Positions 1-64,000 of a stretch of DNA of 64,000 bases are shown one piece after another. The first letter of the stretch is position 1; the number at the start of each line of letters is the position of its first letter. Location of the stretch: assembly GCF_028641065.1 (NCBI RefSeq), contig NC_073384.1, forward strand, positions 20,460,001 to 20,524,000, written 5' to 3'. The stretch is from Leucoraja erinacea. Lineage: Eukaryota. The notes under the pieces are model-generated. The model had not been told where the DNA came from. It saw nothing but the letters and a program-made list of their open reading frames with translations, and ran no database searches. Both the position numbers and the translations under genes were made by a program.

Positions 1-95
1 GACTGCAGCAATTCAAGAAGGCATCTCATCACCAACTCATGGGGCTGTTAGGGATGGGCAAGTAAATGCTGTGTATGGAGACTTCAACCCTTGAT
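1..95 (+). mobile_element. 3' end of an old CR1-like LINE (truncated by window start)
   Basis: cagcaattcaagaaggcatctcatcaccaac...tagggatgggcaagtaaatgctg tail; similar tails recur at about 2920-3120 and 9960-10100. Confidence 0.55.
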
Positions 96-861
96 GGAAG
101 ATCAAAATGTAAGCGGCATTTTGAACATTTCAGATCGAGACCCTGCATCAGGATGCTTATGTTAAGGTTGTGTTCCAGAGACAACCCAGCCAAGGGAAAT
201 ATCATCCCTACATCTCCCCTGTCAAGCCCTGCATGACGTTTGCATGTTTCAATGGAATTGCTTTCATTGTTTCTAACCATTTTTCTAGTCCGCTTAATGG
301 TTGAAGATAATTCAGGCCGAGCCTGCCTATTCCGGCAGGATCACCAATAGTATCTCCATGGTCAAGAAGGTCTAAACGCCTCTAACTCCACTGAGCTTCC
401 GCCTTCAAATTACATTTTGGAGTTTGCCCTCGCTGCCCTTCCAGCTTTGCTTTCTGCTAGATGCAGTCCGAACTTTTGGTTTTCTTCCATCTGTTTATTT
501 ATTTTTTGTCTGGTTGGGTTAGATTCGGCAGGCTGGGTGCCAAAACCAATAATACTGCGATTTCACATAATTTCCTGAAGATCTTATGGGAGTTGTTAAA
601 TCTCTATCTGATCAGAGGGAGAGTGATGTAGGCAACTCACTCAGGGTGAGACTTACGGCAGAATAAGCAACCAACCCTCCCTTTGACTCCCTTCAGCCTC
701 AAGAAAGCAGCCATCATAATCGAGGACCATTCACTCCATAGTCATTCCCTCCTCCCCTTTTCTGTTGGGCAGAATATAAAAAGGTTTGAAAACACGTATC
801 ACCAGAAGAACACCTTCTTCCCGATAGTTATCAGACTCTTGAACGTACCACTTATTTCAGT

Positions 862-1220
862 GTGTAGGAAGGAACTGCAGATGCTGGTTTAAACCGAAGA
901 TAGACACAACATGCTGGAGTAATTCAGCAGGAGAGGCATCATCTCTGAAGAGAAGGAATGGGTGACCTTTCTGGTCGAGACCCTTCTTCAGACCCATTGT
1001 CTCCAGAGGCACACAAAAATGCTGGAGAAACTCAGCGGGTGCAGCAGCATCTATGGAGCAAAGGAATCTTCGCTCCATAGATGCTGCTGCACTCGCTGAG
1101 TTTCTCCAGCATTTTTTTGTACCTTCGATTTTCCAGCATCTGCAATTCCTTCTTAAACACATAGTCTCCAGAGATTCTGCCTGTCCTGCTGAGTTACTCC
1201 AGAATTTTGTATGTATCTCA
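862..1220. mobile_element. Penelope-derived short foldback element, with a second-family foldback nested at about 1009-1159
   Basis: tgtaggaaggaactgcagatgctgg...gtcgagacccttcttcag arm; nested inverted arms at about 1011-1062/1069-1120; the nested insert is flanked by cattgtctccagag/catagtctccagag. Confidence 0.7.
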
Positions 1221-1780
1221 TTTCCTAAGGATGAATTCACGATCTTCCAATCTACCACCTTGATGCTCTTGCACTTTAAAAAAAATCTCCACTTTCTCTG
1301 TAGCTGTAGCACTGTATTTTGCACTATTTCCTAGCTCCCTTTGCACTGCCTGTTGTACTCATGTATCGTTTTATTGTACTCGTGTATGGTATGATTTCCC
1401 TGAATAGCATGCAAAAAAAAGTTTTTCTGTATTTCTGTATCAATAATAAAGCAATAACCATTCTCACTGCCTCCTCCTGAGATGCTCCTTTTCGAAGCAA
1501 TGGGCAGATAATGCAATACTGCAGCAAAGTCAAACCGACAAATAGTTAGTTTGTCAATAAGGCGGTCTTTTTTTTAATAAGATTGCTTTGAGATATAAAA
1601 AAGTCATAGTCATAGGAGGATACATTGTTGAAGGTGCATTGGGCTACTCCAATAGAACTTCTCACAGTCCTGACAACTACCACTCAATGTATATAAAATT
1701 ATAAAGCATTTGTAGAGTAGATAGTCTGAATCTTTTTTCCATGATCGGGATATTAAAAGCAAGATGGGATAGCTTTATGG

Positions 1781-2623
1781 TTAGTTTAGTTTAGTTTAGT
1801 TTAATTCAGAGATACTGCGCGGAAACAGGTCCTTCGGTCTACCGAGTCCACGCAGACCAACATTCCCCGCACATTAACACTATCTTACACACACTAGGAA
1901 CAGTTTACACATGCACCAAGCTAATTAATCTGCATACCTGCACGTCTTTGGCGTGTGGGAGGAAACTGAGGATCGCAGAGAAAACCCACACAAGACACAG
2001 GGAGAATGTACAAACTCTGCACCGACAGTGCCCGTAGTCGCAATCGAACCCGGTGTCTCCGGCGCTGCAAGCGCTGTAAAGGGCCTGTCCCACTTGGACG
2101 ACCTAATCCACGAGTTTAGAAGACCATAGACGAGTTGAAAAAAAAATCAAGGACGTGTTGACTCGCCAAAGTTAAAGATCTCCTACTACCTCCTACGACT
2201 ATGTCTACAATGTCTACGACCTCCTACGACCCCCCTCGATCTCAGTCTTCCACACCTAAGACCAACTACGACTAGCTACGAGTGGAAATGATCACATGAT
2301 AAAATGATGTCATGTTTGCATTTTTTTTCTCGGGCCAGTTACCGACCCACGACTATCTACGACACCCTACGACATCACGACCTACCTACGAGTAAAAAGT
2401 ATAAATTTTTTATCAGGCTGGAAAAAACTTTGCGACCTACTTGAGGCCACGAGTATGCGGCGACCACTCACGAGCATGAGGAAGAGTTACGAAGACCTCC
2501 TACGACCTCGTGGCAACCATGCTGCGAGTATGAGTCAAGGGCAAACTCGGCAGAGGTCGCCAATTAGGTCGTGAAAGTGGGACAGGGGCTTTAGGCAGCA
2601 ACTCTACCGCTGTGCCACCGTGC
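1781..2623 (-). mobile_element. HE1-like tRNA-derived V-SINE, interrupted by a Harbinger MITE
   Basis: (TTTAG)n tail at 1781-1803; reverse-complement tRNA-like head (gcacggtggcacagcggtagagttgctgcc) at about 2594-2623. Confidence 0.85.
2080..2590. mobile_element. Non-autonomous PIF/Harbinger MITE (511 bp)
   Basis: TIRs AGGGCCTGTCCCACTT / AAGTGGGACAGGGGCT; flanks TAA (2077-2079) and TTA (2591-2593); removing the element restores the SINE sequence gcgctgtaaggcagc; many internal TACGAC motifs. Confidence 0.8.
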
Positions 2624-3619
2624 GCCCTAGAAAAATGAGTTTTAAAGGGAACAAGAGAGGTACGTTTTTTACTCAGGGTGTGGTTGATATCTGGAACATG
2701 CTGCCAGAGGAGGCGCTATAATTAGATGCACACTATGTTTGAGAGGTATTTAGGCAAGCACTTGAATAGGCTAGGCAAAGGATATGGACCAAATATGGGC
2801 AAATGGGATTAGTGTAGATGAGCAAAAAGATCAGCACGGATGTGTCTGTGCTGTACAACCTTATGGCTGTATGAGTTATGGAAGGACAAAGGCGACAGGA
2901 ATATATAGGAACACCACACCTGCAAGGAACACACCATCCTGGCTGGAAAATATATAATCGGTCCTTCATTATAACTGCTTCCTTATCCTAAATGTCCCTC
3001 GTCAATAGCATTGAACAAGCACCTTCACTAAAAGGACCACAGCTGGTCAAGAAGGTACCCCACCACCACCTTCTAAGAGGCAGCTAGTGACGGGCAGTAA
3101 TTCCTGGTCCAGATCCTGTAAAATGAAATTAAAAGTAATCAGAGTTCATCTGGAGGTTGTTGTTGGTCCGTGTCGGAACTGACCCATGCGTTGCTCTGGT
3201 CAGACACTCAAATGAACAGCTCTATTGGGTCTGAGGAGGGTGGAAGTTGAGTAACAAGGCAGCTGTGAGTTGATGTTAAGAGGAAATGCTCCCGCTGACT
3301 CTGTTGCTTTCTTTGGAATGGAGGAAGTTTGATTTGGCTGCAGCCCTGTTTTTCAGAATTAGGAAGGAGGCTTGTAGCACAGATCCAGAACAAACTCTTC
3401 ACTATGTCAAAGTGGTTCAAATCCCGGCGGGGCTCAACTATGGAAGGGCAGAGTAGGGACCCATGTGGGTTTGAATTCTATTACGCAGGCCGATGTGTGA
3501 ATAAATTATGAGCCAGAGTCGGACGTTGAACCAATAGGTTTGGGAAGGGATGGCTGGGTTTCTGATAGGAATGAGGTGATGGTGTGGAAGGTCTGGATTA
3601 ACTGCAAGTTGTTCTGGTC

Positions 3620-3960
3620 ACTGGAGTACAGGAAGGCTGTGGAGGCCGAGTCAGTGAATATTTTTAAGGCAGAAGTAGTTAGATTCTTGATTAGTCCAGG
3701 TGTCAGGGGTTATGGGGAGAAGGCAGGAGAGTGGGATTGTGCACATCCCCAAAGCCTTTCCACTCATCACTTTAACTTCATGTTTCATGTATTTTGTGTT
3801 TTTTTATGACTGTTGGCAGATTAATTTCCCTTCTGGGATAAATAAAGTTATTTCGTATCGTATCGTATCGTAAGAGGGAAAGATTGGTCAGCTGTGATTG
3901 AATGGCGGTGTAGACTTGATGGGCCGAATGTCCAAATTGTGCTCTTCTCACTTATGACCA
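3620..3960 (+). mobile_element. CR1/HER1 3' end with an inserted Rex1/Babar-type tail
   Basis: ggctgtggaggccgagtcagtgaatatttttaaggcaga...tatggggagaaggcaggaga; inserted tail ends gggataaataaagtt(atcgt)n. Confidence 0.65.
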
Positions 3961-4418
3961 TGAACTCATGGAAGGAACTGATGGCATTCGAGAAACTTTG
4001 CTAAAATGGATCCAGCAGAAGATTAAGATCTATGAGGAAAGACTGCCTGTGCGGCGGTTCTTTTCTCAAGAATATAAAGACTGCGTGGAGTCTCAATTGG
4101 TGCATTAAGTTTTGAAAGGACAGAGTAGAGTGGATATTAAGCATAGTAAGGACCTTTTGCCCTCAGCTCAAAAACCAGGAGCTATTGAGTTTAGCTGGAG
4201 CTGTAGAGGGTTGTGGGGCTCGGGAACTTACCTCAGTGGAGGAAGGAGAAAAACCCTACAGTATATTTAACATGGAATTGGACAATCAGTTCATTCACAG
4301 GGACCCACAGGGGCAGCAGACTGATAGCTGGGTGGGGGTAATCATTATTAACATGGCTTTTTTTATGGGCAGAATAGACATAATGGACTGGGTGTGTGGT
4401 ATCCTTCCTCAAACCTTC

Positions 4419-4609
4419 ACGCATTTTTTAACATATTGAAAAAACCGCCGCGACCTGGCTGAGGCCTCGAGTATGGCGGAGACCACTCACGAGCATGAAG
4501 GAGAGTTACGAAGACCTCCTATGACCTCGCGTCGACCATGCTGCGAGTATGAGTCGAGGGCAAACTCGCCAGAACTCGGGGATTAGGTCGCCCAAGTGGG
4601 ACAGGCCCT
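4419..4609. mobile_element. 5'-truncated copy of the same Harbinger MITE family
   Basis: Similar to 2400-2590; ends AAGTGGGACAGGCCCT followed by TTA. Confidence 0.8.
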
Positions 4610-5177
4610 TTAGTTAATACTGATGAAAGAGTTGCACTTGGTTACAGGATTTCCCTGTTCCCAAACAAAATTCATGTAAAAGTGCACAGCATGTGTCATA
4701 GCACGAGATATTATAATTTGTCATTGACATTAGGCTATGCAAAGATATGGTGTTGTGCTGGTCACACATCTGAGGGCTATGTGCAGAGTTCTCTGCTCTA
4801 TTGTTCTCCAGATCCAGTTGGACCTGACGGGCCAATGTCTGAAGACAGCCTGCCCCGCTGAGTTACTCCAGCATTTTGTGTCTGTCTTCGGGCCATTTAT
4901 CGTTTTCTTTTCTGTGCTAGAATGATTCTAGCATTGTATTGATTAAATATTGTCAGATTAAATCATTGATAAGGGTTTGGTGATGGAGAAAGTGCCCATT
5001 TTACTTGACACGTTGATTTGGTAATTATGTCAATCCATTTTTGTAATCACACATTGTAAAAAAACTGAAAATTATATATTGGTATTGGTATTGGTTTCTT
5101 TTTGTCGCGTGTACCGAGATACAGTGAAAACCCTATGTAACTCTAATCCTAGCTCGGCAACAGAATATTATGGATCC

Positions 5178-5499
5178 GGCAGCACGGTGGCACAGCGATA
5201 GAGTTGCTGCCTTACATAGCCAGAGACCCGGGTTAGATCCTGTCTACGAGTGCTGTCTGTATTGAATTTGTACATTCTCCCAATGACCAGCATGGGTATT
5301 CTCCGGATGTTCCAGTTTTCCCCCACACTCCATAGACGTACAAGTTTGTTGGCTAATTGGATTGGTATCATTGGAAATTGTCCCTCGTGTGTGCAGGGTA
5401 ATGTTACAGTGCAGGGATCGCTGGTCCGCATGGACTTGGTGGGCCGAAGCCGCTATTTCCGCTCTGTATCTATCTCTAAACTAAACTAAACTAAACTAA
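5178..5499 (+). mobile_element. HE1-like V-SINE
   Basis: A-box-like ggtggcacagcgatag, B-box-like gggttagatcct, (aaact)n tail. Confidence 0.85.
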
Positions 5500-5589
5500 A
5501 ATGAACCTTGTTTGTTTTTTTGCATAGTAATTTTGTTTTTCACCTAAAATAATTTTTGTATACTTTATGTCTTTGGGTGTTGGTTTTGA

Positions 5590-6150
5590 TATTGGTTTAT
5601 TATTATCATGCGTATGGTAATACAGTGAAAAGTTTTGTTCTTGTGTGATATCCAGTCAAATTATTCTTTACACGAGTACAATCAAGCCTTACGTAACTAT
5701 AACAGGTAATGCACAGAGAAAAATCCCAGAGTGCAGAATATAGTGTTACAACATTATAGTGTTACGGTTATGGATAATTGGACATTTTTTAATTTGCAAG
5801 TGTTGCACTGAGTAGGTTGGGAGATTGGAATTTTATGAGGGGTCCATTCAATAGTCAGATAACAGTGGGGAAGAATCTTTTCCTGAATCTGGTGGTATGT
5901 GTTTTCGTTTTCATATCTTCTGCTTGATGGGAGAGGGGAGGAGAAGTAATGACTCGGGTGTAAATAGTCCATGATCATATTGGGTGCTTTCCTGAGGCAA
6001 TGTGGACGGAGTCGATGTTGGTGAGGTTTGTTTGCGTGATGGACTGGGCTACATCCATACCTCTCTGCGGTTTCTTGCAGTCTTGAGCAGAGCTGTTACT
6101 AAACCAAGCTGCGATGCATCACAATAGAGTGCTTTCCACGGTGCATCTAG
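5590..6150 (-). mobile_element. Rex1/Babar LINE 3' fragment
   Basis: Reverse complement of the catcaaggac...cacccc...ccatcgggcagaag...accaccagattcagga 3' region that recurs across the window. Confidence 0.6.
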
Positions 6151-6688
6151 TTGTTTTTGAAGTGAACACTCTAGCAGCGATGTTCAGGTCAAATCACGAA
6201 ACTCAACCCGGAAAATCTGACTGCGTAGTGTTGGTTGGACTTCTTCACAGGGCATGAGGTGGTGTTGGGAGGGAGATTTGCTAGCATTTCTATGAAGGGC
6301 TTGTTTCTGTGTTGCAGGACTGTATCACTCTAGTAATTAAAGATTTACAGTAAACAGCACCATGCACAACCCTATCATGTCCTTAAGGTTAAAATCAAGG
6401 GTTAGGATTTTTTTTAGATTGAGATGAGAAGAAACTGCTTCACTCAGGGGATGGTGAATCTTTGGAATTTTTTGGAGGCCTGTGGAGACTCAGGCATTGA
6501 GTTTATTCAATGATGGGATTCTGTATATTAAGGAAACTAAGGGACATTGGGAAAATGAGCTGAGGTCGAGGATCAGCTGTAAACGGGTTGAATAATGGAG
6601 CATACTTGAGAGGCTAAATCGCCTTCTCGTGCCCCTGTTCCTTATCGTCAAAGCCCTTTACAGCTGAGGAAGTGCTTTAGAGTATAGA

Positions 6689-6985
6689 GTTTAGACATAC
6701 AGTGTGGTAACAGGCCCTTTGACCCACCGAGTCCGTGCCGACCAGCAATCCCCGCACACGAACACTATCCGACACACAGTAGGGACACTTTACAATTTTA
6801 CTAAGCCAATTAGCCTACAAACCGGCATGTCTTTTGAATGTGGGTGGAAACCAGAGTTCACGGAGAAAATCCACACATGTCATGGGGAGAATGTACAAAC
6901 TCAGCTCAGACAGTATCCGTAGTCAGGATCGAGGCCGGGTCTCTGACGCTACAAGGCCGCAACTCTACCCGCTGCGCCACCGTGC
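6689..6985 (-). mobile_element. HE1-like V-SINE
   Basis: Similar to the other copies; head ggcacggtggcgcagcgggtagagttg on the minus strand. Confidence 0.85.
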
Positions 6986-7869
6986 CACTTATTGAAGCAT
7001 GGTACTGTGGTAGTGTGGAAACCACGGCAGTCTTTAATGCACAGCAAGCACTCACACAGACATAAATAACGATTCTGATAATGGTTAAGAGATTAACATT
7101 GATGCGGATGCTCGAATAATTGCTTTGCTTTTGCTGGAATCGTTCAGGTTTGTCTGAGGGAGTGCACGATTTAACACCACATCCCAAAGACATGAACTAA
7201 GGTCATAACATGGTAAGTGATAGGAGTAAAATTAGGCCATTCAGCCCATCAAGACTACTTCGCCATTCAATCTGTCTCTCCCTCCTAACCCCATTCTCCT
7301 GCCTTCTCCCCATAACCTCTGACACCTGTACTAATCAAAAATTTATCTATCTCTGCCTTAAAAATATCCACTGACTTGGCCTCTGCAGCCTTCTGTGACA
7401 CTGTGAGTTTGCAGAACTCCCTCAGGGGTGTACCGTAGGGCTAGTCTGGATTTTGTACCAAATTTTCCAGAATTGGACTAGAATTCACAGCTGGCAATGC
7501 AATGAGTTGAGAATGGTTGGAAGTAGACTTTGCTCAGTAAATTGTGGGTGGCCCTGATTTCGATAGAATCCATATCGCGTTTCCAGCAGTGTGTTCCATA
7601 ATGAGTAATCAAAAGTGAAAAATAATGTGTAGGAGACTTGAGTTTCAGCTTTTTCATTTGTAGTATTGTTAACAATGGGCGATGGTTTCACACCCAAGAA
7701 GTCAAGCAAGCCAGAGTATGACCATCGTGTAAGAGACAGGTCTGTGCATGACTCTTTGTGCAAACTAATTTGTCAATGGGAGATCCCCAAAGCCAACGGA
7801 GTGACAACACTTAAAGGCAAATTATTTCATCAGTATGAACGTGAAACAATTGCATAAAGAGGATGGCGG

Positions 7870-10100
7870 TGGAATTTGGAGTCCCAGGAGTCACTGCTGG
7901 AGGACTTCAGAGCAGTATCCTTGGTTTAGCTGTCATTGGCTATTTCAGCAACAACCTTTCTTCCATCGCAGCGACAGACATGGGGATTTGCTGATGATTG
8001 TATGATGTTCAGCAAATGCCAGCATGTAGCAAGACCATGACAACATTCAGGTGTAGGCTGACAAATGACAAATCATTTTCAGGACACTAAACTCCCAGGC
8101 AATGACCATCGGAACTGGATAGCATGTGACAAAAGCTTTACACTGTACCTCGGTACACTGTACACATGACAATAAGCTAAACTAAACTGAACTAAATCAA
8201 TTCTAACTTACCCTTAACATTCAATGGCATCACTATTGCCAAGTCCCCCACCATCAATATCCTGGGGGTCACCACCAACCAGGTACTCATTTAGACCGAA
8301 GATAGACAAAAAATGCTGGAGTAACTCAGCGGGTCAGGCAGCATCTCTGTACAGCAGGTATCTACCTTCTTTCCAAATACTCTGCCTGTCCCGCTGAGTT
8401 TCTCCAGCATTTTGTTTATATTTCCGGTGTAAATGAGCATCTGCAGTTCCTTCCTACACATTTAGACCAGTTCTTGTAGTCATGGTATTTATTAGTCATA
8501 AATACCTTGACTATATGAGCAGGTCAGAAGCTGGATATTCTGCATTGAGTTACCCGTCTCCTGAACCTGAGCCCTTTCCACCATGTACAAGGCTCAAGAC
8601 AGGAAGGTGATGGAACACGTTCCTCGTCCCTGGACAACCACAGCTCCTACAACTCTCATGAATCTTGACACCATCCTGGACAAACCACCCTGGCTAATTG
8701 GCACCCCATCGAACACCCTACACCTTCATTACCTCCACTAGTCAAGCCCCAAGTTGGGTTGATTGTCATGTGCACAAGTACAATGAGGTACAGGCACAAT
8801 GAAAATCTTGTTTGCTGCAGCCTCAGGTACATACACACTATAATGCTGCAATTCTACATTCTTGTATTTTTCTCTTTCTCTTGGCACTAACTGTTGTACT
8901 TGCGTATAGCTTGATTGTCCTCATGTCTAGTATAATATGACTGGATAGCACACAAAACAAAGCTTTTCACTGTATTACAGTACACATGACAATTATAAAC
9001 CAACACCCAACAACATAAATTATACATCAATTATATTAGACAGTGAAGATAAAAATACTTTTACGAATAAAAACACGGTCTATAATGTTGTGTTGCTGAG
9101 CTATGATTCAAGTTATGCAGGTTGATTCAAAGGCCTGATAATTGTTGGAAAGTAGCTGTGATGTTGATTTTCAGCCTCCTGTACCTCCTGACCAACTGTA
9201 GCAACAAGCTGAGGGCCTTACCCGAATGGTGAGGATCTTGATGATAGATGCTGCCTTCTTGAGGCAGCACCTCATGTAGATGCTTTTGATGGTGGGGAAG
9301 GCTGTGCCCATGATGGACTGGGCTGTCCACCACTCTTGGCAGCCTCTTGCGTTCCTGTGCGTTGGAATTGCTGCACCAGGCCATGATGCAACCAACCCCA
9401 ACTACTGGTTGGGCGACATGGTGGCGCAGCGGTAAAGTTGCTGCCTTACACCACTTACATTGCCGGAGACCCTGGCTCGATCCGGACTACGTGCGCTGCC
9501 TGTACGGAGTTTGTACGTTTTCCCCGTGACCGCGTGGGTTTTCTCCGAGACCTTCGGTTTCCTCCCGCACTCCAAAGATATACAGGTATGTAGGTAAATT
9601 GGCTTTGTAAATGTAAAAATTGTCCCTAGTGTGTGTAGGATAGTACTGCGGGGATCGCTGGTCGGCTTGGACCTGGTGGGCCGAAGGGCCTGTTTTCGCG
9701 CTGTATCTCTAAACTAAACTAAACTACTGGTTCACAGTTACAGCAGTTGGAACCGTCCACTGCAGTCATTCATCCAGATTAGTCTCAACAACATCACCAC
9801 CTGCAGGTTCCCCTCCAAATCAGATACCATCCTGACTTGGAAATCAGCTGCCAGTCCATCGTTGTCACGGGATCTGAATAATGTCATAGAGAGATGCAGG
9901 ATCAAGTCTCAGGCCATCGAGATGCGCTGATCACCAGCCATCTTGGAACGTCCTCCACAACAGTACTGCAGGAACACCTCCATCAGAAAGATTGCAGCAG
10001 TTCAAGAGGACTGTTCACCATCGGCTCAAAGGCATTTAGGGATAAGCAATAAATACTGGCCTGCCAGCAATGCCCAGATACTGGAAAATGATTGAAAATA
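7870..10100 (+). mobile_element. Old CR1-like LINE fragmented by younger insertions (Penelope-derived 8292-8460, Rex1-like minus 8760-9400, SINE 9411-9725)
   Basis: RT-like remnants (tttgctgatgat, caacattcaggtgtaggctgacaaatg, atcctgggggtcacca); 3' tail at 9960-10100. Confidence 0.5.
9411..9725 (+). mobile_element. HE1-like V-SINE
   Basis: tRNA-like head, central V-domain-like region, (aaact)n tail. Confidence 0.85.
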
Positions 10101-11542
10101 AACTAGCGGGGGGCTGGGAAAGGAAACTGAAGCTGGTGAAAGTTAAACTGGAGGAGAATATCCCTGATCTGTGCAACTTTAGCCATTTGGAGGATGTGGG
10201 TATTGAACGAATAGTTGGCTATTAATAGCACTGCTAATCTTAGAGTACTCTCATAAAAAAAAGTAACAAGCGGAAAAATAATACCTTGTGGTCTCATGTT
10301 AGTGAGGAAGCACAGAGGGAACCAAACGGAGACAGGGGTTGGCATTGATGAATTGAAAGCCAGTTTGGACCTAAAAGATCTCATCTTTGCTGGGAAAATT
10401 AATGGGAGAGAGCGTACGGGGGGGTGAGAGCGGAGGCGGTGTATATTTGAGCCTTGGCTTATATTTGCTGGTCACAGAGTGTGTGTTGCACTGTTTGCTG
10501 GTTATCAGTAAACACTGTTCACTCTGTGCTTTTCTGAAACAAGCGTTGGGGTTTAAAAAGCAGGAGCCAGTGCCTTCTCTCTCACTGTTTGTGACGGCGC
10601 AGTACCAGGAGCTTAGCCCTCATAGATATTACCCGGCAGGAGCTGTGACATTTTTCCGTAGTGATGTAAAATGAATGATCACTGGTTTTAAACTCCCTTT
10701 TTCCAAGGCATCGGTGAGGGGAGGAGAGAGCGTCTGACGGGTTGCAGATACAGAATCGCTTGAGGTCAAAAGGCAAAACGACCTTGTTGCACTTTGCCTT
10801 CCATCCATGCTATTATGCGGCCTGATGTGTCCAGTTAATGATGCCGTGTCACCCCTTCATTGACCCAGGTTCAACCCTGACCTCCGGTTGTGTCTGGTAG
10901 GTTAACTGGATATTGTAAATTATAGATAAGTGATTAAAGATGTCAATGAGGAATTGATGGGAAAATGAGAAACACTGTAAGCTGGGGAAATACGGAGAAG
11001 TAAATGAGACAATTAAAGTAATTAAAATACATTTGGACAGGTACATAGATAGGAAAGTTCAGATGGAGATGGGTCAAACATGGGCAAATGGGACTAGCAT
11101 GGAGGGGCATGTTGGTTGGCATGGGCAAGTTGGGCTGAAGGGCATGTTGCTGTCATGCATTGCTTTATGACTCTGACTCCAAGATTGATGAGTTGCTCTT
11201 TTGGTGATTGGCACGAACTGGACGGGTTCTATAATCCCCTCGTCCTCAGTGTCAGGGAGGGGATTATAGAAAGACACAACATCATGGAAACGGGCCTTTC
11301 GGCCCACTGAGTCTGTGCTGCCCATCAAACACCCATTTACACTGTCAAGTCTTGTCGAGTTTATTGTCGAGTACTGTGAGGTCCAGGTACAATGAAAGTC
11401 TTGCTTGCAGTAACATCGCAGGTACACAAACAACATGCAGCATATAAATTGTACATAAATTATTTACTAAACCTTCTTTCCATACTTTTATGTTCTCCTC
11501 ACTCTCCCACCAATTTCCCCCAAAATACTACCATTCACCGGG

Positions 11543-11640
11543 CTGAAGAAGGGTTTCGACCCGATACATCACCTATTCCTTGTCTCCAGAGGTGCTGGCT
11601 GACGTGCTGAGTTACTCAACATTTTGTGTCTATATCTTCG
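11543..11640 (+). mobile_element. Penelope-derived short element starting at a degenerate hammerhead-like core
   Basis: ctgaagaagggtttcgacccgatacatcacc...gctgagttactc. Confidence 0.65.
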
Positions 11641-11675
11641 GGAAAAAAATGTTTGCCGACTAAAACAGATTAGGT

Positions 11676-11790
11676 CCCCACTAAATCTTTAAAATCCACG
11701 CCCCCTAGTTTTATCTTCCTCCGATACGAGGATAGGTTTCCTGCTCCTCTCTCCCAGGTAATGTCCTGGAGAATCTCCCCTGCCAGCTCT
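11676..11790 (+). repeat. Local templated copy of 12720-12843
   Basis: About 120 bp near-identical duplicate; flanked by the direct repeat acagattaggt (11665-11675, 11791-11801). Confidence 0.85.
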
Positions 11791-11984
11791 ACAGATTAGG
11801 TGGAGATTGATATCTGAAAGAAACTCGATTCATTAAAAATCAGAATGATCAAGTGATGCCAATAACAAGATGAACTGACTGCCGAGCAAGAGATTATAGA
11901 TTGTAAATCATCAGTGTAGACCCCATGAACCAAACGGCTTCTGTGATTCCATGTCTGAGCTGAAGAGAGGGGCCAAGTGCAGCA

Positions 11985-12200
11985 CAGTTGCTCTCATTTT
12001 GTGGAAACAAGGAACTGCATATGCTGCTTTACCACAAAAGGATACAACGTGCTGAAGTGACTCAGCGGGCCAGTCAGGGAGGACATGATAGGTTCCAACA
12101 TGAAGAAGGGACCCGACCTGAAATGTCACCTATCAATGTTCTGAAATGCTGCCTGACTCTTCACTCTCTGAATAACTCCAGCACTCTGTGTCCTTTTTAG
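11985..12200. mobile_element. Degenerate Penelope-derived foldback element
   Basis: gaaacaaggaactgcatatgctg...atgaagaagggacccgacctgaaatgtcacc...actccagcactctgtgtcct. Confidence 0.6.
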
Positions 12201-12869
12201 CTTTCACTTTGACTGTGTCCTCTACCCATCGTCACTTCCCCTTGTGCCTTTACTACTGTTCTGGTGCACGGATCTCGGTAAAGACGTTGCTCTGCTTCCT
12301 GGGCAAAAGCTCATGATTCAGAATGTGTGAGGCCTCTCATGGCTCGTGGTTCTGCGAAGATGCAGATACCGTGAATTCCTTTTATGAAGACCAAAATTAC
12401 TAGGGAGTCAGGAAAAGGGAAGAAAGAGTCATGTCGTCATGCATCATTTGGCCGATCGTCTATGTTCATCCCATCTTCTAGAACTTGACACACAGCCTTC
12501 AACACTCAGGCATTTCAAGTGGTCGTCTAGTCACTTCTTAAATGCTACCAGCGGCTCTGCTCCCATCACTCTCTCCAGAGTGCTTTCCAGCTACTCGCTG
12601 CTCTCCGGATGAAAAGGTCCCCACAAAATCTCTAAAATCCACGTCCTCAACCTCAGGCATTTCAAGTGTTATCTTCCTTCGATATGAGCTCTGATAGGCT
12701 TTTACTCTTCCGGATGAAAAGGTCCCCACAAAATCTCTAAAATCCACGTCCTCTCGTTTTATCTTCCTCCGATATGAGGATAGGTTTCCTGCTCCTCACT
12801 CCCAGGTAATGTCCTGGAGAATCTCCCCTGCCAGCTCTACAGAACTAGCACATCCTTGCTATAGCCCCA

Positions 12870-13545
12870 GTCACACAGAATGGATACAGGCCCTTCGTCC
12901 CAACTTGCCTATGCTGACCAAGATGCCTCATCTACCATAATCCCACCTGTTGCGTTTGTCCCATATCCCCCTAAACCTTTCTTGTCCATGTACCCACACA
13001 AATGACTGTTAAATGTTGCCTCAACTAACTTCAATGTACCCACTACCCTCTGTGTGAAAATGGTGCCCCTCAGGTTCCTATTAAACCTTGCCCATCTCAC
13101 GTTAAATCTTAAACCTCTGGTTCTTGATTCCCCTACTCTGGGTAAAAGACTCTGTGCATTTACCTTATCTATTCCCCTCAAGATCTTATACATACACAGT
13201 GTGATGACCTGAATTGCACACAGTACTCTAGCAATGTTTTGTAAAGTTGGAGCCTAAAGGACTTAAGTGGGACTGGCCCCGCGCGGCCATATGGTGCCCG
13301 TATGCCTCTAGCGACCACGAGGTCGCGTAATTTGCGAGCCAAGGACACGTAAGTGGGACAGACCCTTAACACCCCTTCTCTTGTATTCAGTGCCCTGACT
13401 AATGACGGTCAATATTCCATATGTCTTATCAACCACATATGTCTTATTGACCACATTATGTACCTGCTCTGCCATCATCAAGGATTCATGGACTTGTACT
13501 CCAAGATCCCTCTGTTGCTCAATACTTATTAAGATGCTACCATAT
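12870..13545 (-). mobile_element. CR1-like LINE 3' fragments
   Basis: ORF 12909-13193 reads YKILRGIDKV...GESRTRG...FTQRVV, a typical CR1 ORF2 C-terminus. Confidence 0.75.
13258..13366. mobile_element. Internally deleted Harbinger MITE
   Basis: Right TIR aagtgggacagaccct; TAA on both sides (13255-13257, 13367-13369); left TIR partly deleted. Confidence 0.65.
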
Positions 13546-14100
13546 ATGATATGTGCCCGAAAAGGAAACAGCCAGGACTATTCAAGACACCATAGTATTG
13601 TGTGGCACACTTTGAATAATTCTCTTACAGATGTACAATGAAATCTTTTCAATCCCCATTAGAGAGTAGACGGTGGCTTCATTTTGTCATCTATCTTATA
13701 CTAAATGGAAAGTTAATCGTGTCTAGGAAAGAACTGCAGATGCTGGTTTAAATCGAAGGTAGACACAAAATGCTGGAGTACTGTAATTCAGCGGGACAAG
13801 CAGCATCTCTGGAGAGAAGGAATCGATGACGATTCGGGTTGAGACCCTTCTTCAGCACCCATTTAATGTGGAAGAATTTCTTCTCCCAGAAAATGGTGAA
13901 TCTTTGGAACTTTAGAGGGCTGTGAAGTCAAAACCATCAGCTACATTTAAAGACTGGGGAGGCAGATATTTGGTCTATAATGAGAGTCAAGTAGCATGGG
14001 TTACAGGCAGAAAAATTGAGCTGAGGACAAGATCAGCTCAGTCAAGGTCCTATTGAATGTCAGAGCAAGCTAGAGGGGCTGAATGGCCACTTTATTCTTA

Positions 14101-14372
14101 TTTAGTTTAGTTTAGTTTAGAGCTACAGCGCAGAAACATGCCCTTGTGCCCACCGAGTCCATGCCGACCAGCAATCCCCACACACTAACCCAATTTATAA
14201 TTTTATCAAGCCAATTAATCTACAAGTCCGTACGTCTTTAGAGTGTGGGAGGAAACCGGAATACCCGGAAGAAACCCACGCATGTCACGGGGAGCACGTA
14301 CAAACTCCGTACAAACAGCGCCTGTAGTCAGGATTGAACCCGGGTCCCTGGCACTGTAAGGCTGCAACTCTA
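14101..14372 (-). mobile_element. HE1-like V-SINE
   Basis: (tttag)n tail and SINE body on the minus strand. Confidence 0.8.
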
Positions 14373-15692
14373 CTTTCAAGTAATTACTCTCGATGCTGAG
14401 CTCAGTTCTCATGAGTGGAGGGAACGACACCTTCTGACTCAGAGCTGATGGTCTGCCCACTTAGCTGATGGCCCACAGGGGGGACTGCCCCAGTGGGTGA
14501 TTCAGGAGAAAGTTTCCATCTCTGTGGTCAGACCAGTGCATTGTGCAATCCACACTCCCCAGGAGGGACAGAGTCAGGTTCGAGCCTGTGTTCTTGGCCC
14601 TGTGTCCTTCACGCTGCTTGAGGCTGCTTGTGGATGGAAGCAGCCAGGATTGAGTCTTTGTGGCTTGCAAACTACTTTACTCTGCTGCACTGAGTCTAAT
14701 TAGTTACCACTTTTCTGATGCTGACTGATAGCGATAGAGCAACACAATTGTCCATTTCCATATGAAACACTCGGAGACCACAGGTCCAAACAAAGGCAGT
14801 CTTCCATTTCTGCTGAATCTCTTGTGGCTTTGAATTGTAATTCAATGTACAATTGTAATTGGAATTGTAATTTAAATTGTGATGTTAGTGTAATAGGAAA
14901 TCAGTTGTAAATTCAGCACCAGAGTCAGCTCACAAGAATAGCAGCATAAGAGTGGGGAATGATGTTTCAGATGCTTTACTTGTCATTTTGGAGATGTGCT
15001 AATGTTTAATACTCTGATTAATTTGCAGAGTATAATGACAAATACCCTGCGATATATTGCACTCTTAGGATATCCAAAAATGTCTCGCAATAGAATAATG
15101 ATCTTTTGATACCAAGCCACATATTAAAATAGAAAATCAAAGCAGGTACTTTGAAAGGAATCGTAAAGAAGAGGTAAAATGGTAAGGTGCACAAGAGATG
15201 AGGAGACTCCAGAGTCACAAAAATCACTCCACATTATATATTGAACCATGTCGGGGTTAATGGCGTGAATGCAAAAAATAATCATGGATTCAGGGGCAGA
15301 ATTCTCAAGGCATCGACAAAGAACGCATGAGTTCCCTGAGAAAAAACCCATTTACGTGGTGAGCGAATGTGATATGGAATGCTCTACCAGAAAGTGTTGT
15401 AAATGCAGATTCACTTGGGCTTCTGACAGGATTTTGTTTGAAGGGAATATTTTGCAGTGCAATGGGACGGATTGCATTGATGTACTGGGTGCTAGTGCCG
15501 ACTCGTTAAATGAACCTTGTACTATGACTATTATGTGATTCTAGCTGACCATAAAAGTGACTGGATTAATGTAGGTCTAATATGACTGTGGTGCAAATTG
15601 TCCAGAGTGCAAATAGTCCTTGATTATGTTGTCTGATTTTCCTGAAGTAACGTGGTGTATAATCAGTCAATGGAGGAGTGAGGGGGGGGGTT

Positions 15693-15955
15693 CTGCCTTA
15701 CGGTGCCAGGTTCGATCCTGATTACGGGTGCTGTCTGTACGGAGTTCGGACATTCTACCTGTGGCCGCGCGGGTTTTCTCCGGGTGCACTGGTTTCTGCA
15801 TGCACTCGAAAGATGTCCAGATTTGTTGGTTAATTGGCTTGGGCAAAATTGCAAATTGTTCCTAGCGTGCAGGATAGTGCTAGTGTATGGGATATCTGGT
15901 CAGCACGGACTCGGTGGGCTGCAGAGCCTGTTTCCATGCTGTTTCTCTAACTAAA
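15693..15955 (+). mobile_element. HE1-like V-SINE (5'-truncated)
   Basis: ggttcgatcctgattacgggtgctgtctgtacggag... Confidence 0.8.
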
Positions 15956-16224
15956 CAAAACAAATTTACACTGAGGTACTAGAAGTTCCCAACCATCTCC
16001 TTTACAGCACTACTGATGCAGACACACTTCCTGAAAATGCTGACTAGCTCCTTCATCTTGCTGATACTGAGGGAGAGGTTGTTGGCTTGATACCATGCAA
16101 CAAAGCTCTGCATCTCCTTCCCATACAAGTAAAGTCGTCGAGTTTATTGTCATTTGCACACGTAAAGTGAGGTGAAGGTACAATGGAAATCTTGACTACA
16201 GCAGCATCACAGGCCCATAGGTCT

Positions 16225-16560
16225 ATAAGGTATAGGAGTAGAATTAGGCCCATCAAGTCTGCTCTGCCATTCAATCCTGCTGATCTATCTCTCTCTCCTA
16301 ACCCCATTCTCCTGTCTTCTCCCTATAACCCCTGACACCCGTACTCATCAAGAATCTATCTATTTCTGCCTTAAAAATATCTACTGACTTGACCTCCACA
16401 GACTTCTGTGGCAAAGAATTCCACAGATTCACCACCCTCTGACTAAATCAAGTTGTCCTTATCTCCTGCCAAAAAGAACGTCCTTTAATTCTGAGGCTAT
16501 GACCTCTTGTCCTAGACTCCCCTACTAGTGGAAACATCCTCTCCAATTCCACTCTATCCC
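16225..16560 (-). mobile_element. CR1/HER1 3' fragment
   Basis: ggagtagaattaggcc...gaattccacagattcaccaccctctg...gactcccctactagtggaaacatcc. Confidence 0.75.
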
Positions 16561-16750
16561 CAGATAATGTGGTGGTGAGCCACCTTCCTGAAGCTCTGCA
16601 GTCTTCCTTGTGAAGGTGCTTCCATCGTCCTGTAAAATTGTTGGAGGTGCACTTGACCAGGCAAGTGGAGAATGTTTCATCACACCCTTGATGAGGAATT
16701 TAGAGGGTAGAAAGGCCTCGGGATGTCAAACACTGTTGGATACCCAGATT

Positions 16751-16791
<41 letters not shown>

Positions 16792-16904
16792 ATCACCAAT
16801 CTTTTGCACATCCCCAATCCTTTCCACTCGTCACTTTAAGTTCATGTTTCGTGATCTATCCCTCTAATCCCATTTTCCTACCTTCTCCCCATAATCTCTG
16901 ACAC

Positions 16905-17202
16905 CGCGGTGGTGCAGTGGTAGAGTTGCTGCCTTACAGTGCTTGCAGCGCCAGAGACCCGGTTCGATCCTGACTACGGGTGCTGTCTGTGTGGAGTTTG
17001 TACATTCTCCCCGTGACCGCATGGGTTTTCTCCGAGATCTTCTCACACACCAAAGACGTACAGGTAGGTTAATTGACTTGGTGTGTGTTAAAATTGTTCC
17101 TAGTGTGTGTAGGATAGTGTTAATGTGCGGGGATCGCTGGTCGGTGCGTACTCGGTGGGCCGAAGGGCCTGTTTCCGCGCTGTATCTCTCAACTAAACTA
17201 AA
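16905..17202 (+). mobile_element. HE1-like V-SINE
   Basis: Full head-to-tail copy. Confidence 0.85.
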
Positions 17203-18149
17203 CCTGTACTAATCAAGATGTCAGGTGCAAAGCTGAAATAAATGACAAATTTATCATAAATTGTTGAAATCATCACTAATTCCAGAGGGCTTAGTCAGTG
17301 GATGAGGTGCTGTCCCTCAAACTTACAATGGGCTTTGGTGGAACAGTGTGGGAGGTCAAAGACAGTAGGCAGAGTGGGATTAGAATAGAGAACTATAGCG
17401 ACAAACAATTGGAACTGGGGTCAACCTTGTGGACTAAAGACAGAAATGCTCCAGAAAGGGGTTATCCAATCCGTAGCATTTGTTTTGTAAGTTAAGTAAG
17501 ATGCAGAAAATGCTGAAATATTCACCAGGTCAGGCAGTTTCTGTGAAATTAGAAAATGAGTTAATGTTTCAGGTCAGAGAATCATTCTTCAGAATTAAAA
17601 TGGGTTAATTTGCACCTTGTGGCGGAGGTGAGGTGAGTGAGGTGCCAGCCTCCCAACAGATGCATTGCGAGGTTGTATTCCTCCCCATTGGAGAAAACCC
17701 CTGAGGATGAGTAAGGTGCTGCCTAGATGTAGCTCCAAAGCACTGTGCCCTGTTATAGTGGGACTGGAGGCCATCCTCATGCAGAACTCTGGAGAGGATG
17801 TGAGCGCAGGGTTTGGTTAAGAGAGACTGGAGTCAAGAGTGTTTAATTGTCAAATGCAGAACAGAACAAGGCAATTCTTACTTGCTGCATCTTTACAGGC
17901 ATGTTAAAGATCAATACAACACATAAATATACAATAATCAACAATACAATAAATTATCGGTAATAAGACAGTATTATGCAAACCAAGTGCATAGTGCAAC
18001 CTAAACAAAGTCTATAGTAGATCGTTGCTGAGCTAAGGTTGTGGTTGGTGTTGTGCAGGGTGGTACAGGAGCCTGATGGTTGATCGGAAGGTGCTCTTGA
18101 ACTGGATGTAATGGTTCTCAGGCTCCTGCACCTTCCCGATGGTAGCAGC

Positions 18150-19190
18150 GAGTTTGCAGCTAGAATGGACAAGGGAGAGCCATGGATGTGATGTACCTGG
18201 ACTTTCAAAAAGCCTTTGACAAGGTCCCACACAAGAGATTAGTGTGCAAATTTAGAGCACAGGGCATTGACATGGATAGATAACTGGTTGGAAGACAAGG
18301 AGCAAAGAGTAGGAATTAACGTGACCTTTTCAGAATGGCAGGCAGTGACTAGTGGGGTGCCGCAAGGCTCGATGCTGGGACCCCAGTTATTTACAATATA
18401 AACGATTTAGACGAGGGAGTTAAATGTGACATCTCCAAGTTTGCGGATGACACTAAACTGGGTGGCAGTGTGAGCTGTGATGAGGATGCTATGAGGCTAC
18501 AAGGTGACTTGGATAGGTTGGGTGAGTGGGCAGATGCATGGCAGATGCAGTATAATGCGGATAAATGTGAGGTTGTCCACTTTGGTGGCAAGATCAGGAA
18601 GGCAGATTATTATCTAAATGGTGTCAGATTAGGAAAAGGGGAGGTGCAACGCGACCTGGTGTGCTTGTACATCAGTCACTGAAAGTAAGCATGCAGGTGC
18701 AGCAGGCGGAGAAGAAATCTAATGGCATGTTAGCCTTTATTGCAAGAGGATTTGAGTTTAGGAGCAACAAGGTCCTACTGCAGTTGTACAGTGCCCCGGT
18801 GAGACCACGCCTGGAGTATTGTGTGCAATTCTGGTCTCCTAATTTGAGGAAGGACATCATTGCTATTGAGGAAAAATGTTCCCAATATTGGGAGATTCCA
18901 GAACCAGAGGTCACAGTTTTAGAATAAGAGTTAGGCCATTTAGGACTGAGATGAGGAAAAGCTTCTTCACCCAGAGAGTTGTGAATCTGTGGAATTCTTT
19001 GCCACACAAGGTAGTGGTGGACAATTCACTGGATGTTTTCAAGAGAAGGGTAATTTAGCTCTAAGGGCTAAAGGAATCAAGGGATATGGGGGAAAAAGCA
19101 GGGTACTGGCTTAAGACGATCAGCCATGATCATATTGAATGGCGGTGTTGGCTCGAAGGGCCAAATGGCACCTTTTTTTAATGTTTCTAT
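18150..19190 (+). mobile_element. CR1/HER1 LINE ORF2 (RT) fragment, frameshifted and internally deleted
   Basis: Translates to YLDFQKAFDKVPH, SGVPQGSMLGP, SKFADDTKL, LQGDLDRL and RPRLEYCVQFWSP; deletion near 18870. Confidence 0.9.
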
Positions 19191-19600
19191 GTTATGTAGG
19201 TCTTTGGTGATATTAGCTGCCTTCTTTGATGCAGCACCTACTGTAATTGTTAAGGGCTTGGACACACTAGAGGCAGGAAACATGTTCCCGATGTTGGGGG
19301 AGGCCAGAACCAGGGGCCACAGTTTAAGAATAAGGAGTAAGCCATTTAGAACGTAGACGAGGAAACACTTTTTCTCACAGAGAGTGGAATTCTCTGCCTC
19401 AGAGGGCGGTGGAGGCAGGTTCCCTGGATGCTTTCTACAACTCCATAACAGAGCTGTTGTAACAATCAGGAAAGATTGACAAATCGAGTAGATGTGGCTC
19501 TTTCTTCTCATAAATGGAGAGGGAAGCTTGGCATATGTCTTTGTAAAGGATTTATTACTAGTGGGTGTAATGAGAAGGCAGTCAGTGGATAAATATGCTT

Positions 19601-19914
19601 GGTTTAGTTTAATTTAGAGATACAGCGCGGAAACAGGCCCTTCGTCACACCGAGTCTGCGCCGACCAGTGTTCCCCGCACATTAACATTATTCTACACAC
19701 ACTCGGGACAATTTACACATGCACATAGCCAATTAACCTACACACCTGTACGTCTTTGGAGTCTGGGAGGAAACTGAAGATCTCGGAGAAAACCCACGTG
19801 GGCACGGGAAGAGCATACAAACTCTGTACAGAGAGCACCTGTAGTCGGGATAGAACCCAGGTCTCCGGCGCTGCAAGCGCTGTAAGGCAGCAACTCTACC
19901 GCTGCGCTACCGTG
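19601..19914 (-). mobile_element. HE1-like V-SINE
   Basis: Full copy on the minus strand. Confidence 0.85.
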
Positions 19915-20334
19915 TCATGGATATTTCTGAAGAAGTGTCCATTTCAAGAGGGATTGTGGGTCCAGGAAACCTGTTCCCACATTTTCAGTGTAGTTTGGCT
20001 GAAGCCATATCGAAGATTATGGATGTATCGCGGGTAAATTGGATCAGTGATGGGCAAAAATGGACAACGTGGACATGCTGGGCTGAAGGGTCCATTTCTG
20101 TGCTCTACAACTTTATGGTGTTGAGGACAGGTTTTTTCTCTCTCTGAAAGGTAATGAAGCAAATTTACTTTTCAATCATAATCCAATCATTTTCTGGTAA
20201 CCATTACTGATATTAGCAGTTTATTTCATTTGTTCAATTCCTTGATCATCAATTGTCCCCTGCCACAGTAGAATTTGAACTCCAGTCTCCCGAGACGAGT
20301 CTGGTAATTTAGATCCTGTGACAGTACATCCGCA

Positions 20335-20830
20335 ATGCTTTCTTCAAATACCACTCAACAACCACCTTCTCCCTGTCTTGCCCTCCATTTCCCCCCTCCA
20401 TACTTCCCCTACCCTCTTCAACCTTTCACCCCCTCTCTTTTTCGCCCACCCCTCACTCTCACCATCGCTTCCTCCCTCTTCACCCTCCCCACATTCACAC
20501 TTTCGCCAGACTCCCCTGTCTCTCTCTCCCTCTTCACCCCTCTCCCTCATACACTCCCCTTCACTCGAACTTCACACCCAGTCTGCCTCACCCCCCTCCC
20601 CCTCCCTGCCTCACTCAGCCCCCCACCTTTTTATGTCCTCTTTGCCTCCACCGGCCTCTTCTCCGCTCCATCTTTCCGCTCTTCACCCACTCCCCCATCT
20701 TTCCTCCCTTCACCACACTCTCCACTACCCTCTCTCTTCATTTCCTCCTCTTTCTCCTCCTCTGTTCTTCCTCCCCCTCTCCTCCCCACTGCTGCAGCCC
20801 CCCTCCCCAAGGGATGAGGAGTCCTCCCCT
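20335..20830. repeat. CT-rich low-complexity polypyrimidine tract
   Basis: About 500 bp almost devoid of G on the plus strand. Confidence 0.9.
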
Positions 20831-22388
20831 GGCCCCCCTCAGCTGAAGTGTGATGAGAGAGCAGCTTCTGTAATCTTGCGCCCATTCACTGTGTGTTTGC
20901 AGCAGCCTGGAGTTAGTCGCAGTGTGGGTCCACGACAGACACCTGCTCCTCTTGTCACTTCAGTAAATAAACCAGCCCCTTGCCCTCCGCTTTCCTGTCA
21001 CCCTGCTGCTGTGCACCGGGAGTTTCTGATACAGATGTGTCCCGGCAGCTGTGTTGTGATGTGAGTATTACGCCCCTTCTGCAGTTCATTCAAAAAGTCG
21101 CTATCCATGGGTAGAAAGACCCTTAATTTATTTATTTTCCTATATCTCTTTATTCCTCTCCATTCTTTGCCCCTTCTCTATTTTCCCCCACAGTGACCAT
21201 ACTTCAAAAGTATTTCATGAGCTTGGACATGCTGATGCCTTGAATGTTGCTATTTCAATGCAAACCTTTATCGTCTCTCCCTCCACATTCTCTGTTCCTA
21301 TGGTACTTTCTGCTTGGCAGCCAATGCTGGCCGCTGTATTTTCTAAAATTAGGAAAGATATAGATCAGGTAGATAGCCAGAGTCTAGTTCCCGTGGTAGA
21401 GGAGTTTAAAATTAGAGAGCATGTCAGGTCAAGTCAACCCGAATCTAGTTTATCATCATATGCACAGGTACGGTGAAATGTAATGACAATCTTGCTTGCA
21501 GCAACACCACTTGCAGACTAATGCACAAAAACATAAAATAAACATAAATTATACATTAATTATACATGAACTCTGCAAAGCAGAAATAAACGACTCCAAA
21601 AAACAAGACACCAGTGCAAAGAGCAATTAGAAAAAAAACACATGCCTATTGGTTGTGCAATAGGTGGTAATTCCTCTCCACTGTAGCCTCTTGTGTTCCC
21701 GTGTGTTGGAATTGCTGGACCAGGCCATGATTCAAGCAGTCAAGATACTTTCCACAGTTCATCTGTAGAAGTCCTTTATGAAGGTGAACTCTTGGAAAGC
21801 ATCCGGCCTCCATGGTGTACATGACAACGTTCTTCAGACCTGCACCAATCAACTGGCTAGAGATTTTACGGACCGCATCAACCTCTAATTACTAAGGTCT
21901 GAGGTTTCCAACTGGTTCAAAGGGACATCAATAATAGTAGTGCCCAAGAAGAATGTGACATGCCTAAATGACTACCAACCAGTGGCACTGACGTCCACGA
22001 TGATGAAGTGATTTGAGAGGTATGTTATAATGTTTATCAACTCCTGCCGTGCTACTGACCTGGGCACACAACAACATGCCTAGCCCCACAATAGATCAAC
22101 GGCAAATATGATCTCACTGGCTCTCCATTCTGCAGTGTATCTCTTGGACAATTAGAGCATACGTATACATCAGTTAATTGACCACATTTTGGCATTCAAC
22201 ACCATTGTACCCTCCAAACTTATCATCAAACACAGAGAACTGGGATTCAGCTTATCCATGTGCAATTGGATTCTTGACTTCCTCATTGCCAGACCATAAT
22301 CAATACGAATTAGCACAGTGCATCCTCATTGATGACCATCATCACAGAAGCACTTCAAGGCTATGCACTGATTCCCCTGCTCTGCAAA

Positions 22389-24220
22389 TAGCAATGTTAC
22401 AAAATTTTGAGATTTTAAAAATCAAGTCTGCAATTTATCCCATCAGATAAAGCATAAAAAGAAGTTTGATTTGACACCTAATTCACTTTCATATCTTCAG
22501 TATTAAAAATGTTATGGCCATTTTCATACTCGGAAATTAGCATCTTGTTCCCTATTGCTTTTCCATTGACTTAACACAGCTGTGATCGAGGACAGTCAAA
22601 AGCCCATAACTTTCTTAAAAATTAAGCGAACTGAATGAAATTTTCAGTTATTGTAGATTAAAGCATTCTGAAACAAATATGAAACAATCTTACTTGGATG
22701 ACCTGAAATGAAAGCATATAATTAGTTAGTTACCAAATTGAGTCTCGTATGTATGTAGTTTTAATTTTTTTTTTTTTACACACAAACTGGGTATGTGTGT
22801 GGGGGGGGGGGGGGGGGGGGGGTGGGGGAAACTTTTTAAAATCTTTCCCCTGCACGGAGAACCCGCCCTTTTCTCTGTTGGGTCTCCGTTGTCGTTGGGC
22901 CGAGCACCGTGGAGCGGCCTCCAACCGGAACGCCCTGGGGCACCAGTCGCGGAGCTGCGGACTTACCCACCATCGTGGAGCTGGCCGAGTTCAGAGCAGG
23001 AGGAGCAGTGGTAGCGCGCTGCTGCGGCCCGACCCAGGAGATTCGGAGGCACCAGCCGCCGATGGTGACACCGGGAGCCCACAGGTCCCTGCTGGGAGAC
23101 CGCTTTTCCGGGCTTCCGCAACGGCGACTTCTCCCGCCCGAGTTACGGGGTTGAGGATAACCTGGAGCGGGGCCTTACATCACCCGGCACGGCTTTAAAT
23201 GGCTGCGGGATTTGTTAGGGCACGCCGGGGGCTCCAACAGGAAGACATGGAGTGCGGCCTTGCATCATCCGGCGTGGCTTTATAATTGCCGCGGGACAAT
23301 TACCATCGCCCGCCGGGGGCTTTGACTCTGACATCGGGAGGAGAACGAGGAGTGCAGGGGAGAGATAAGACTTTGCCTTCCATCACAGTGAGGAGGAGAT
23401 TCACTGTGATGGATGTTCGTGTAAATTGTGTTGTGTCTTGGTTCTTCTTCTTGTTTGTATGACTGCAGAAACCAAATTTCGTTTGAACCTCTGGGTTCAA
23501 ATGACAACAAATAAATTGTAATTGTAATTTTTAAAATTGTAGCTAATTACAAAATTCAATTACTAGATCTAAACATCTATCCATTTCTTAAGAAAAGGTT
23601 AACATTTTTAAATAGCCTAAGTGACCAAATAATATTCACACAATAATTCACAATATAACATGATTTTTAAATCTAATTGTCATGAATTTATAGGCGTAAT
23701 GGAAGGAATTTAATGATTAATTCCCATAAATTAATGGGCATTTAAATCATCTTGCGATTGGGTTTTTGTGGAACGCGATTGATTGGAACGTTGCGATTGC
23801 GGTGAATTTGAACCCCATATCAGCAGGAACAACACTGCCGTTTCGTATGGGGCCATAATCACATTTCGGCCAAGGAAATTTTGATTAAAGTCATCCTAAG
23901 AAGCAAGTTTATATGTAAAATACACGACTTACCCCGTATTTTGTTCCCTACGTGAGATCCGCCCCATTGTAGGCGTTGAGGGCTTTAGAAGTTACTTTTT
24001 TATTTTACTCCAGCGATTAAATTGTCCCACGATTTTTTTTTTAAACTTCCGAGAACGGAAGTCGGAATGATTTTACTGCATCAGCTGGCAGGCCGAGTAA
24101 ATCCCTGGGACAGGCAGGAGAAAATGGTATTTTAATCCCCCCCTCAAAGGCGCCAAAGTCGCACACACGGCCAGTGGCAGAACTGCAGCGCTGCTGAAGG
24201 TAAGTTTTGTAACATTGCTA
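22389..24220. mobile_element. Non-autonomous TIR DNA transposon (ISL2EU/Spy-like insertion signature)
   Basis: Perfect 16-bp TIRs TAGCAATGTTACAAAA (22389-22404) / TTTTGTAACATTGCTA (24205-24220) at the exact break in the host LINE. Confidence 0.8.
22741..23533 (+). mobile_element. GC-rich non-autonomous retroposon with a Rex1/Babar-type 3' tail, nested in the DNA transposon
   Basis: CpG-rich body; tail aatttcgttt...tgacaacaaataa(attgta)n; aaattg on both sides (22735-22740, 23534-23539). Confidence 0.6.
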
Positions 24221-24457
24221 TTCTATACCCATGAAAGTACAGCCAGACACAGATCCACTGCATCTTTAAATTCACTGATGATACCACCATTGTTGGTCGA
24301 ATAAAGGGTAATGATGAATCAGAGTACAAGAGGGAGATTGAAAATCTGATTGTATAGGAAGGAATTGCAGATGCTGGTTTAAACCAAAGATAAACACCAA
24401 AACCTGGATAAATTCAGCGGGTCAGGCAGCCTCTCTGAAGAAAAGGAATAGGCGATA

Positions 24458-25598
24458 CGTTAGGTCCCAGCATCACATGGGAGGGCTGGTCACCCAACGC
24501 AATATTCCACCTCTCCACCAATTCCAATATTGCTGGCCAGTGGGGGGGGAGGGTTCTGTTGCGCTAGTTCGTACTATTTGTTATTTGTTGATCACACANN
24601 NNNNNNNNNNNNNNNNNNNNNNNNNNNNNNNNNNNNNNNNNNNNNNNNNNNNNNNNNNNNNNNNNNNNNNNNNNNNNNNNNNNNNNNNNNNNNNNNNNNN
24701 NNNNNNNNNNNNNNNNNNNNNNNNNNNNNNNNNNNNNNNNNNNNNNNNNNNNNNNNNNNNNNNNNNNNNNNNNNNNNNNNNNNNNNNNNNNNNNNNNNNN
24801 NNNNNNNNNNNNNNNNCATTCACACACACACACACAGACTCATTCACACACAGACACACACACACACACACACAGACTCATTCACACACAGACACACACA
24901 CACACAGACACATTCACACACACACACAGACTCATTCACACACACACGCAGACTCATTCACTCACACACACACACATACACACACACTCATTCACTCACA
25001 CACACTCACCCAATACTAAAATGCCAAGTAACTTCAGAGCGTGTTGAATATATAGTGAGTAAAACAAATGTTTAAAGCCTCATGTAGAGGCTGCTGGTGC
25101 TGAAGCAAAAACGTGCTTTAAATAACATCCAACAAACACACTCACCATAGACAGAGCAGTCAGCTCTCTTGAATTATTCAACGGCGCCTGCACTCAGTGC
25201 CATCTTGACGTCACCCTCTCGCTTCTTGCCACGAACCGGAAATGACACACTCAGCGCCAGATGCCGCTAACCGGAAATGACGTCATCTGCACCATCTTGC
25301 AACTAAGCGAAAATCACAGAATGAGCGCCAATTTTGAAATTAAACAATCCTCATCTAATAAAATGTTTATTCACGCTTTATCCATCCGAAAACTGTTGCA
25401 AGCAAGCCCTTTTAAAGCCAAGCCAATTAAACATTAATATCTCTCTGATTTTTCATCGATGGGAAAAATCCTCCAGTCCAGCGGAGGGGGGCTCTGAGCG
25501 AGGTGGCCAAAAATGACGGCCGTAAGTGGCAGCGTTCTCTCGGAAATCACATCGCAGTGAGTCAAAAGCGGTCAAGATCTTACTTTTAGTAATATAGA
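24458..25598 (-). mobile_element. Non-autonomous Helitron, 3' end missing, spanning an assembly gap
   Basis: Minus-strand 5' end TCTATATTACTAAAAG; inserted between A and T (ggcgata|ttttgggtcggg) with no TSD; no CTAG terminus. Confidence 0.65.
24818..25010. repeat. (CA)n-based compound repeat with agactcattc interruptions
   Basis: Seen directly; adjoins the N gap. Confidence 0.9.
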
Positions 25599-26084
25599 TT
25601 TTGGGTCGGGACTCCCTTTCAGACTGAGCATCAGGAGAAAGGGAAACGAGAGATATAGATGCACAGAAAGAATTAATGAAAGATATGCAAAAGGCAATGA
25701 TGATCAAGGAACGGTGGAGTCCACCATGGTCCATTGTTGGCTGTGGGGTAAATGATAACGAGTAATACAGACAGTGAAACTCAAGATTGAATGGTGCCAG
25801 AACTACAATCTTGCTCTTAACTTTCACAAGAACATGAGGTTGATTGTTGACTTCAGGAAAGGAAAGCTGGGTATCAACAAACCTGTCTTCATCAATGGAC
25901 TGTGGTGGAGAGAATCAAGAGCTTCAAGTCCTTGGGTGTGCATATATCTGTGGTTCTGTCCAGAGCACCTGCACATCAATGCCTCTAATTCCTTAGAGGA
26001 TTAAGGAGATTCAGAATGTCGACAAATACTCCACAAAATTCTATTTAGGTATACAGTCTAAATCTAAAGCACATCAAATGGTTC

Positions 26085-27320
26085 TGAGCAGCCAGAATAC
26101 TTTCTACAGTGCATCTGTAGAAGTTTGTTATATTCTGTGACGTGACGAATCACTTGAAACATCTAAGAAAGTAGAAGTGCTTGTCTGCCTTCTTCATGAT
26201 TACATTTTTGGGCTGAGCCCAGGAAAGGTCATCCGAGATGTTAACGCCCAAGAATTTGAAGCTGCTAACACTCTCATCTGCCGACCCATCAATGAAAACT
26301 GGCACGTGGTCTCCCGAGATCCCGCTTTTGAAGGTCAATGAATAGTTCCTTGGTTTTATCGACATTCAGCAAGATGTTTGCTGTCCTTATCGATGGGACA
26401 TCTGTGGAGAGAATCAACAGCTTCAAGTCGCTCTGCATATCACTGACGATTTGCCCTTTGCCCAGCGCATTGATGCAATCGGAAAAAAGCTCATCAATGC
26501 CTCAGCTTACGTAGAAGATTGAAGAGATTCACAATGACGACAAATACTGTATCAAACTTGTATAGGTTTACAGTAGAGAGCAGCTTGGCTTGGTTCAGCA
26601 ATTTGACCACCCAGGAACTACAGAGAATGATAGACAGTGCCTGGTCCATCACTGGTACCAGCCTTCCCACCATTGAAGGGATCTATAGGAGTTGCTGCTT
26701 AACATAATGTCAGTTAAGAGCATCAAACAACACCAACCTGGCCACACTCTCATTTCACTACAACCATCAGGAAGAAGATACAGGTGCTTGAAACCCATGA
26801 CAACCACATTCAAGAACAGCTCCTCTTCAGCAACCATCAGGCTCTTCAACACGACACCACAGTAATCTCAGCAACTGTAATCTTTATGTACTGTGTCTTC
26901 AGTTGCGCTATAGACTTTAGTTTGCATAGTTTGCACTATCATGGTTATTCACATTATATTTTTGATTGTTATATTATCTATGTGCTATTGCTTTTTACGA
27001 GCCTGCGAAGAATATCACTCTGTTGTCAGTACATATGGCAGTTAAACACTTCTGACTCTAGGTTTGTTGCAATATTCAATAACATGCCGAGTCTCTAAGT
27101 AAGTAGAGGTGCTGGCAGGTCTATTTCATGACTACATCTACGTATATACCTTGACCAGAACAAGATTCAAGACTTAGGAATTTGAAGTTACTCCCTCCAC
27201 TGTTGATCCAAAAATGATAATTGACATGTAGTAGTCTCCTGATTTCCCCGTTGAATGAGAGGTTGTTGTTGCAGCAGCACTCAACCAGGTGTTCTGCATC
27301 TCTCCTGTACACTGACTCAC
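26085..27320. mobile_element. Cluster of Rex1/Babar fragments in alternating orientation
   Basis: Minus about 26085-26375, plus about 26380-27055, minus about 27060-27320. Confidence 0.6.
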
Positions 27321-27584
27321 AGGTTTAAAGAGAGAGGGAGAAAGTTTACCAAATAACTGAGGGATACATTTTTCACACCAAGTGTGGTTGGTATCTGAGT
27401 GAGTTGCTGGAGGAGGAACAGTAACAGCATTTTAGATGCATCAGTACAGGTACTTAAATGAACAAAGTTTAGAAGGTCATGGAATTAATGTAGGCAAGTG
27501 CATTATTTGAGATAGGCACAATCGTTGGTATCGATGTCATGTTTCTATGTCGTACAACTCTGACTCAATGACTGATGATGTTTG

Positions 27585-27880
27585 GAGGCACGGTGACGCA
27601 GTGGTAGAGTTGCTGCCTTACAGCTCAGAGACCAAGGTTCGACCCTGACTACGGGTGCTGTCTGTATGGAGTTTGTACATCCTCCCTGTGACTGCATGGG
27701 TTTCCTCCAGGTACTCTGGTTTCCTCCCACAATCCAAAGATGCATAGGTTTATAGGTTAAATGGCTTCTGTAAATTGTCCCCAGTGTGTTGGATAGAGCC
27801 GGAGTACTAGTGATCGTTGGTCGGCACAGACTCGGTCGGCTGAAGGGCCAGTTTCCACGCTGTATTTAACTAAACAAAAC
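27585..27880 (+). mobile_element. HE1-like V-SINE
   Basis: ggcacggtgacgcagtggtagagttgctgcc head. Confidence 0.85.
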
Positions 27881-28044
27881 TTCTGTACTCACTGTCCTGA
27901 CTGACGAAGGCAAGTGCTCCAAATGTCTTCTTAACCAAACTGTCTTCCTGAGTCGCCACTTTCAGGGTACCCTGTACTGTGTACCTGTATTCCTCAGTGT
28001 CTTGGTTCTACAACTTTTCCTCCCATTTACTGTGTAAATGGGAG

Positions 28045-28593
28045 GAGCAAAGAGGTCCTTCTGCAGTTGTACTGAACCCTAGTGAGACCGCACCTTGAGT
28101 ATTGTGTGCAGTTTTGGTCCCCTAATTTGAGGAAGGACATTCTTGCTACTGTCATATGCTGAGAAAATGGAGCAGCTGGGTTTGTACACTCTGGAGTTTA
28201 GAAGGATGAGAGGGAATCTCATTGAAACATATCAGATTGGTAAGGATTTGGACACGCAAACATGTTCCCGAACAAACATGTTGGGGGAGTCCAGAACCAG
28301 GGGCCACAGTTTAAGAATAAGGAGTAAGCCATTTAGAATGGAGACGAGGAAACACTTTTTCTCACAGAGAGTGGTGAGTCTGTGGAATTCTCTGCCTCAG
28401 AGGGTGGTGGAGGCAGGTTCTCTGGATGCTTGCAAGAGAGAGCTAGATAGGGCTCTTAAAAATAGCAGAGTCAGGGGATATGGGGAGAAGGCAGGAACGG
28501 GGTACTCATGGGGGTGATCAGCCATGCTCACATTGAATGGCGGTGCTGGCTTGAAGGGCCAAATGGCCTATTCCTGCACCTATTGTCTATTGT
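28045..28593 (+). mobile_element. CR1/HER1 LINE 3' fragment
   Basis: LGLYTLEFRRMRGNLIETY...GESRTRGHSLRI...FFSQRVVSLWNSLP; (ctattgt)n tail. Confidence 0.9.
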
Positions 28594-31500
28594 AATATCT
28601 GCCCTACTTTAATATCTGCCCTACTTTAAGTTCCAAATTTAAATTTTCTATAATGCAGCCCTTGCCAAAAATTTACAAACTTTGATGCTACTACCATATT
28701 CTGTGTTTATATAGTTATTTTTTCTCACATAAATTTTGTAACTTTTATTCCGTATCTTAAACTTGTTGGTAGTGGTTTATGATTTCCATAAGGGTGAATT
28801 TTGGTTACCTGAACTGCCCTAAGATAGCTGGTCACTATATTTCTCTAGTTTCATTCGACTGGAGGCCATTTGTTTTCCCCTTACTAACCACGTTTAGGTC
28901 AATTTCCAGTGTTCAATAAACTTAACAATGTGGGAGAAAACCGGAGCACCTAGGGAAAACCCACGTGGCCACAAGGAGAACATGCAAACTCCCAAATCCG
29001 TACGTTCTTAGGTTTCTAAGCTGTGAGATAGCAGCACTACCCGTTGCACCCTCATGCCACCCTGCCCCATAGTGACTGAGGTGGATTTAAACCAGAGGCT
29101 TGTTGCTTGCAGCTAAGAAGTTTGGCCTTTGGTCGCCATTGTGTTCTGGCTGGCCAAGCCTGATGTTGCTTACTTCATCAAAATTGACACAACACCAGGT
29201 TAAGGGTAGGGAAATGGTGTTTGGAAGGGATAGCAATGCCTGCGTGTGTGATGCTGGGTGTGGAAAGCCCACGGCTCAGTCTGCCAAGTGTATTTTCCAA
29301 CAAAGGATCCAGGCGAGGACATGTAGGCTGCAGGAATAGTGTTTCCCAACCTGTACAGCACAAGGAATCTAGGCAATAGAGATTTGGACACACACCCATT
29401 TGGGTCATTGTGTTTCAAAGGCCTTATTTTGGAATGGCTTGCAGAATACTCCTGAATGGAAACTCAGCAGAAGACATGGCAGATTTTTCCACTGGCACAA
29501 TGCAAAAGGAAAACATTCAGTCATTCGTAAGGGTTTTCTGATCCCAATGGGCTGGAGTTGTAGTGTTTTCTAACATGATACATAACACAGTCACCATAGA
29601 AACATTACACATACAGATGTGCACATACCAATGTGCTGCTTGGGTTTGATTCCCTCCATTCCCATCACCAGTAGCTGCACGTCTGCTAGAGAAGGGAAAC
29701 CAGGCCTCCTCTAGCACGAGTTCCTGTGCGGAGCGCTATTGGCAAAACATCGCTGCCTCCTAAGGTCTGAAACCGGCGTGCTGAATGTCAGATTCAAGGG
29801 TGAGGAAAGGATGAAGAGGGGCAGAGGTCAAGGGGATGGCTCAGGGTTCAAAAAGGTTGATAAGGGTTTGATTCTTGTTCTTGCGTTTGAGGCCGCAGAA
29901 GTTATGAAACACCCTCCGGGCGCTGTAGCCAGTTCTTGGCCTTGGTGAGGCTTTCTGCATTCAGCTACAGCAGGGTGATGCCTTCACTTCGACATCCATA
30001 GGTGCCCGCCCCAAAAAGGGGACATGCTCCGGGTTGGCGCCAAGCTGCGGCGACTGAGGTTGCATTAGGGCTGAAAGTTGTTGGTTGTTTGTTCGTTGTT
30101 ATTTCTGCTGCCGTCTCTGTTTGTTGTCATTCGCTTGACTGAGGTCAGTTGACAGGGCTCACCACGGGGTGGTCGACAACATGACCAAGGGTTTGGTTAA
30201 AGAAAGGACACAAAGTGCTAGAGTAACTCAGCAGGTCAGGAGGCAGTATCTCTGGAGAACATGGATAGGTGACGTTTCAGGTTTGGACCCTTCTTCAGAC
30301 CCTGGGCCTTAAGTACCTGGGCCAAGGGATATTTTGAGAGTTCAAGGAGGTTAAATTCAGTAGTCAAAGGGAGAATGCAAGCGTCACGGAGTTGCTCTGG
30401 GATCCAAGGAGAGTTGGTACAAGATGGTATTTAGACATTTGGTTTAACAGTGTTTGGGATCATATGAGATGTTGGCAGATCCCCATGACTGCAAGCATAC
30501 CATGTATGTGTACAACAGGTAGTGCAGAAAGAAAAATAAACAGAGTGCAGATATAGTGTTACAGCCACAGAGAAAGCGCAGTGCAAAAAAGTGTGAGGGG
30601 CACAATGAGTAGATTGGGAGGTCCATTCAGTAGTCAGTGGGGAAGAAGCTATTCTTGAATCTCATTGTAATTTGCATTCAAGCTTTTTATCTTAAGCCTG
30701 TTATGAGAGAGGAGAAGAGGGAATGACTGGGCTAGAATTGGTTCTTGATCTGGTAAGTGCCCCTTGATTATGTTTGCTGCTTTACTGATGCAGCATGAAG
30801 GGTAAATGGAGTACATTAGGGAAGGAGGGAGGGTGTGGGGCGCAGGGGGGGGGGAGGATGCTGGTTGGTTAAAAAATCATGTGGGCCCCAGACATGGTAA
30901 ACTGGAAATTTCATTTGGATAGCCACGTGAATTGAAAGATTTAGAGGCTTGAAACTCTTCAGCACCTTTCAGCACATTTACAGAATACTGAAAAACAAAA
31001 TACAAGAAAACAAGAACAGATGCTGCTGCAAACACTTGGCAGGTCAGGCAGCACCCGTGGAGAGAGAGCTAACATGTCAGGTATGATTTTGATTAGTACA
31101 GGTGTCAAGAAGTTATGGGGAGAAGGTAGGAGAATGGGGTTAGGTGGGAGAGATAGTTCAGCCATGTTTGAATGGCAGAGTGGACTCGATGGGCCTATTG
31201 GCCTAATTCTGCTCACTTATGACCTAATGAGGTAAATGAACTTTCATCTGATGAAGGATCATTGACCTGGAAGCTAAATGTCGATTCTGTTTTTCTCTCC
31301 ATGTTTAAAATGGAACTGGATTAATACCTGAAGAGCTGTAACCTGCAGGGCTGTGGATTGAGTACAAAGAATTGGGACTAATGTAGAGTCCTTACTTTGG
31401 CTAGCATGGAAGATGATGGGCCCAAGGACCTCACTTGGCAGGAGGTTCTATGATATTCTTTAGCTGCCACCCCAGGGGTAGTAGAACAGGCTGAATTAGA

Positions 31501-33359
31501 AAATAACTATAAACTAATGGTGGTACCGACAAGAGTTATGGGTGGTCCAACAATGTCTTGTTAAATGGGAGTCTGTTTTTTCATGCTACCTTTATAGAGA
31601 GGTATGAATATTGAGGAATTATAAATGGCTTGTAAAGGAATCATGTAAAGGAATCATGATCAAATATTGGAGTAATACAGCACAGATACAGGCCTCACAG
31701 CCTACTGAGTCAATGCCAACAATCAACCATCGTTTTACACAAATTATACTTAATTTCACAACCTTCCTGATCTCTCCCATAAATTCTACCATTTCTCTAC
31801 AGGTAAGGGACAAATTAAAGTGGCCAGTTTTGCCCAATTGTGGGCACATTACTGGATAAAACTTGTCAAAATGCTGGAGAAGGTCTGTGGTACCTTTGGA
31901 AGAAGAGAGATTGGAATATCAAAAGGTGTTTGTAGGCAGTCAAACTCCTTCCATCAATGGTGCTAAGCTCTAGGTAATGCAATGTAAGGTCAGTCCAGGA
32001 GAGGTCTTCCCATGAGTTGGTGAGAGGATGCATGTAGAGAGTGAATATTTATTATCCTGCAGGAGCTAGTTGGTCAAGATGAATTTATTTAGGTGAGGGA
32101 GAGAGAACAGGACAGTGGGATTAATCGGTTAGCTCTTTCAGAGAATCAACTTTGTCTCAATGAGCAGATGAGCCCGCTGATATTTCTTGATATGAAGGTA
32201 ATCTAGAGCTACTGGGGGGCAATGCAATGTGGTGCTTATTGAATGGCAGATCAGGTGCCAGAGGCCTTTTGCTTCTGTTTGTTGAATGTAAGAAATAGGA
32301 GTACGGGGAGGCTATTTTTCTTCTTGAACTGTTATGCTATTCAAAAAGATGGACTTATGGAGTCAGACAACAGTGCAACAGGCCTTTCAGCCCACCATGT
32401 ACCATGTCAACCATCAAGCTTCACTCCGTATTAATCCACTTGGTCCGTAGCTGCCCTTGCCTTAGTGATTCAAGTGTTCACAGATCATTGATGATTCAAG
32501 TGCTCCTAGATATTATGAGAGATTCCAAAAACTCCCTGGATCAAAATTCCATCGCAGATCGCGTCTAAATCGCTGGCCCCTTACAATAAACCAATGCCTT
32601 CTATTTAAGATACCTCTGCTCTGAGAGAAGGCTAAGTACTAATAGTAGAGATATGCCCTTCTTAATTTTGTGTACTTTAATCTGGCCCCTCCTCAGCCTC
32701 CTTCCTTCCAAGTAAAACAAACCTAGCTTGCCCAGGTTCTCCTAATAATAAAAAGTTCCATCCCCAGCAATACTCTGCACCTCCTGCAGTGCAATCAATT
32801 CTTCTTGTTGTGTGGGGGCCAGAACCACACGGAATACTCCAAACCCACATCTTGTCTATTTTCTCACCCTATCCCCATACACTCTGTCCAAAAGAAGGTC
32901 TGCCGCTCTGAGTTTTGGATATGCCCACAGACCTTTTCCAAAAACTGAATGATGAAAATTTCACCTCATCTCATTCTCAGAATAACCAATCTCCTCGGTG
33001 GCTGTCCTCTCTATTTCCTGTGGAATATATCTGTGAACCCGGGCTTTCATCCCTCGAATGTCTAAAGGCCCAGTCTAATCATCTCTTCTCATCGTCCATT
33101 CACCTCGCCCAGATAACACTTTACAATCTCCAATGTGCTCCACCCACAAGCTTATAGTCATAAAGGTATGACGAAAATCTTGCACCTGTGATGCTGCTGC
33201 AAGCAAGATTTTCATAGTAGCCTATAACTCACCATATTAGGACATGGTTTCATTTCCCTCCTTCCTTCGGGAAGAAGGCACAGGAGCCTGAAAACCATGG
33301 CCACCAGGTTCTCCCCAGTAATCATCATGCTTTTGAACACCACACCACACCTAAGTGAT

Positions 33360-34060
33360 TGCAGCGGGTTCCTCCTCAACACCCTGCTCTTCCTCGCCCT
33401 GGTCCACTATCCGGCAGTCGGTGTTGCCATCCAGTCACGAGCGGGGCCCCCGGTGGAGGTCCCTCTACGCAGGGATTCTCCCCCTCTACATTGGGGATGT
33501 GGGGTGGAGAGTATTGCACCGAGGTGTTCCATGCAACCTGTTTATCTCGCGGTTCACAGACTCGCCAGCCGCCTGCCACTTTTGCGGGGTGGAAGTGTGT
33601 ATCACGTGTATATGGAGTGTGTGAGGCTGCAGCCACTGTTCCATTACCTAAAGGGGCTGCTCCTTGCCTTCTAGCTGCATTTTTCACCCACCATCCTCAT
33701 CTTTGGAGAGGGTAGGGCTGAAGATGTCCTGGTTTAGTTGCTCCTGGGCCTGGCCAAGTTGCCTTCCGCGAGTCACTGCGGCAGGCGGAAGAGGGCTCTG
33801 CCCGAGTCAGCTACCTGCCCCTTTTCCGGGGTTACGTCCGTGCCCGGGTGGTACTAGAAAGGGACTACGCGCTGTCCACGGGCACCCTGGGGGATTTCCA
33901 GGACCATTGGGCACCGAGGGAGGTGGAATGTATCCTGGATAAGGATGGTAATATCGTTGTTTACTAGTTTATTTGTTTAGTCTTGTACTATGGTGGTGGG
34001 TTCTGTTTTGTTTTATTGTGCTGTAAATACTATTTTAATATTTGAATAATTATTTTTGAT
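33360..34060 (+). mobile_element. Tx1/L1-clade LINE 3' fragment (C-terminal zinc-binding zf-RVT region)
   Basis: GDVGWRVLHRGVPCNLFISRFTDSPAACHFCG, then after a frameshift SVYHVYMECVRLQPLF; T-rich 3' UTR; gtgat on both sides. Confidence 0.75.
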
Positions 34061-34287
34061 TTTTTGTGATCTCAGCACTCAGCAACTGCGGACCTCTATA
34101 GACAGTCCCTTCGGTTGCACTGCAGACTTTGTTTGGTTTGCACTGGTATTACAGTTATTAATTTATTCTGTTTTATTTTTTTATTTATCTGTGTGTATTG
34201 CATTTACGGGCCTGTTAAGCTGTCGCTGAATTTAAAGCATCCGTTGTTGGTACGTATAAAAAAATTTAAATTAAAAAAAAAAAAAAA

Positions 34288-34670
34288 TTCTTAAAGGGGT
34301 TGGATAGGCTAGATGCAGGAAGATTGTTCCCGATGTTGGTGAAGTCCGGAACAAGGGGTCACAGTTTAAGGATAAGGGGAAAATCTTTTAGGACCGAGAT
34401 GGGAAAAACATTTTTCACACAGAGTGGTGAATCTCTGGAATTCTCTGCCACAGAATGTAGTTGAGGCCAGTTCATTGGCTATATTTAAAAGGGAGTTAGA
34501 TGTGGCCCTTGTGGCTAAAGGGATCAGGGGGCATGGAGAGAAGGCAGGTACAGGATAATTGGATGATCAGGTTGGACAGGTTGGATGATCAGCCATGATC
34601 ATATTGAATGGCGGTGCATGCTCGAAGGGCCGAATGGCCCACTCCTGCACCTATTTTCTATGTTTCTATG
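34288..34670 (+). mobile_element. Young CR1/HER1 3' fragment
   Basis: Near-identical to 40620-40803 (+) and 58455-58822 (-); (tttctatg)n tail. Confidence 0.85.
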
Positions 34671-37600
34671 TATAAAAATTAAACACTGTTGAATCTTGAA
34701 AAATAAATGTGGCTTGAAGCCATACAACAGAGAAAGAGCTCATTTGACCTGTTGAGTCCACACTGACCATCAAGCACCCATTTGCATTGCTGTTATTCTA
34801 TTTTGCCACCCATCTGCACATTGGGGGCAATTTACAGCAGCTAATGAACCTCCCAACCTACACGTTCGAGAAAACCCGAACACCTGGAGGAGACCCACGT
34901 GTGATCAGGCAGAACGTGCGAGCTAGACACAGACAGCACCCGAGGTCAGGATTAAACCCGGGTCGCTGGAGTGCCGCCCAGCTGAAGTGAGGAGGTCAAA
35001 ACTGCGCATGATATTCCAGGTTGTGCTGAGAGACTTTGATAGCGGTGAAATTCTGCGAGAGCAAGTTATCATCAAGCCAGGTCTCATCAACAATCGCCCT
35101 CTGCACTCAACGAGTGGGCTCATTATAAAAACGCAACCTCTTCATTCTTAATCTGGCAACAAAGGCTGTCTAACAGATACGATCACCAACGCAGCAGTGA
35201 CGTTTTTGTGGTCACCCACGCCTATATTCTGATGAAGTCCCTTGTGATCTGTTCGGTCACATTTAAAACTAACACCTGCTTTACAGCCTGACATTTATTG
35301 TGAATGAATGTCTAACACACATTGAAAAAAAAATGTGAATCTACGAAGATTGGATCGAGTGCTTTGTCGACAAGCAGGTTTTCTCTCTTTCCCTTCCGTT
35401 CACACCCATGCTTCCCTTTCCCTGCAGAAACAGATTTCTTTGAACCTCATCCAACAGAGTAATTTCCCCACGCAGTTGTTGTTATATAACTTGCTCTCGC
35501 AGAATTTCTGCGCTGTCAAAGTCTCTCAGCACAACCAGTCTAAAACAGTGCATCGTGTCAAATGCTGAGCCCCCAGGTTCTAGACATTCCACCAGGCTCA
35601 GAAGGAGATACGTAACAGCCGTGGCTAGAGTGAGATTGATGAGGATCGTTTCGATCCTGTGCCCCTGAGGGAATCCCTTGCATTGACAAGTGGAGACACG
35701 GGGTTGTGGGATGAGCACATACGTGGCAAGCAAAAGGTCAGTAACAAGAGCAGTCCATTCAGCCCCTCAAAACAGTACCCTCCTCAGATTCAACTCCTCT
35801 ATTTTCCAAAAAGGAGTTAGTTTGAGAGCCCCCCTCCCCATTGTAAAACTCTGATCATCCAACACAGTAGCTACTGAGTTGGCAGATTTTCCAGACCATT
35901 GGATGTTATTGATACCCCAACAATTCTTTCAATTCAGTTGTTTTTACATGTGACATTGCACTGTAATAAATTTCCCAATCGCCCCAGCAAGTGTAAAAGG
36001 AGCTCGGAAACCGGGAATGGGATGAGAGAGGGGGTTAAGGACGAAGCAATGGGCAAGAGCAGGTACGTGTGTATCCACAGAGTGTGTGAGTGAACAGAAT
36101 GTATCAGCGTTCAGATCAGCCATGATCGAATGCAGGCTCAATGGGCCTGATGGCCTAATTTGGCTCCTATGTCTTATGGTTGTATGGTGTCGCTCAAAGT
36201 GAGTGTAAACATCTGTATATGTGCACCACATTTATCCGTGCAATCAATCCTGGTCTCCAGCCATCTTGGACTCCCTCCCCACCAGACCCAAATCTCATTC
36301 TATCAAACCCTGTGCGGTGACTGGGCTGCCATGCAAAGCCCACTCTGAAAGAACTGGCACTGCTCTGAACTGGAAGCCAGTCAACTTTGGTCCTAAGGGA
36401 ATATATTAGGAGGAGATGGAAGCAGATATAAATGAAAGATGTTGGTGTTGCTGCCACTCATTGCACCAGAGGGTATAGTGTTCTAACTTAGCAATAATTC
36501 TATTCAAGGTTAGCTTCTTGGTTTGATTGTGTGGTTTGATACTCCCATAATATCTGAGAAAGATATGAAAGAAAACTTCAATCTCAAACGCTTGGGAAGC
36601 GATGGACCACATCCTGATAAATCTGATTAGTAAAGATGGGTACTTGATGTTCAGCATGGAAATGGTGGGCAGAAGGGGCCTTTTCAGGTTGTATGACTAT
36701 GACTTGAAGTCCAGTCAAAGCGCAACCAAACCAAAACCGTCCCACTGTAAATGAAGCTTTCCCTAGAAGGAATTGAGAGTCAAAAAACTTCAGATGCTGG
36801 AATTCTAATATAAAAACATAAAATTCCGATAACACTCACAGGTCAGGCAGCACCTGTGGGGAGAGAAACAGAGTCAACATTTCAAGGCGATGACCTGAAA
36901 TGTTACCTTTGTTTCCCTTTCCGCAGATCCTTCCAAAATAAACGTATTGATTGGTAATGATGAAAAAAGATCTAACATGTGGAATGTAGGAAAGGTAGGA
37001 ATGGCCTACACCGCTCCTTGAGCTGCTCTGCAGACCAGGACTGATTCAAAACTATGTCCGTTCCTTGTCCGCTGTCTGACCTGTTGAATTCCTCCACCAA
37101 TTTGTTTTTTGCTCAAGATTTCATCATCTGCAGTCTTCTGTGTCTCCTGATTTAGGTCTCGCCCATTTTTTCACCTGGTCTTCTTTCCTCTGATTCTATG
37201 TGTCCAAAGTGTTCTCTACCTTGCCCTTGAATATGCTCAATGGTAAAATGCCCTCGTCCCAGGGTCATGGTCCTCTATGTGAAAAAGAAAATAATCTAAC
37301 CTTATCACGAGTCCCTGATGTCAGAGGGACCGTCATCTGAATCTACCCAGTCAATTCCTGATGGAATCTCAACAGAGCTTCCCATTGGACAAAGGGGCCG
37401 AGGGGAGCATCCTGGGGCCAGGAGATTGTGCAGACCATTGTAATGCTCCGGTCCAAAATTAATAATGGTGCATCGAGCAGCAACCCCCCCCCCCCCCCAT
37501 CCTATTCAACTATGGCATGGAATTGTTGCTAAGTTCCCCGCTCTTAGCAAAGCAGATCAAATTATAGCAAATGGTTATGACCTCATTTGTTTTGCTTAAA

Positions 37601-39139
37601 AGCCAAACTCTAAAAAAAATTGACAGTTATTAAAGGTCAAACGAATTGTGTCTCGTTTACAACTAGCAGACGAAAGGGCTCAGTGCTCTTTCTGTTCCCT
37701 CGCAACCAGTGGAGACACATTAAGGATATTGTTTACTCATTATCCGTGTGTTGGAAGCCTACAATTGGTCTTCAATGTTAAAGAACAATTGGATGAGATG
37801 CAAACGTTATTGAGGTTAATTACAGTCAGGCATCATACTATTTGATGAAATCTCACATATTAAATCAAACCATTAAAAACTCAGAGCTGACAGCTTGCGA
37901 TGCTGGTGTTCAATTAACAAAATGAATGTGTTGTTAGCTGTGGATCAGCTTGGAAATTATGGGAGTAGGTAAAACAAAGTGCGACAGGAAGACTGAGATC
38001 TCTCCTTTAGGAGTGATTCCTGAAGAAAGAACGGAGGGCAGCTTATTTGATATAGAACTACTTGGCACCAAGTGGGCCATTTGGTCTTCCATGCTAGCTC
38101 GTAAGGTTACAATTTGTCCCATTCTCTGTTCTTCAAGCACTTGCCAAACGTGTCCTTTTCCAGTACAACTCTCATTGCCCTTCGGAACGCATGTTAATGT
38201 GGCACCTTCAGCCCTCAAAGGTTGCAGTACATCTCTTACTCTGCGGTCTTGTCCGTCCGCAGTTTTCATTGCTCCACCACTGACTGCCTGGGCTCTCAGC
38301 TCCAGAACACCCCCTAATTTCTCCACCACTTTATCTTCCTTTGAGCACTCTTCAACCTTACCTCCTGGACCAGGTCTAGTGTATGTAGTCCAAAGAAGGA
38401 TTCCAACCAGAAGCGTTCTCCAGAGATGCTGCCTAACCCGCTGAGTTACTCTAGCATTTTACGTCCTTTTCTGGTGTCCAAAGATCTCTTTAAGCAGTCC
38501 GGTTGGGTTTGTTTAATGATGCGACTGTGGGGTATTTTGTTCCATTGGAGATCTGGATAAATGTTGATTGTCACAGAGACGTACAGCACAGAAAGAGGTC
38601 CTTCGACTCCATGCTGACCATCAAACACCCATTTACATTAATCCTGCGTTAATCCCATATTCCCATCATCTCCTCTCAGATTCTAGTACTCACCTACACA
38701 AAAGGGGCAATTTACTGATCAATTAACCTACTAACCTGCAAGTCGTTGGGATGTGGGAAGAAACCAGAACACCTGGAGAAAGCCCACACATTCACAGGTC
38801 GAATGTGCAAACACCACACAAGTGAGGCAGTATGAGGTTGCAGCTTCACTTGCAGTGCCACTAAGCCACTCCTACTCACCCTGAGTCTAGAACTCAATGT
38901 TAGAAAGATTGGTATAGGCAGAGACCCTATTTAAATAAAAAACAGGATAGCCCATATCTATCATTAAAATTGTTAGAGTTTTATAAAAGTTATAAAAGGT
39001 ATCTTTTGGTATAAAAATAAGTTATAAAAGGTATCTACATTGGCACACGTGACAATGATAAACCAACAAATACAAAGACAAGAGACTGCAGATGCTGGGA
39101 TATGGAGCAAAAAAAACAAACAAACCGATGGAGGAACTC

Positions 39140-39367
39140 GTAGGTTACACAAAAAAGCTGGAGAAACTCAGCGGGTGCAGCAGCATCTATGGAGCGAAGG
39201 AAATAGGCAACGTTTCGGGCCGAAACCCTTCTTCAGACGGAAGAAGGGTTTCGGCCCGAAACGTTGCCTATTTCCTTCGCTCCATAGATGCTGCTGCACC
39301 CGCTGAGTTTCTCCAGCTTTTTTGTGTAACCTTCGATTCTCCAGCATCTGCAGTTCCCTCTTAAACA
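39140..39367. mobile_element. Young Penelope-derived foldback insertion
   Basis: Essentially perfect inverted arms of about 92 bp (39143-39234 / 39240-39331); 14-bp TSD cgatggaggaactc (39126-39139, 39368-39381). Confidence 0.85.
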
Positions 39368-39389
39368 CGATGGAGGAACTCAGCAGAAA

Positions 39390-39829
39390 GACACAAAATG
39401 CTGGCGCAACTCAGCGGGTCAAGCAGCATCTCTGGAGAAATGAATCGGTGACGTTTCGGGTCGAGACTCTTCTTCAGGCTGAGAGTCAGGGGAAAGGGAA
39501 ACGAGATATAGGTGGGGAATTAGAGAGATCTACAACAAATGAATTAAAGATAGGCAAACATGTAACGACGATCAAGGAAAGGTGGAGTCCACAAGGGTCT
39601 ATTGTTGGCTGTAGACCAGGTGATAATGAGTTACACAGACAATGAAACTCAACAGGATGACAATGAAACTAGTGGTGTGGGAGGGACGGAGAGAGAGGGA
39701 ATGCAAAGATTACGTGAAATTAGCTAAATCAAAATTCATACGCTGTTGTAAACTGCCCAAGCAAAAGATGAGGTGCTGATGGTCCAATTTGCGTTTGGCC
39801 TCACTTTGACAATGGAGGAGGCCCAACAC
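39390..39829 (-). mobile_element. Penelope-like element 3' fragment: GIY-YIG ORF end, 3' UTR and hammerhead-bearing terminal repeat
   Basis: Minus 39829-39710 translates VLGLLHCQSEAKRKLDHQHLIFCLGSLQQRMNFDLANFT*, resembling the PLE GIY-YIG C-terminus (RKLEEQHLIFRLGSLQP-GMN type). Confidence 0.75.
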
Positions 39830-40224
39830 TTTGTCCCCTTCCCATCCCATATTGACCTACGAGGAGCTCGGCAGGCGAGGCAGCGTCTGTGGATGGGAAT
39901 AAACTGTTGATTATTCAGGAAGACATCCTTCATATTGTGTCATATTCATATCATATTCACATCCATGATCATATTGAATGGCAGTGCAAGCTCGTAGGGC
40001 TTTATTGAATGGCCTACTCCTGCACCTATTTTCTATGTTTCATTTGTATTGAAAGAGTATTAAATACTTGATTGAAGCATGCTTTTAGGCAGAGCAGGTG
40101 AGGCTGGTACAGTCTTGCATTTATTCAGGGCTTTCCACTGCTTCAGAGTGTCTCAGAGATCTGTATCCGAAAGAATGAAGTCATTATTTCCTGAATTAAT
40201 TTTGAAAGATCCATTAAGTATTTT

Positions 40225-40600
40225 ACCCTTCAAGAGTTGAGAGTGTTTTATTGTCATATGTCCCAAATAGAACAATGAAATTCTTACTTGCAACAGCACA
40301 ACCGAATAGGTAAACATAGTACGCTGTAAACAATAAAGTAAATGAGAAAAAAAAGTTCAGTGTATGTATATTATACACACATACACAAAAACAATCAACA
40401 ATAATAATGCAATAATAATAATGCAAAAAGAAAAAAACAATGCCCCCAAGTCTATGTAGTTCAGAGCTTATTTGGAGGTTGCAGTGTTTTATAGCCTGCT
40501 GGCTGTAGGGAAGATGATGTTCCTGGACTACAGTTTTCAGGCTCCTGTACCTTCTTCCCAATGGCAGGGTTGAAATGAGTGTGTGGCCGGGGTGGTCAGC
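40225..40600 (-). mobile_element. Rex1/Babar 3' end
   Basis: MGRRYRSLKT...; tail gcaagtaagaatttcattg...atgacaataaa on the minus strand. Confidence 0.7.
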
Positions 40601-41540
40601 TTGAGTTACTGAGACTGGACAGCTATATTTAAGAGGGAGTTAGATGTGGCCCTTGTGGCTAAGGGGATCAGGGGGTATGGAGAGAAGGCAGGTACGGGAT
40701 ACTGAGTTGGATGATCAGCCATGATCATATTGAATGGCGGTGCAGGCTCGAAGGGCCGAATGGCCTACTCCTGCACCTAATTTCTATGTTTCTATGTTTC
40801 TATGGCAGCTTGAGTTACAAGAAGCGGCTGGATAGGGTGGGACATTTGTCCCTGGAGCATAGGAGAGTAAGGGGTGATCTGAGAGAAAGGAATAAAATCA
40901 AGAAGGGAATAGATAAGACGGATGTTCACAGTCTTTCTCCCAGGGAAAGTTGGTGTCTGAAACTAAAGGGTGGAGGTTTAAGATGAGAAGGAAAGGAATT
41001 AAGAGTGACATTTTTTTCACACAGCAGGTGGTGGGTATATGGAATGAGTTGCCAGAGGAAGTGGTAGAGGTGGGTGCAATTGGAATGTTTCAAAGGCATT
41101 TAGACAGGTACATGGACAGGAAAGGCTAAGAACAGTATGGGCCGCAGCTCAAGGACACTGCTTTCCCAGCATGGACGGGTTGGGCTGCAGGGCCTGTTTC
41201 TGTGCTGTATGACTCGGTGGCAGGTGTGGAGGCTGCTCTGCTAATGCACGCAGCGGAGGGTGCCGTTGCCCCTCACCCCGTAGAGACCCCATCACTTCCG
41301 CTGACTCAGCACTTTCCCCAGGTGTCAGCCGCCACAGATTATTTTTACGGCACGACGGCTGCGGAAGCCCTTCAGCGGAGTTGGATCCGGTGGAAACGAT
41401 GACAGATTTTCCACCGGCACTGCCGAGTGTGGGCTTCGCATCGCATTGCAGCTGTAGGGGAAGTGGTAATCAGCTTGGTTGTGTCTCAGGAAGTAGTGAA
41501 TCAAGATTTCTGAGTGGGTATTTGATGTTACCCTCCTCTC

Positions 41541-41587
<47 letters not shown>

Positions 41588-41649
41588 CTGGCTGTGCGGT
41601 TCAATTACAAGCATGTTAGCATGTGTGTGTCTGATCATAAGGCCATGTG

Positions 41650-42228
41650 ATTATAGAATTAGGCCATTCAGCCCATCAAGTCTACTCCGCCATTCAATCA
41701 TGGCTGATCTATCTGTCCCTCCTGACCCCATTCTCCTGCCTTCTTCCCATAACTTCTGACACCTCTACTAATCAAGAATCTATCTATCTCTGCCTTAAAA
41801 ATATCCACTGACTTGGCCTCCACAGTTATCTGAGGCAAAGAATTCCACAGAATCAACGTCCTCTGACGAAAGAAATGTCTCCTCATCTCCTTCCTCAAAG
41901 AACGTCCTTTAATTCTGAGGCTATGACCTCTAGTCCTAGACTCTCCCATTAGTGGAAACATCCTCCCCACATCCATTCTATCCCAGCCTTTCACTATTCG
42001 GTGTTTCAACGAGTTCACCCCTCATTCTTCTAAACTCCAACGAGTACAGGCCCAGTACCAACAAACGCTCATCGTAGGTTAACCTAATCATTCCTGGGGT
42101 CATTCCTTTGAACCTCCTCTGGACACTCTCCTGAGCCAGCACATCATCAGATATGGTGTCCAAAACGGGTCACAATATTACAAATGCAGGCTTATCAGCA
42201 CCGTATAAAGCCTCAACATTACATCCCT
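41650..42228 (-). mobile_element. CR1/HER1 3' fragment
   Basis: ESVQRRFKGMTPG...LGLYSLEFRRMRG; GESRTRGHSL...LWNSLP. Confidence 0.85.
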
Positions 42229-42229
42229 G

Positions 42230-43730
42230 TGATGACACAGTTACGTCAAACAACTACAAGAACTGAATATTCAAGGATATACATCCTATCGAAAAGACAG
42301 ACAGGTGGGCAGAGGGGGTGGGGTAGCTCTGTTGGTGAGAAATGAAATTCAGTCCCTTGCAAGGGGTGAAATTGAATCAGGAGTTGTGAGTCAGTATGGA
42401 TAGAACTAAGGAATTGTAAGGGTAAAATATCCTAACTGACTTATCTACAGGCCCCCAAATAGTTGTCTGGATATAGGGTGCAAGTTGAATCAGGAGTTAA
42501 AATTGGCATGTCATAAAGGTAATGCTATGGTTGTTATGGGAGATTTCAACATGTAGGTAGACTGGGAAAATCAGGTTGGTACTGGACCCCAAGAAAGGGA
42601 GTTTGTGGAGTGCCTCCGTGATGGATTCTTAGAGCAGCTTGTATTGGAGCCTACCAGGGAGAAGACAATTCTGGATTTAGTGTTATGTAATGAACCGGAT
42701 TTGATAAAGGAACTTGAGGTTAAGGAACCATTAGGAGATAGTGACCATAATATGGTCAAGTTTAATCTACAATTGGAGAGGGAGAAGGGCAAATCCGAGG
42801 TGTCAGTGTTACAGTTGCATAAAGGGGACTATGGAGCCATGAGGGAGGAGCTGGCCAAAGTTGACTGGAAAGATACCCTAGCAAGGATGACAGTGGAACA
42901 ACAATGGCAGGTATTGGGCAGGTTGGGTGAGTGGGCTGATGCATGGCAGATGCAATGCGAGTTTATCCACTTTGGTAGCAAAAACAGGAAGGCAAATTAC
43001 AATCTAAATGGTGTCAAGTTGGGAAAAGGGGAAGTACAACGGGATCTGGGGGGTCCCTGGTCATCAGTCAAGGAAAGTAAACATGCAGGTACAGCAGGCA
43101 GTGAAGAAAGCAAATGGCATTTTGGCCTTTATAACAAGAGGAGTTGAGTATAGGAGCAAAGAGATCCTTCTGCAGTTGTATAGGGCCCTAGTGAGACACA
43201 CCAATTTTGGTCCCCTAATTTGTGGAAGGACATTCTTGCTTTTGAGGAAGTGCAGCGTAGGTTTACAAGGTTAATTCCCGGGATGGCGGGACTTTCATAT
43301 GCCGAGAGAATGGAGCGGCTGGGCTTGTATACTCTGGAGTTTAGAAGGATGAGAGGGAATGGTATTGAGACATATTATTATTAAGGGTTTGGACACGCTA
43401 GAGGCAGGAAACATGTTCCTGATGTTCGGGGAGTCCAGAACCAGGGGCCACAGTTTAAGAATAAGGGGTAAGCAATTTAGAACGGAGACGAGGAAACACT
43501 TTTTCTCACAGAGAGTTGTGAGAGTGTGGAATTCTCTGCCTCAGAGAGCAGTGGAGGCCAGTTCTCTGGATACTTTCAAGAGAGAGCTAGATAGGGCTCT
43601 TAAAGATAGCAGAGTCAAGGGATATGGGGAGAAGGCAGGGAAAGGGGTACTGATTGGGGATGATCAGCCATGATCACATTGAATGGCGGTGCTGGCTAGA
43701 AAGGCCGAATGTCTATTGTCTATTGTCTAA
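42230..43730 (+). mobile_element. CR1 LINE ORF2 remnant: APE endonuclease joined to the RT C-terminus
   Basis: RKDRQVGRGGGVALLV, YRPPN, MGDFN, ILDLVL and LGDSDHNMV motifs, then an abrupt jump near 42915 to GRLGEWADAWQM; CR1 3' tail. Confidence 0.9.
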
Positions 43731-44744
43731 AACAGGAGCAGGATTAAGCCACTCGGCTTTTCAAACCTGCCCTGGCATTCAATGCTGGTCCATATTTTGA
43801 CAACAGTTGTGCCCAAGACCGCAAGAAATTGCAGAGGTTTGTGAATGTAGCCCAGTCCAACCTACAGACTAGACACCCCACCATTGACTCCATCTACACT
43901 TCACGCTGCCTCGGGAAAGCAACCAACATAATCAAGAACTATTTTCACCCCAGTCATTCCCATTCTCCCACTCTCATCGGGCAGAAAGTATAAAAGATTG
44001 AAAGCACGTACCACCGGATTCAGGTATAGCTTCTTTCCTGCTGTCCTCCCATAAGCTAGGGTGCAGCCCTGATCTTCCAATCTGCCTTTTCTCTAACAAG
44101 CTGTAATGCTGTAAAAATATATTCTGCACTTTTTTTTCCTGGATAGCACTCAAAATAAAGCTTTTCACTGTATCCCGGTACTCATGACAATAATAAACCG
44201 ATGTCATTACTATTGATGGTAAATAGATGTAACCCCAGCGTAGATCCCAGTGAGAATCCATTTATTATATCTTGCCAACTTCAAAATGACCCGGTTATTA
44301 TCCTTATTGTCTACCCAAGATGACACATTAATCCCAAGGCCCTGTGAATGTATGTACCTTGAACAGTAACCTTTTACATCACACCTTACCAAATGCACTG
44401 CACCCACTGGGTCACCTTTATACTTCCTCAAAGTACTCTAATTGTTTTGTCAACTGTGATTTCCCTTTTACAAAACCATTATTGGCTCTGCTGGATTGTC
44501 TTATGATGGTCTGAATATCCTACAATTATATTTTGATTCCAACAATTTCTCAAAATTTCAGACTGACCCTGTTTTATGCTTTTGGTCATTCTCGTCTCTT
44601 AAGCAGAGATATATTTTCCCATCATCTGTGGCCTCTCTCCATGATTTATTGAAAGTTGGAAGATCGCAATATGCTTAAGGTTAATCGTTTTTGGGGTTTC
44701 AAATTTAAATCCTAAACCCTGCACAGGACAAAACCTTTGAATTT

Positions 44745-45041
44745 AATTTAGATTAGAGATACAGCGCGGAAACAGGCCTTTCGGCCCACCGAGTCCAAAC
44801 ACTAACACTGCCCTACACACACTAGGGACAATTTACACTTATACTTAGTCAATTAACTTACAAACCTGTACATCTTTGGAGTGTGGGAGGAAACCAAAAA
44901 TCTCGAAGAAAAGACCCATATGGTCATGGGGAGAACGTACAAACTACGTACAGACGACACCCGTAGTCGGGATAGAACGCGGGTCTCCGGCGCTGCAAGC
45001 GCTGTAAGGCAGCAACTCTACCACTACGCCCCTGTGCTGCC
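44745..45041 (-). mobile_element. HE1-like V-SINE
   Basis: SINE body and head on the minus strand. Confidence 0.8.
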
Positions 45042-45697
45042 CAATGACCTTAAAATGTCAGTACTGCTTTGAATTCTCTTAAGTTTTATTCCCCTTGAAA
45101 ATACAAGCGGCGAATTGAAGGCCATCATATCTCTCAATCAGCAGAGCAAAATTATTTTTAGTTGTAAAATGGGGAAATGATCATGAAGATATTTTAATGC
45201 AGAGAATAGTTGTGGGTTGACTGGGAACAGGTGTTGGTCCATGGGGGTAGAACATGGCTATTTCTAATCTTTGTTTCCATCTGTTATCAGTTCTACTTGT
45301 GTGCCAGTGAAATAATCATCTCGGGCAGATTTGTAGACAGTCTTTTACCAAGCTTATCGCAGAATAGCAAGCTCCTGTAGTACACCACATCACCCAGTGC
45401 ATTCAGGGCTCTCAATGGGTCTCTCAATAATATTTTATTTGAGAATGGTCTGTGATCACATTGAATGGCAGTGCTGGCTCGAAGGGCCGAATGGCCTATT
45501 CCTGCACCTATTGTCTATTGCCTATTGCAATCACTTGCATCTCCAAAGAAATACCTCTGCTTTTAATTGCATTGTAAATGTTATTCACGTTATTCCCTTT
45601 ATCATGTAATTGTACACTGTGGATGGCTCGATTGTCATCATGTATTGTCTTTTTGCCGACTGGTTAGCGCGCAACAAAAGCTTTTTACTGTACCTAG

Positions 45698-47643
45698 GTG
45701 CCGCCCACAATGCTGGGTAGATCCTGGATGAGCTGGGGGCTGACAGGTAAGCGGGGAAATAGAAATTAGGTTACAATTGGATCAGCCACGATCTTAATAA
45801 ATACTGAATAGGTTCAATCTGCTCCTAACTTGTATAGAACATAGAATAGTACAGCACAGGAAGTTTTTTTCAGCCCACAATTTCAATGCCGAACATAATA
45901 CCAAAGTAAGCTAATCCCTTTCACCAGCACACGGTCCATATCCCTCCTTTCACTGCATATTCATGTGCCCATGAGAGAGCGTTTTGAACACCACTATCGT
46001 ATCCACCTCGACCACAAGAAGTGGCAGCATATTCCAGACACCCACCACTCTCTGTGTAAAACTTGCCCCACATATCTCCTTTAAACTTTCTCCCTCTGAC
46101 CTGGTGATAATAAATTAAACTAAACTAAATTATCCTCAGAACCTATGCCCTATTCCTTCGGGGAATGATACTCTCAGCAATACCATTTAACATTTATATT
46201 AACATTAAATTAACATTTATACCATTTAATACCATTTAACAATTTAACAGAATCACCAAAAATTGTAGAGGAATATTGTCCCAGATCTCTCAATTTCTCC
46301 GGATGGAAGAACTCGCTACCCAGCGAGAAGTCACTAAGACTGAAAATCTCTTGACTTTCTCAGTTCTGGATGCCAGAATCCCCGTAGTGAGGCTGTGCTC
46401 AAAACTTTCATGACTCAGAGGTGAGAGTGCTCCCCACCGAGTCAAAAATGTAACGAACTAAATTGATATGGTTCCCAAAGCACCGGTCCAAACTCTCGAA
46501 TCCTGTATGATTACAATGGAATGGAATTGGTTCAGTTGCTGAAGTTAATGGCTCTAGCACTGGGCATGAAGTAGCTTTTTTCAGCACTTTTTGCTGGTTT
46601 TCAGATGGCCGTGCAGATTGTTGGCACTCGCACTTGACTGAGTACTAGTTTGTGCTTGTATTGATGGTGTGCAAAGAGCATTCATTTACATGTTACAGCA
46701 CAAAAGGCCATTCAGCCCATCATTTTGATACCTGCTTCAAATCATATCAGCCCCATTCTCCTCTCCTTATTTCCCTGTACCCCTGAACTCTGTCGCTCTC
46801 ACACATCGTAGAAACAAGGAACTGCAGACCTGGTTACACAAAGGGACACAAAATGCTGTAGTAACTCAGCAGGACATATTTGGAGAACATGAGTCAGTGA
46901 TGTTTTGGGTCGAAAGAAGGGTCCCAACCTGACACGTCACCTTTCCATCTTCTTCAGAGATGCTGCTTGACCGGCTGAGTAACTCCAGCACTTTGTGTCT
47001 GTCACACACATGTTTATCAACTCAGCTTTGAATCTTTTTGCCATTATCCTTCACTAATGGGTAATTGCTCAAGCTACAGGAGGTTGAGAGGACCTGAAGT
47101 TAATATGGAGGCTGAGGGGGAGACCTTATGGATGTTTATAAAATGATGCAAGGCATAGATAGTCTAGACAGTCCCCTGGGGCAGAAATATCAAATAATAG
47201 GGGGCATAGCTTTAAGGTCAGAGGGAGAAAGTTTAAAGGAGATATGTGGGGCAAGTTTTACACAGAAGAGTGGTGGGTGTCTGGAATATGCTGCCACATC
47301 TTGTGGTTGAGGCGGATACAATAGTGGTGTTCGAGAGGTTTTTGTCATGGGCACATGAATATGCAGTGAATGGAGGGATATGGTCCATGTGCTGGTGGAA
47401 GGGATTAGTTAAATTTGGCATCATGTTCGGCAATGAAATTGTGGGCTGAAGTAACTATTCCTGTGCTGTACTATTCTATGCTCTGTACAAGGACGGAGCA
47501 GATTAAACCTATTCTGTATTTATTAAGGTCCTGGCTGATCCAATTGTAACCTAATTTCTATTTTCCTGCTTACCTGTTGGAACTTTCAGCCCCCCCGCCC
47601 CCTCCCAGCTCATCCAGGATCTACCCAGCATTGTGGGAGGCAC
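45698..47643. repeat. Inverted duplication, arms 45698-46102 and 47215-47643
   Basis: Arms align in reverse complement across several repeat junctions. Confidence 0.85.
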
Positions 47644-47907
47644 ATTGGCACAGCTGGTGGAGCCACTGCTCATGGGCAGTGTGTATGGCGTTTGTATTGG
47701 TTTCCTCCGGATGTTCTGGTTTCCTCCTACATTGAAAAGACAGGCAGGTTGGTTTGGTTAATTGGCCACGGTAAATTGTGCCCAGTGTGTAAGCGTGTGT
47801 CAGGGGGGGAGTTGATGACATGAGGACCCTCTTACCCTCCATCTCTCTCACTACTAAATTTCTCTCCCCCTCTCTCTATGTATCCATTCTCTGTTTCCCC
47901 ATACATT

Positions 47908-48793
47908 AGAAACATGGAAAATAGGTGCAGGAGGAGACCATTCGGCCCTTCGAGCCAGCATCGCCATTCATTGTGATCATGGCTGATCGTCCCCAATCAA
48001 TAACCCGTGCCTGCCTTCTCCCCATATCCCTTGACTTCACTAGCCCCTAGAACTCTATCTAACTCTCTCTTAAATCCATCCAGTGATTTGGCCTCCATTG
48101 CCCTCTGTGGCAGGGAATTCCACAAATTCACAACTCAATGGGTGAAAAAGTTTTTTCTCACCTCAGTCTTAAATGGCCTCCCTTTTATTCTAAGACTGTG
48201 GCCCCTAGTTCTGGACTCGCCCAACATTGGGAACATTTTTCCTGCATCTAGCTTGTCCAGTCCTTTTATAATTATATATATTTCTATGAGATACCCCCTC
48301 ATCCTTCTAAACTCCAGTGAATACAAGCCTAGTCTTTTCAATCTTTCCTCATATGACAGTCCTGCCATCCCAGGGATCAAACTCGTGAACCTACGTTGCA
48401 CTGCCTCAATCACAAGGATGTCTTTCCTCAAATTAGGAGACCAAAACGGTATGCAATACTCCAGATGTGGTCTTACCAGAGCCCTATATAACTGCAGAAG
48501 AACCTCTCTACTCCTATACTGAAATACTCTTGTTATGAAGGCCACCATTCAATTAGCTTCCTTCACTGCCTGCTGTACCTGCACGCCAATTTTCAGTGAT
48601 CGGTGCACAAGGATGCCCAGGTCTCGGTGTACCTCCCCCTTACCTAACCTAACCCCAGTGAGATAATAATCTGCCCCCTTGTTTTTGCCACCGAAGTGGA
48701 TAACATCACATTTATCTATATTATACTGCATCTGCCACGCATCTGCCCACTCACTTAACCTGTCCAGGTCACCCTGCAACCTCCTAACATCCT
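47908..48793 (-). mobile_element. CR1/HER1 LINE 3' fragment (relatively young)
   Basis: LQGDLDRLSEWADAWQM...LYRALVRPHLEYCIPFWSP...GESRTRGHSL. Confidence 0.9.
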
Positions 48794-49488
48794 CTCCCAC
48801 TTTCTATCTCTTTTGCTTTCCCAGCCATCTCTTATTTTCCCTTGCTCGCCCTTCCCTTGATCCTTCTCCCTCTCTCCACTATTCTCATTCTCCCTTTCCC
48901 TTGGTCTTCCCAACAGATTTATTATTTTTCTTTGTTCCTTGTTTTCTGTAACACTCCTTTATTGCCCCATGACTATCTCTCTTTTATCCTTGTCTTTCTC
49001 TCCCTCGCCCTCACTCTGACTCTCTGTCTTCCTTTCTCTTGCTCTCTTGCTCTCACCCTCTCTGTTTTCCTCTCTTGCCTTTCTTTTTCTTACTTTCTCT
49101 CTCTCCACCCAAATTGTCTGCCCTTTCTTAATGCTTCTCTCCTCCCTGCCCCACTCTCTTTCCTCCCCTCTTCACCCTCTTTTCTCTCTCTCTCTCTCCT
49201 CCCTCCATCTCTCTCTCCTTTTCCTATCTCTATTTCTGCCTCTCTCTCCCACTGTATCTTTCTCTGTCCCACGCTCTCTCTCTCTCTCTCTCCCCCACAC
49301 TGTCTCTCTCCTTCCCCACTGTCTCTCTGCTTTTCTCTCTTTCTTTTTATACCTCTCAATCCTCTCCCCAGCTCTCTCCACCATCTCCCCCACTCCCCCC
49401 ATTCCTTTCTCGCTTACTCTCCTCCTTTCTGACCGCCCCCCTTGTCCCTTCTCTCATCCCTCATTTTCTTTTTGCCTCTCTCTTCTCA
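48794..49488. repeat. CT-rich low-complexity tract running into the assembly gap
   Basis: Seen directly. Confidence 0.9.
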
Positions 49489-50414
49489 NNNNNNNNNNNN
49501 NNNNNNNNNNNNNNNNNNNNNNNNNNNNNNNNNNNNNNNNNNNNNNNNNNNNNNNNNNNNNNNNNNNNNNNNNNNNNNNNNNNNNNNNNNNNNNNNNNNN
49601 NNNNNNNNNNNNNNNNNNNNNNNNNNNNNNNNNNNNNNNNNNNNNNNNNNNNNNNNNNNNNNNNNNNNNNNNNNNNNNNNNNNNNNNNNNNNNNNNNNNN
49701 NCTCACCCCCCACTCCATCTCATTCCCCCGGCTCATTCTCGCCCCCCCCCCCCCCCCGCCCCCTCGAGAAGCATCTCCTGGCAGTGCGATGAGTGTGTAT
49801 CCTGGAGCAGATGCTCTTGCCGTGGCCCCCTGGATATGCCGGGCTCGGGTGCAGGGAGCGTGTTGAGTGGAGCATCTGCTCGCGCTGATCCCTGGCAACG
49901 CACAAATCCACTCAGCACACTTTGCCGACAACCCAGCGCTTAGCCCAGCCACTCACCACCTTGAACATGAGCTCTCGCGCTCAGAGACTGGTTGATATTC
50001 AAACACTGCACATCTCGGGCTATCTACTTTTACAGGAGGGCTCTTCAGTATTTTCAACCACTGCCTCCCCAATAGCTCCACCCACCCCATTGCTAACCCC
50101 TGCCCATCTCTGTTCAGTTGGCAGCCTTCGATGCTCAAGATTTATCCCAGAATCTGCCCGGTGCCTGCAGAGTCGCCTCGTGCTGAGTGTAAACATTGCC
50201 CTGCGCCAATGCTTCTGTGATTTAAATTCTACTCAATGCATTTTTGCAGGGGATAATTTTGCAGGTTTGAAAGCCCTTTGTGGCTGTACAAGAGCAGCGT
50301 GGGGTGCTCAGGGGAGATTTTGAGAGGCTCTTCATCTGGGTAGAAGTGTCCAATACAATGGAGCCCAATCTCAAGAGAGCCTAGGATTGGGGCAGAGTGG
50401 AGGCCAGGCAGTCT

Positions 50415-50722
50415 CTGTAGGGTCTGGAACTGAATGTATCATTTCAGGACAGTCCAGAACTGGAGGGACAGTGTCAGGGGTATCTAGAACTGGATGCAAC
50501 CCCTTGGGAGGGTCTAGAATTGGGTCTTAGACTTGGGAGGAGTCTAGAACTAGAAGTGGGTTAAATCACAGGGGCATCTAGTATTATGGATAGTGTTGAG
50601 GGAGTCTAGAACTAGAAGCATTATTTCAGGGTGGTCTAGAATTGGGTTACTGTCATGTAGAACTGGAAGCACTATCCTGGTCTCAATCTAGAACTTGGGG
50701 GTCAATCTCAGAAGAGTCCAGG
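50415..50722. repeat. Degenerate minisatellite of about 30 bp (about 10 units, core gtctagaactgg)
   Basis: Core variants at about 50421, 50451, 50481, 50511, 50541, 50574, 50603, 50633, 50656 and 50686. Confidence 0.8.
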
Positions 50723-51161
50723 TTTGGCTTCAGAGTTCTCATCCATCATCACCATTACAGGTTATGGGTTACTCCAGCATTTTGTATATCCGTGTTGGAA
50801 ACCGGCATCAGTAATTCCTTTTATCTCCTAGCTTTAGTGCTCTATTGTGGAAATAATTCCCGCCGCATTCCGCAGTTACACTTGGTTGTCTGGGAAATGT
50901 GGTGAGGTGTCCTGAGGAGGCGATGGGTGCTACCGGAATACAGGTCTTGCTTTCTGCCGCCTACCTGAGTAACCTAACGTGACACCAGTCATCTCCACTG
51001 CCGCCCACCTGTAATAGCGTCCGTCACTCCACCCACAAAATGCAAATCTCTGACAGATAAAGGATTAGTCTTGAAACTGAAATACAATGCAGATGAACAA
51101 GTTAAGTACTGGCGCCTCTGCGTCTTATGCACAAACAGTGGTGTTATTTCAAGGGAGCAAT

Positions 51162-51428
51162 GGTGTGGTGTTAACCACCAGGCAGATACGTTCACTCATT
51201 GACAGATCAGCTTCTACACCATTAATACACAGATATGGCAGCAATTAAACAATAGCCTTGCTGGGCAGGGTGGTGGAGATGGGTTGGGAGAGATTACAGG
51301 TGTGGTGTTAACCACACGGCAATACGTTCACTCATTGATAGATCAGCTTCTACACCATTAATACACAGATATGGCAGCAATTAAACAATAGCCTTGCTGG
51401 GCAGGGTGGTGGCGATGGGTTGGGAGAG
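51162..51428. repeat. Tandem duplication with a period of about 137 bp
   Basis: Two near-identical copies starting ggtgtggtgttaaccac at 51162 and 51299. Confidence 0.9.
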
Positions 51429-51481
51429 CTGGACCTCATTGATTAAGGTTGGCGGATGGAGGGGGGTCTCCTTGGATTGTG

Positions 51482-51484
51482 TGT

Positions 51485-51564
<80 letters not shown>

Positions 51565-51566
51565 GA
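51482..51566. repeat. (GA)n(CAGA)n microsatellite
   Basis: Seen directly. Confidence 0.95.
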
Positions 51567-53324
51567 TTGTTTTTGTCCATCTTAGTGACAAGGCGGTGGT
51601 TTATGGAGTGTCTACCAGGCCAGGACAGCTGGTGATGGAATAACAAAGTCACACGCAAGGTTTGCCCTGGAAGCCGTTGATTAATCGTACACCACCGGAC
51701 TCGGGAACAGCTTCCGTTACCAGGCTTCTGAATGGTCCTCCCATAGGCTGGGATACTGTTCCTTTCACCTCTAACCCATTGCAGGCATTGAACTTTGTCT
51801 ATGGAACTGGTGCGCTACGATGCTGAGAACTATACTCTGCCCTCTCTCTGGATCTTCCCCTTTGCTCTACCTGTTGTACTTGAATTTGACATGATTGTAT
51901 GTATGTATAGTATTATCTGTTCTGATTGAAAAGCTTTGTTTTGCACGTTATCCATTGTCTACCTACAATTTATTGTTTGTTGCATATTTAGTTGTTGTGT
52001 CACCATGCCTGTGAAGCTGCAGTAAGTAAGACTTTAACTGTTCCGTTCCTGGTTCATGTATGACAACTAAGTACTCTTCATATGGTAACCAGACCTCCAT
52101 CGTACTGTAATTAATAGCATCAAAAGCACAGACGTTGCTAAGAACAAACACTTAATAAAAATTGAAGACAGAGAGGAAACTAGTTCTGCTGTTCATGGGA
52201 TACATGTGTACGCCAGAATTAAATGTATTAATTTCACGAGCGCAGAGGTATCTATGAGTCGAGCATTTCTAACCCGGAGCCAGCCTGTTGAGTAAACAGG
52301 AGAATATCAAGGAGCGCAGAGAGGAACAGACATCTACCGGAGCATACATCTACATATCCTTAAATGTAACAAACAGCTTAATTATAGTCATAGCCATACA
52401 TGCAGCATGGAAACAAGCCCATTGGCCCAACTTGCCTGCATCGACCATCATGTCCCATCCAGCCTGTGTTTGGCCCATAACCCTCTAAATCTATCCTATC
52501 CATTTACCTGTCTAAATGTTTCTTAAACGTTGTTATCGTACCTGCCTCAACTACTTCCTCTGGCAGCTAGTTCCAGATACCTACCACCATTTGTGTAAAA
52601 AGGTCACCCCTCAGGTTCCTATTAAATTTTTCCTCCCTCACCTTAAATCTATGCCCTCTGGGTTCTCAATTCCCCTACACTGGGCAAGAGACCGGGCAGT
52701 GTGTTTACCTGATCTATTCCTCTCACGCTATTGTACACATGTATAAAATCACCCCAATTAGGTGGTCAAAAAGGCAGTGAGAAATGGGTCCTTATTCATC
52801 TATTATGCAATTGTAGCAAGAATGCTCCTATTTTTAAATGAAAACAGCACACTATGGAAACACTCAGCCATTCAGGCAGATTCTGTGAAAAGAGAAACTG
52901 TTAATCTTTCCAGTTTAAGACCTTCCATCCAAACTGGAAACTAGAGAAACCATTTCTCTCCCCACAAATACTTCCTGACCTGCAAAGTATTTCCAGCATT
53001 TTGTTTCAGATTTCCAGAAACTGCTGTTTTTCATTTTCATTCATTAATTTTATACAACGTTTCTCTTTAGGATAAAGATCAATGGTCCTTCTTTTTCCTG
53101 TATGAAGGCATTCTTTCACAGCAACATTTGAAAGCAAACACCCACAATACTGGTCTGTTATTGAGGAACAAACATGGGCCAGGACGTTAGATAATACTCC
53201 ACTTGGATGTTACATGTGAGAAAGGAGTTAGACTAAAGATAGGCCAGCCTCTCTGATAATGCGAACTGGTGCGTCAAACTGAGTCCCTAGTTTGGATCTC
53301 CGGATGTTGTATTCCATATCCTTT

Positions 53325-53712
53325 ACTTTAGAGTTACAGCATGGGATTAGGCCCTTCGGCCCACCGGGTCCATGCTGACCCACGATCACCCTGTACTAGC
53401 ACTCTCCTACACACTAGGGTCTGAAGAAGGGTTTTGGCCTGAAATGTTGCCTATTTCCTTCGCTCCATAGATGCTGCTGCACCCACTGAGTTTCTCCAGC
53501 TTTTTTGTGAACCTAGGGACAAATTACAATTTTACTGAAGCCAATTAACCTACAAACCTGTACATAGTTGGAGTGTGGGAAGAAACCGGAGCACCCAAAG
53601 AAAACTCACGCGGTCACAGGGAGAATGTACAAACACTGTACAGACCGCACCTCTGGTCAGAATCGAACCCGGGTATCTGCTGCTGTAAGGCAGCAATTCT
53701 ACCACTGCACCA
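53325..53712 (-). mobile_element. HE1-like V-SINE interrupted by a Penelope-derived segment (53420-53512, +)
   Basis: Insert starts tctgaagaagggttttggcctgaaatg and is flanked by the direct repeat ctaggg (53414-53419, 53513-53518). Confidence 0.8.
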
Positions 53713-54671
53713 CTCGATTCCTTAAACTGTAGAGAGTAGCACAGGTTAAAAGTCCAAAGGTTAGGTAGGTAAGCACAAAAAATAACTGAAGTGTTTGTAC
53801 TTTCAACTATTACACATTATAACTCATGTTGAATTTATTGTCAAATGCCCAAGTACGGTGAAGTGCATGTACAATGAAAATCTTGCTTTTAGCAACATTG
53901 CATTTAAATAGACAGAGGCACACAAAAACATGAATTTTACAAAGCAGTGAAAAGAAAAAGCTGTGTAAAAAACAAGACGTGCAAAAATACACAATTAGAA
54001 ATGTCTATGGTAGTGAAAGAGGTGGTGTCCAGTTTTCTGTTGTTAAGGTAGGATTAAAGTATCTCTGTCCCGGAACCTGGTGATGCAGGGCTTCATGTTG
54101 CTGTACCTTCTGCAGCAAGAAAAAGCCATGTGCCGAATTGTGCAGGACACCATAATATTGGTGCCTGATTCGCAAAGTTACTCCAGAATTTTGTGTTGAT
54201 CTTCACCATTATATTATCCAGGGCACTATTAATAATTATTTTACAGATATGCCATAGACCTTTATCAGTCCCTTTTGCAGAGCCGATGGTGGCTTGATTT
54301 GTCACCTCCCGATAATGCGGCACGCAATCTTTCAGTATTGCAGGGGCGTTTAAAAGCATAGGATTCACGCTCATTTCCCAGGAGTGCAACTTGAACCCAT
54401 CATCCTGTGACTCAAGGTGTGAGTGCTACCCACTGGCGATAATCCACTCTGTGTGTCACACGTTACAAAGCTCCCGATCTCGTGAAACAGGCTCACTGTG
54501 AGTCCAGCCGCAGGAGGTTTGTGTTGGAACCATGGAGTGTTTTCTTAAGGTTTGCTGCTTTTATACACAGCGAGGGTCAACCTCCTTCACATCGTGTGGC
54601 GCCGCTCGTTAGCCGAGGCAACCCCTGGGCTTTGAGAAGCATCTAATTACAGGAACGAACAAATCTACCAC

Positions 54672-54890
54672 AGGTAGACACAAAAAGCTGGAGTAACTCA
54701 ATGCGACAGGAGAGAAGGAATGGGTGACGTTTCGGGTCGAGACCCTTCTTCAGACCCGATGACACCTTCTCCTCCACCCGAAACGTCACCCATTCCTTCT
54801 CTCCAGAGATGCCGCCTGCCCCGCTTTGTTACTCCAGCTTGTTGTGTCTATCTTCGGTTTAAAGCAGCATCTGCAGTTCCTTCCTACACA
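54672..54890. mobile_element. Penelope-derived foldback element
   Basis: gtagacacaaaaagctggagtaac...ggtgacgtttcgggt / acccgaaacgtcacc...ttactccagcttgttgtgtcta. Confidence 0.75.
54720..54757 (-). ncRNA. Minimal type I hammerhead-ribozyme-like motif (best-preserved copy)
   Basis: Minus strand GGGU-CUGAAGA-A-GGGUC(UC)GACCC-GAAA-CG-UC-ACCC: catalytic boxes, stem II, short stem I, palindromic ACGU stem III. Confidence 0.6.
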
Positions 54891-55420
54891 AATCCACTAC
54901 AGACGTCAACTCTGGCAGCACCGGGACATGAATGGTGACGGGACAAGCGAGTTCCGTCTTTTAATAGGTAATATCAAGGAACTGCAGATGCTGGTTTCTA
55001 AATTCATAAGTTCCAGGAGCAGAATTCGGCCATTTGGCCCATCAAAGAAAGCTGGGGAAAGGCTCCCGACCCGAAAACGTCCCGCATTCATTTTCTCCAC
55101 CGATACTGCTTGCCTGACCTGCTGAGTTACTCCAGCGTTTTGTCATAGAGTGATAGTGTGGAAACAGGCCCTTCGGCCCAACTTGCCCACAACCGTGTCC
55201 ATCTTTAGTCTGTTAATAGCTCGTCTCCTTTCTGCAGTTCGCAGTGACCCTCTGCCCACGCTCCGTCATCTGTCTGGTTGATTCGATGCTTCATCCCCAC
55301 ATTGCTATTCTTAAGAAGTAAAATCATCACAATTGACCGGCGCCGCCCCTCAGCAAGTCGACCAACATTCCTTCCCTCCCCTCCTCCCCTCCGCTCAGTG
55401 AGTTCAGATATGGAACAGTA

Positions 55421-55452
55421 CTGAAGACGGGTCCCGACCCGAAACGTCACCC
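55421..55452 (+). ncRNA. Minimal hammerhead-ribozyme-like motif
   Basis: CTGAAGA-C-GGGTC(CC)GACCC-GAAA-CG-TC-ACC. Confidence 0.55.
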
Positions 55453-55859
55453 GTTCCTTCTCTCTAGAAGCCTGTTCTGCTGAGTGTCTAGCTCCTGATT
55501 TTTGTGTCTAACTTCGATTTAAACCAGCATCTGCAGATCCTCCCTACATATGGGAGAGTACGGGACAGGAATAGGCCCTTCGATCCACGATGTATGCGCT
55601 GCACATACAGTTATGCCAATTTAATTTCATCCGCCGGCTCATGATCCATATCCCTTCACTCCCACATATCGGTGAAATCCTGTTTCTTTGCATTGCATTT
55701 GGAGTGTCTCACATTAGAAGTATATTTTGTCCGACATTAGTTTTGTAGTTTTGCATTGTAAGAATTTTTCTTGATAGATGTTCCGTAAAGACCATGTGTG
55801 TAAAGTTGACTGGACTCTACAGTCTTGTTGGCCTGTGGCAGTATGAAGTGCTCTGATCT

Positions 55860-56262
55860 CCATGTGTCTCTGTTTGTTTGTGTGTGTGTGTGTGTGTGTG
55901 TGCTCATGTGTGTTTGTACATGTGTGTATCTGTCATCTGCGTGCGCCCATGAACATGTGTGTGTGTGCGTGTTAGTGTCTTAGTGTGTATCTGCTTGTGT
56001 GTGTCTATGCATACATGCTGTTTGTATGTCACGTGTGTTCATGTCTGTGATCTGCTTGTGCTCTGTATGTGTGCAAGTGCACGTGTGTTTGTGTCCATGT
56101 GTGTGATGGTGTGTGCATATACATGTACTTTTGTGTGAATGCGCTTGTGTGTGTGTCTGTGTGTGCCTTTGTGTGTACATGCTGTGTTTATGTTTGCATA
56201 GCTATGTGTGTGTCTGTGCGTGCGTATACAAGTGCCATTGTGTGAATGTGTCTATGTGTGTG
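55860..56262. repeat. Degenerate (TG)n low-complexity tract
   Basis: Seen directly. Confidence 0.9.
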
Positions 56263-56567
56263 AGGAAGAAAACGTTGATTTCCCTTTGGAAAGCAACCTT
56301 CCCCCAATCACCCATCTGTTAAGTTGGCTGTTGCTTACTTCACGTCACCAGCAGGTGTACTTTAAACAAATTTACACATAATAGAGGGAGAGCTTGCAAT
56401 GTAGAAGATGAAACAGCATCCCGACACTGAAGTGTACCTCGATATTAAAATTGTTTTAAAATCCCTCTCTCCCTGTAGAAACTCTTCCAGCCCCTATAAC
56501 CCTCACTGATGTCCTCCATCCCTATAATTCTGGCCTCAGTAATGCGTTACTTTAATAGTTCAAGAGA

Positions 56568-57187
56568 CAGCACCGTGGCACAGCTAGTAGAGCAACTACG
56601 GGATCGATCCTGACTTCTAATGCTGTCAGTGGAGTTTGCACGTTCTCCCTGGGACTGCGTGGGTTTCCCTCGGGTGCTTTGAACCGTCCCCATCCCACAT
56701 CCCAAAGACACGGGGATTGGCAGGTTGAATGAGCACGCTGATCTTCCCTTAGTGAGTATTAAGAATCTAGAGGGAATTGATGAGAATGTGGACCATACAA
56801 TAGATATTAGGGGAAACTAGAGGAAAGTAGAGAGCTTGGTGAGCTGGTATAGACATGTTGGTTTGGGCTCCTGTGTTGTAAAGAAATTGGGCAGCCTTTA
56901 GTTTAGTGCAGGAAACAGGCCCTGCAGTCCCACCAGGTCAGTGCCGACCAGCGATCCCCGCACCTTAACACCATCTCACACACACTAGGGACAATTTACA
57001 ATTTTACCAAGCCAATTATCCTACATTGCTATACGTCTTTGGAGTGTGGGAGGGAACCCGGAGCTCCCAGAGAAATCCCACGCAGGTCACGGGGAGAATG
57101 TACAAACTCCATACAGGCAGCATCCATAGTCAGGATTGAACCTGGGTTTCTGGCGCTGTAAGGCAGCAATTCTACCAAAGCACCACC
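56568..57187. mobile_element. Tail-to-tail SINE pair: old V-SINE (+, 56568-56880) and HE1-like copy (-, 56897-57187)
   Basis: tRNA-like heads at both outer ends. Confidence 0.7.
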
Positions 57188-57861
57188 GAGCCTCTCGAGA
57201 TCCAAGATCTGGAATCTTCTTCCTAAACTCTTCAGATTCTTGGTTTCTTCTGTATGTCTCCTTCCACGTCATGTTTTTGTCCAAATGTTTTGGTCACCTG
57301 CCTTGTTACCTCATCATGGGTCAACATGACATTGTTTATTGGATGAAGCTGCCCAAAAGCAGACATTCCAGTGCTCTACAGATGGACCGCAAATGTGAAT
57401 TATTATTATGATTTTCTCTTTCTGTTCCTGCTAATCTGTTTTTTAGTTTAAGATAAACAAGAGCACCCTACAGTCAGCTGGGGCTTGAAAATATGTAAAC
57501 ATACTGTAAAATTGATGAATGCAATAAAATATTGCAGCACACCCCTGTTGCATGTTTCAATAATGATTCAAGCCAAGTCAAGTCAAGAGTTTAATTGTAA
57601 TTGATATTTTCAGTCTAACCTGCTTTTGCTGTCACTTATGACAATACCCAAGTCACCATGTGAAGAATTTTGTATTGTCATAGGCACCAGAAATGGAACA
57701 ATGAAATTCGTACTTGCTGCAGAGAACTCTAAGTTTCTCAAACACAACAACCAAAAATACAATAAATAATAATACAATAAATGATCAGTTATGTTGGGTA
57801 ACCAGACCATAGCAGTGCATGCCAAAGTACATACTGCAACGTTAAACAAGGTCCATAATAG

Positions 57862-58060
57862 GACATAAAGTGCTGGAGTAACTCAACAGGCCAGGCAGCA
57901 ACTCTGGAGAACATGGATAGGTGACGTTTTGGGTCAAGACCCTTCTTCAGGGTCCGTGGTGACCTGAAATGTCACCTATTCATGTTCTCCAGAGATGTTG
58001 CCTGACCTTGCCTGAGTTACTCTGACACGTTGTGTCCTTTTGTGTATTAACCAGCATCTC
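57862..58060. mobile_element. Penelope-derived foldback element
   Basis: ctctggagaacatggataggtgacgttttgggtc / gacctgaaatgtcacctattcatgttctccagag. Confidence 0.7.
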
Positions 58061-58454
58061 CCATTCCTTGTTTCTGCAAGGTTTATAGTAGTTTGGCACT
58101 GAAGTAGGGTTGTGGTTAGGACTGTGCAGTGTGGTTCAAGAGCATGATAGTTGATGGGAAGAAGCTGTTCTTGAACTTAGAGGTACCAGTTCTCAAGCAC
58201 TTGCACTTTTATTCCTAATGGTAGCAACGAGATGAGAAGGTGGCCCATTAATGATATTATCTGTCGCCTTTAGGCAGGGATTCCTATAGATCCCTTCCAT
58301 AGTGGGCAGGTCAGTACCCATAATAAACCGAGCAGTGTCCACCACTTTTTGCAAGCTTCTATTTAAAGCACTGCAGTGTAATGTAACTAAGCTTCCTTAC
58401 AACACCTTATATTCTTGTTTTCCACCAACCCTTCTCAGATTCTACCACTAAGGG

Positions 58455-58822
58455 ACATAGAAAGATAGAAATTAGGTGCAGGTGTAGGCCATTCGGCCCT
58501 TCGAGCCTGCACCGCCATTCAATATGATCATGGCTGATCATCCAACTCAGTATCCCGTACCTGCCTTCTCTCCATACCCCCTGATCCCCTTAGCCAGAAG
58601 GGCCACATCTAACTCCCTCTTAAATATAGCCAATGAACTGGCCTCAACTACCCTCTGTGGCAGAGAGTTCCAGAGATTCACCACTCTCTGCGTGAAAAAA
58701 AGTTCTTCTCATCTCGGTTTTTTAAAGGATTTCCCCCTTATCCTTAAGCTGTGACCCCTTGTCCTGGACTTCCCCAACATCGGGAACAATCTTCCTGCAT
58801 CTAGCCTGTCCAACCCCTTAAG
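58455..58822 (-). mobile_element. Young CR1/HER1 3' fragment inserted into an older SINE (58400-59010)
   Basis: Reverse complement of 34288-34670. Confidence 0.85.
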
Positions 58823-59049
58823 ACAATTTACAGCATCCAACTAACCTATCAATCCGCATGTCTGACATGTGGGAGGGAAGTGGAGCATTTGAGGAAGACC
58901 CACATGGTCACAGGGAGCACATGTAAACTCCACACCAACAGCATCTGGAGTCAGCTTCGAACCTGGGTCACTGTAGTTGTGAGGGACAAGTTCGACCAGC
59001 GATGACACGGTTAGTCCTTTTTTGAACAGGATTAGTCAGATTAGATATA

Positions 59050-59325
59050 GTAGGGTCTTGACCCGAAGCGTCACGTCACCCATTCCTTCTCTCCAGAGAT
59101 GCTGCCTGTCCCGCTGAGTTACTCCAGCTATTTGTGTCTACCTTTGATTTAAACCAGCATCTGCAGTTCTTTCCTACACAGATGTAGGGAAGATGTCGAA
59201 ACAAAGAACTGCAGATGCTGGTTTACCAAGGAAAGACACAAAATACTAGGGTAACTCAGCGGGTCAGGCAGCATCCCTGGAGAATATGTATAGGTGACGT
59301 TTTGGGTCGGGACCTTTCGTCAGCG
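59050..59325. mobile_element. Two Penelope-derived elements, tail to tail
   Basis: Plus copy 59052-59180; minus copy 59198-59323, whose core reads ctgacgaaaggtcccgacccaaaacgtcacc. Confidence 0.7.
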
Positions 59326-59529
59326 AGGGAAGATGTTCCCGGTTGGTGGATTATCCAGAATCAAGGGTTGTAGCTTCAGGTTGTAGGGTATATCATTCAG
59401 AAACAGGATGAGGAGCCATTTCTTCAACTAGAAAAAGGTGGGCCAATCGAACTCTTTCCCAAAGTGAATTTCTTTCCCATCGTACAAACCTGCCTCCCCA
59501 CCCACTAATCTACTCCTCCATTTACACTT

Positions 59530-59766
59530 CACGACTATGGGTGCGTGTCTATACAGTGTTTGTACGTTCTCCCCGTGACCTGTGTGGGGTTTCTCCTGGA
59601 TCTGCGCTTTCCTCCCACACTCTAAAGACATGCAGGTTCGTAGGTTAATTGGCTTGGTTAATTGTAATTTGTCCCTAACGGTGTGTGGGATGGTGTTAAT
59701 GTGCAGGTATCGCTGGTCAACGCTGGCTGAAAGGGCCTGTGCTGTGCAAATATTTCAAAACTAAAC
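59530..59766 (+). mobile_element. HE1-like V-SINE (5'-truncated)
   Basis: SINE body; its tail runs into the palindrome. Confidence 0.75.
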
Positions 59767-59914
59767 AGAACTCAATCAATGTAATTTTTTTTTAAAAGCG
59801 GGTATATTTTTCAATGCTGCAGCATCCCTGCAGTATTGAAAAATATACCTACTTTAAAAAAAATTACATTTATCAAGTTATTCTGTTTAGTTTAGTTTAG
59901 CTTTGAAATATTTG
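59747..59914. repeat. AT-rich imperfect palindrome (arms about 75-85 bp, 5-nt loop)
   Basis: ...ggtatatttttcaatgctgcag catcc ctgcagtattgaaaaatatacc...; outer caaatatttcaaa / tttgaaatatttg. Confidence 0.9.
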
Positions 59915-60409
59915 GATACTTTCAAAAGAGAGCTAGATAGGGCTCTTAAAAATAGCGTAGTCAGGGTATATGGGGAGAAGGCAGGAACGGGGTACTGATT
60001 GTGGATGATCACCCATGACCACATTAAATGGTGGTGCTTGCTCGAAGGGCTGAATGGCCAACTCCTGCACCTATTGTCTATTGTCTAATTAACCTACAAA
60101 CCTGTATGTCTTTAGAGTGTGGGAGGAAACCGGAGATCCCGGCGAAAACCCAGGGGAAAGGGAGATGGGTGAATGCAGGAACAGTGTCGAGGTGGTTGAT
60201 CAGTCATGATCCTGTTAAGTGCTGAGGAGGTTTGAAGAACCAAATGGCCTATTCCTTCTCCTATCTCCCATTTTCAATGTAATTAGGGCTGTCAAGTGAT
60301 CAAAAAATTAATCACAATTAGTCTTGTGTATTATTAGAAGACATTGTGATTTAATTGTGGTATTAATCAGATATCAGTATTCAACATGCAAAGATAAAAT
60401 TGTCATCGA

Positions 60410-60612
60410 GAGGATGGGCAGCAAGTGAGAGGAGGGAGGCAGAGGGGATACAGAGAGGGTGAGTGGGGGTGGGGGAGATCTGGGTGGGTAGGAAGAAGGG
60501 GAGAGAGATATAGAGAGAGAAAGTGAGGGCATAAGGGGGAATAAGAAGATGGGGGGGAAGGGGATATAGATGCGGAGGAGGCAGAGAGAATAGCAATGAA
60601 AGGGGAAAGATA
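60410..60612. repeat. GA-rich low-complexity tract
   Basis: Seen directly. Confidence 0.85.
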
Positions 60613-60831
60613 CGAAGACTGGGTTCAATGTTTAAAAATAAGGGTCATCCATTTAAAACAGATGAAGGGAGGACTTTCTCTTAGAACCGCCTTCACCAAG
60701 GGATGGTGGAAGAGTTTTTGAGTATTTTTTGTAGCAGAGGCAGGTAAATTCTTGATAAGCAGAAGAGGGAAAGGTTACTGGATGTAGGCAGGTTTGCAGA
60801 GTTAAGGTTAAGAAATGATTTCATTGAATTG

Positions 60832-61170
60832 GTGGCATGACAGTGCAGTGAATAGAGCTGCTGCCTCACAGCATAGGAGTCCTGAGTTCAATCCTGATCA
60901 CGGATGCTGTTCGTGCTCAGTTTGCATGTTCTACTTGTGTCCTCGGGTCCTCCAGTTTCCTCCTACATCCCAAAAAGATACGTGGGTCAGTAGGATAATT
61001 AGCTGTTGTAAATTGCCACAAGTGTGTAGGTGAGGGATGGAATCTGGGAGGAGTTGATGGGAATGCGGGGAGAATGAAAATTGAATCTAGGATCAGTGTA
61101 AATAAGTGGTTGAAGGTGAACACGGACCCGGTGGGCCGAAGAGCCCGTTTCCATGCTGTGTCACTCCATG
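60832..61170 (+). mobile_element. Older V-SINE
   Basis: ggcatgacagtgcagtgaatagagctgctgcctcacagc...gagttcaatcctga. Confidence 0.7.
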
Positions 61171-61689
61171 GCTGCATGAATAGCAGGGCAGAATCCTGGG
61201 GCTGAGAGGCCTACTCTTGCTTCTAATTTCTATGATTAAAAATACTGAATTTAAAAATCCTTACGGTGCAGTGGTGAGATTTGAACCTGCGGCCTCTTGA
61301 TTGCCACCCTGTGATGTCATCACCACTTTATCCGCAGAGCTTTCACTAAACACCTGCAAATGTGGTGGCGTGTGGGAAATGCCACCTGGGTTGATAATAA
61401 CCAGTTTGACCTCAAAAGGTGCTGTTTTCCAGATGACATCAGGGATTGTTATGTAAGGATTCCCCGCCCTGGTGGAAAGGTTAACATTTACCTTGACTGG
61501 GAGCCACACACCCTGCCTCAGTAACACTGTTTTATCACAGTTACACCTCGCTCGGTAACACCCTCGCCACCTGTTCTGAGGTGCGGAGTAGAGGAAGTCT
61601 TTGTGTTAAATAATTCAGAGATCGTGGCTGTGGTGAGTATTGTAGATTTTTATTTAAACTTACAGTTTGAGACTTCTATTGGATTCTTG

Positions 61690-62060
61690 GGAGGCGGAGG
61701 GGAGGATGCTCCTCAAACTGCAGAGCATCTTGGACAATACAGCTCATCCCCTCCATGACACACTGGTCAACCTGAGGAGTACCTTCAGCAACAGACTGGG
61801 TCTACCAAGATGGAGGACAGAATACCACAGGAGATTCTTCTTCCCTGAGGCTATCAAACTGTACAACTCCTCCCCCTTCTGTCGTGGGGTAGACTGAGGC
61901 TGGCTGGCCCCCCCCCCCCCCCCCCCCCCCCCCACGCCCAATCTTTGCAAATCCCCAATTCTTTCCACTCATCACTTTAATTTCATGTATTTTGTGTTTT
62001 AATGACTTGGCAGATCAATTTCCCTCCTGGGATAAATAAAGTTCTATTGTATCATATCTA
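61690..62060 (+). mobile_element. Rex1/Babar 3' end
   Basis: KLQSILDNTAHPLH...RRFFFPEAIKLYN; tail gggataaataaagtt. Confidence 0.8.
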
Positions 62061-62584
62061 TTGGACTCAGACACATGTGCATGGTCTAAAGTGAAAGTTG
62101 GAAACAAAAACTAAAAATGCTGAAAATACTCTGCAGGTCAGGCAGCATCTGTGAAAAGAGAAACAAACTTAATGTTCAAAGTTGAAAACCGTTCATCAGA
62201 ATCGGGTGGAGAAAACAAGCTGGTCTTATGCTGGTGAGTGGGTGTGGTGGAGAAACAAATAGAGGGAATATCATATGGTCATAGTGGGCTGAATGGCCGC
62301 TTCCTGTGCTGTATAACTCCGATAGGTTGCAGCCAGGATTGTCACTGGGATAAGTTGTAGGTAGAGTTGTCCAGTCGATAGTTTATTGATGGAAGCAAGA
62401 GAGAGCATGAAATATGGAACACTAAAGCTAGGAAGGTAGTTAGCCTGTTGTTTCTTAATGCTCTCGAGGCACGTTTTGCTATGCTAAAGACATCATGGAA
62501 ATAAATTGATGTAAATGAAAACTTTTCTTCTTGGGCAAGGCTCCTCAATTTACAGGGAATATATTGTGCTAAAAAGGCCTTGGG

Positions 62585-62910
62585 GAGCACAATCGTGTTG
62601 CAAATAGAGTTATTGCCTCACAGTTCCAGAGGCCGAGGTTTTATCCTGATCTCTGTGTTGTCTGTGTGGGGTTTGCACATACTTCCTTTGACCACATAGA
62701 CCTCCTTGAGGTGCTCCAGTTTCTCCTTACACCGCAAAGACAGAGGTTAGTACAGTTAATTGCTCCAATTGTGTAGGTGAGTGGAAGTAGAATCTGGGGG
62801 GAATTGATGGGAATGCAGGGACAATAACAAAAAATTGACAAGCATAGGATTAATCGAAATGGGTGGTTGATGATCAGCACAGGCCAAGTGGGCCGAAAGG
62901 CCTGTTCCTG
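62585..62910 (+). mobile_element. Older V-SINE
   Basis: Degenerate head and body; ends gggccgaaaggcctgtt. Confidence 0.65.
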
Positions 62911-63324
62911 AGCCACACAGTCACAGAGTGGCTCTATTACTGTGAGCCACTCTGTCCAATTGTTCCCTGCAATCCACTGCCCATCCCTCATCATCTCATT
63001 CAAACCCTATCTCAGAATCATAGTGTAGTACAGCACGGAAACAGGATCTAGATTCCCCATCTAAGCTAGTACCATTTACCCACTTTTGGTCTCCATCCTT
63101 CTAAACCTTTCGTATCCACATACCAGTTCAAATATTTTTAAATGTTTTTATATCTGCCTCAACCACTTTTTATGACAGCTGTTCTATATACGTACCACCC
63201 TCTGTATGAAAAGGTTGTCCCTCAGGTTCCTGCTAAATCTTTCCCCTATCACCTCAAACGTATGCCCTCTAGTGGACACAAAATGCTGGAGTAACTCTGG
63301 GACAAGCAGCATCTCTGGAGAGAA

Positions 63325-64000
63325 GTCACAAGTCAAGTCAAGTCACATTTATTTATATAGCACATTTAAAAAACAACTCTCGTTGGCCAAAGTGCTTTAC
63401 ATTTGTTATAAGAATAGTATAAACAAACAAACTACATACATATATACATATAGCCCTCACTCATTGGACGTCAGGAAAGGCTTGGGAGTATAGATAAGAT
63501 TTTAGTCTTGACTTAAAGGAGTTGATGGAGGGGACAGCCCGGATGGGAAATGTGATACTGTTCCACAGTCTAGGAGCTACAACCGCAAAGGTGCGGTCGC
63601 CCCTAAGCTTATGCCTAGACCGCGGGATATTCAGCAGCCCCAAGTCGGCCGATCTGAGGGACCTGAAGGTGGAGTGGTGGGTGAGAAGACCTTTAATGTA
63701 GGAGGGGGCAAGCCCATTGAGGGCTTTGTAGACATAGAGGAGGGTCTTGAAATGTATATGGAACCACACAGGGAGCCAGTGGAGAGAGGCCAGGATCGGG
63801 ATGATGTTGTACCTTTTTCGGGTGCCCGTCAGGAGTCTCGCTGCGGCGTTTTGGACCAGTTGCAGGTGGGACAGGGAAGATTGGCTGATGCCAGTGTAAA
63901 GAGAGTTGCAGTAATCTAGGCGGGAGGAGATAAATGTGTGGATGATCTTTTCGAGGTCATCAAAGTGGAGGAATTGTTTTATTTTAGCTATTGTCCGAAG
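63325..64000 (-). mobile_element. L2-clade LINE 3' end (continues beyond the window)
   Basis: FKTLLYVYKALNGLAPSYI...RSLRS...GDRTFAVVAPRLWNS...FKSRLKSYL; gtgctatataaataaat followed by an (acttg)n tail on the minus strand. Confidence 0.9.

Follow-up and report, generated by a model that had tools for sequence, protein, structure and literature searches.

Hammerhead-like motifs recur along a 64,000-nt stretch of the Leucoraja erinacea genome (GCF_028641065.1, NC_073384.1, positions 20,460,001-20,524,000 of the forward strand; hereafter the window), which raises the question of what carries them, how they came to be scattered and whether they could cut host transcripts. The answer that we hold with good confidence is that they are 95-135-nt end-pieces of a Neptune-related Penelope-like retrotransposon, each led by a minimal type I hammerhead, and that the copies in the window are likely dead remnants.

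A dispersed family of hammerhead-led repeats

The eleven sites named in an earlier note on this DNA, identified by the position of C3 (minus 991, 13855, 30298, 39236, 39477, 54753, 57950 and 59323; plus 11543, 53421 and 55421), were all verified, each presenting CUGAnGA, a stem and then a GAAA-CG-U-H box or a decayed version of it. A profile built from 10 named copies returned 47 matches in the window at E<=10, 39 of them at E<0.01, whereas the same profile on the reversed window, as a control, returned three (best E 1.1). A minimal-hammerhead descriptor found five sites against a mean of 0.285 (maximum 2) in 200 dinucleotide shuffles. A covariance model found 14 sites in the window at E<0.001, 12 of which belonged to its training set; this is one site per 4.6 kb, which bears out the proposed density of one copy per 4-5 kb. 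Three families (A, B and C) are told apart by diagnostic letters, with the cleavage triplets as previously described, GUC in families A and C and GUU in family B. The copies and associated features are collected in Table 1.

Table 1. Repeat copies and associated features, in window positions
Feature	Position	Strand	Remarks
Penelope-like RT/GIY-YIG polyprotein, final ~40 codons with stop; insertion truncated at 5' end	39710..39838	-	tblastn 46-59% identity to P0003-P0011
Pseudo-LTR spacer, ORF stop to hammerhead core	39478..39709	-	TATAT 39506-39510; initiator-like TCAG(T) ending at 39478-39482
Hammerhead-led element body	39385..39477	-	full core; one stem II mismatch; helix I absent
Second copy with upstream pseudo-LTR	25598..25784	-	74% over 174 nt to 39477 copy; TATAT at 35 nt upstream of C3; broken and shortened core
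Solo copy, family C	30205..30302	-	formally complete, as is one other motif: full core, stem II, helix I of 4 pairs
Head-to-head pair, family A	54672..54890	both	minus arm 54672-54757, motif complete, C3 at 54753; tail on plus arm 54775-54890; target duplication 9-of-10 at 54659/54888
Head-to-head pair, family B (GUU)	39140..39367	both	arms 99% identical over 97 nt; plus-arm tail; 14-bp target duplication at 39126/39368
Head-to-head pair, family A	860..1217	both	minus arm 860-991 with tail; plus arm 992-1008 + 1164-1217, starting at base after cleavage site (992)
Nested family B pair	1009-1163	both	splits family A pair 860..1217; 10-bp target duplication 999/1164
Head-to-head pair, family C	11998..12195	both	minus arm starts at base after cleavage site (12086); plus-arm core broken
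Head-to-head pair without hammerhead cores	8298..8458	both	plus-arm tail; 10-bp target duplication 8288/8459
Head-to-head pair, family C	46806..47002	both	broken core; minus-arm tail
Head-to-head pair, family C	57859..58078	both	minus arm C3 57950, G12 to A
Solo copy	11539..11633	+	broken GAAA and palindrome
Solo copy with tail	13716..13859	-	broken GAAA box; 8-nt inverted piece before C3
Solo copy, family B	53417..53513	+	within another short repeat; CpG loss broke palindrome
Solo copy, family A, with tail	55418..55550	+	full core and stem II; helix I absent
Two copies, tail to tail	59049..59324	both	plus 59049-59183 without CUGA; minus 59195-59323, G12 to A
Decayed copy, family C	38389..38468	+	internal deletion
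Older, AT-rich relative, heavily decayed	17504..17593	-	
Other heavily decayed relatives	124-153(-), 36815-36921, 52855-53007, 62114-62201(-), 31248(+)		

Architecture of the motif

The assignment to the minimal type I hammerheads of Penelope-like elements stands, as the layout equals the consensus in Fig. S3 of PMC4209133 and is joined to an ORF (see below). An extra base lies between A9 and G10.1, and helix II is closed by G10.1-C11.1 (G-C in 15 of 20 rows, G-U in 3). The palindromic positions 15.1-16.1 provide no monomer helix III; they read ACGU in the majority line and in related loci, supporting the claim that this palindrome is unable to close stem III in a monomer. The stem II variants of families A and B differ by a one-sided change from U-A to U-G. 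The five-pair GGGTC/GACCC stem of the earlier note would leave a 2-nt loop; the stem has four pairs and a 4-nt loop (CUCG, UUCG or CCCG). The supposed tolerance at N7 leans on isolated, decayed examples: in 59323 a G12-to-A change is present as well, while 31248, without GAAA and palindrome, is missed by the profile and, at E<=1, by the covariance model.

Helices I and II are paired in 87.1% of cells, and their covariation is 0.530, where shuffles gave 0.237 and slid controls no more than 0.184. Between the window and distant relatives, core letters are preserved and helix letters are changed on both sides.

The core is intact in the majority line of the copies and in the read majority, yet of the 17 core-bearing copies just 5 have every core letter together with ACGU, the other 12 being broken in core or palindrome. 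Full stem II is present in four of the five, and two of these four (30298 and 54753) have a helix I of at least three pairs; copy 12099 fails the intact-motif test under either anchoring. Native helix I appears to have two pairs, as judged from two copies with native upstream sequence and from the read majority, a sample that excludes the upstream of families A and B, and a helix I of 4-7 pairs occurs only where junction or target sequence provides the strand.

Link to a Penelope-like element

The Penelope affiliation, merely assumed in the earlier note, is now shown at the sequence level through an ORF link. A 41-residue frame lies 233 nt upstream of C3 39477(-), the sole copy in the window to join motif and ORF (1 of the 47 profile matches); end-pieces are far more numerous. 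All five HMMER matches of this frame and its one word-search match are elasmobranch proteins, and through elasmobranch intermediates its relatives include proteins with RVT_1 and GIY-YIG; direct BLASTP against full-length P0012 gives a weak match (33% over 24 residues, E 0.015). By pattern test, the Neptune-type zinc-finger linker CX2-5CxxC precedes the nuclease in five of six related proteins (P0012 has ADKG), the window's own ORF fragment being too short to contain it. Of 37 related loci that include the ORF end plus the following 500 nt, 13 have this motif at a distance of 92-141 nt from the ORF, and in 24 it was not found by the descriptor. Together with window copy 39477, these 13 loci place the hammerhead in the pseudo-LTR of an RT/GIY-YIG element. 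The motif letters of the related loci match the Acropora digitifera Neptune hammerhead (PMC4209133 Fig. S3), and the assignment to Neptune-type relatives rests on the linker and this likeness.

Upstream of the motif, TATA[AT] is found 28-45 nt before C3 in both window copies having upstream sequence (background 3.0%) and in 19 of 26 motifs of related loci (background 4.0%), these 19 deriving from about three element families. Fourteen of the 16 copies that reach C3 end within about 5 nt of it, and by 30-50 nt upstream depth drops about 34-fold in reads and 85-fold in contigs. The TATA-like box and initiator-like site suggest an RNA start for the element some 3 nt ahead of the core. The putative start-site bases double as splice-acceptor-like sequence: the initiator-like stretch at 39478-39482(-) is readable also as a pyrimidine tract plus AG, and the read majority at 39478(-) is T.

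Insertion pattern and proposed origin of the short pieces

Penelope-type features found among the copies are 5' truncation, head-to-head inversion, an optional 30-40-bp tail at one end and short target duplication. The tail is limited to one arm in all eight young head-to-head pairs, and target-site duplications measure 10, 10, 14, 9-of-10 and 7-of-8 bp. Head-to-head pairs, one-sided tails and target-site duplications are, to judge from these junctions, the textbook insertion pattern of such elements. Of 32 arms, about half have variable 5' ends within the unit, and two start exactly at the base after the cleavage site, a detail that tells against the explanation preferred here.

Beyond layout, ORF link, insertion hallmarks and decay pattern, all documented here, we infer the following mechanism of origin. 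A promoter within the pseudo-LTR, its TATA-like box lying about 30 nt ahead of an initiator-like site, likely sets the RNA start some 3 nt in front of the core. The element protein would then initiate reverse transcription internally, probably at either of two positions, some 90 and some 130 nt downstream; internal priming has been shown in vitro for the Anolis element (PMC11167929). Synthesis of cDNA from such a site back to the RNA 5' end would yield exactly such tiny pieces, often head-to-head and with the tail on one arm. Without a promoter, the pieces would be transcribed only passively, within host transcripts on either strand, and would then decay neutrally. The ribozyme of the parent element would need a second copy to cleave, given its ACGU palindrome, and probably also the element's protein, because native helix I seems to have only two pairs.

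An extension of this mechanism, which we regard as distinctly unlikely, is that the Neptune-type hammerhead, at the transcript's extreme 5' end and 3-7 nt behind a TATA-driven start, cuts in the germline with the element protein, the two cleavage-site arms being fossil prints of such cuts; fold-back junctions with a long helix I could add a few host-cutting ribozymes. If so, in vivo cleavage would be recorded across the genome in the 5' ends of its very many copies, a record that would settle the role of Penelope hammerheads.

Activity in host RNA

The suggestion that the copies could affect host pre-mRNAs is poorly supported, given broken cores or missing helix I in most copies, CpG decay, unfavourable folding and no host gene shown, and the variation quoted as fitting the hammerhead fold is largely neutral decay within the window. 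CpG sites decay fastest (29/120 changed against 103/1027 at other sites, p 3e-5). Changes are somewhat rarer at core letters than elsewhere (10/150 against 89/775, p 0.08; stem II 4/102), a comparison biased by the choice of copies with a recognisable core and by family differences that inflate the rest. The predicted probability of stem II is at most 0.03 in a 400-nt context for 7/7 copies, and for 3/3 copies both two separate monomers and the best co-fold are more stable than the active dimer as modelled, energies that leave out Mg2+, tertiary contacts and protein help such as the Anolis ribozyme needs. In polyA RNA of a relative the repeat is abundant (17,596 of 7,335,232 reads on a 631-nt stretch), and the read majority retains GAAA-CG-UC and stem II (loose-end majorities of 1881, 984 and 1061 reads). 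A pile-up was seen neither of starts nor of ends in these reads (run X21), fragmented polyA RNA-seq from a relative being a weak test for cleavage ends. The window copies are likely dead and without cutting activity on host RNA, and there is no good sign of effects on host genes.

Alternative explanations

That the dispersed copies are working ribozymes, dimerising and cutting host pre-mRNAs across the region, appears very improbable. Copies 30298 and 54753 satisfy every formal feature, and the intact read majority and abundance in polyA RNA would suit such activity, but these two copies lie 24 kb apart, and the apparent helix I strand of 54753 derives from stem II, as an inverted piece of 6 nt, and is in competition with it. 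The same-strand full-core copies 39236 and 39477 are separated by 241 nt; however, one has no helix I and a stem II mismatch, and the other lies inside a 97-nt, 99% inverted repeat. The breakage in 12/17 copies, the CpG-type decay and the missing end pile-up also count against activity, as do published minimal motifs that cleave weakly as dimers and not at all as monomers (PMC4209133), an Anolis hammerhead that does not cleave without protein (PMC11167929) and Xenopus dimers of which 8/9 failed to cleave (10.64898/2026.07.22.740005). Chance likeness within an ordinary repeat is scarcely credible, being already refuted by the position of the motif and by the conservation of its core to distant relatives with helix letters altered on both sides. 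In its favour, the hammerhead family was absent from the 16 Rfam matches at E<=10, the gathering threshold not being reached, and many copies represent one multiplied event, so shuffle counts overstate significance. Rfam likewise misses the published minimal motif in 7/7 related loci, however, and its miss is therefore uninformative.

Two further proposals concern the boundaries of the pieces. The sharp 5' boundary might be a 3' splice site, an upstream exon ending in GG(G) completing helix I of a splice-gated ribozyme and the short copies coming from spliced RNA, a reading that deserves mention but seems rather unlikely. Upstream, the native sequence is a pyrimidine tract whose final CAG stands one base short of the helix I strand, GGG occurs within 5 nt before C3 in 7/14 copies (background 3.8%), and for Drosophila virilis, where such splice gating has been sketched, an intron end at helix I is described (PMC4209133 Fig. 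2C legend). Beyond GGG/GT, however, the 14 copies share no exon-like sequence; the Gs in 991, 54753, 46911 and 13855 belong to the element, where they terminate an inverted piece, and those of 53421 may come from the target. No splice-type joint at this boundary was found among 15 listed of 459 joints, and the TATA-like box at promoter distance is present also in relatives without AG there. It is improbable, too, that the 95-135-nt unit is a SINE-like or retrozyme-like element, multiplying through its own hammerhead and borrowed Penelope protein. The excess of pieces over ORF-linked copies, the three families with diagnostic letters and the proposal that retrozymes are non-autonomous Penelope derivatives (10.64898/2026.07.22.740005) speak for this. 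Against it, the unit was not found as a tandem array in any of 23 TRF rows, nor was a tRNA head found; the pieces do not include the upstream promoter-like sequence, and their variable 5' ends fit truncated cDNAs.

Relation to known elements

The window copies come closest to the minimal type I hammerheads (min-HHR) that Cervera and De la Pena (2014, PMC4209133) described from Penelope-like elements of metazoans, the nearest listed example being Acropora digitifera Neptune. Shared traits are CUGANGA, one extra base, a G-C closed 4-pair helix II with a 4-nt loop, GAAA-CG-U-H, palindromic ACGU, a pseudo-LTR location behind the RT/GIY-YIG ORF, and mostly single, scattered, truncated copies with some opposite-strand near pairs. 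Native helix I appears to have two pairs in the window, as it does in D. virilis, in contrast to three in coral-type relatives and 3-6 in most motifs of that study; parts 1-2 of 3 of its species list (supplement file 2) name no cartilaginous fish. Poseidon PAc of Anolis carolinensis (Frangieh et al. 2024, PMC11167929) likewise has a pseudo-LTR hammerhead, two 3' ends 30-40 nt apart (the tail) and no RNA-seq ends at the cleavage site; it belongs to another clade, and its ORF starts in stem II, whereas the window unit has an open frame in family A only. Internal priming and protein-assisted cleavage, shown for PAc, would apply to the window element by inference.

Adineta vaga Penelope families (Arkhipova et al. 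2013, PMC3846280) share head-to-head inverted ends, for which self-priming has been proposed, a one-sided tail, 8-10-bp target duplications and a putative TATA box and initiator within the pseudo-LTR. Their copies, however, are mostly ORF-bearing with pseudo-LTRs of about 200 bp, whereas those in the window consist almost entirely of the final 95-135 nt. Non-LTR retrozymes (PMC7229834; bioRxiv 10.64898/2026.07.22.740005) are also non-coding, Penelope-related carriers of type I hammerheads scattered in vertebrate genomes, but they form head-to-tail tandem units of 150-450 bp with mostly canonical hammerheads, in contrast to the minimal motif without tandem arrays seen here.

The function of Penelope hammerheads is described as still open (10.1101/2021.04.23.441226). 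With the skate copies, a motif class reported in 2014 from some 40 animal species gains an example from a cartilaginous fish, and one of the commonest short repeats of the skate genome is explained. At one motif per 4-5 kb they constitute a large sample, and the distribution of their 5' ends could show by computation whether cleaved RNA ever serves as template and where RNA of the element begins.

Distribution and architecture of the motif

The hammerhead-like core reported in the earlier note is present at all 11 positions named there: CUGAnGA, then a stem, here of 4 pairs, then GAAA-CG-U-H or a decayed form of it. A profile built from 10 copies gave 47 matches at E<=10 in the 64-kb window, 39 of them at E<0.01, compared with 3 weak matches in the reversed window, and a descriptor search returned 5 sites against a mean of 0.285 in 200 shuffles. 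Fourteen sites reach E<0.001 under a covariance model, including 12 that belong to the model's own training set. Rfam returned only sub-threshold miRNA-like matches to inverted pairs in the window and did not detect the hammerhead motif; it also misses the published minimal motif in the related loci described below. Exact motif scans gave 0 loci in each of the viral, metagenome and GTDB contig sets.

Three young families (A, B and C) differ in the letters that follow the cleavage triplet and in those of the tail, the extra 3' stretch, and older AT-rich relatives lie beside them. The suggested division of cleavage triplets between subfamilies is borne out, with GUC in families A and C and GUU in family B. 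Two other structural proposals had to be abandoned: a 5-pair stem II would leave a 2-nt loop, the actual stem having 4 pairs closed by a loop of 4 nt; and the variation at N7, taken as a sign of tolerance, was rejected as evidence of selection because it comes from single broken copies, namely 59323 (G12 to A) and 31248 (without GAAA), copies being named by the position of C3, the first C of the core. An open frame across the unit, considered as an ORF start, is open in family A copies only and was rejected as a general feature.

Association with a Penelope ORF

Upstream of copy 39477(-) lies a 233-nt spacer, 174 nt of which are common to copy 25622 at 74% identity, and then a frame ending at 39710. 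In a search of 1.84 billion proteins, the 41 residues of this frame gave five matches, which belong to whale shark, little skate and a second skate species; the frame also matches a skate DCC isoform containing the same piece. These matches make a skate or a close relative the probable source of the window. A GIY-YIG motif is visible in one of the five, and a search with that protein returned 7 proteins. RT and/or GIY-YIG polyproteins make up six of the seven, among them a protein of 902 residues in which both domains score above Pfam cut-offs; the direct match of the 39477(-) frame to it is weak. When RT/GIY-YIG relatives were used in tblastn, their C-terminus was located at 39716-39838 (46-59% identity). 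The CX2-5CxxC linker, which marks Neptune and Nematis according to 10.1101/2021.04.23.441226, occurs in 5/6 related proteins.

A second, faint piece of ORF C-terminus (tblastn, 37.5% over 40 residues, E 0.002) lies close to an old, decayed copy. On the minus strand it follows that copy, so the two are not in ORF-then-motif order. The Penelope ORF C-terminus also occurs in two skate proteins annotated as host genes, one a DCC isoform (P0002, residues ~1300-1325) and the other a neuromedin-U receptor (P0005, C-terminus), which suggests exonisation or mis-annotation.

Relatives and helix covariation

An alignment of the related proteins, used as the query, retrieved 80 of 440 metagenome stretches, together with 8 from GTDB contigs. 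Among the 37 loci with an ORF end and 500 nt beyond it, the same minimal hammerhead occurs in 13, at a distance of 92-141 nt past the ORF, and the commonest motif has the letters of the Acropora digitifera Neptune element (Fig. S3, PMC4209133). Across 12 window copies and 8 related-locus motifs, 87.1% of the cells of helices I and II are paired, and covariation is 0.530 compared with 0.237 in shuffles (0/500 as high) and at most 0.184 in slid controls, in a set of few lineages and hence few independent events. Within the window families, stem II changes are one-sided. A protein scan of viral contigs yielded 6 candidates, 0 of which were confirmed.

Close to the short 3' end, 79-90 nt past C3, letters resembling TTTTGTGT are found in six related loci (L005, L008, L032, L044, L051 and L077) and in window copies 39477, 39236 and 53421. 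They are common to the window family and the coral-type relatives and are possibly a conserved priming-site signal. Loci L081-L087, hammerhead-bearing Penelope elements of animal type, come from contigs assigned to two bacterial MAGs in GTDB; these bins are therefore probably contaminated with host DNA.

Insertion pattern and probable origin of the short pieces

The unit is ~95 nt long, or ~135 nt with the tail, which is restricted to one arm in 8/8 young head-to-head pairs. Five young pairs have target duplications (10, 10, 14, 9-of-10 and 7-of-8 bp) and two show no convincing one. Head-to-head pairing, a one-sided tail and target duplication are hallmarks of Penelope-like element insertion, as described in 10.1101/2021.04.23.441226 and PMC3846280. 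In one case a family B pair is nested within an older family A pair, so that B was inserted after A. Copy 53421 is inserted in one copy of a second short repeat, of ~280 nt, listed among the window features below.

Of the copies reaching C3, 14/16 stop within ~5 nt of it, start positions of 0 being partly fixed by references that begin at C3, with upstream bases checked separately. Depth drops steeply upstream of C3 in reads and in contigs, although contig depth gives no copy number. The native upstream sequence, represented by two copies and the read majority, allows only 2 pairs in helix I; copy 991 shows 7 pairs, but there helix I is formed by the other arm of its inverted pair and was rejected as native sequence. 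In the same native sequence, TATAT precedes C3 by 33 and 35 nt, and TCAGT, which resembles an initiator, ends at -1. These upstream bases could instead form a splice acceptor, an improbable reading beside the TATA[AT] found 28-45 nt before C3 in 19/26 related-locus motifs against a background of 4.0%, a count that represents about three families after prior removal of one doubtful row (L079) of 27. A putative TATA box and initiator are described for rotifer-element pseudo-LTRs in PMC3846280; for D. virilis, a TATA-less internal promoter is described.

On the promoter reading, transcription of the element RNA would start ~3 nt before the hammerhead core, and such a start, combined with internal priming at two sites, as described in PMC11167929, would yield promoterless cDNAs of 95 and 135 nt. 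GGG precedes C3 in 7/14 copies against a background of 3.8%; it is the end of an inverted element piece in four cases, as would be expected from fold-back priming, and in one more the target may have supplied it. Arms starting exactly after the cleavage site number 2/32, which is only a hint of a trace of cleavage because the complementarity of helix I is in itself a source of microhomology at that point.

Prospects for ribozyme activity

Every core letter and the ACGU palindrome are intact in 5/17 core-bearing copies; four of the five have a full stem II, and two of these also have a helix I of at least 3 pairs. In an alignment of 15 copies, changes affect 29/120 cells at CpG sites compared with 103/1027 at other sites (p 3e-5), and 10/150 in the non-CpG core compared with 89/775 for the rest (p 0.08); how the copies were chosen, together with differences between families, biases the latter comparison toward the core. 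Predicted stem II probability is at most 0.03 in 7/7 copies with 200 nt of flank per side. In 3/3 copies, both two separate monomers and the best co-fold are more stable than the modelled active dimer (for 54753, dimer, monomers and co-fold: -20.3, -25.4 and -32.1 kcal/mol, respectively), with energies that leave out Mg2+, tertiary contacts and protein.

In polyA RNA reads of a relative (run X21, ~6% of the run), 17,596/7,335,232 records align to window 39240-39870; they are mostly <95% alike and therefore come from other copies. Across the short unit the two mate directions are about equally common, and across the ORF end their ratio is about 1:2. No site of many molecule starts or ends was found in these reads, which make a weak test. 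A search of sequencing runs gave no RNA run for window 36500-44000, a result with no bearing on expression. The absence of end pile-ups agrees with three reports: a lack of cleavage-end reads in Anolis, where the ribozyme did not cleave unless protein was present (PMC11167929), low dimer activity of minimal motifs (PMC4209133) and active dimers in 1/9 (10.64898/2026.07.22.740005). Since the read majority keeps an intact core, the parent elements had one too.

Host sequence and other repeats

No host gene was found by Pfam in 277/345 stop-free frames of at least 62 residues, 68 low-complexity or repeat-overlapping frames being omitted; weak LINE RT/endonuclease and proline-rich matches were obtained, none above cut-off, and small exons would escape such a search. 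The two long pyrimidine-rich stretches listed below could be promoter or first-exon regions of a host gene.

Features of the window
Feature	Position	Remarks
Nested pairs, B within A	999-1173	10-bp duplication
Faint ORF C-terminus	17247-17366(-)	
Old decayed copy	17504-17593(-)	
ORF C-terminus	39716-39838	
LINE fragments with RT and endonuclease remnants	18273-19055, 42557-43670, 48004-48803, other sites	D2-D6, D11, D13-D15; weak Pfam; presumably CR1-type
Second abundant short repeat, ~280 nt	1805-2083, 6690-6968, 14191-14373, 19613-19877, 53539-53689, 56927-57175, others	D5, D7-D9, D16, D17; presumably a SINE
Long pyrimidine-rich low-complexity stretches	20279-21064, 48788-50320	Merge into GC-rich sequence
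Assembly gap	49489-49701	Beside pyrimidine-rich stretch

Comparison with known hammerheads

A retrozyme identity was ruled out, as the window holds no tandem units, which set the element apart from retrozymes as defined in PMC7229834. No report of a minimal PLE hammerhead in cartilaginous fish was found in the literature searched, and the 2014 species list, in the portion of the PMC4209133 supplement available, includes none; Repbase or Dfam may already hold these families, and 10.64898/2026.07.22.740005, which sampled one chondrichthyan, has supplements that may bear on novelty. In zebra shark, a related protein (P0010) continues through the pseudo-LTR, and its end peptide, SLMKGLRPKRQ, resembles the window-motif translation SLKKSLDPKRH, a hint that sharks carry this hammerhead too. 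The window motif has a helix I at the short end of the range of PLE minimal hammerheads; judged by the sequence features tested, it is such a hammerhead and would work like one.
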